From: a virus
Taxonomy: Duplodnaviria; Caudoviricetes
DNA length: 37,427 nt
IMG/VR virus record: IMGVR_UViG_3300020045_016684
Location: 1 to 37,427 of that record
Reading direction: 5' to 3' (one strand)
The position numbers and the translations under genes were made by a program. The notes beneath the pieces are model-generated. The model did no database searches. It had not been told where the DNA came from and worked only from the letters and a program-made list of their open reading frames with translations. Positions 1 to 37,427 of the stretch are shown in pieces; position 1 is the stretch's first letter, and every line of letters starts with the position of its first letter.

Positions 1-121
1 AGAGTGCTTATATCACAATTGCAAATATTGTCAAATTATGTTTAATTTACTTTTATTTTTTGTGTATAGCACTCATTTTATATCCGTATACAATAAATAT
101 ACATAATTGTCAATATATGCA
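1..121. repeat. Direct terminal repeat, copy 1 (circular assembly overlap)
   Basis: Identical to 37307-37427. Confidence 0.97.
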
Positions 122-227
122 AAATCACATCATATTCGATCGAATCCCGAAGTCGATAAATGTACAAAATATACAATCTGCTCTCGATGAGCTCTGATAT
201 TCTGATACATTCTCAATAATTTTCTAA
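117..227 (+). CDS. Small hypothetical protein (36 aa, code 25)
   Basis: ATG 117 to TAA 225-227 with one internal TGA; MQNHIIFDRIPKS... Confidence 0.45.
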
Positions 228-239
228 CAGCTAAGACAA

Positions 240-482
240 ATGAACAAGCAAACACTAAAAATCCACCAATGGATTCAAGATGATATCAATTGGATCAAAC
301 TAAAAAGCATCACAATATGAGACATATGAGCCTATCAAAATATACGACACAATAATTCTATTCCTTGAAGAAAGATACTTGGTCGATTGGTTGAGGATTA
401 TGCCATCATAGCATGAGATACTCGTGATATTATCAGTATCAAGCTCGATCTTTTGTCTCCTGTTGAAGATTCTATTTCCTAA
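240..482 (+). CDS. Hypothetical protein, possibly DNA-binding (80 aa)
   Basis: Open with TGA=Gly; lies directly before the replication gene. Confidence 0.65.
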
Positions 483-492
483 AATATCCAAC

Positions 493-1299
493 ATGGCTAA
501 GAAACGACTTGTCGATACCAAATTTTGGGAAGATAATTATTCGTCTAATCTCGATCCAATAGAAAAGCTTATGTTTCTCTATTTCTTGACTAATAGCCAT
601 ACAAGTATTTGTGGCATATATCAGGTTCCCCTGAAAATTATCGCTGTAGATACTGGAATAGATCGAGACATGGTATTAAAAATACTCTCTCGATTCGAGA
701 GAGATTGAAAATTGATTTTTCGAGAAGGTTGGATCGCTATAAAAAACTTCATTCGTTACCAAAATGAGTGATCTCCAAAAATAAAAGCTTGAATCGAGAA
801 GGAATTACTATGAGTACCTAAAGAACTCAAAGTATGGGCTTTATGAAGCCAAGAAGAAGAAAAAATACAAGAATCTTGAAAGGGTATCGATACCCTATCG
901 CATTCTAATAGAGATTCTAATTCTAATTCTAATTCTAATTTGAATAGAGATTCAGAAAAACAACAAATTTCAGAAGAGAATTTTTCTCCTACAGAAAATG
1001 TTCCAATTCCTGAAGATTCAAAAGTTCCGCTGGCGGTTCGTGAAAAATCCGAGTACGAATTATCCATGGATTTCCTTAAAAAAATCTCTGAACATATTTT
1101 CGATCCAGTTATCGAGACTCCAGATTTCGCAGTTTGACACGAAAAAGAATGGCGTGCTTTCCTAGCTCACTTTATCGAAAAAGATAAGAGTGGGAAAATG
1201 AAGGCAGAACGTGAAAAGACTTTTTCTATAAAACTCCGATTCCTCAAGTGGCTCTCCAACTGATACGGATCTAAACAAAATTCCCATATTACCTATTAG
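493..1299 (+). CDS. Phage replication initiator / replisome organizer
   Basis: N-terminus MAKKRLVDTKFWED..LDPIEKLMFLYFLTNSHTSICGIYQVPLKIIAVDTG is typical of phage replication-initiator wHTH domains; SNSNSN linker; joins ORF-track pieces 424-708 and 940-1137 across TGA. Confidence 0.8.
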
Positions 1300-1302
1300 C
1301 CT

Positions 1303-1728
1303 ATGCAATCACTCATACTACCAAAACAACTCACTGCAATCGACTGCTACGATGGAAAAACTCACTACAAGGACTGTACTACTGAATATGCATCTCAATT
1401 CCGAAAGGCTCAATTCCAATCTCTGGATGGATCGATAATCACAGGATCAAATATCCGAACGATTCGAACTGCAACAGGTATTGAATTCTATGAACAATTA
1501 ATCCTTCCAAAACTTCCTCAGAATGAAAAGGATCTCTATCTACGGATCAGATCAAATATTCCAGAGAAAGTCGAAAAAGAATTGAAGCTAGAACAAATAT
1601 TCTCTGCAATGGATCGAAAAAAGAAAGAAGATAATTATTACCGAGAAGTATCTCGTCCACTCAGTGAAGCAGAAATAGAACGTAGACGTCAACAGGTGGC
1701 GAGTAGACCAAAGCTCCAATTCACATAA
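1303..1728 (+). CDS. Hypothetical protein (possible replication accessory)
   Basis: 141-aa ORF directly after the initiator. Confidence 0.8.
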   Translation: MQSLILPKQLTAIDCYDGKTHYKDCTTEYASQFRKAQFQSLDGSIITGSNIRTIRTATGIEFYEQLILPKLPQNEKDLYLRIRSNIPEKVEKELKLEQIFSAMDRKKKEDNYYREVSRPLSEAEIERRRQQVASRPKLQFT

Positions 1729-1737
1729 TTTTCTCCC

Positions 1738-2301
1738 ATGATCTCAACTCTCCAAATAGAAACATCTGCGAAAAAATATTGAGTAAAGATCTGATCGCTT
1801 AAATGCAAAGTTTTACGTCACATCTACCAATACAAACGAGTGAAGGCAACGGATCTCGACAAGGCATTTCTTTTCTCCGCTGGGCGAAGAGCGAATGATC
1901 GCAAGAAGCGATGACTCCTCGAAGTACTTGATTCTGAACCGATTATGAACAATGCGAATGATCGGTTTTTTTATTCCCTCACTGACCTCGGGAAAAAGAT
2001 AATGACCGATGCCAGTATGCAAACACTCGCTAATCAAGAAAAACTATGAAGCTCTATGCAACAAAACGATCCGGAACATTCCGATCCTCTCCAAGTCTGA
2101 AAGATTCAATCGATACCCTCCAAGAGTGAGACTTCGTGATATCAATCGAACGAGAAAAAAGAATTAGATCATCCAACCAAAACAGATTCTACTGGGGGGT
2201 ATTCTTACCAGTCCTTACAGAAACCTGATACACCGTTGAAGAGTTGCACGAACTTTTTAAAAAAATGTTTCTCTCGAAAACCAAACGACTCCCAAAGCTA
2301 A
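1738..2301 (+). CDS. Hypothetical protein, possible winged-helix N-terminus
   Basis: Open with TGA=Gly; reads through the ATGA junction at 2046-2049 to TAA 2299-2301. Confidence 0.6.
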
Positions 2302-2429
2302 AGAGAAAAACAATACTTGTAACAAAATCTACTACCGAACTCTCCACTATCGAGTGGGAGGTATTCATTCAGCAGATCAGAGACTTTGTAGCTCCACTAT
2401 GATACATACTTCCTATCCCCAACGAATAA
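2046..2429 (+). CDS. NinB/DUF1367-like recombination protein
   Basis: RSSNQNRFYWG...LHELFKKMFL...STTELSTIEWEVFIQQIRDF..GYILPIP motifs. Confidence 0.8.
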
Positions 2430-2530
2430 TGCCTAAAAAGAAATCCATTTCTATTCTCAATCCAAATTCTCTTGTTCTCAAGAGTCTATTCGATCAAATC
2501 GATAAAGATCGGCGAAACAAAAACAAATAA
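2429..2530 (+). CDS. Small basic hypothetical protein (33 aa)
   Basis: TAATG-coupled to the upstream gene. Confidence 0.45.
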   Translation: MPKKKSISILNPNSLVLKSLFDQIDKDRRNKNK

Positions 2531-2550
2531 TTTATTCCTAATATTTTTCC

Positions 2551-3498
2551 ATGAATGCTAAAATCATTTTTCCAATCATTCTGATCCTCATTACTGCATC
2601 CTATGCAGTCTATACATCCAACTTTCCAAGTACAACCGATCAAAAAACAACCACAGTTGAGTCCTTCCGAATCCAAGCTCAAGAAGCTAGAGATCGAGAG
2701 ATCAAAGCTCAAGAAGATCGTCAGGAAAGAGAAAATAATCTCTCTCGTGCTATCTGGCTTGAATGCTTTGATACAGCAACTTCACAAACTGGAAGCAACT
2801 TTGCAAGCCAACAAAAAGAATCTTACGAGTGCTGGAAGCAAAACACAACAAATATAAATTCTTGAACGGTCACCTCTGCCAATTCAGAGGTTCCCCCCAA
2901 ATGAATAATATCTAAAACCAATGACATCACTATAAATCTACAACAAGCTACTAGAAACATATCCAATGCTAATGCCATACAGTGAGCTAAAAAAATCAAC
3001 TCAAAGCCAGTGGAAAAAATACCAAAAGCAAATTCCGTGACTCTGGGAACTACAAGTAGCAGTGGAAAATGAATCGAGGGATCAAAAGGAACGAGCAAGG
3101 AAATATTTTGGAAATCATATGAGATAGCAATCGTAATGATAAAAAAATGGGAATGACTTAGGCTACACGCTTATCCTGATTATGGACATTGTTCAATCGG
3201 ATATGGATCATATGCAAAGTCTTGCGATGAAGTTATAACTATTAGTGAAGCAAATAGACGACTATGAGTAACTGTCCAGACACTCATAAAAACAGTCCAA
3301 AAAGATTTTCCTACTCTCACCTCGAAGCAACAAGGAGCTCTCGCATCTTTCGCATACAACTGTTCGAAGTGATATAAGAGCCTCGCAAAGAATTGACTTA
3401 AGTATCATGGACAGTGGTGCAAAACAGCCTGAGGAATAAAACTTGGAGGACTAGAAAGACGGAGGGCGGAAGAATCAGCAATTTTATTTAAAAACTAA
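2551..3498 (+). CDS. Signal-anchored protein with C-terminal GH24 (phage-type) lysozyme domain
   Basis: Hydrophobic N-terminus (IIFPIILILITASYA), long linker, then IKKWEGLRLHAYPDYGHCSIGYG...QQGALASFAYNC...GLERRRAEE. Confidence 0.85.
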
Positions 3499-3507
3499 TA
3501 TCAGTCT

Positions 3508-4242
3508 ATGGACTTACAAGCACTCATAAATACCTCAATGGAGGATTACATCAAAGAAAAATTACCGGAAAAAACAGCACAATATCTTGAAAAGATGATT
3601 GATGCGGTACTTGATGATCTTTTTTCAAGATATGGCGAAAGCTCAAAACAGATCAAGCAAGTTTTATCCGAGAAAATCCAACTTGATCTCACAAAATTAT
3701 CCCTCATTGATTACAATGGGATGATCTCAACATCTATACAAAACCATTTCAACCATCTTGCAATTGAGAACTCAATTGATCCAATAATGAAACTTATTGG
3801 AGAGGTTGTTGGAAAAAAATTACCTTATGAAGATATACACCTCAATGATGTTTTTGATAAAATCAAAGAGATCACAATGGATGGATTGGATCATGGTGAT
3901 GATGGAGAGGTTTCATTTTATGCATCATACAACAAAAAATATGATTGGATTGAGTGTTGGGCGGATAAAGATGCAGATACAAACCAAAGAAATTGCGGTG
4001 TATATTTCATATTTTCTTGAGCAAAAGCAACCAAGGAAAAATGAGGAGGCACAATATTCTCAATGCAATTCAGAAATTATAGTTGAGTTGCAAAATCATC
4101 CATTGATATTGCCAACCTTGATGGTGTTGAAAAATATATACATCAACTCTATACATCTTGAGTAAAAATATATGTTGATCCGGATGATCTTGAGGAGGGT
4201 GAAATGGATTTTGAGAGAGAGTTTGAGGTTGATTTATCTTAA
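3508..4242 (+). CDS. Hypothetical phage protein (244 aa)
   Basis: ORF-track 3508-4020 continues through TGA to TAA 4240-4242. Confidence 0.85.
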
Positions 4243-4257
4243 ATAATTTTTATTCAT

Positions 4258-4444
4258 ATGGACTTCCTCGACTATCTACAACATCTCGAATTGGCGAATT
4301 GGGCGGGGGGGGGGGTTACAAATTAAAGACATGCCCAAGGAAACAATGGACTTTTTAAAATTCCTTTTTTCCAACCGCTCCAATATTCAATCCGCTGTAA
4401 ATAAAAGGCGTAGAAAAAATTTTACTCAAATACTTTTATTTTAA
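4258..4444 (+). pseudogene. Small gene interrupted by a G11 homopolymer (possible phase-variable OFF state)
   Basis: With G11 (4305-4315) it stops at TAA 4324-4326; with G10 it gives a 61-aa ORF ending at 4444. Confidence 0.55.
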
Positions 4445-4446
4445 AT

Positions 4447-4701
4447 ATGCCTCTATCTCTCAAAGACTGCTGGCATAAACCATACTACCTAGAAGACGGA
4501 TCAGTTAATACTGAGTGCCGTCTTTTTGTTTGAGTTTCAGAAAAAAGAAAACAAGAAATTCTTAAAAATTACCACCAATGATTAATCCACCAGAGAAAGT
4601 CTGCAAATCTTGCGAGAAATGACCAAGGCACACAGGAAGAACTCTCTGCCTTGTATGTATTCAAATCAAGCAAAAAGAAGTCGCAAAGGCTCAAAGAATA
4701 A
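4447..4701 (+). CDS. Hypothetical protein
   Basis: MPLSLKDCWHKPYYLEDG...; reads through ATGA at 4578-4581 to TAA 4699-4701. Confidence 0.55.
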
Positions 4702-5240
4702 AGAATTTAGAGAAAGCCAAGTTAAAACGGCAAAGTATCAATATTCGATTAAGCTGAGTTGATGAATCTGACCGATCCGAGATCCGAGAAAAAATCCATG
4801 AAACTATCTGACCTTTTCTAAAAAAGAAGCAGATAACTATAAAACTTTCCCGGTGAAAGGTAAAATCAGAACTCAAAAAACTTGAAGACAAAGCAGATGA
4901 TATCTGGAGTAAAGCAGTAAAGATAAATTACAATAACAAGTGTGTGTATTCCCAAGAATCAACTAATCTTAATTCTCATCACATATTCACTCGAAGTAGA
5001 CTATCTACAAGGTGGAATATCAACAATGGTATGTGTCTAACTGCAAATCATCATACATGGTCGCAAGAGTTCTCCGCCCATAAGACCCCCGCAAAATTCA
5101 TGGTATGGCTGAGAGAGCTCAAGTGAGATAAATTCATTGATGATCTCGAAAAGAAATCTCGAGAAGTATTCAAGCCAACAGTTGAAAACCTCCAGGCAAT
5201 AATCAAAGAACTGGAGGATTTTATTAAAAATAATTCATAG
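4578..5240 (+). CDS. NinG/Rap-like HNH endonuclease
   Basis: N-terminal CxxC..CxxC; ADDIWSKAVK...NSHHIFTRSRLSTRWNINNGMCLTANHH. Confidence 0.8.
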
Positions 5241-5244
5241 CAAA

Positions 5245-5394
5245 ATGAAAATAATCACACCAATAATCATCCTCATCCTCCTTTGTCTTGCTGTTCCATT
5301 CCTCACGAATCTACACAAGACACTAGAGAAAAACTGCAATACCACCTGAGGTAGTTACCTCGGATGACACTGTATCCATTTTAATTCACGATAA
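5245..5394 (+). CDS. Small membrane or secreted protein
   Basis: Hydrophobic N-terminus; CNTTGGSYLGGHC. Confidence 0.6.
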
Positions 5395-5406
5395 ATAATT
5401 TTTCCT

Positions 5407-5679
5407 ATGACAAATAAAGAACAAGTCTTTGATAAGATTGATTGAAATCAAGTACATCATTTATGGGATTTCCTCATAAGAAAATGATGGCAACCACAAT
5501 TCTCACACTTTCAAGATACATCAGTATTTTCGGTTTGGAGTGGTAATATCTGGTATGAATTCAATGATCCTACACTACCAGAAAACGCAACTGAACTCAG
5601 ATTTAATATGTCTATGCCTCTCGATAATCAAGAAGAAAGAGTATACGATTTTCTATTAAAATTCTTAGATCAGGTTTAA
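5407..5679 (+). CDS. Hypothetical protein
   Basis: 90-aa ORF under code 25. Confidence 0.7.
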
Positions 5680-5705
5680 TGTCATGGTAATGTCATGATA
5701 TATTA

Positions 5706-5860
5706 ACTCCCTGCACGAGTATAACTGACAGCCACTACCAAGGATAACGGATGTAAGCAATGTATATGGGGTAGCAAATAAACTCGATGAGCCTGCATCG
5801 TCATTGTAACAGGAGTGCCTGGGTGAAATTCCTTTTTTGCAGTAACTATGCTGTGGCATA
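5706..5860 (+). ncRNA. Candidate structured RNA upstream of the tRNA-like element
   Basis: GC-richer intergenic stretch with CTGCA/TGCAG, CTACC/GGTAG, CGATG/CATCG, ACTCC/GGAGT and TATGC/GCATA pairings and a T-loop-like GGGTGAAATTCC. Confidence 0.35.
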
Positions 5861-5883
5861 AATAGTCTCCTCGTAGAGAGGAG

Positions 5884-6012
5884 GAGCGTGTGGCGGAATA
5901 GGTAGACGCTCGGGGTCGCAAGCCTCGAAGAGACTCGGTAGCCTCTGGGATAAGTCCTATAAATCCGTTCGACTCGGAACTTAATTTGCAAGTTCAAATC
6001 TTGCCACGCTCT
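5884..6012 (+). ncRNA. tRNA-like RNA (GCA anticodon, U73) with a ~60-nt three-hairpin variable region
   Basis: Acceptor GAGCGTG/CACGCTC; D-arm GCG-GAATAGGTAGA-CGC; arm CGGGG-TCGCAAG-CCTCG; T-arm GCAAG-TTCAAAT-CTTGC; no encoded CCA. Confidence 0.75.
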
Positions 6013-6057
6013 CCTTCTCTTTATGAGTTTATATCAAATAATCATTCAAAACCCTAT

Positions 6058-6219
6058 ATGGCTACACTTATTTCTCTTATTTTACTTATTATTATACCAC
6101 AAGAAGAAACATGATTAACTAATCCTGGTGATACTTTCGGTGCTGTTATGTTTGTATTTCTCTTAGAGGCATTTATCGTTTCTTGTGATATTGCTATCTA
6201 TAAATTTTTAATTTCATAA
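6058..6219 (+). CDS. Small two-helix membrane protein
   Basis: 53 aa with two hydrophobic stretches. Confidence 0.55.
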
Positions 6220-6229
6220 ATAACCACAT

Positions 6230-6685
6230 ATGACAAGACCTATTAAATTCCGTTGAAAAAGCATAGAAACCTGAGAATGGCTGTATTGAGATTTATGGAG
6301 AAGACAACAAAACGGACAAGGAACTATTTATACATTCATTACTCATACTTGATGACGAGTCGAGAGAGTAGATCCAGAAACAGTCTGACAATACACCTGA
6401 TTGCCTGATAAGAATGGAATGGAGATATATGAGGGGGATATAGTTAGAGTGGATATTTGAACAAAAAGATTCCCAAAAACTGTAAATAAAGAAATTTCAT
6501 ATTTCGAAGAGTATTGAATTTTTTGAATGAAATGACATCAATCATATTGAGAAGTTGATTTTACTATTCCTATGGGTAGTCATTGAAGCTCTACAAAATA
6601 TTCTCCATATTTACTCTCTTCCTACTGGAGAAGAAATATTGAAATCATCTGAAACATCTACGAGAATCCTGATTTACTTAAATAA
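6230..6685 (+). CDS. YopX family protein
   Basis: RPIKFRGKSIETGEWLYGDL...VDPETVGQYTGLPDKNGMEIYEGDIV...IEIIGNIYENPDLL; most conserved Gly are TGA. Confidence 0.92.
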
Positions 6686-6698
6686 CCTTTTATAGAAT

Positions 6699-6989
6699 AT
6701 GACACAACTATCAAAAGACATTACAGATGTAATGAAAATTATGTGAGAAAGTTGAGAATCTCCAAGATACATAAAAAGTAAATTATGAATAACAGAATAC
6801 AAACTTAGGAAAATATATAAGTTTCTAAAAGAAAACGGATATACAGAAATTTTCTCATATGGATGAAGTGGTTGTACTTGCAAGTTTAATGAAAGTGTAA
6901 ATTGGTGTGAATGTGGCTGAGCTCCTTTTGTTTGAAGATTTACAGCATTATCAAAAAAGTGAATCGATTTTATTACTTTAAAAGTTTAG
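6699..6989 (+). CDS. Hypothetical protein, possible HTH with Cys cluster
   Basis: SPRYIKSKLGITEYKLRKIYKFLKENG resembles a wHTH. Confidence 0.65.
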
Positions 6990-6994
6990 TCCAT

Positions 6995-7381
6995 ATGTCT
7001 CAATACATACCATACAGCATCCGCAACAACATAACCGACAAAGATCTCGCAGGACTACTTGACTATCTCGAACGAGAGATGGGGTGGGAGATAAAATTAG
7101 AGATTTTTGATACCGAATGTGAAGAATTGCCAGATTGAACCGAAATATATACTCCTCTTGAATATATCATTATGAATCAAAACGATTTATGTATTTATAT
7201 ACACTCAAACTCTTGGAGATCAACATTTAAAAATATTGCTACATTCTGATATCAATTTTACCATTGAGATGAAGACACTGACCCAAGCATCCAACAAGAA
7301 ATGTTTGAGATGACCGAAGAGCTATTCTTCCGCACCTACAAATCTATCCTCCCTGTGATAAGGGATTTATATTCTAAGTAA
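6995..7381 (+). CDS. Hypothetical protein
   Basis: 128 aa under code 25. Confidence 0.75.
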
Positions 7382-7386
7382 TTCAT

Positions 7387-7728
7387 ATGGAATTCATCGC
7401 AGAAACCTACACTCCAAAAACTCCCTGGAGAGATGTTCCAATAATCAAAGTAACTAAGCGAATTCAGAGTGTTACTTGTACATTTGAGAGACATGCCTAT
7501 CCTTCTTGATGATTCGTATGGTATCTCCACGCAACTCGGAGGAGAAAGCAAGTAGTCGGTAGGAAAATCCAGATGGTAACTCTCGATATTCTTGGCAACT
7601 CTCTCTGGTGAAATACTGAGCGATATGATACTCTCAAATCATGAGAACTCCCTGAGTATCAATGGCTTGAGTATGTATTCAGGGACTTCTGTATGTCTAC
7701 AGAGAAACGAATGAGAGAATTTTTATAA
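7387..7728 (+). CDS. Hypothetical protein
   Basis: 113 aa under code 25. Confidence 0.7.
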
Positions 7729-7759
7729 CAACTTAAAAAAAGCAAATTTTCACTATCTT

Positions 7760-7787
7760 TTGAAATTACTATTCCATTCGATATAAT
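7760..7787 (+). promoter_or_regulatory. Sigma70-like promoter of a moron gene
   Basis: TTGAAA-16 nt-TATAAT. Confidence 0.55.
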
Positions 7788-7820
7788 GTATATGTCCTTT
7801 ATTTCTTAATTTTTTCTCTT

Positions 7821-8042
7821 ATGTTAAAATGTCCACATTGCAATAACCTTATACTCCAATTTAGTATGGAGGCATGCACTATCAATCAGCCTGCTGGCAA
7901 TACTCAATGGAATTGAGTTGCTTATAGTTGTTGAAATATTTCCTGCATGAAAGTTATTTCCGTTGGAATTGATCCAATGATTCTCAGAAATGAAACTGTA
8001 GAAAATACAGTTGAAAAGCTTATGCAGAGACTCGGTAGATAA
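7821..8042 (+). CDS. Small zinc-ribbon protein (moron)
   Basis: CPHC...CGNISC; has its own promoter and terminator. Confidence 0.7.
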
Positions 8043-8055
8043 TTCCATCACTTAT

Positions 8056-8082
8056 AAATCCCCAGTAAAATGGGGATTTTTT
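8056..8082 (+). terminator. Intrinsic terminator
   Basis: AAATCCCCA-gtaaaa-TGGGGATTT followed by Ts. Confidence 0.8.
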
Positions 8083-8106
8083 ATTATTTACAACCCTTAT
8101 TGATAT

Positions 8107-8316
8107 ATGCTATCAACTATAAAATGTCCTTGTTGTTGAGAACAATGTATTCCAAGATATTGATATATCTTATGGGGACTATCCAGATGATGATATCATG
8201 AAGAAAAATGATGTTGGTGGGAAGATTGATGTGTATGGCAATGAAAATCAAAACCAGCCCCCATAACATTATGGGAGCGAATCAAAAAACATTGATGGAA
8301 AGCTCGTATATTTTAA
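8107..8316 (+). CDS. Small Cys/Trp-rich hypothetical protein
   Basis: CPCCGEQC...; 69 aa, TGA-rich. Confidence 0.5.
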
Positions 8317-8337
8317 ATAACCTGATAAAGGATTTAT

Positions 8338-8373
8338 TCCATATCCTAGTCATTTCCAGATTATCAATATAAT
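8338..8373 (+). promoter_or_regulatory. Putative late promoter, copy 1 (TCCAYWTMYT ... -10 box)
   Basis: TCCATATCCT, with TATAAT starting 30 nt after the motif start. Confidence 0.65.
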
Positions 8374-8374
8374 T

Positions 8375-8474
8375 GATTAGTCTAAGCGATTGCGGATCAC
8401 ATATGGGCAATAACCCTTTCGAGCGGTTACCATCACTGGGTCGATACCAAATAGATAAATTCCTGTCTATAATC
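8375..8474 (+). ncRNA. Candidate multi-stem RNA or leader before terS
   Basis: GATTA/TAATC closing stem; ATTGC/GCAAT; TAACC-CT-TTCG-AG-C-GGTTA; ATAGATA/TGTCTAT. Confidence 0.45.
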
Positions 8475-8598
8475 TCGATATCTACAATCCTTAGTTCTAA
8501 AAAACGAGGGTATTTTGCTTTTCAAGAGTCCTCTATAATGGGGATATTTTTTATGCCTACAAGGCTCCATATTACCTATATACTAATCCATTCATTCT

Positions 8599-9339
8599 AT
8601 GAAAATACATGAAGACGAAATCTTATGAGGTAGACCACTCAAAGAAGTTTCAGAAAGAGAGATAGATTCTCCTATTTGAAAGATCGAGGAAACACCAGAC
8701 GAAACCACAAACGAAAAACCACGAGAAATAATCCGTGACGATAAGTGACGAATAGTCGTACCAATCCCACAAAACACCAACAAGAATGGAAAGGCTGGGC
8801 GACCTACCGACTACCGACCAGAATATGCGGATCAACTACTGGAATTCATGAGCCGAACAAGTCACGAGGTTGGAATTAATAAAACATATTACAAAGCCTG
8901 AGATTGATCGTATGACGGTTGAGTGAAGAGTGAAAAGCATGTCGTCATTACTGAGACATACCCAACACTGCAACGATTCGCTTTTAGTAAATGAGTTCTT
9001 GTTGAAACACTGAATAACTGGGCTGATGCAAAATATCCACCAGATTATCCTTGACTGGATGATGAGTGACAACCGCTTGCATGAAAACATAAACATCCTG
9101 AATTTTTCGATGCCTTAAGGTTGGCAAAGCAAATCCAAGAATCAATACTCGTTGAGAATGCTATGAACGGCAATTATCCTTCTCAGTTTGCGATATTCAT
9201 CGCCAAGAATAACTTCGGTTACTCAGATAAAAGCGAGCTCGATGTTAGCGATAAGACTGCACCTCGCAAAACTGCACTTGATAAATTTACTTCTCTAATC
9301 TCTTGAAAAAATGATCAAGATGAATGATCCGGAATTTAA
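8599..9339 (+). CDS. terS: Terminase small subunit (P22 gp3-like)
   Basis: GRPTDYRPEY..PTLQRFA..HPEFFDALRLAKQIQE..FAIFIAKNNFGYSDK; precedes terL. Confidence 0.85.
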
Positions 9340-10915
9340 GGCACTCCTTGAAGTCCTAGAAGAATCGACTCCATCCGAAAGGGTGGAGTTTTTAAAATGG
9401 AGGAATAAGGACTCACAAGAGATTCGAGCCAATAAGTTATTGTTATGGTGGTTCTATTATTTCCGTCATAACTTCAAAGGATTACTTGCAGACTTTCACT
9501 ATGATTGGCTATATGAATTAGCATGATATAAAAATATTCTCATTAAGTGATTCCGTTGATCTATCAAGACTGAGATGGTAAAAGCATATCATATCAAGTG
9601 TATATGCGATAAACAGAATAGCTTCAAAGTATGGCAATCGTTCGATTCGTGAGCGAGTGAATGACATATGCGAAATATGGCAAAGATGCTTATCTCTAAA
9701 TTCATTAAAAATGATTATGGGGAACTCTATAAACTTTCCTGACCTCGTGACGATCTCAAGAAGAAGAGTATGGGAAATTGGAATACTGAAAACTGAATTC
9801 GTATGTCTGCCCGATCTCTTGGAGAAAAACTCCGAGGAGAATGAGAATACGAGGATAACGATGATTGATCATCTCGTCCTGACTGTCTCACTCTCGATGA
9901 TATTGATGTGTCTGACTCTGTGAGAAATGTAGAGATTATTGATAAAAACATTGCAAAGATCACTGGAGAGACTATCGGTGCGATGAGTAAAGAAGTTTCT
10001 CGCATTATATTCTTGGGAAATGTAATCAACTCTGACTGAGTAGTGCCACGATTTGAAAGAGAAAAAGCCAATGATCCGAATTGGGTTGTTTTTGTACAAC
10101 CTCTTTTTAATGAAAAATTACCATCTGATATAAATTTTCTACAAGAGACCGATCTTGTTCCTTGGGAACGAATTACTCAAGATATGGTTAATTGGGATTT
10201 TTTCACTATCGAACGAATCAAAAAGATCCACTCGAATGAGTGATGAAAGTCATTCCAACAAAACTATCTATTGGTTCCAATAGTTTCATGAGATCTATTC
10301 TTTACGAATCAAACAAAGCTATTCGTTCCAGATTGGAAAGCTGACGAAAAATACCCTGATATACGAATATATCGCCCTGGTCGTTATTGACTTTGTATTG
10401 GTGTAGATACGAGCAAGTGATGACTTACCGGTGATTACTCCACTGTTTCAGTGAGAGATGTGCAATGAAATCTATATGCATTCTATAGGGGTCGTGTGCC
10501 ACCTGATATACTCTATGACGAGATTATCGTTCGACTATTTGAACTTGGATATGTTGGTCGTCTTGCCATTGAATCCAATAACACTGGTATTGCTACAATC
10601 AATAAGGCCAAAGAGTGAAAGTATCGGCAATACTTATATTCAGAGAAAGTTCTTGATGAACGAACAAACAGACAAACCCAAAAAATCGGTTGGAATACTA
10701 ACGGCAAAACTCGCCCACTTATGCTTTCAGAGTATGAGGAGGCCGTGAGAAATTGAGCGATTACCGAGGTGGATGCACGAACGAAAGATGAGATGCAGAC
10801 GTTCATATATAACGATGATTTCCGACCTGAGGCATCAAGCCAAGGTTACGATGATTGTATCATTGCTGATACGATCAGTTGGCAAATGCGAAAATTTCCT
10901 TTTCTATCTTTTTAA
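9311..10915 (+). CDS. terL: Terminase large subunit
   Basis: Walker A GFRGSIKT, LRG, Walker B LTLDDID, nuclease IGVDTSKG..GDYS, AIESNNTG, YDDCIIA; the start may be 9320. Confidence 0.93.
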
Positions 10916-10926
10916 TATTTTTACCT

Positions 10927-11325
10927 ATGCAGAAAGTCACTGGATATGACAAGAAAAAGCAATCATTCGTAGAGAAAGGAATGAAGACAAACGATACTGA
11001 TAGCTTTGCACTCGATGAAATATATATCGATATATACAGCGTGCATCCTTATATTACTCGCCTTATTGCAAGACGAATGTATATGCTCGGGTGGACTACT
11101 ACCGAGATAATCTGATGACATCTTGAGGATAATATTTTTTATCCGAAGTCCACTTCCTCATTTTCCCAAGAAATAGAATTACAATGATTCCCATTGAAGT
11201 ATGCAGGAATAGACAAGGTCTATTGGAAAAAGTTCTGCAAAAAGTTTCTAGCTAGGCATTATCCAAATCTATTATGAAAATCACAAAAGATCAACAAACC
11301 CAACTCGCTAATAGAGCAAAGATAA
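10927..11325 (+). CDS. Hypothetical protein between terL and portal
   Basis: Open under code 25; reads through ATGA at 11274-11277. Confidence 0.65.
11149..11185 (+). promoter_or_regulatory. Putative late promoter, copy 2 (portal)
   Basis: TCCACTTCCT, with TACAAT starting 31 nt after the motif start. Confidence 0.6.
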
Positions 11326-12419
11326 TCGATCTTGCGAGCCCTGAGTATCTACGAAAGAAAACAAACGACAACTATAAGTTCATCGTTAAGAAAATACTCG
11401 GGCTTGATGTAGGAAAAACCACTATGACGAATGGTGTAGATATGGCTCAACTCATTGTAGAGAGTGGGCTATATTCTGCCATATCTTGAGCTTATAAGGA
11501 TTCGGTATGAAATGTAGATCTTATTGATGAGACTGAAATGGGTAAATTTATTGATTCACTTATTGCCACTGGTATTGCTGGATGGAAAGTAGCATCGAGC
11601 GATGGAAAGACAAAAGAAATAGTGGCCGTGCAATCATCATCATTCTTTGATACGGTCGTTGGAAATGACACAATATATACCGAATTCAAGATATATAAGA
11701 ATGAGAGTAGTACCTACATATTCACTCGTTCATTTTTCACAGGATATAATGAACTCAAGCTGTATGTTACAACTAGTACCGATCTATCTGATGCAAAAGA
11801 AGTTCCTTTGACAAAAATATCTGAAACTAGTGGATTTGATCCAATAGAAAAAACAACAATGAGTGTTCCAGCATTCCAAATGATAAAAAAGTCAGATAGA
11901 ATATTTGAGAGTGTAAAGACTCTTGTGGATTCGGTTGACCGTCGTATGACCGAGATAGAAATAGAATTCCATAAGCATCTTGATGCAAAAACCATCTACA
12001 AGAATATCGATATCAGTCAAAGTGCAATAGATACCGCAACTGGTAAGATTCTCAAGGAGAAGATGTGAAATGAGTTCTTTTGTTCTAGTTCCGATGCCGA
12101 TATTAAATACGTTGTGAACTCTAATCCTATGATTGATAAGGCTATGGAGTTCATTGATAGAGATATTAGACGTATATCCGCTATCTCCAAAGTTCCTCTC
12201 GATTATCTTGGTGTATCAAGTGCAGATGGTGCAATAGGTGCCGAGTCACGTAATGCCAAGAATGCCATATTCTTTGCAAAAGTTCAAAACATACGGGATT
12301 TAATCTCAAAGGTATACAATGATCTCATGTGATCAACACTTACTTTCTGACCAATTATAGGCTATGCAGATGATAAAAATACATGAACTCAGTGAGGCGA
12401 TTCGTGAGCAACAGCTTAA
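11274..12419 (+). CDS. Portal protein (probably SPP1-like)
   Basis: 381 aa between terL and scaffold; IRRISAISKVPLDYLG..GAIGAESR motif. Confidence 0.8.
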
Positions 12420-12493
12420 TAAATCCGCCCTTCTCGGTGTAATAGTATATGTCCATATATTCCTATATATGGTTTTTATGATTTCATTAATAG

Positions 12494-12530
12494 TCCACTT
12501 CCTATGGTTATAGGATAGTATCTATATATT
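12494..12530 (+). promoter_or_regulatory. Putative late promoter, copy 3 (scaffold/capsid)
   Basis: TCCACTTCCT, with TATATT starting 31 nt after the motif start. Confidence 0.65.
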
Positions 12531-12620
12531 ACTATTGTAAGCGATCGAGCCCGAGAAACTCTCGCCACATTCGCAGGTATGCGTTAAATCCAAAATTCGT
12601 AATTTCTAATAATTTCGTCA

Positions 12621-13238
12621 ATGTTCAAATTCAAACGCCCACGGGCAATGTTCGAGGCTGATGGTGGTAATGGATCAGGTGGAGCGGGTGCTGGTTGAGA
12701 TGGATGAGCTGGTGGTGGTGGTGGTGGAGCTGGAGAAGGTGCTGATCAAAAGGCTACTGATCTTGCAAAGGCACAAGCAGAAATAGTTCGTCTCGGTAAA
12801 CTCGTCAATGATTCTGCTGAAAAAGAAAGACTTCGCCAAGCCGAAGAATCAAAAAAAGCAGAAGATGAGGCCAAAGCAAAATGAGAGTTTGAAAAACTGG
12901 CAACAGAATATAAAACTTCTCTCGATGATATTTCTGGCAAACATACTACTGCAACTGAGCAACTCACAAAGTATGAGGAACACTTCAAGACTCAATACGA
13001 GGAATCTCTTAAGGCTCTCTCAAAAGAACAGAAAGATACAATCGAAAAACTTCTTGAGTGAAAATCAAACTTTGATAAAGCGACACTCGTTCCAAGTCTA
13101 CTAACTCAATTCGGATGAAAAGCATTTGGTAAAGATCCAAAAGGTGGAGATCCTACTACGGTAGCTGACAAATCAAAAGATCTTCTTGCTAAGTGAGATG
13201 TTCGTGGGTCTCTATGAGTTAAGCTCGCTGGACTATAG
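12621..13238 (+). CDS. Capsid scaffolding protein
   Basis: Gly-rich N-terminal linker (TGA codons inside the Gly run), coiled coil with GEFEKLA; directly before the major capsid gene. Confidence 0.85.
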
Positions 13239-13271
13239 TCCAAAAAATAATATTTCTTAATTTTTTCTCTT

Positions 13272-14417
13272 ATGAACAAGTTTCTACGAAAATTAAAAGT
13301 TCGTGCACTCTTTGCACCAGACTCTTCGACCTCAGGAAATCCCGAAGTTATCGGTCTTGATATTTCTCAAGAACTTATGACACTTGCAACCGGTATTTCT
13401 CCAGTTCTCTCTCGCTACCTTCAAAATGGTGCTAGTATGGTAGCCACTCAGACGAAACACGAATGGTTCGATGATGTAATCAAGCCAAAGACATTTGTTG
13501 TTGGTTCTCGAAGTGGTAACGATGTTACATTCTCTGGAACTACTGTTCCATCAGAGGGATATGTAATCAACTTCAATACTACTGCAGGTGCTAGTATCGC
13601 TTGTACTGCACGTGTTACAGCTGTTGTTGGACAAGTTGCTACTCTTGATGTTCTTACTGGTACAATCACTCCAATTGTTGCTACTCTTGTTGCAAGTGTA
13701 GTATCAGAAGGTATTCAGGAAGGACGTACGTATGAAAATGGATCATTCCATAAATGACCACGTGAGTACAATATGACTGAGATCTTCGACGAAGGATTCG
13801 AGATGTCAGGAACTCTTGCTGCAATCTCTGGAAATGCAAATATGAATTCTACAGAGAAACAAGCAGAAGCCGCACTCAAACGTCTTGCACAAAAGATGAC
13901 TCGTGCTTCACGTTATGGATTCCGTTACGAGAATGGAAAGGCTCGTGGACATGCTGGTATCAACTACTTCCTTGTAGAACAAGCTGGTGCAAATGTTCTC
14001 TCTGTATCTACAACAGTTACAGCACTTGATTTCGATACAATGGTTAACTCTATTATGGATAAATCAGGAGAAACTGGAGAACTTCATATTGTTATTCACG
14101 GAAAGTGGGCTCCTACAATTCGAGGATTCAACTCTCGAACTATGCAAGTTACTGACGTTTCAATTGGTGGTGCCGTTAAGGAGTATATCACTTCTACTGG
14201 TAAAGTAATTCCAGTTGAATTCGATAATACTGTTCCTCAAAACACTATCTACTTCGAGGATTGGTCACGTATTGCATACGTTCCACTCAATGGACGTGCT
14301 GCATTCATCGATGACGAACAAAAGAATCGTGATGGTAAGTATCGCCCTATTACTGGGGAATACACTCTTGAAGTTCGTAATGCGAAAGAGGCTCACGGTG
14401 CAATCGTAATCAACTAG
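13272..14417 (+). CDS. Major capsid protein (SU10/DUF5309-like)
   Basis: KHEWFDD, YNMTEIFDEGFEMSGT, ITGEYTLEVRNAKEAHGAI; a single TGA at 13755 joins the two ORF-track pieces. Confidence 0.9.
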
Positions 14418-14461
14418 TCCCTAATCGTTCCATTTTCTAATTCTATAATCATTCATTTTTT

Positions 14462-14704
14462 ATGTCTGACGCAAAAACAGCAGAAGTAAAGCCTACTGCA
14501 CAAATAGAACCAGTTGAAAAAGAAGGAGTAACAGCAGAAGTAAAGTCTACTGATACTGCTAAAGCTAAGACAAAGGAAGTAACCATTCCTTGTAAGTACT
14601 CTCAAGTTCGTATTGGTACAGAATATTTCGCTCCAGATCATGAAGGAAATATCACTGTTCCGGCAGAACTCGAAAAAGAAGCTAAAAAGGTTTGTGGTGT
14701 ATAG
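14462..14704 (+). CDS. Small head-associated protein
   Basis: 80 aa after the capsid gene; repeated TAEVK. Confidence 0.75.
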   Translation: MSDAKTAEVKPTAQIEPVEKEGVTAEVKSTDTAKAKTKEVTIPCKYSQVRIGTEYFAPDHEGNITVPAELEKEAKKVCGV

Positions 14705-14710
14705 GAAAGT

Positions 14711-14734
14711 AGCTACCCAGTTTGCTGGGTGGCT
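14711..14734 (+). terminator. Hairpin or terminator after the capsid genes
   Basis: AGCTACCCAG-TTTG-CTGGGTGGCT followed by an AT-rich tail. Confidence 0.55.
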
Positions 14735-14753
14735 ATATCTTATTTTCTACAAT

Positions 14754-15092
14754 ATGGTTATTCTCTCTGATACATCTGTACTCCAAGAACAACTCGGATC
14801 ATATACAAAATCTGATGTTTTTATTGCTGAAAAAATCATTATCAATTATATCAATAAAGATATCGCCAAAGAAGATTGGGATGAGTGACTCTCTATCGCT
14901 ACTTGCGAGATTGTGAAACGAATGCAACTTGATAAAGGTATCAAGAGTGAATCGGATGATAACCATTCTATTACCTATAGAGATATAAAAAGCATTCAGG
15001 ATATTCTTGGTGCATCTATAGTAGCCCTCCTTGATTGATATAAGGACTCCCCTACAACTACTGGTATGAATTGATCCTTTTCTATGATATAA
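14754..15092 (+). CDS. Head-tail connector (SPP1 gp15-like adaptor)
   Basis: IINYIN..GIKSESDDNHSITY motif and position. Confidence 0.75.
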
Positions 15093-15415
15093 TGAACGAT
15101 ATTTTTCTCCCTCATATTTGCGATGTATACAAGCCAACTATTACCACTCGGGATCTCCAAGAAGTACAAGAGATGACTCGTATTGCTAAGTGTGTAAAAT
15201 GTAAGGTGGTAGAACAAAAGGCAAAGTGGATAAATGGGCAGTATGTAATGGAAAGAAGCGATGAGACAAGTATTGTTTTTCTATCCTGTCAGGATATAGA
15301 AAAATGATATAAGATTGTCATATGAGATCGTTCATATACAGTATCTGACATTCAACCTCGCAACTTTGCATCATGATACGATGCTTGAAAGAGGACAACT
15401 TGCAAACTACTGTAA
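15092..15415 (+). CDS. Head closure / stopper protein
   Basis: DIEKGYKIVIGDRSYTVSDI and position. Confidence 0.7.
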
Positions 15416-15427
15416 AATCTCTATACT

Positions 15428-15798
15428 ATGTTTGAAAACTTTGAAAAACATATTCTTGATAAGGTAAAAACACTCTTACTGAGATTGTAGTAGATCTTGC
15501 TGATGCTATCGATGAAAAGACTCCAGAAGATACATACGAGCTCATTTCTCGTAATCAAATAGATATGCCTCACCAAGAGTGAGATAGCATAAAGGCTCGA
15601 GTATTCAATGATGATCCAAAGGCTATATTCGTGGAATATGGTCAAGAACCAAAGACAATGAATTACTATAAGTGATCTGGTCGTAGGAAGTGAGGCAGTC
15701 CATTCTATCAGGGGGTAGGTGCTAGGATGTTCTCAAATTCATTAAAGGAAAAACTTCCAGAAATAAGAGAAAAACTCTGAAATATAACTAAAAAATAA
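15428..15798 (+). CDS. HK97 gp10-like neck protein, split by a 1-nt frameshift near 15466-15470
   Basis: KTPEDTYEL..AIFVEYG..GARMFSNSL lies in frame +1; the ATG-15428 frame stops at 15488-15490. Confidence 0.7.
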
Positions 15799-16256
15799 TG
15801 GACTTAAATGAAGCTGGCAAGCTTATGCCCGTTACTCTCGATTTTACAGCAATAGTAAACGCTATAAAAGCAAATACAAAAATCTCCAATCTCATTGGGG
15901 ATAGAGTTACATTTATGCCACCTCAAAAATGAAAATTCCCTTATGTATTCTTTGATGTGTATAGTCAAACTCAATTGAACTCTGACGATCGACAAGCGGT
16001 ATATTTCCAATGTTCTTGCTGATGGAGACTCATAGCTCCATCATCCTGGACAAGAACTCAGATGGATAATCTCATGGCAGAAATACTCCTTACAATACAA
16101 ACATTCGAGAGGACTACAATTGATGCAAGAACAGTATGAAATAATGTTACTGCTGAGATCTATAGGGTCGAGATAAATAAGCCAGTATTCTTTGATGATA
16201 TCAATGAAAAATGATACAAGACTCTCATTAATGATGTAGATTTCGAATACAAGTAG
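15798..16256 (+). CDS. Tail terminator / tail completion protein
   Basis: ISNLIGDRVTFMPPQKGKFPYVFF and position. Confidence 0.75.
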
Positions 16257-16311
16257 TTGACATTTATTATTATAAGCTATAGTGAATATGTTTTATTATT
16301 CACTATTTTTT

Positions 16312-16800
16312 ATGAAAAAGTGTCCTATGTGTGCGGAGGAAATACAAGATGAAGCGATAAAGTGTAAACACTGTAAAAGTGAATTAGTGTTAAAAAAAGA
16401 AGAATTTGCAAAGAAAAAATCTTTTTTAAAGTCTTGGAAATTTTGGATAATTATATTATCAACACTATTATTAATAACTATACTTTCATGATGAAACAAT
16501 CCTAATCCTACATATAATCTTGTATATACTCCTCAAATATCTGAGAAAGATTCATATATAGCAAATAATATTACAATTATAGAAAATGATTGTAAAAATT
16601 GACTCAAAAAACAATACAAGGAAGCATGGAGCATAAAACTATCTCCATACTCAATATATGAATGAGAAATAAAAATTAGATGAACAATTGCTGGAATAAA
16701 AAAATGAACTACTCGATCTGCTCAACAAACGTTATGTTCATATAAATGGGATGATATAAAAAAAATATACTCAGCATACGAATATGAAATATTTGAATAA
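16312..16800 (+). CDS. Zinc-ribbon membrane protein (moron in the tail module)
   Basis: MKKCPMCAEEIQDEAIKCKHC, one TM helix, external domain; very AT-rich; TTGACA upstream at 16257. Confidence 0.8.
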
Positions 16801-16805
16801 ATAAT

Positions 16806-16842
16806 TCCACTTCCTAATCATTCTAGGATATATCGATATACT
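16806..16842 (+). promoter_or_regulatory. Putative late promoter, copy 4 (major tail)
   Basis: TCCACTTCCT, with TATACT starting 31 nt after the motif start. Confidence 0.65.
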
Positions 16843-16866
16843 CATGTCGTTATATCCTTTTTTTTT

Positions 16867-17034
16867 ATGGGCAAAACTGCAAAAAACAAAGAGATCACCG
16901 AGGAAACTCAGTCTCTCACAACTGTTACCTTCACTCGTACATATAATAGTGGCGAGGAGAGATTTGTTAGATGACAATCTTACGAGGTTACAAGCAAGTA
17001 TGCAGTTATCCTAAAAAAGAAAGGTGTAATCTAA
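16867..17034 (+). CDS. Small hypothetical virion-associated protein
   Basis: 55 aa; FVRGQSYEV; precedes the major tail gene. Confidence 0.65.
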
Positions 17035-17082
17035 GACAATTCTCGGGTATGTCTTGGTTTATTTCACTAAATCAAGCACACT

Positions 17083-17685
17083 ATGTCTGCAACAAAACCA
17101 CACGATTTAGCGACCTCAGTTGCGGTAGTATACGTTATGAACGTAGACCCACTTGCTGTAGTTCCTAAAATCCTTCCAGATCAATCAAATCTTGATACAG
17201 TATATTCTGCACTCAAAACAGAATATCCGTTCGCTTCATTCAAGAAGTTGGCAAGTACAAAGGGTGTACAGATCTCTGAAACACCTGATGCAAACAATCA
17301 GCAAGTAACCGTAGATGATGGAAATGCACTCATTTATGACGTGTCTATTCCTGATTCAAAAGTTTCTACTTCTTGGTATGAATCTCGTAATACTGATGTT
17401 CGAGAAATTCTTTTTGGAAAACAAGCTGTTACTATTACTGAAACACTTGTTGACTTTGAACTCTCTGCAACAGTCAAAGAGCCTACAGAGAACGCTCATC
17501 TCGTTGTACTTATTCTTGCAACTCGTCCAGATGGAAAGATTGAAGAATTCTATCTTGTAGATGGAAAAGTTACTGGAGATATCGTTACTTCATTCTTGAA
17601 GTACAAGGAACCACCTGTTGGATCTGACCTCACTTTCGTTACTAACGATGGTGGATATATCCTCAGAAAGACTCCTAAGCTCTAG
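17083..17685 (+). CDS. Major tail tube protein
   Basis: 200 aa, beta-rich, located between the tail terminator and the chaperone/TMP genes. Confidence 0.75.
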   Translation: MSATKPHDLATSVAVVYVMNVDPLAVVPKILPDQSNLDTVYSALKTEYPFASFKKLASTKGVQISETPDANNQQVTVDDGNALIYDVSIPDSKVSTSWYESRNTDVREILFGKQAVTITETLVDFELSATVKEPTENAHLVVLILATRPDGKIEEFYLVDGKVTGDIVTSFLKYKEPPVGSDLTFVTNDGGYILRKTPKL

Positions 17686-17722
17686 TCCACATATTCATTT
17701 TCTGAAACTTAGATCCTATACT
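17686..17722 (+). promoter_or_regulatory. Putative late promoter, copy 5 (chaperone/TMP)
   Basis: TCCACATATT, with TATACT starting 31 nt after the motif start. Confidence 0.55.
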
Positions 17723-17741
17723 TTTTTGTATAGGATTTTTT
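17713..17741 (+). terminator. Intrinsic terminator after the major tail gene
   Basis: ATCCTATAC-T6-GTATAGGAT followed by Ts. Confidence 0.7.
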
Positions 17742-17751
17742 ATTATTCCCA

Positions 17752-18321
17752 ATGAATTACCCACTCAGAAAAACATTCACAATATACCTTACTATCCATT
17801 TATTTTGGAGAGAAAAGACTATTCGCCTTGAGATACCTCAAGCGACTATTCGTGATATATCTGAGTTCTCAAATCTTACAGATATCCAAAGAAGTACTTG
17901 GACTATTCTAAAACTCAAAGAGTGGGGTGCTTGACTCTATTCCACTCGCCTTGCCTGATTTCTTGGTAGTAATATTGAAGGCATACTTGCAGATACTTTC
18001 TTCCATAAGAGAGAACAAAAAAGACTTCCAGAGAGTGTTGTAAATCTATCGAGTAAGGAGTGAATCTATGACTATGATAGTCCTGATAGTGTGCTATTCG
18101 CCACCATAGCTACCGAGTACGGAATAGATCCACATAATCTATTGGACTATACTATGGATGAGCTCTCATATCTCCTTCTAGCCCTACAGTATAAATATCT
18201 CAATGAGGAGCAAAAAAAGGAATTGGCACGAATAAAAATAGAACAAGAGTTCATTGATAATAAGGAAATTATAGATCAAGATATCAATACTCTTGATGAT
18301 TACTTCAATAACAATAAATAA
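17752..18321 (+). CDS. Tail assembly chaperone (single fused ORF)
   Basis: One frame under code 25; C-terminal YGIDPHNLLDYTMDEL resembles the gpT portion. Confidence 0.7.
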
Positions 18322-18323
18322 GT

Positions 18324-21305
18324 ATGAATGAGGTACTAACGATAGACTTCGATGTGAAGACTGGGAAAGTTACAAAATGACTCGATACTCTTCGAGATGA
18401 TATTTCGTGATTCCAAAAAAGGATTGAGAGTGGCGAAGGAATAACTCTTGCACTCAATAAGGCAAAAGTTCAACAGGATCTTGTAGAGGTTAGAAGATTA
18501 ATAAAGGTTGCTGAGGAAAGATGAGATTTTAATGCACTTATTCAATATAGGGCCGATGAGAATCTATTGAAACAAACACTTACACAATCAAATAGAGAGC
18601 TCACAAATTTTCTTCGTACTGGTGAAAAGGATGTGAGTGTTCTTGGTAAATTATTTGGATCTCTTGAAAATAAGATCGAGTGAGTAGAGATGGAACTCAT
18701 TAAGATGTGACGATCAGAAAAAGAGGTGGCACACCTCAGGAATCGAATGAATGAGCTCAATGACTCTTTTAAGTCTTGAACTATCAGTGCACAACAAATG
18801 GCAATGGAGATGAACAAGCTCGAAAATGAAATGAACAATATAAAGAATGCACCTCAAGGATTCCAGGAGAAAATGAGTGTAGCCTATGGGAAAGTAATGG
18901 GATATATTGCACTTATTACAACGGCCATTTATGCTCTTAAATCTGCTTGGAATGAAGCCATTGAAGGAGAGAGAATAGATATACAGCTTACTAATAGACT
19001 CAATGGTATTGGATCGACTGTATGACGTACAAAAGACCAAATAAAAGATCTATCGAGTGCACTATCTGATATGACTACTATTGATGAGGATGCTATTACA
19101 AATATGGAATCAAGATTGCTGAATTTTAGCAACGTACAAGGGGATGTATTCGATAAAGCAAGCAAGGTAGCACTTGACTATGCAACTTCTATGAATGATG
19201 GAGTAACTCCAACTGTAGAGGATCTTACATCAAGTATAGATCTTATGTGAAAGGTTCTAAATAATCCATATGATGGATGGAAAAAACTTGAAAAGGCTGG
19301 AATTGAATTTACTGCATCAGAAGAGTTAAAAATACAAAAATTTGAGAAAACAAACGATATTATTGGTGCACAAAATCTTATTATCCAAAAACTAGAAAAC
19401 CAATATGGATCTAGTGCCGAAGCGATAAAGGATAGTACAGAAGGTATGACGAATTCAGTAAAAAATAGTTGGAATGATACACTTGAAAATACTTGATCTG
19501 GACTTATAGGATTTGTTTCATTTATAAAAAATGAATTTATTGATCCTATTATATCTGGTTGGTCATATATATGAGATGCTCTATGAACTATTTTATGAAG
19601 TATTACATGAGAAACTGCTACAGCAAGTAGTGAACAAATATCTATATGGCAAAAAACTCTCTACGTTATTAGTGTAATATGGGGAACAATTAAATGAGTA
19701 ATTGTATGAGTATTTGATGCAATATTAGATTATGGATTTCAGGCATTCGATTATCTATTTCGTAGTTCTGAAACAATTTGAGAAAGATTAAAAAGCTCAT
19801 TTATAAGTGCATGACAAGCTGTTGCAAATACTCTTATTAACATAGTAAATAAGACAATTTCTCTCATGTTAACTCCAATAAATTTTGCTATTTCACGAAT
19901 GAATGATCTCATTACTTTAGCAAACAAAGTACCATGAATAAATTTTTGAAAAGTTGGTAGTGTAGGATTCTCATTCAATTGAGTTGGCGATGGAAAGTGA
20001 ATTTTTGATAAAATATGAGATGGATTAAAGTGATTAGATACTTGAATTGCATCATTCATAGTATGAATATGAAAAAAAGTAAGAGATGGAGTAGAAAAAA
20101 ATGTGAATTCTATAAAAGTACCATGAATAAATCCATCTGGGTCTTGAGCTAAATGATCTGGATCAAAACTAGATCTATGAGCTCTTGATCTTCCTACAGG
20201 CGGTGGCGGTTGAGGTTCTTGAAAATCCGCTCGTGATAAACAGCTTGAGGCAGAAAAGAAAAGACTTGAAGAGGTTAAAAAGAAAGAAGAGGAGCTAGCC
20301 AAGGCTCGCACTACAGCATATGAGAAGGCTATAAAGAGTTCTGATGCTTTCAAGAGTGCAGTAGAGGAAGCAAACAAAAAGCTCGATGAACAGAAGAGAA
20401 AGATGGACGAGCTCAAAGCAAAAGCTACTGAGACTCTATTGGATATCGAAGAGAAAATGTCTTGAGAAAAAACGAGTCTCCAGGACAAACTTGCACAACG
20501 ATATCTCAAGATATTTGATGAATTACGATCCTCTCTTGGATGAGCGGATAGTGTTTTCGCTTGAGCTACAAATGCAGATCTTGAATCTGCACTATTCTGA
20601 TGACAGATTGGTGGATCTTCATTTGATGCACTCAAGAAAGAGATTGAACTTATCAAGTCTACTCTATCTTCTGACGAACTCTCTCTTGCAGTTACTAAGG
20701 AAAAACGTAGTGAAACCGAGAAGATCACCGCAGAATATCAAAAACAATTCGATCTGAATCAGAGAGAGAAAGACGTTGCAGATGCAAAACTCAATAATAG
20801 ATTCCTGACGAATGAAAAAACTGGAGAACTTCAATTCCTTGATAAGAATTGAGAGGTTATTCAGTGATGAAATAGATCTCAAGTAAAAGACTTTGCAACT
20901 CAGGCAAAAGAAGTACAAGATATTGCGGATGAGTCTATAAGAATCGAGGCTGAGAAAATGACAAAAATATCTGCAATCGTAAAAGACTATGAAGATGAGC
21001 GTGCAAGACTTCGCAACAACTATTACGCTGAGGATAAAAATCTCAAGATAGCTCAAGAGAATATGGCCCAGGCATTTTTCAAGGAAGAGCTTGCAAGAAT
21101 TACTACTATGAAGACTGAAGCTATCAATCTTACGAATGCACTCATCTCACTTAAAAATGCTGGTGGATCTGCACAGAATGTAACCAATATATGACCAACA
21201 ATCAATAACAATCAACAGAGTACTCAGGTGGTGCAAGTGAAGACTGTTTCTGATGTACAGCAAGTAAACAAAACTCTTGGTATTGGTATAACTCTTAAAA
21301 AATAA
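18324..21305 (+). CDS. Tape measure protein (~993 aa)
   Basis: Long helical ORF after the chaperone; all plus-strand frame-3 fragments join across TGA. Continuity was spot-checked, not verified codon by codon. Confidence 0.88.
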
Positions 21306-21306
21306 T

Positions 21307-22197
21307 ATGATCTACAAAAAAGTAAAATATCGATGAGTATCTCTATGGGATTCTCAATACTCAGATCCAGTTACTCCATCGTATCTTGTTTTGCAAGATA
21401 TGGATATGCGAGTTGGTTATGATACCAAGAGTGAGTCGATATCGGTGTATCATGGGGAAAAGTGATATCTTACCACTGCAGGTGGTAGGACTTGGAAAGT
21501 CTCGTGAGTGATCGCTGAGACAGATCCAGCAAAACGACAAACCGCTATCGACTATCTCAAGTCTATTATTCGTCCAGAAGGTATACTATCCAACGATCCG
21601 AATCATAGAATAGAGTGGCAAGATTTCCAAGATCGTACATTTTGGGCGATGGCCCGAGTGAATAGCGAAGTTTCATTTTCGCATCAAGTACGATCTACAA
21701 TTATACAATTCTCATTTGAGCTATGGAGCGAGTCTCCTCAGTATTTTGGGAATACTCTCAATACCTATTCACTTACTCCTACTCAACAGGCTTTTTGATT
21801 ATTCTCTGGGGATAGTGATTGAGTTCACTTGGGATATATTCCAGATATTGGGAATCTTTCAGGATGATTCTCTATTACGAATGCTGGTAACTTCGAGGCT
21901 GGAGTGGAGATTACCGATGTATCATGACAAGATGGTGTATTTTATATCAACAATACCAATGGATTGAGATATGGAGTCAATGGGCTATCTATGCAACGAA
22001 TTATTGATACAAGAGTTCGTCCAACACTTGTAACGGATTATGGAGTGGATAACTCAAAAAATAGAATGAAAGGATCCACAGGATTCTTACTTTCTCCAGG
22101 AGTAAATTATGTTTCGGCTAATATAGCCAATTATGACTACGATAATCCGCCACCAGAAAACTCTATAACTCTAAAATGGTACGATACTTATATTTAA
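21307..22197 (+). CDS. Distal tail (Dit-like) protein
   Basis: Follows TMP; FSFELWSESPQYFG, LSPGVNYV, LKWYDTYI. Confidence 0.75.
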
Positions 22198-22198
22198 T

Positions 22199-23152
22199 AT
22201 GCAAAACCTCTACAACATAAAAATATACGATGGAATCTACTGAGACATAACAGCTCAGAGAGACGATTTTTCCAAAATATCTATCCAAAAAGATATTGCA
22301 GATATTTCTATAGCAACCATTACATCTCCAATATTCGAAGGACTCAAAAATCTTGATCGTATTGATATTTGCACTCTCGATGATACTGATACAGTCATTT
22401 TTAGTGGATTTGTGAAGAACATAAAAATAGACGATGAGACTATGGAGATTCCAGTAGTCGGGATGAAATCACTCCTGCAGAGAAAGTACCTCACCGCAGA
22501 TATTACAACAACATCATTCGATACTCTCATTAATACATTCCTATCACAATGGGCTGTTGTTGGAGAAACTCTTACTATAGAGAGACAAGAAGAGTTCACA
22601 ATCAAAAATGATACTCGAGCCAAGTGATCCAATATTTATGACATCCTCAACGAAGTATGCGGAACAACGTATGCCTTTGATTACGATATTTTGAATAGGA
22701 AAATAATAGTAAAAAAGACTCTCGGGAATGCTATAGAAAATGTCTATACCTATTCACAGTACCACATGGATAATAACATATCCAGTGTATCACTCGATCA
22801 GACTGAGAATATCCGTAATCTTTCTATGGTATTCGCCACTTGAGTAAATACAGTTATCGACTGAAATTCTGCAAGCAAGTATGGGATCCTATGAGTCGAC
22901 TCTACATCTACCGAATATATCGGAGTAACGAAAGAATTTTCACTTTCCATTAGTGATGATACTCTATCGGCTGGAGACTCTCTCACTATTGAGATACTCA
23001 GTGATTCATATCGTACCTACTATGGAACCGCCTATGTAGTTCGTGAGAGTATGCTCATAGAAAAATGATGAGTGAGTAAGGAACTAGAAATATCTACAAT
23101 AATATCAAAAGAAAAAACACTTTCTCAGCTAATAATTTCATTACAAAAATAA
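22199..23152 (+). CDS. Tal / baseplate hub-like protein
   Basis: 317 aa after Dit. Confidence 0.65.
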
Positions 23153-23153
23153 G

Positions 23154-23190
23154 TCCACTTATTCATTTTCTCAAATAGTCATAGTAATAT
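23154..23190 (+). promoter_or_regulatory. Putative late promoter, copy 6 (tail fibre)
   Basis: TCCACTTATT, with TAATAT starting 31 nt after the motif start. Confidence 0.6.
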
Positions 23191-23210
23191 CGTTTTTATA
23201 AAAAACAACT

Positions 23211-25118
23211 ATGGCTATTCGTGCTTGAAAAATCAATGGAAAAAATCTGAATTATATAGATCAAGATAATTCAGCTCTCGACTATGCACTCGTTAATAGT
23301 GGTATTATTGAGGGTATGCAAGTTAGTACATGACAAGTTTCTATTGGTCGTGCAATTCTCATCACAAAAAGAACAAGCATTACTCCAAATCAAAAATTTG
23401 GAATTCATTTAGAAATCACATCTACAGAAACAATTGATACTACTGGAACCAAGAAAGTATGGATTGCAGTAGATCCTCAGTATATAAATGTTGGAACTCT
23501 TGCAACAAATCCTATGGGTACTCAGCTTGCTAGTATTCAAACAGGGGCAAGTTATCCAGCAGATTCAGCATACTATATCCCCCTCGCCTCTATCACGAGT
23601 GGAACTATTACTGATGCAAGAACACTTATTTCCAAAAAAGCACTTCTATCAAAATGATACTGAGCAAATAAGCATAAAAGAATAAATCTTACAAGTGGAG
23701 ATGAGGAATTAAAAGATGTTAGTCTTGTAACAGTTCCAACTGCATGAGATATTATAAGGCTGGAAAAGTGAGATTGAAATTACGAAGATATTACCTATCC
23801 AAATTTTAAGGCTGATATTATTCAATCAGCAAGTCCAACTATTCAAGAAACTAATTTTGAGTCGATAATTGCTACTGGAGATATTGTAGGTCAGACTCCA
23901 GATTGAATATATAAAGTTCAACAAGAAGTGAAAACAAGTACTGCACTTGGTGGCACAAATACTTATTTGGATCATTGTTTTATATCAGCTGGAAAGTTCT
24001 TAGTTCTTTATGCAAGTGGATGAAATGTAAATGCTGTTGTAGCTACATTATCAAGTGGAGATGCTATGACATACGGAACTCCTGTCAGTCTATGAAGTGC
24101 TGCAACTCCTACTGGTAAGGTTGCACTCATAAATACAAATAAATTGATTGCAGTATTCGCTGCAACTGCATCAACTACAGCCACTCAAATTGTTATTACT
24201 ATTTCTTGAACATCAGTTACGGCAGGTACTGCACTTAATGAAACACAGGCTGCAAACTGTGTAATACGAGCAGTATGTAAGGTTAGAACAGATTGTTTTG
24301 CATATTGTTTTGGTGTAGGCATTCAACCATCAGGAATAAAAGTAAATACAGTAAGTGGAACAACAATTTCTGCTGGTACAGTTATTGCAACATTCAATTT
24401 TTGATTCAGTCAAGATACAGTTACTTGTGCATACCTATCAGATAATAAAATATCATTTTCAGAAGGTATTTCGGTTAATAATACTACAAATGTAAAAATA
24501 TATGCAATAACTGGATGAGGTACAACTGTTGCAACTACGTATACATGAAGTATATCAATTGCAACTGGATGAGGTTGTTATCATTCGAGATATTCAGATA
24601 CAGAAGTAGTTATTACTAATACTGCTAATACGGAACGGTCAATATTTACTATCCCTGGAGCTGGAACGACTCTCGTAAAAACAACTCTTACAGCCAATGC
24701 AGGTGCAAATTATAATACAATCCCATTATTCACGAATATATATGGAATAAATACAGGGTCTACAATACTCGTATATCAGAGAGATATACTAATTGGTACA
24801 ATAGCAAGTACTCCAGCATATAACACGCAAGGTATACAATATGATAATTGACGAATTATATTCTTCAATGGAACAACTCTTATCCCAACAATAGTAAATC
24901 TTGCAAGGATATTTTCAATTGGTGTAGCATTTAATGCTACCTGAACTTTTATGCCAAGCAGGCTTACATCACTAATAACAGGAATCATTAAATGATATAG
25001 GTATTATTCTCAATTAAATTGAACCATATCTAACTGAATTTGATCTACAAATACTGTAGATATGACGAAGTTCTTTGGTCGTTGAGTTCTCAATGACAAA
25101 ATAATGATAGAAGTATAA
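23211..25118 (+). CDS. Tail fibre / receptor-binding protein (635 aa)
   Basis: N-terminal YIPLASITSGTITDAR anchor; Thr/Ser/Gly-rich repeats (SGTSVTAGT, SGTTISAGT). Confidence 0.75.
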
Positions 25119-25145
25119 ATTTTTAATATCGGTAACTTATAATTT

Positions 25146-25433
25146 ATGTGAATGGAAGTAGCAAGTAGCATCATCAATGAAACAGGATCTGCAGTAACAA
25201 AAATAGGTGCAACAGAACGTACACTATTCGTATGAGTTATGATAGCATTCTTGATGTTTTCTGGATTCTTTATGTGGCTATCATCCGAGAGTCAAAGAGA
25301 GCAAAGAGATACTTTCTTAAATTCTATGGATCGTAGGGATGATAAGATGAGCGAATCACTCAATAAAGTTACTGATGCACTCAATAAGAATACTGAAGTA
25401 ATGATCGAAATTAAATCTCGAATTAAAAATTAA
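25146..25433 (+). CDS. Putative holin (single TM, BhlA/UviB-like layout)
   Basis: One TM (LFVGVMIAFLMFSGFFMWL) and a coiled-coil tail; starts ATG-TGA-ATG. Confidence 0.55.
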
Positions 25434-25434
25434 T

Positions 25435-25764
25435 ATGACCTGCTCTACTATTCAAAAAAGCATCTCGAAATTCAAGTGAAATACTCTTATTCGTTCTTTC
25501 GTTTTCAAGGACAAAAATGGTACTGCAATCAATCTAACTGGTTCAGTTATCAAGTTTTCAGTCAAGAAAAACGTATCAGATACGACTCATGTTCTCCAGG
25601 AGAATCTCGTTATTACTGATGCACTAAATGGGAAAGCATCAATATCGGTAGATCTTAGTATGGAAGTAGATGTCTATGTATATGACTTTCATTGGATCAA
25701 ATCCGATGGAAAAAAGGAAACGATCGAACTATGAAAACTCACTATTACTAACTGAGCCACCTAA
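25435..25764 (+). CDS. BppU-like Ig-fold virion protein
   Basis: KDKNGTAINLTGSVIKFSVK..TDALNGK..YVYDF. Confidence 0.75.
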
Positions 25765-26123
25765 TGGAAACCCCTATCATACTCATTGAAGAGACTACTA
25801 TAGTCACTATAGATGAGGAAATCACATCAATTACGATTGAAGAGACTACCACAGTGATCGAATCGCAAGCAGAACAAGGGCCATCTTGACCAAAGTGAGA
25901 TCCTTGAGACGGAATATCTGTAGAGTGAGAAACCCCAACCGGTGTAATAGATTGAATCAATACAAATTACGCTCTCGAACATACTCCAAGTAACTGAGTA
26001 AGACTCTATGTGAATGGAATGAGGCAAAAAGAACCAGGCGACTACACCTTATCATCCAACATTATCACTTTTATTTCCCCACTCATTCCGTGAGATATTC
26101 TTCTTGCAGATTATAACTACTAA
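25764..26123 (+). CDS. Fibre protein with short collagen repeat
   Basis: GPS-GPK-GDP-GDG (three Gly are TGA); ETPTGVIDGINT..LYVNGMRQ..DY domain. Confidence 0.8.
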
Positions 26124-26134
26124 CCTTTCATTTT

Positions 26135-26839
26135 ATGACAACTCGTATTCGACGATGACAAATACAAGACGGTGCTATAGATAACTCCAAGCAGAGTTTC
26201 GGGACTCCTTCTGCTGGAACTGATGCTGTCATTCTTAGCTATCTACAATCCTACGTGGCTGATGCTATCGGTGCATCCAATCTCAAGGATGCTGTTCGTG
26301 TAGCAACTACTGCCAATGGAGCAATTGCAACAGCATATGCCAATGGTCAAACAGTCGATGGAATCACTCTCGTTACTGGGGATCGTATTCTCCTAAAAAA
26401 TCAATCAACAGGCTCTGAAAATGGTATTTATACCGTGAATGCCTCAGGTGCTCCAACTCGTGCTAGTGATGCAGATAGTGCGACAGATATTGCTGATACA
26501 GTGGTATATGTTTCTCAAGGAACTGCAAATGCTGATACAGGGTGGAAACTTGTAACTGACTCAATTGTACTCGGTACAACAGCCCTTGTATTCACTCCAC
26601 TTACTGTATCAAGCCTGACAAGTGGAAACTTCTCTATTAATGAAACTCCTGCTGGTGCAATTAATGGATCAAATACTGCCTTCACTACTGGAAATGCTCC
26701 AGTAGCAGGAACTGTACAAGTATTCTTGAATGGATTACTCCAGACTGCCACCGATGACTACAACATATCAGGATCAAATATTACCTATACCACCGCTCCG
26801 ATTGTTGGTGATGTACTTCGTGTATCTTACATTAAATAA
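26135..26839 (+). CDS. Head or tail decoration fibre protein
   Basis: KDAVRVATTAN..DGITLVTGDRILLKNQSTGSENGIY; C-terminal ETPAGAINGSNT..VFLNGLLQ..DY domain. Confidence 0.8.
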
Positions 26840-26841
26840 TT

Positions 26842-26970
26842 ATGTCTACTCAACTCGACTGACGACAAATAAAGGATGATTCTATACCTGCTTCCAAGAT
26901 TATTTGATGAGTTGGTTGAGGTTCTGGAATATCAGAAGATCTTGCCATTGCATATTCAGTAAGCCTATAG
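26842..26970 (+). CDS. Small virion protein (42 aa)
   Basis: MSTQLDGRQIKD...SEDLAIAYSVSL. Confidence 0.6.
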
Positions 26971-26971
26971 T

Positions 26972-27493
26972 ATGAAAACAATTCCTATAACATATCAGTT
27001 CGACGCTTCATTAAAAACTGTCACGTGTACGGATTTTTCTGCTATAGAAAAAATTGCGATTATCACAAATCTCACAACAGGAGAAATGATATATCAGTTC
27101 AACAACCCTTTGAAATCTGGAACACTCACAGAAAATACTCTCACACTTGTATACGACACTACCACGATGAGTGATACGGATGAATTGCAGATAATCATAC
27201 ATGGGAAACTTCCAGAGTCTGATACTGGTAGAATTCTTGTAGAAGATGAAGTATCGGTACTACTCAAGGCGATTCTCACAACTCTACAAATGCCGAGAAA
27301 TGCCGATACCTGGACGAACTCTGATCGAGTAAATATCGTTGCAGGATGAGTAAACATAAATGCTAATCAAACTCTTGCAACACTCACAACCCTTGGAACG
27401 ATACAAAATTTCAACTGACAACAAGCACATATTATGAGTGTAGCAAGTGAGATAAATGCTTGGTATAACGGACAACGTTCAACTATTTCTTAA
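26972..27493 (+). CDS. Virion structural protein
   Basis: YQFDASLKTVT..IITNLTTGEMIYQFNNP..LTLVYDTTTMSDTDELQI. Confidence 0.75.
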
Positions 27494-27506
27494 TTATTTT
27501 TTTTAT

Positions 27507-27812
27507 ATGGATCAAGAATTTGATAAAGTGGAAGCTTACGCTTATGAAAAAATACTTCCAGATGGAAGTAAACAAAATGCATCACTCATCATTAGGAGTC
27601 GTGTAGTAGCATTTACTGATGATAGTGAGGTAAATAATCCAACAGGAGATGAATCAGCATATTTCTATGGAATATCTATAGATGGTGTTCGTGAGCAACT
27701 CACAACCTTCCAGCCTTGAGAGGAAGGATTCAAGCCAATGACGAAAGAGGAGGCTAAAAAATTCTTGCAAGACGACATAGATCAAACACTTCTTAATTAC
27801 TGAATTCAATAA
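27507..27812 (+). CDS. Hypothetical protein
   Basis: 101 aa under code 25. Confidence 0.7.
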
Positions 27813-27813
27813 T

Positions 27814-29436
27814 ATGGCTAATAATTTCGTCAAATGACTTGATCTACTTATGTGGAGACCTACACAACGTGATATGAATAATGCACATGGTGCAGGAGTT
27901 TCTTGGTGTTCTGATAAAAGATCAGATATATCAAGAAATCCATTCTTGTATCAATTGTTTTCTAATACTGTACTTAATCGATGGAATATTGTCACAAAGT
28001 GACAATGACAGGCTACAAATCCTGGTCTTGGTGGTACTTTTGGTGCTGGTGCAACCAGTGAATTTGCTCCATCACGAGCACTTGAAGGAAATATTACTAC
28101 TGGATGTACTGATACGAAAATAGTTACAAGTACTGTTATTACAGCGATAGGAACAAATATGCTGGCGAATCGATGAGGTAGTGGGGATTACGGGTATAAA
28201 ATCCGAATCATCGGAAAAACAGCAGGAAAAATTGAAGAGCGTTTTATCATCGGAAATACTGGCGGAACAACTCCGACTGTATGGCTTGATAAGCCTCTCA
28301 CATTTACTCCAACAACTGGTGATACTTATGAGATTCTTGGTGGTGCTGTATATATGCTTGGTGCAGGAGTAATTGCAGCAACTTCTTTTCGTTCGATGGA
28401 AGTGGCCGCTAATGCAGTCACATCACTATCAAATACAAATCTTCCAGGAACAATCTCTACAGATTCTTATATGACTGCTCTCGATGAGCAATACACGCCA
28501 TATAATATAGAACCTTGATGTGGAATGATTCTTGGAACATTTCTCTATGATGATGGAACTGTAACGGATAGATATGCTCTCGTTGCTACTGGTAGTGGTG
28601 CATCATCACTCACGGGACAAGTATCTCTCGGTGATGCTGTAATCATTGCGAATGAATATAGAAATTTTCAAATTCGAGTGGTTCAAGATACAACAACTCC
28701 GTCAGCAGTATGACAACGAAGAATTATCGCATCTCATACCGCTTGACCATCTCCAGTCTATACACTGGGTACAGCTTGGACAGTTACTCCATCTACAACT
28801 GCAAAATATGTAATTGAGATGCCAAATCTTCTATTACTCCGATCAACAGCCACTGCAACTCTATATGTATACAACTACAATAAGGAGACCATCAACAATG
28901 GAACAAATAACATTGTTGCTAATGCTTGGAGTACAGCATATTTTGGCACTCCGTCAGGTGCTGTTGGTGCTGGATGTATGATTGCACCATCATTTGGAAT
29001 TCAACCAGATATTGGAAGAAATGCCAGACATTCAGTAATCTATTTTTTCCGTGGTGCCAATGGAACGGTAGTCGACACTCTTGATATTGCTGGTGCGATT
29101 GCTGGAACTTGGGCATCCACAATCTTATATGATGGAAACCAGATTGCATTCAATACTGGTGCCTGTGGTGATTATGCTCCTTGCGACAATGAAGGACGTA
29201 TGTTCTATATTAATGCCTACGTCGCATCTATCAATAATCAGATCTATCGATTCGATGTACAAAATAGAGTACTAAGTCCATATACTCCGACTGCAATGCT
29301 ACAATCTGGAACTGCAGCAGTATGAAATCGTATCGCTACCTATGCAGTCATAAAAAGCACAACCGAAAAATACACGTCATTATTTCTGCAGGCACATCTT
29401 GCTTCGTCTGCATACGAAATAATAACTCAGATATAG
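27814..29436 (+). CDS. Large beta-rich virion protein (540 aa), possible second adhesin
   Basis: Joins ORF-track pieces 28525-28713 and 28819-29325; propeller-like repeats. Confidence 0.78.
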
Positions 29437-29438
29437 CT

Positions 29439-29795
29439 ATGCAAAACCTCTCTAAAATCGCCACATTCTTAGAAATGGAAGAAATAGCTAATTGATGTGG
29501 TGGCAAGACAGGTTTTCGTTTTGAAACAGTTATTGAGGTATTAAAACAGCTCCCATACTTCGATCACATAAAGTGAGAGGATCTATGGGTAAAACTTCGG
29601 TCACTCTGTGCTATTCATGATATGCTCTATGATCTCGGTGGAAATTGGGTGCATAGGCTCGTTGCGGATGTATGGTTTGTTACTCAAGTATTCGATCTTT
29701 TCTCCTGGATTGATTGGAAGTATCGGTGGAGTTTCTGTATATCAATACACATAGGTGTGAGAAGATGCTGAAGGGAATATTTTAATTATTGCTAA
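29439..29795 (+). CDS. Phospholipase A2-like / DUF1353-like protein
   Basis: NGCGG...CAIHDMLYDLGG...RLVADVWF. Confidence 0.72.
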
Positions 29796-29805
29796 CATTC
29801 GCACT

Positions 29806-29994
29806 ATGGAAAAATACAATAAAGAGCCAGAGGAAAAGCCTCAACACATCGCACACTATCAAACATCGCTTCGAAGAGAAACGATCCATAGAATTATCGA
29901 AAAGGAACAACTCTCAGAACTCGAAGTATGAAGAACTCCGATATGCACACAATACCTATCTCCAATAGAAGTACTTCATAATATCTGATTTTAA
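29806..29994 (+). CDS. Hypothetical protein
   Basis: 62 aa, tightly packed between neighbours. Confidence 0.5.
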
Positions 29995-29997
29995 TAT

Positions 29998-30183
29998 ATG
30001 GATAATCGTTGTACTGGAATCACATATGTAGATGGTAAGAAAGAAATTCTCTATACAAGGCAAGCACCAGTTAGAGAATGAATCGCTGAAGTTACTTATC
30101 CTGAACTTACTAGCGAGCAAGTCCAAGAGATAATTGATGCGAAGATAAAAAGAGTCCAGGAATTACTCTCTAAACATTTCTAA
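29998..30183 (+). CDS. Hypothetical protein
   Basis: 61 aa, tightly packed between neighbours. Confidence 0.55.
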
Positions 30184-30184
30184 T

Positions 30185-30385
30185 ATGAAAATAGAAATCC
30201 CAGACAAAATTGTGGAAGAGATAATGGAATCTAATTTCATTACTTCTCGATGAGATATACAAACAGCAGAGGCAAGGGCTGAATATTCTCGTAGACTTCA
30301 GTCGCATTACTCTGAAATAATCGGTGCAATAGTCCTAAAAATGATTATTTCTCACGGGATGCTCCCAACTCAATCTAACTATTAA
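30185..30385 (+). CDS. Hypothetical protein
   Basis: 66 aa, tightly packed between neighbours. Confidence 0.55.
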
Positions 30386-30557
30386 TCTGATTAAAAATGA
30401 TTGCATCACAACCATCACAATACAAACCACTCAATGTACATTGACCTCGAAGACTCTCAAAACGTCATCGATGAAATCCAAAAGGTGGAGAAATGAATCC
30501 TAAGGAATTCAGATACTACGAAGCACGAGATATGATTATTCCTAATATTCTATAGGT

Positions 30558-31028
30558 ATGATATTTAATCAATGAAAATTTCCAGAGTGTAAATGATATG
30601 GTTTTTTGACAGCAATATCTATACATAATCCAAGTGTTGATCCAGCACCAATTATAAGCGCAATCAATGAAGACTATAGATGACTCATTACAAATCGTAA
30701 TGCTTGAGAATTTTTTAAATCTCGTTGATTCATTAAAGACTATGAGGTAGTTCCAAGACTCAAGGCAAAGGCTCTCCTGAATCGTTGAATCCCTCTCATA
30801 GCCAATATCTCGTGAGTTGATTGGAAGGCTACAGCAAAGCCACCATATAGGGCGGTATTTGATAGGCATATAGGCTCGCATAACTGTACTCTTGTAGACT
30901 ATGATAAGTATACAAGACTCATAAAAGTAGATAATACATACTGAGAAGAGTGGTGAGACAAATGATCATACTACTTACACGCTGATGATCTCGATAAGGT
31001 AACAGAATTTTGCAAAATAATTTTATAA
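30558..31028 (+). CDS. Papain-like (C1) cysteine peptidase
   Basis: NQGKFPECKGY (Q, C)..GSHNCTLVDYD (H)..DNTYGEEWGDKGSYY (N). Confidence 0.82.
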
Positions 31029-31031
31029 AAT

Positions 31032-31436
31032 ATGCTTCATAGAGAATTCAATAAAACATACATCTGACAACCATATAAAGAGCCTTGAATGGATACTATA
31101 GAATGTGTGGGTCTACCAAAACTCTATTGTCGTAAATTATGATTTCCAATTGGAGCATTTGGATGATCTGCAATAAATGGGTGGGAGACTGGTTGTCCTT
31201 TTGATGACAAGTGGAAACGAGTAGAGTATAAGCCTTGACTCTATCCACCACAATGAGCGATACTTTTTTGGAGTGAAAAACGATGCAAATATGGGCATAC
31301 TTGAGTTTCCAACAAGTTCTGTAATGCAAATGTACTCAGATATATTGATAGTAATGGAACAGGCCATAGGGACGTAATAACAGCAAGATTTACGGATTAC
31401 AAAAATTTCCTTGGTTGGTTTGAGCGTATTCGCTAG
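31032..31436 (+). CDS. CHAP-domain amidase/endopeptidase (endolysin candidate)
   Basis: ECVGLPKLY..GSAINGW..PPQGAILFW..YGHTGV..DSNG..FLGWF. Confidence 0.85.
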
Positions 31437-32347
31437 TTGAGTTTTTGCATCTCATCAATTTGATCTTTGAGTCATAAATGGAAATAGATTGCCGTAGTGG
31501 TTATCTGTGAATGTCACATAGCCTGTTGGATCGAGTAGATATTCACTCACTTTTTTACACAAAGTGAAGCATATGAATGTCTGAGTAAGTGCGGATGAAC
31601 ATTCATACCAAGAGTACGAGAAATTCGGTTGAAAACGTCGGAAATAGCCCGAGATTGTAACTCTCAACCATAAGCATCACAAAAGACTGTCTCTCCAGGC
31701 AGTTTTTTTCTAATCTCGAACCATCCTTGCAATGTGTCCTGGAGTTTTTTAGGGAGTGGGATAATTCTATCTTTCTGGCCCTTCCCTTCTCTGATTATCA
31801 AATGATCCTTCTTACAGTCATCTATTCGTAGATTTGCCACTTCTTTTCGTCTCATGCCACTATACACCATCGCTTCTATCATGACATAGTTCCTCATATT
31901 GTAGAACTTATTATAGGTATTGTATGTCATAAGTGCAGTATAGAGCCTTTCTAGTGATTCCTCATCCATTGATTTTGGTATAGCCTTTGCAAGTTTTGGC
32001 TTCTTGAATTTGGTAATATGAACGTCCTGGATCACTTCTATAGATTTCAAAAAATCAGTATATTTTTTTATTGATATGTGATACTTTGATCTTGTTGAAT
32101 TGCTGAGGTTAGCATGCTTTCACTCGAAAAGTGAGAGATACCCAAATTTGAGCTTGATAATATTTCCAAAATCACTTGGGCCATCGAAGCTACAATTCCG
32201 AATGAAAAGGTAAATGAAAGAATTATAGAATTTCATTGTATCTGGAGTAAGACCCTCACTCTTCATTTGCAGTACAAATTCTGCAAGATAATAATTTTTT
32301 ACAATATTCTCTGGGATATTATGGAGCGGATCAACAGCTTTTTGCAT
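31433..32347 (-). CDS. int: Tyrosine integrase
   Basis: SGMRRKE (R), GKGQKDR (K), HPHLLRHSYA (HxxR), MGHSQITTTAIY (H, Y); 304 aa under code 25. Confidence 0.95.
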
Positions 32348-32490
32348 ACGAAAAAAAGGATTTAATGAATAAATCCTGATTAATCGAGAATAAAGTATTT
32401 TTGTTCTACCAACACATAGACGACTTGGAATATACGTTGTGTATATTTTTTGCGTATGTGACTCCGTTGTTTTCCGCATTGTAATACGGA

Positions 32491-32537
32491 TGGTGGCGAG
32501 ACCCGGACTTGAACCGGGGACACATAGATTTTCAGTC
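32491..32537 (-). mobile_element. attP core: 3' part of tRNA-Phe(GAA)
   Basis: Reverse complement GACTGAAAATCTATGTGTCCCCGGTTCAAGTCCGGGTCTCGCCACCA has the anticodon loop, T-arm and CCA; it lies just upstream of int and the 5' half is absent. Confidence 0.9.
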
Positions 32538-32606
32538 GTTGTTGTGGTAGATTTACTTTAGTAATCCTTTATTAATCAGGATATTTGTATTTATTGATAT
32601 TTTTCG

Positions 32607-32708
32607 CTATTCCCTACTAGACACATAGACATTTATTGCATTTCTTATTGGAACCATAATAAGCCAGCCTAATAACATTCCGAGAATGAGTGAGATTGCA
32701 TTTATCAT
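32607..32708 (-). CDS. Small membrane peptide (33 aa)
   Basis: MINAISLILGMLLGWLIMVPIRNAINVYVSSRE. Confidence 0.45.
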   Translation of the reverse strand: MINAISLILGMLLGWLIMVPIRNAINVYVSSRE

Positions 32709-32718
32709 TTTTGTAAAA

Positions 32719-33084
32719 TTATTGGTAAATACACTGACAGGATCTCTCTATCATATCACGAGTTGCAGAGGGAAAAAACAATCGGATCTCATCGATCGTA
32801 GTAAATCCATCTTCTATAACTTTTTTGAGTTTTCATTTTGGAACCAACATCTCACAAGCAATCTCTTCTGCTCGTTGCTCGGAGTACTTGTTATCTTCCC
32901 CACACGAATCATCTATACAATGTCATATCTCGTGAGCTAGAATCCTCTCCTTATCGAATCCAGTGAGTGAAGTACATATTCCTATGCACCATGTATCTCA
33001 CTTTCTCATACTCGCACCAAGTATCTTACTACAAAAATTAACAGAACGAACAATGGTATTATCTGGGATATGCAGTTTAAACAT
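32719..33084 (-). CDS. ImmA/IrrE family metallo-endopeptidase
   Basis: ERILAHEIGH (HExxH)..EQRAEEIACEMLVP. Confidence 0.88.
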
Positions 33085-33151
33085 ATTTTTTGGATAGAAA
33101 TAATCCTGAGTATACAACCAATTATTAATTTTTTATTAATTCTTGAGAGAT

Positions 33152-33664
33152 TTATTTTCAATGACAATGTTTAAATTTTTTACCACCTCAACAATGACAT
33201 TTATCATTTGGTCTTATTCACTTTGGTGGAGTTGTATTTACTTGTTCAACAAAATCTATCTTTCTCCTTGATGGAAGACAAAAAGAAAATACAGTTTGTC
33301 ACTCATGAAGGGATAATGCAAAATCTCATTGTGAGATAATATCCATTCAAATAAGAACATCACAATCTATTTTTGCAGTTATTCAACTAAGCTTAAGTGT
33401 TCATCATACGTTATTCGGTAAAATAACATTTGCTGAATATATTCAGCACTCCTCTTGTCATCATACTCAACTAATATTTCATATATCTATTGGTGATAAT
33501 CATAGTTTTTTTACAAAATCCTCAGATATACATGATATCGTTGCTCAAGTATCCCATAGTGCAACTCACTCTGATATAACTTTTTTTTCGTCATCCACTA
33601 CTTTTATATTTGTAAGTGGTCTGTTGGATATTCAACTATAGTGAATAGTAAAAGCATTAGGCAT
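33152..33664 (-). CDS. Retropepsin-like aspartyl protease with C-terminal SEC-C motif
   Basis: ALWDTGATISCI, DVLIGMDII, RPNDKCHCGGGKKFKHCHGK. Confidence 0.88.
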
Positions 33665-33911
33665 ATGTTACTGTAATGATAGGGTTAATCCATACAGTTG
33701 GTTGTTCTCCGCATAATGTTACGCAAAAATTTCAAGCACCGTATGTTTTCCTACCAATTACAGCAAGGTTCTGCTCGTCGTCAGAAGTTTGAATAACTTC
33801 CTTATTCACGATAAGCATATATTTTCATTCATAAGATTCAATAAGAGACTTCTTGTTATCAAGAAACCATTGTTTATTTTCTCTCACGGATGTAAACTTT
33901 GTTACTGTCAT
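33657..33911 (-). CDS. DUF5678-like small protein
   Basis: NKQWFLDNKKSLIESYEGKYMLIVNKEVI; overlaps the protease start by 8 nt. Confidence 0.72.
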
Positions 33912-33954
33912 GGTAAGATTATAGCACATAAATAAAAAAACTCCAAATTTATCA

Positions 33955-34332
33955 CTAGACATCTTTAAAAGCTTCAATCATCTTCATTATTGCATCTTGC
34001 TTGTTCTTGTCGGTAACTCACACCTCTGCAAAGAATGCTACCTTTGGATCTTCAATACTTCCCTGCTCTACTCCGAGATCCTCACGAATGAACTCTTCCA
34101 TCTTACGAACAAATTGATCTTCGGATATTCCATAGGCTTCGGCCATTCGTTGATACCCTTCGTATTTAGCAAAATGTTTTGATCCTCATATATAATTTCC
34201 CCAGTAACTAATATTATTACCTCATAATTTTTTTAATAATCATTCCGATGTCATTAATAGCTCTTTTTTAAACCACCTTAATGTTTTTTTTCTTACATTA
34301 TCGGGAATGCTTTTATTTAGCTCAACAATCAC
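33955..34332 (-). CDS. Putative immunity repressor (divergent XRE/ImmR-like HTH)
   Basis: ISYWGNYIGGSK..YQRMAEAYGISEDQF; first gene of the leftward operon, upstream of ImmA; the GTG start is uncertain. Confidence 0.65.
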
Positions 34333-34338
34333 GTTTGT

Positions 34339-34355
34339 TATCTTAAGATAAGATA
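34339..34355. promoter_or_regulatory. Operator palindrome 1
   Basis: TATCTTA-AGA-TAAGATA. Confidence 0.6.
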
Positions 34356-34403
34356 AAAGTACACAAAAAATGCAATAAAGCAAGCAGAAAATCAAGAAAA
34401 TAT

Positions 34404-34431
34404 TTGCAATTATCCCAAAATGGGATAGAAT
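34404..34431 (+). promoter_or_regulatory. Rightward lytic promoter with embedded operator palindrome 2 (34411-34427)
   Basis: TTGCAA-16 nt-TAGAAT overlapping TATCCCA-AAA-TGGGATA. Confidence 0.65.
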
Positions 34432-34681
34432 GGTTTTGTTAGATCGATATGGACACATCGATTCTTGCAACTTAACATCTCAGGACTTCTACTCCGAAAT
34501 TCCCTTACGATCCCCACTACAGTATGACCGACAACCCTGTCACGCGACATACCAGATAGAACGATACAAGTAGGATAGGTATAGAACAATCCCGATGGAG
34601 CCTATGGCTCTTTATTTTTTGTCCATGTGTTATCTCAAAATACACTTATTGAGATTATTCCAGATCATCCCAGAAATAAAC

Positions 34682-34712
34682 AAAAAAAATCCCCTCATTT
34701 CTGAGAGGTTTT
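34682..34712. terminator. Possible bidirectional terminator
   Basis: A-tract, CCCCTCA-TTTC-TGAGAGG, T-tract. Confidence 0.5.
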
Positions 34713-34758
34713 CTTCAACAAAGAAAATATATCCAATTCCAGTAAAAAATCAAATCCT

Positions 34759-34893
34759 ATGTTCAATATTCCACTCGACATCTCTGAAACTGCTATTTAT
34801 CGCAAGTTATGGAATGAGGCTTTCAGTCTCTTCTATACGAACGATGAACGAGCCGACCAAGTACATACTTGGCTCTCTGATATGTGATACTAA
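34759..34893 (+). CDS. Small hypothetical protein (44 aa)
   Basis: MFNIPLDISETAIYRKLWNEAFSLFY... Confidence 0.55.
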
Positions 34894-34906
34894 AAGGCAA
34901 TCATAA

Positions 34907-34967
34907 TTAGAGAGTAGCCCCTGATTATCAGGAATAAAGTCCCCTTTCATTAGGGGTTACTCTCTAA
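34907..34967 (+). other. Long stem-loop element (GAGAG-stem family)
   Basis: TTAGAGAGTAGCCCCTGAT / ATTAGGGGTTACTCTCTAA. Confidence 0.75.
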
Positions 34968-34982
34968 TCTTTTCTTTAAACT

Positions 34983-35219
34983 ATGCGAACCCTAATATAT
35001 TACATCATCAAGCAAAACAGATTGTCAGAGCCTATTGCAAAAGACTTAGGTAAAAGGAAAGAGACACTACAAGCTCAGATCTTACGGGGTAATCCAGCCT
35101 ATGACGAACGAATGAGGATCACAGATTCTTTTCATCGTCAATCATCACTCGATATCCACCCAGTCAAGCTCTGGTCTCCAATCCGAAAGGATCAAGTGCA
35201 TCTCTACATACAACACTAA
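34983..35219 (+). CDS. Hypothetical protein, possible Cro-like HTH
   Basis: IAKDLGKRKETLQAQILRG; early rightward gene. Confidence 0.65.
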   Translation: MRTLIYYIIKQNRLSEPIAKDLGKRKETLQAQILRGNPAYDERMRITDSFHRQSSLDIHPVKLWSPIRKDQVHLYIQH

Positions 35220-35232
35220 TACCAATACAAAT

Positions 35233-35457
35233 ATGTACAACTCATTCAAACTCATCACTCTCGGACTCATACTCATTCCAGTACTCACTCAAGCATCTAA
35301 TAACTTCTCTATCCTCAATAAATGTGATCGAGTCTACTCTGACTCTCACTTCACTGATGTATCACTCGAAGATTTCCCAGAATGCAAAAATCGTTGGATA
35401 TGGAATGTGAATCGAGATACCAAGGGTAGACTTTTATTTCTCAAGAATCAAAAATAG
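35233..35457 (+). CDS. Small secreted protein
   Basis: Signal-peptide-like N-terminus and a Cys pair. Confidence 0.7.
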   Translation: MYNSFKLITLGLILIPVLTQASNNFSILNKCDRVYSDSHFTDVSLEDFPECKNRWIWNVNRDTKGRLLFLKNQK

Positions 35458-35459
35458 TT

Positions 35460-35651
35460 ATGACTACATTCGAATCAGTCATCTGCAATATGGCAGAGGA
35501 AAAAACATCCTGAGAAATTGAGGCTCTCATATCTGAACTCCAGATGATCGCTGATCGAAAGTATAGACAAGAGGAAGATGCAAATAATCTCCCATATGAG
35601 ATTTTTTCATGAACAACTCAATCTCTTAATAAGCTATCTATCTTTTCATAA
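35460..35651 (+). CDS. Hypothetical protein
   Basis: 63 aa under code 25. Confidence 0.6.
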
Positions 35652-35653
35652 CT

Positions 35654-35752
35654 ATGTGAGCAATAATCTTACCACTCATTCTCGTTCTCCTTTGAATACT
35701 TCCAAAAGCAAAACAACAACACAAAGAACCAACACACATAAATCTATTTTAA
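35654..35752 (+). CDS. Small membrane peptide
   Basis: MGAIILPLILVLLGILPK... Confidence 0.4.
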
Positions 35753-35761
35753 TTTTTCTAT

Positions 35762-35926
35762 ATGAAACCAATAAGCATTTCTAGGGATCAATTCCTATCA
35801 CTTCAAAATGAAGTCAAAGTAAAAATGATAAATCTTGGACATAAAATAGAAAAATGATCGATAGTCTACTATGTGAATCCATCGTTACGCTACATTTCCC
35901 ATAAACCCTTTAAATTCATTTACTAA
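35762..35926 (+). CDS. Hypothetical protein
   Basis: 54 aa under code 25. Confidence 0.45.
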
Positions 35927-35936
35927 CTTTCCACCT

Positions 35937-36551
35937 ATGAACCCTACTACTGAAAACGCATTCCTTCCAACTGACTACAAGGCACCACCAAGTAATTCTC
36001 GTTACATGAAATTCATCGATGGAGAAAACAATTTTAGAATTCTTTCATCTCCTGTTGTTGGCTGGTCTTATTGGGATAAAACACTTGATGGCAATACAAA
36101 CATCCGTCTTCCATATACGCAAGAGGCCTATAAAAAAGCCGTTGAATTCGCTTCTAGGAATCCAAAACAAGAAGATAGAGATGTGAAACATTTCTGGGCC
36201 ATGGCAGTATGGAATTATGCAAATGATCGAGTTGAAATTCTCGAGATCACACAAAAAGGAATTCAAGTTACACTTACTGAACTTTCTAAAAAGAAAGGAT
36301 GGGGTAATCCAGTAAAGACATACGATATTTCTATCGATAAATCAGGAACTGGGCTAAAAACAGAATATGCAGTTACTGCTATTCCACCTGAAAAGCTCAG
36401 CGATGCTATACTCAAAGAAATTGATAGTACATACATAAATTTAGATGCACTATTTGTACTAGATGGAGATCCTTTCAAGATAGTAAAATCAGAGGATGAA
36501 ATAAATTCAGAAATAGACTCTAGTCTTGATGATATTTTTCCACCTAAATAA
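35937..36551 (+). CDS. T4 gp32-like single-stranded DNA-binding protein
   Basis: YMKFIDGENNFRIL..FWAMAVWNY..WGNP..YDISIDKSGTGLKTEYAV; acidic C-terminal tail. Confidence 0.75.
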   Translation: MNPTTENAFLPTDYKAPPSNSRYMKFIDGENNFRILSSPVVGWSYWDKTLDGNTNIRLPYTQEAYKKAVEFASRNPKQEDRDVKHFWAMAVWNYANDRVEILEITQKGIQVTLTELSKKKGWGNPVKTYDISIDKSGTGLKTEYAVTAIPPEKLSDAILKEIDSTYINLDALFVLDGDPFKIVKSEDEINSEIDSSLDDIFPPK

Positions 36552-36578
36552 TTCACTCTAACCAACACAATACACACT

Positions 36579-37103
36579 ATGTCTATCTACACACTCCCCA
36601 CCGAAGTATCAGAGGCTATGGATAAATTCTATAGCCTTTTTGATTCTGATTCATGAGAACTCATAGGAACAGAAGAAGAACTCGCACTTGTTCAATCAAA
36701 TCTTGATGAGCTTGCAAACAAAACCAATGAGACTACCGAATGGTATCTTAAAGATCGAGCCAATCGCATTGCATATATTGCAGGGATTGAGTCAGAGATC
36801 GAGAGACTCCAAAAGGTCGTTGCAAGAGAAAAGAAAACAGTTGCAAGAGCTGAGAATCTCCTTGAGAGAATATTCGGTCGTATCTATGAAGGAAAGCCAA
36901 TTGTATTTGGAAGTTTTAAACTTTCATATCGAACCAGTGAAGCTGTTCTCATAGAAAACGAACAAGGTATTCCAAAAGAATTTCTCCGAATCATTCCTGA
37001 AAGTTCAGCACCTGACAAGGTAGCAATTAAAAAAGCTATCAATGATGGTGTAAAAGTACCTGGTGCAACTATCGAAACTCGTCAATCATTCCAGATCAAA
37101 TAA
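36579..37103 (+). CDS. Siphovirus Gp157 family protein
   Basis: IESEIERLQ..FKLSYRTSEAVLIE..IPKEF..PDKVAIKKAINDGVKVPGATIETRQSFQIK. Confidence 0.9.
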
Positions 37104-37121
37104 AGCTCTAACCTCAACCGT

Positions 37122-37154
37122 TCCCCCTGTCGGTGGTCAATACAGGGGATTTTT
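37122..37154 (+). terminator. Intrinsic terminator after Gp157
   Basis: CCCCTGT...ACAGGGG followed by ATTTTT. Confidence 0.7.
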
Positions 37155-37259
37155 ATTATTGAGAGCATCCTGACTCTGTCAGGTGTTCGCTAAAGACCTA
37201 TACTCCGTTTTATTTTTATATGAAATAAAAGACAGCGGAGCTTGGGTGCTCTCAATAAT
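37155..37259. ncRNA. Branched stem-loop element (GAGAG-stem family)
   Basis: ATTATTGAGAGCATCC / GGGTGCTCTCAATAAT enclosing CCTGAC-TCT-GTCAGG, CTCCG/CGGAG and TTTTATTT/AAATAAAA. Confidence 0.6.
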
Positions 37260-37306
37260 TATTTTGATTTTCTCATATCATATTGCGAAAATTCTCCGCC
37301 TATTAT

Positions 37307-37427
37307 AGAGTGCTTATATCACAATTGCAAATATTGTCAAATTATGTTTAATTTACTTTTATTTTTTGTGTATAGCACTCATTTTATATCCGTATACAAT
37401 AAATATACATAATTGTCAATATATGCA
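37307..37427. repeat. Direct terminal repeat, copy 2
   Basis: Identical to 1-121. Confidence 0.97.

Follow-up and report, generated by a model that had tools for sequence, protein, structure and literature searches.

The DNA analysed here (37,427 nt in full, hereafter the window) represents, with a probability of about 0.9 in our estimate, a circular 37.3-kb temperate siphovirus of code-25 Gracilibacteria, which would integrate at tRNA-Phe and would be reliant on the host tRNA-Gly(UCA). Gracilibacteria are ultra-small bacteria using the same rare code, in which TGA encodes glycine. It is the recoding, together with an exact match of the tRNA-Phe core in one Gracilibacteria family, that makes a temperate phage of those bacteria likely. 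The original prediction had proposed the recoding (TGA=Gly, code 25), which we find supported by ORF cover, residue profiles and codon alignments.

TGA is read as glycine

The best reading of the code is TGA = Gly. Simple ORF cover (ORFs of at least 100 aa), used in place of Prodigal, was 0.282 with table 11 and 0.863 when TGA was read, in comparison to 0.456 with TAG and 0.590 with TAA read; the gain with TGA exceeds the 10% rise in coding density expected of a code-25 phage. TGA had been said to fall at conserved glycines, and this is where we find it: in terL GFRG (codons 80 and 83), in KFRGK, VGQYTG and IGNIYE of YopX, in the collagen repeat GPS-GPK-GDP-G, in retropepsin DTGA, in ImmA HEIGH and in C1 WGDKG, all of these positions being read as W in code-4 translations. 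In the scaffold Gly run, also named there, TGA occupies a part of the run only.

When various residues were tried at the TGA sites of YopX on phrog_98, glycine was the best of all 20 (107.7 bits, with 88.0 for the next one and 72.8 for Trp). It was likewise the best of the 13 residues tried on the terL profile, ahead of Asp and Ser by 6-7 bits only, and Trp was the worst residue on both phrog_98 and phrog_38. The best PHROG family scored higher with code 25 than with code 4 in 14 of the 16 genes with a match (27 pairs submitted), while code 4 was ahead by 0.3-1.6 bits for the adaptor, zinc-ribbon and terS (Pfam) matches. Codons were also counted against codons in 129 distinct alignments covering 194 loci. 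Out of 739 pairings of window TGA codons with related DNA, 237 were with GGN, 83 with TGA and one with TGG, so that an alignment of TGA mainly to Trp was not seen; window TGG codons faced TGG 146 times, GGN seven times and TGA once (371 aligned pairs), in agreement with the claim that conserved Trp is encoded by TGG.

In our hand-picked set of 58 genes, TGA is present in 52, the integrase among them, and makes up 313 of 795 Gly codons. Its share of Gly is 33-57% per module, integrase and ImmA included, and is highest in the lysis-region genes (57%). The genes end with TAA (44) or TAG (14), as had been noted before, an outcome which follows from the gene-calling procedure. The reported sparsity of Shine-Dalgarno motifs also held: SD-like 4-mers precede none of the 58 genes, whereas random genome positions gave 5.0 on average (P(0) = 0.008) and shuffled versions of the same upstream bases 0.27, the absence being due to G-poor leaders.

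The window encodes a siphovirus gene set

The genes described in this section all lie on the plus strand. At one end of the window we find a replication initiator or helicase-loader-like gene (493..1299; phrog_6251, E 9e-22; 75% over 121 aa to genome G443), a NinB-like recombination mediator (2046..2429; phrog_72, E 1e-15), and, among these early genes, a lysozyme with an N-terminal hydrophobic anchor (2551..3498; PF00959, 54.1 bits in code 25 and 43.3 in code 4) which has relatives in G074, G114, G230 and G440. They are followed by a NinG/HNH-like nuclease (4578..5240; phrog_5034, E 5e-5) and by YopX with 14 in-frame TGA codons (6230..6685). An ssDNA-binding-like gene and Gp157 are located at the other end (35937..37103; phrog_1607 and PF05565; 59-68% to G230 and G443).

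Packaging genes comprise the terminase small subunit (8599..9339; phrog_3064, E 4e-20, with PF16677 just below the cut-off) and the large subunit with 19 in-frame TGA codons (9311..10915; phrog_38, 112.7 bits in code 25 and 57.2 in code 4). No close cultured relative was found, the best terL matches among 50,697 GenBank phage records showing less than 30% identity over at most 38% of the length. The portal protein (11274..12419) has no family match of its own in Pfam or PHROGs and is assigned from its position and from an 86%-identical relative, P0098, which has PF05133. Next come a likely scaffold protein (12621..13238; by position, and 31% to the same gene of the G345 prophage), a major capsid protein of the SU10_MCP family (13272..14417; PF17236, E 1e-34), a tail tube protein of a long non-contractile tail (17083..17685; ESM Atlas features 0.95, TM 0.58-0.66 to Phage_TTP_17/TTP_1 clusters) and a 993-aa tape measure protein with 41 TGA codons (18324..21305; phrog_27166, E 5e-22). 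Tail tip, fibre and virion-accessory genes occupy 21307..29436, with BppU_N, tail-fibre and decoration matches (Dit and Tal are placed by position alone) and 66-82% identity to genes in G360, G458 and G511. A peptidase gene and a CHAP-like gene (30558..31436; phrog_16701, and PF05257 weakly) are likely to serve lysis; their relatives, at 37% and 56%, are found in G005, one of the genomes with an exact attB. A siphovirus set is thus present (terS, terL, portal via its relative, capsid, tail tube and tape measure), and no tail sheath was matched among the genes scanned.

The lysogeny region carries an integrase beside a tRNA-Phe core

The temperate design claimed earlier is borne out by an intact integrase with an adjacent attP core and by an ImmA match. 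The tyrosine integrase (31433..32347, minus strand; PF00589, E 4e-32) has the full set of catalytic residues (R166, K189, H253, R256, H279 and Y288 by alignment), and the Gly of its 'MGH' motif is encoded by TGA. Just upstream of it lies the predicted 47-nt attP core (32491..32537, minus strand), which is identical to the 3' portion of tRNA-Phe(GAA), running from its anticodon stem through CCA. On the same strand there are an ImmA/IrrE-type metallopeptidase with HEIGH (32719..33117; PF06114, 25.6 bits, above the cut-off in code 25 only), a DUF5678 gene with a retropepsin and SEC-C gene of 18 TGA codons (33152..33911; PF18929, PF13650 and PF02810; the retropepsin matches all vanish under code 4), and the likely repressor (33955..34344). 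The latter is weakly supported, by position, by a helical model (pLDDT 42) and by 27% identity to a single ORF from the prophage region of G027 (E 8e-4); the likely Cro-like gene, divergent from it on the plus strand (34983..35219), is placed by position. Neither has a family match in Pfam or PHROGs, and both are assigned mostly from position.

Lambdoid and SPP1-like temperate siphoviruses have ImmA/ImmR-type control and tRNA-targeting tyrosine integrases, and the window resembles them in gene order, in the divergent repressor/Cro layout and in the tRNA 3' attP core beside int. In the life cycle that we propose, Int would recombine the 47-nt core with the host tRNA-Phe gene, which should rebuild tRNA-Phe at one end with int behind it, a layout also seen for the orthologs in G479 and G447. 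Upon induction, the ImmA-type protease would cleave the repressor. Host ribosomes, provided with tRNA(UCA) and RF1 only, could translate all genes with no code switch, and this match of codes may stem from the lineage having evolved inside code-25 hosts.

The attP core points to one family of Gracilibacteria

An exact copy of the core occurs in 6 genomes out of 185,579, and all six bear the title Ca. Gracilibacteria; in each of them it lies inside an intact tRNA-Phe, and each reads through TGA (ORF cover rising from 0.37-0.59 to 0.87-0.99). The comparison of attP with genomes, proposed as a check of the original prediction, thus led to no standard-code genome. The six belong to one GTDB family, in which 23 of 89 genomes match the core within 3 mismatches, and among the 204 genomes of the order all exact and near (at least 94%) matches fall within this family. 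Hence, the host is likely a code-25 member of Gracilibacteria; of the two groups named beforehand this one stands, whereas no match to a record labelled Absconditabacteria was obtained. A tRNA with the anticodon UCA is present in all five exact-core genomes tested, each with a glycine-type acceptor (G1-C72/C2-G71/G3-C70/U73), and three of these five yield one release factor, of the RF1 (PxT) type. The expected reliance on host decoding therefore agrees with what we see in phage and host genomes. No CRISPR spacer match came from 27 G345 spacers or from genome searches scoring two candidates per genome, and no integrated copy of the window phage was found.

Integrase orthologs occur in 7 of the 204 genomes of the order. 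Both G479 and G447 have tRNA-Phe followed by int, with an exact 60-nt repeat 9.7 kb away in the former and an 86% 50-nt repeat 14 kb away in the latter; these elements at tRNA-Phe are islands of 10-14 kb rather than tailed phages. Further orthologs are located at tRNA-Cys or at the 5' portions of tRNA-Arg and tRNA-Met. A 683-kb contig of G345 ends in a syntenic head-tail prophage, and 31 of the 58 window genes gave matches among the 121 genome loci retrieved.

A circular genome of 37,306 bp with one frame break

Positions 1..121 are repeated at 37307..37427 with 100% identity (a circular-assembly overlap, with no strand assigned), and the genome unit is thus a circle of 37,306 bp, that is, the window minus the 121-nt overlap. 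In IMG/VR the record falls in the direct-terminal-repeat class, and the related locus G443:C84 shows the same gene order as is found across the window join, gp157 and then the replication gene. All modules (head, long tail, replication, integration) are found in the circle. The neck or tail-completion gene (15428..15798, plus strand) has a one-base frame break at an A run (15466-15470): its ATG frame is cut short, and it is the other frame to which the homologs in G345, G040 and G074 align, the homologous ORFs being 135 aa in G345 and 120 aa in G074. This is a candidate assembly error or a real lesion, and the sequence may thus represent a variant that is defective or wrongly assembled. A blastx comparison of the window with ORFs from related loci, limited to genes having relatives there, revealed no further break. 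The genome had been called complete; circular assembly and the full gene set speak for this, the frame break and a CheckV completeness of 41% against it. Completeness estimates for such recoded phages may be unreliable.

Alternative readings of the code, the genome and the host

A reading of TGA as Trp (code 4), known from Mycoplasma-type hosts and from many gut phages with recoding, would fit the residues opposite terL TGA sites in the protein collection, where W (23%) is about as frequent as G (22%). However, W also stands opposite ordinary GGN codons in 15% of cases there, and is thus an artefact, such as would result from translating recoded relatives with table 4. Given the codon-level alignment, in which TGG is opposed to TGA once and GGN 237 times, and given that Trp would reach 4.0% of residues, we rejected this reading and grant it practically no credence. 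Slightly more weight, though still very little, can be given to a code-switching phage of a standard-code host, in which recoding times late genes (the Lak, crAss, Garnet and Topaz pattern). Such phages are described (10.1101/2021.08.26.457843), and the top TGA share belongs to the lysis region; yet read-through of TGA is also required for the integrase, ImmA, repressor and replication genes alike (52% and 49% of Gly), ARAGORN, Rfam, Pfam and PHROGs detected neither a suppressor tRNA nor a release factor, and the attP core matches code-25 genomes only.

Instead of a viable phage, the window might represent a decaying, excised or partly assembled prophage. The frame break and the CheckV value would suit this idea, as would the 121-nt repeat, likely an assembler overlap that a prophage circle would yield too. 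All modules are nevertheless there, no second break appeared in genes with relatives in related loci, and integrase relatives reside on contigs of 37,149 and 37,215 nt, while the prophage at tRNA-Phe in G074 is about 37.5 kb long; we thus consider decay unlikely. This possibility leaves the readings of code and host untouched. As for the host, another unsampled code-25 lineage (Absconditabacteria or a different Gracilibacteria family) could be suspected, since some tail genes are closest to G511 (82%, in the same order), which is not listed in that family, the 3' part of tRNAs is conserved and the genomes sampled so far are few. It is highly doubtful, as all exact and near core matches within the order are in one family, from which the closest replication, Gp157, integrase, decoration and terL genes also come (G443, G166, G458 and G345).

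Relation to published phages of recoded bacteria

The window phage belongs to an already described kind, the code-25 phages, and leaves knowledge of code 25 itself unchanged; its host anchor is unusually precise. Phages and prophages with code 25 have already been published for Gracilibacteria and Absconditabacteria (Liu et al., mBio 2023, PMC10746230; Borges 2021, 10.1101/2021.08.26.457843). Those of Liu et al., as described there, share with the window dense in-frame TGA, a large code-25 density gain, an integrase with structural genes and no code-shift machinery. Their host links are spacers or prophage calls, whereas here it is an att core (the term 'attP' is absent from the main text of that report). 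The same authors report that all of their Gracilibacteria prophages use code 25 and that 34 of their 38 Gracilibacteria phages above 20 kb are not clearly recoded, so circular phages that are fully recoded and have a defined att core are uncommon among theirs. In the code-25 clade of Borges et al. TGA also encodes Gly and about 90% of genes are recoded (52 of 58 here), which they read as full adaptation to a code-25 host; that clade comes from gut samples with some Absconditabacteria among predicted hosts, while for the window the indicated host is Gracilibacteria. Among the CPR phages of groundwater (Wu et al. 2024, PMC11310336; PMC12911398) there are likewise complete 36-55 kb genomes and Gracilibacteria prophages, mostly temperate, but the circular Gracilibacteria phages highlighted there are compatible with code 11, in which the window is unreadable.

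According to PMC11310336, no CPR phage had been isolated. Most CPR-phage host links are short spacers; here three independent marks (the rare code, a 47-nt att core exact in six genomes only, and related prophage genes) lead to one Gracilibacteria family. The window supplies a reference genome, a concrete attB/attP/Int set and a marker for lysogens in metagenomes. Protein collections translate such recoded phages with the wrong table.

A 129-nt tRNA-shaped RNA is likely non-decoding

ARAGORN finds no tRNA genes in the window. The statement that there is no tRNA-Gly(TCA) stands, as neither ARAGORN nor Rfam gives a UCA tRNA, but a 129-nt tRNA-shaped RNA gene was overlooked (5884..6012, plus strand; Rfam RF00005, 37.3 bits, E 1.8e-4), which ARAGORN also misses. 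In a constrained fold its acceptor, class-II-type D arm and T arm are intact, and four hairpins with about 57 extra bases replace the anticodon and variable arms; the free-fold z of -1.39 is not significant. It has a U discriminator, no encoded CCA, no UCA loop and C at position 33, and departs from a canonical tRNA (RF00005) both in its anticodon arm, which is not a single one carrying U33, and in its abnormal variable region. The RNA is likely non-decoding.

We further speculate, while holding it improbable as a whole, that the window stands for an unnamed family-level lineage of ~37-kb temperate code-25 siphoviruses, that its integrase and 47-nt attP could offer a gene-delivery route into uncultured Gracilibacteria, and that the 129-nt RNA might be an expressed non-decoding decoy, protecting the tRNAs of the host, among them the single tRNA-Gly(UCA) needed by 52 of 58 genes, against anti-phage tRNA nucleases. 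The T4 species 1 and 2 RNAs (rnaC and rnaD) are likewise small phage RNAs of similar size with no job assigned, and rnaC also ends with a T-arm-like hairpin, though no sequence likeness is seen by eye. The window RNA is solitary and retains a complete class-II-type D arm, whereas the T4 RNAs lie in a tRNA cluster.

Reading of TGA as glycine

ORFs of at least 100 aa cover 28% of the window under table 11, in which TGA is a stop, and 86% when TGA is read, while reading TAG or TAA instead gives 46% and 59%, respectively. Across the 58 genes of our set, chosen manually among the code-25 ORFs, TGA makes up 313 of the 795 glycine codons and occurs in 52 genes. Its share of glycine codons is 49% in the early module, 36% in the head, 33% in the tail, 57% in the lysis region and 52% in the lysogeny module. 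The original prediction had assigned TGA to glycine from conserved motifs; TGA sits at glycine in each motif quoted, and the assignment was borne out by profile scores, residue substitution and codon pairing at the DNA level.

We scanned 27 genes against profiles under both code 25 and code 4 (TGA as tryptophan). Among the 16 with a PHROG match, the best score was higher under code 25 in 14, and the remaining two differed by at most 1 bit. The score of terL was 112.7 against 57.2, and that of YopX 107.7 against 72.8. Code 4 also lost the Pfam matches for the retropepsin, CHAP and the tape measure; the Pfam score of terS was 1.6 bits higher in code 4. When TGA in YopX was set to each of the 20 residues, glycine came out on top with a lead of 12-20 bits, and among 13 residues tried in terL it led by 6 bits, with tryptophan last.

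Homologs from protein databases had tryptophan about as often as glycine opposite TGA sites. Tryptophan also stands opposite ordinary glycine codons, a sign that the protein collection was translated with table 4, so we set this tie aside as an artefact and relied on codon counts in DNA. In related DNA (129 distinct alignments, 194 loci), TGA of the window is paired with GGN 237 times, TGA 83 times and TGG once, of 739 pairs, and its TGG faces TGG in 146 of 371 aligned pairs. The reading of TGA as glycine is therefore as firmly established as sequence permits.

One relative of terL and terS on an IMG/VR contig (L184) has no in-frame TGA in its aligned parts, the sole case among 18 distinct IMG/VR terL alignments, and is possibly a member compatible with code 11.

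TGA at gene overlaps

Three ORFs (1738-2301, 4447-4701 and 10930-11325) carry a TGA overlapping the ATG of the downstream gene, and reading past it extends them by 83, 39 and 15 codons, respectively. Such an arrangement might suggest that TGA acts as a context-dependent stop. In 720 kb of code-25 loci, ATGA was found in 22 of 37 overlaps of that frame versus 324 of 679 starts, with no clear excess, and the homolog of ORF 10930 in G345, one of the compared genomes of the Gracilibacteria order, runs over the start of the portal gene in the other frame. We thus rejected this explanation. ORF 1738 had no relative among the 204 genomes or in IMG/VR.

The predicted attP core and the likely host family

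The predicted attP core (32491-32537, minus strand) lies directly upstream of the integrase and corresponds to the 47 nt at the 3' end of tRNA-Phe(GAA), CCA included. Among 185,579 genomes, six have the core without a mismatch, each time within an intact tRNA-Phe gene in DNA requiring TGA read-through. All six are titled Ca. Gracilibacteria; the original prediction had proposed a comparison of the core with Gracilibacteria/SR1 genomes as a check. They belong to one family, in which 23 of 89 genomes match at up to 3 mismatches; among the 204 genomes of the order, only these 23 reach 94%. IMG/VR contained no exact match of the core.

A tRNA with anticodon UCA was present in each of the five exact-core genomes searched, with an acceptor that we take, by tRNA identity rules, to be of glycine type. 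Three of these five genomes gave a single release factor, bearing the RF1 PxT motif. This agrees with the loss of prfB reported in a published study (PMC6851277).

Neither an integrated copy of this phage nor a matching CRISPR spacer was found in genomes of the host order, with two candidates scored per genome. Short matches to the window in G248 and G431 fall in AT-rich intergenic DNA without CRISPR arrays. In G345, a 27-spacer array and an effector locus, presumably Cas12a from the look of the protein, stand directly before a related prophage (G345:C1 646312-683334; L165-L167, L242). The best matches of its 27 spacers to the window were 12 nt, which is chance level.

Integrase relatives and prophages

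Orthologous integrases are present in 7 of the 204 genomes of the order. In G479 an intact tRNA-Phe is followed by int, and the 3' part of the tRNA reappears 9.7 kb away (60 nt, exact); in G447 the order is the same, with the second copy (86%) 14 kb away. To judge by their layout, both show the predicted product of integration. These elements (G479:C2 50333-60149 and G447:C6 41802-55994) are 10- and 14-kb islands with integrases of the same clade rather than phages, and restriction-modification-like, reverse-transcriptase-like and transposase-like ORFs were noted in them by eye. Other orthologs adjoin tRNA-Cys or parts of tRNA-Arg and tRNA-Met. Integrase matches in IMG/VR were distant (33% at most), and a partial scan of metagenome contigs gave one match of 45%.

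G345 carries a head-tail prophage syntenic with the window, and its second contig terminates in another terL-bearing region. The prophage of G074 at tRNA-Phe measures 37.5 kb and has a serine recombinase; inside this code-25 prophage ARAGORN reports a tRNA-like gene with anticodon TTA (G074:C1 71054-71127, L171). A single terL sequence found no relative in IMG/VR, and a terL alignment found 23 loci.

Proposed life cycle

The sequence itself shows the code, the core and the matches to the host; recombination, induction and infection are inferred. Host tRNA-Gly(UCA) and RF1 would allow translation of all phage genes, with no code switch needed. Int would insert the phage at tRNA-Phe, rebuilding the tRNA gene, and upon induction ImmA would cleave the repressor. 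One might suppose instead a phage that switches code within a standard-code host. This was rejected, since the lysogeny module is itself recoded and a suppressor is absent.

Phages of this kind are already known. Liu et al. 2023 (PMC10746230) describe 57 predicted Gracilibacteria phages, with 12 prophages, every prophage using code 25, and our record may be among those listed. Borges et al. (10.1101/2021.08.26.457843) put the recoded share at about 90% of genes in code-25 phages, and temperate CPR phages of 36-55 kb are known from groundwater surveys (PMC11310336; PMC12911398). GenBank phages include no close relative of the window. A literature search, with most subscription papers outside its reach, yielded no mapped attP for any code-25 phage of Gracilibacteria. 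What is distinctive here is the host link, which is notably more exact than usual for such phages.

A tRNA-shaped RNA of 129 nt

A tRNA frame at 5884-6012 (plus strand) matches Rfam at 37.3 bits and was missed by ARAGORN. About 57 extra bases between its D and T arms fold into four hairpins. It has neither a UCA loop nor an encoded CCA, and its acceptor contains an A2-U71 pair. A role as the UCA decoder was rejected given the missing loop and this pair, and the conclusion that the phage depends on host decoding is thus unchanged.

When part of IMG/VR was scanned, the outer frame recurred in at least 118 loci (estimated total about 280), so this RNA type is common in phages; the frame was not found in 202 further loci. 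The middles of these matches (65-95 nt) are unrelated to each other, and that of our RNA has no match in GenBank phages. The closest named analogy is T4 rnaC/rnaD, and no report of the class was found in the same literature search, most subscription papers again lying outside it. Our guess would be a non-decoding decoy or a processing handle.

Gene order and completeness of the genome

The virus record has a GC content of 36%, and an exact 121-nt terminal repeat closes it into a circle of 37,306 bp. The early genes (replication initiator, NinB, an anchored lysozyme, NinG and YopX) precede terS, which is followed by terL, portal, scaffold, SU10-type capsid, neck genes, tail tube and tape measure (993 aa), then by genes for the tail tip and fibres and by a peptidase/CHAP pair. 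The opposite strand encodes the integrase, ImmA, retropepsin, DUF5678 and the likely repressor, from which a Cro-like ORF diverges. The portal, Dit, Tal, repressor and Cro are likely identities, based on relatives or position.

CheckV estimates completeness at 41%, a value that code-11 gene calls appear to have lowered. It is probably too low, since every module is present, gp157 stands before the replication gene both across the join of the window and in G443, and integrase relatives lie on contigs of 37.1 and 37.2 kb.

A neck/tail-completion gene (15428-15798, plus strand) shifts frame within a five-A run (15466-15470), and its homologs in G345 and G074 are single-frame ORFs. The lysozyme (2551-3498, plus strand), placed among the early genes, has an N-terminal membrane anchor and relatives in G074, G114, G230 and G440. 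A DUF5678 and retropepsin-SEC-C pair (33152-33911, minus strand) lies between the likely repressor and ImmA, and many genomes of the host order have a match to its 5' end.

Intergenic motifs

A promoter scan of the switch region came close to chance (17 versus 12.7), and the structure predicted for the likely repressor was of too low quality to search for related folds. Upstream of immA, an AT-rich motif (33109-33156) has TTAAT-N5-ATTAA before a -10-like hexamer. Copies of it matching at 89-94% occur at no fewer than five intergenic sites in G004, a genome of the host family, and it is likely a shared promoter or regulator site. Two further intergenic motifs (7782-7823 and 34674-34716) are also present in many genomes of the host order, and an exact copy of part of the former precedes the capsid gene (13251-13273).
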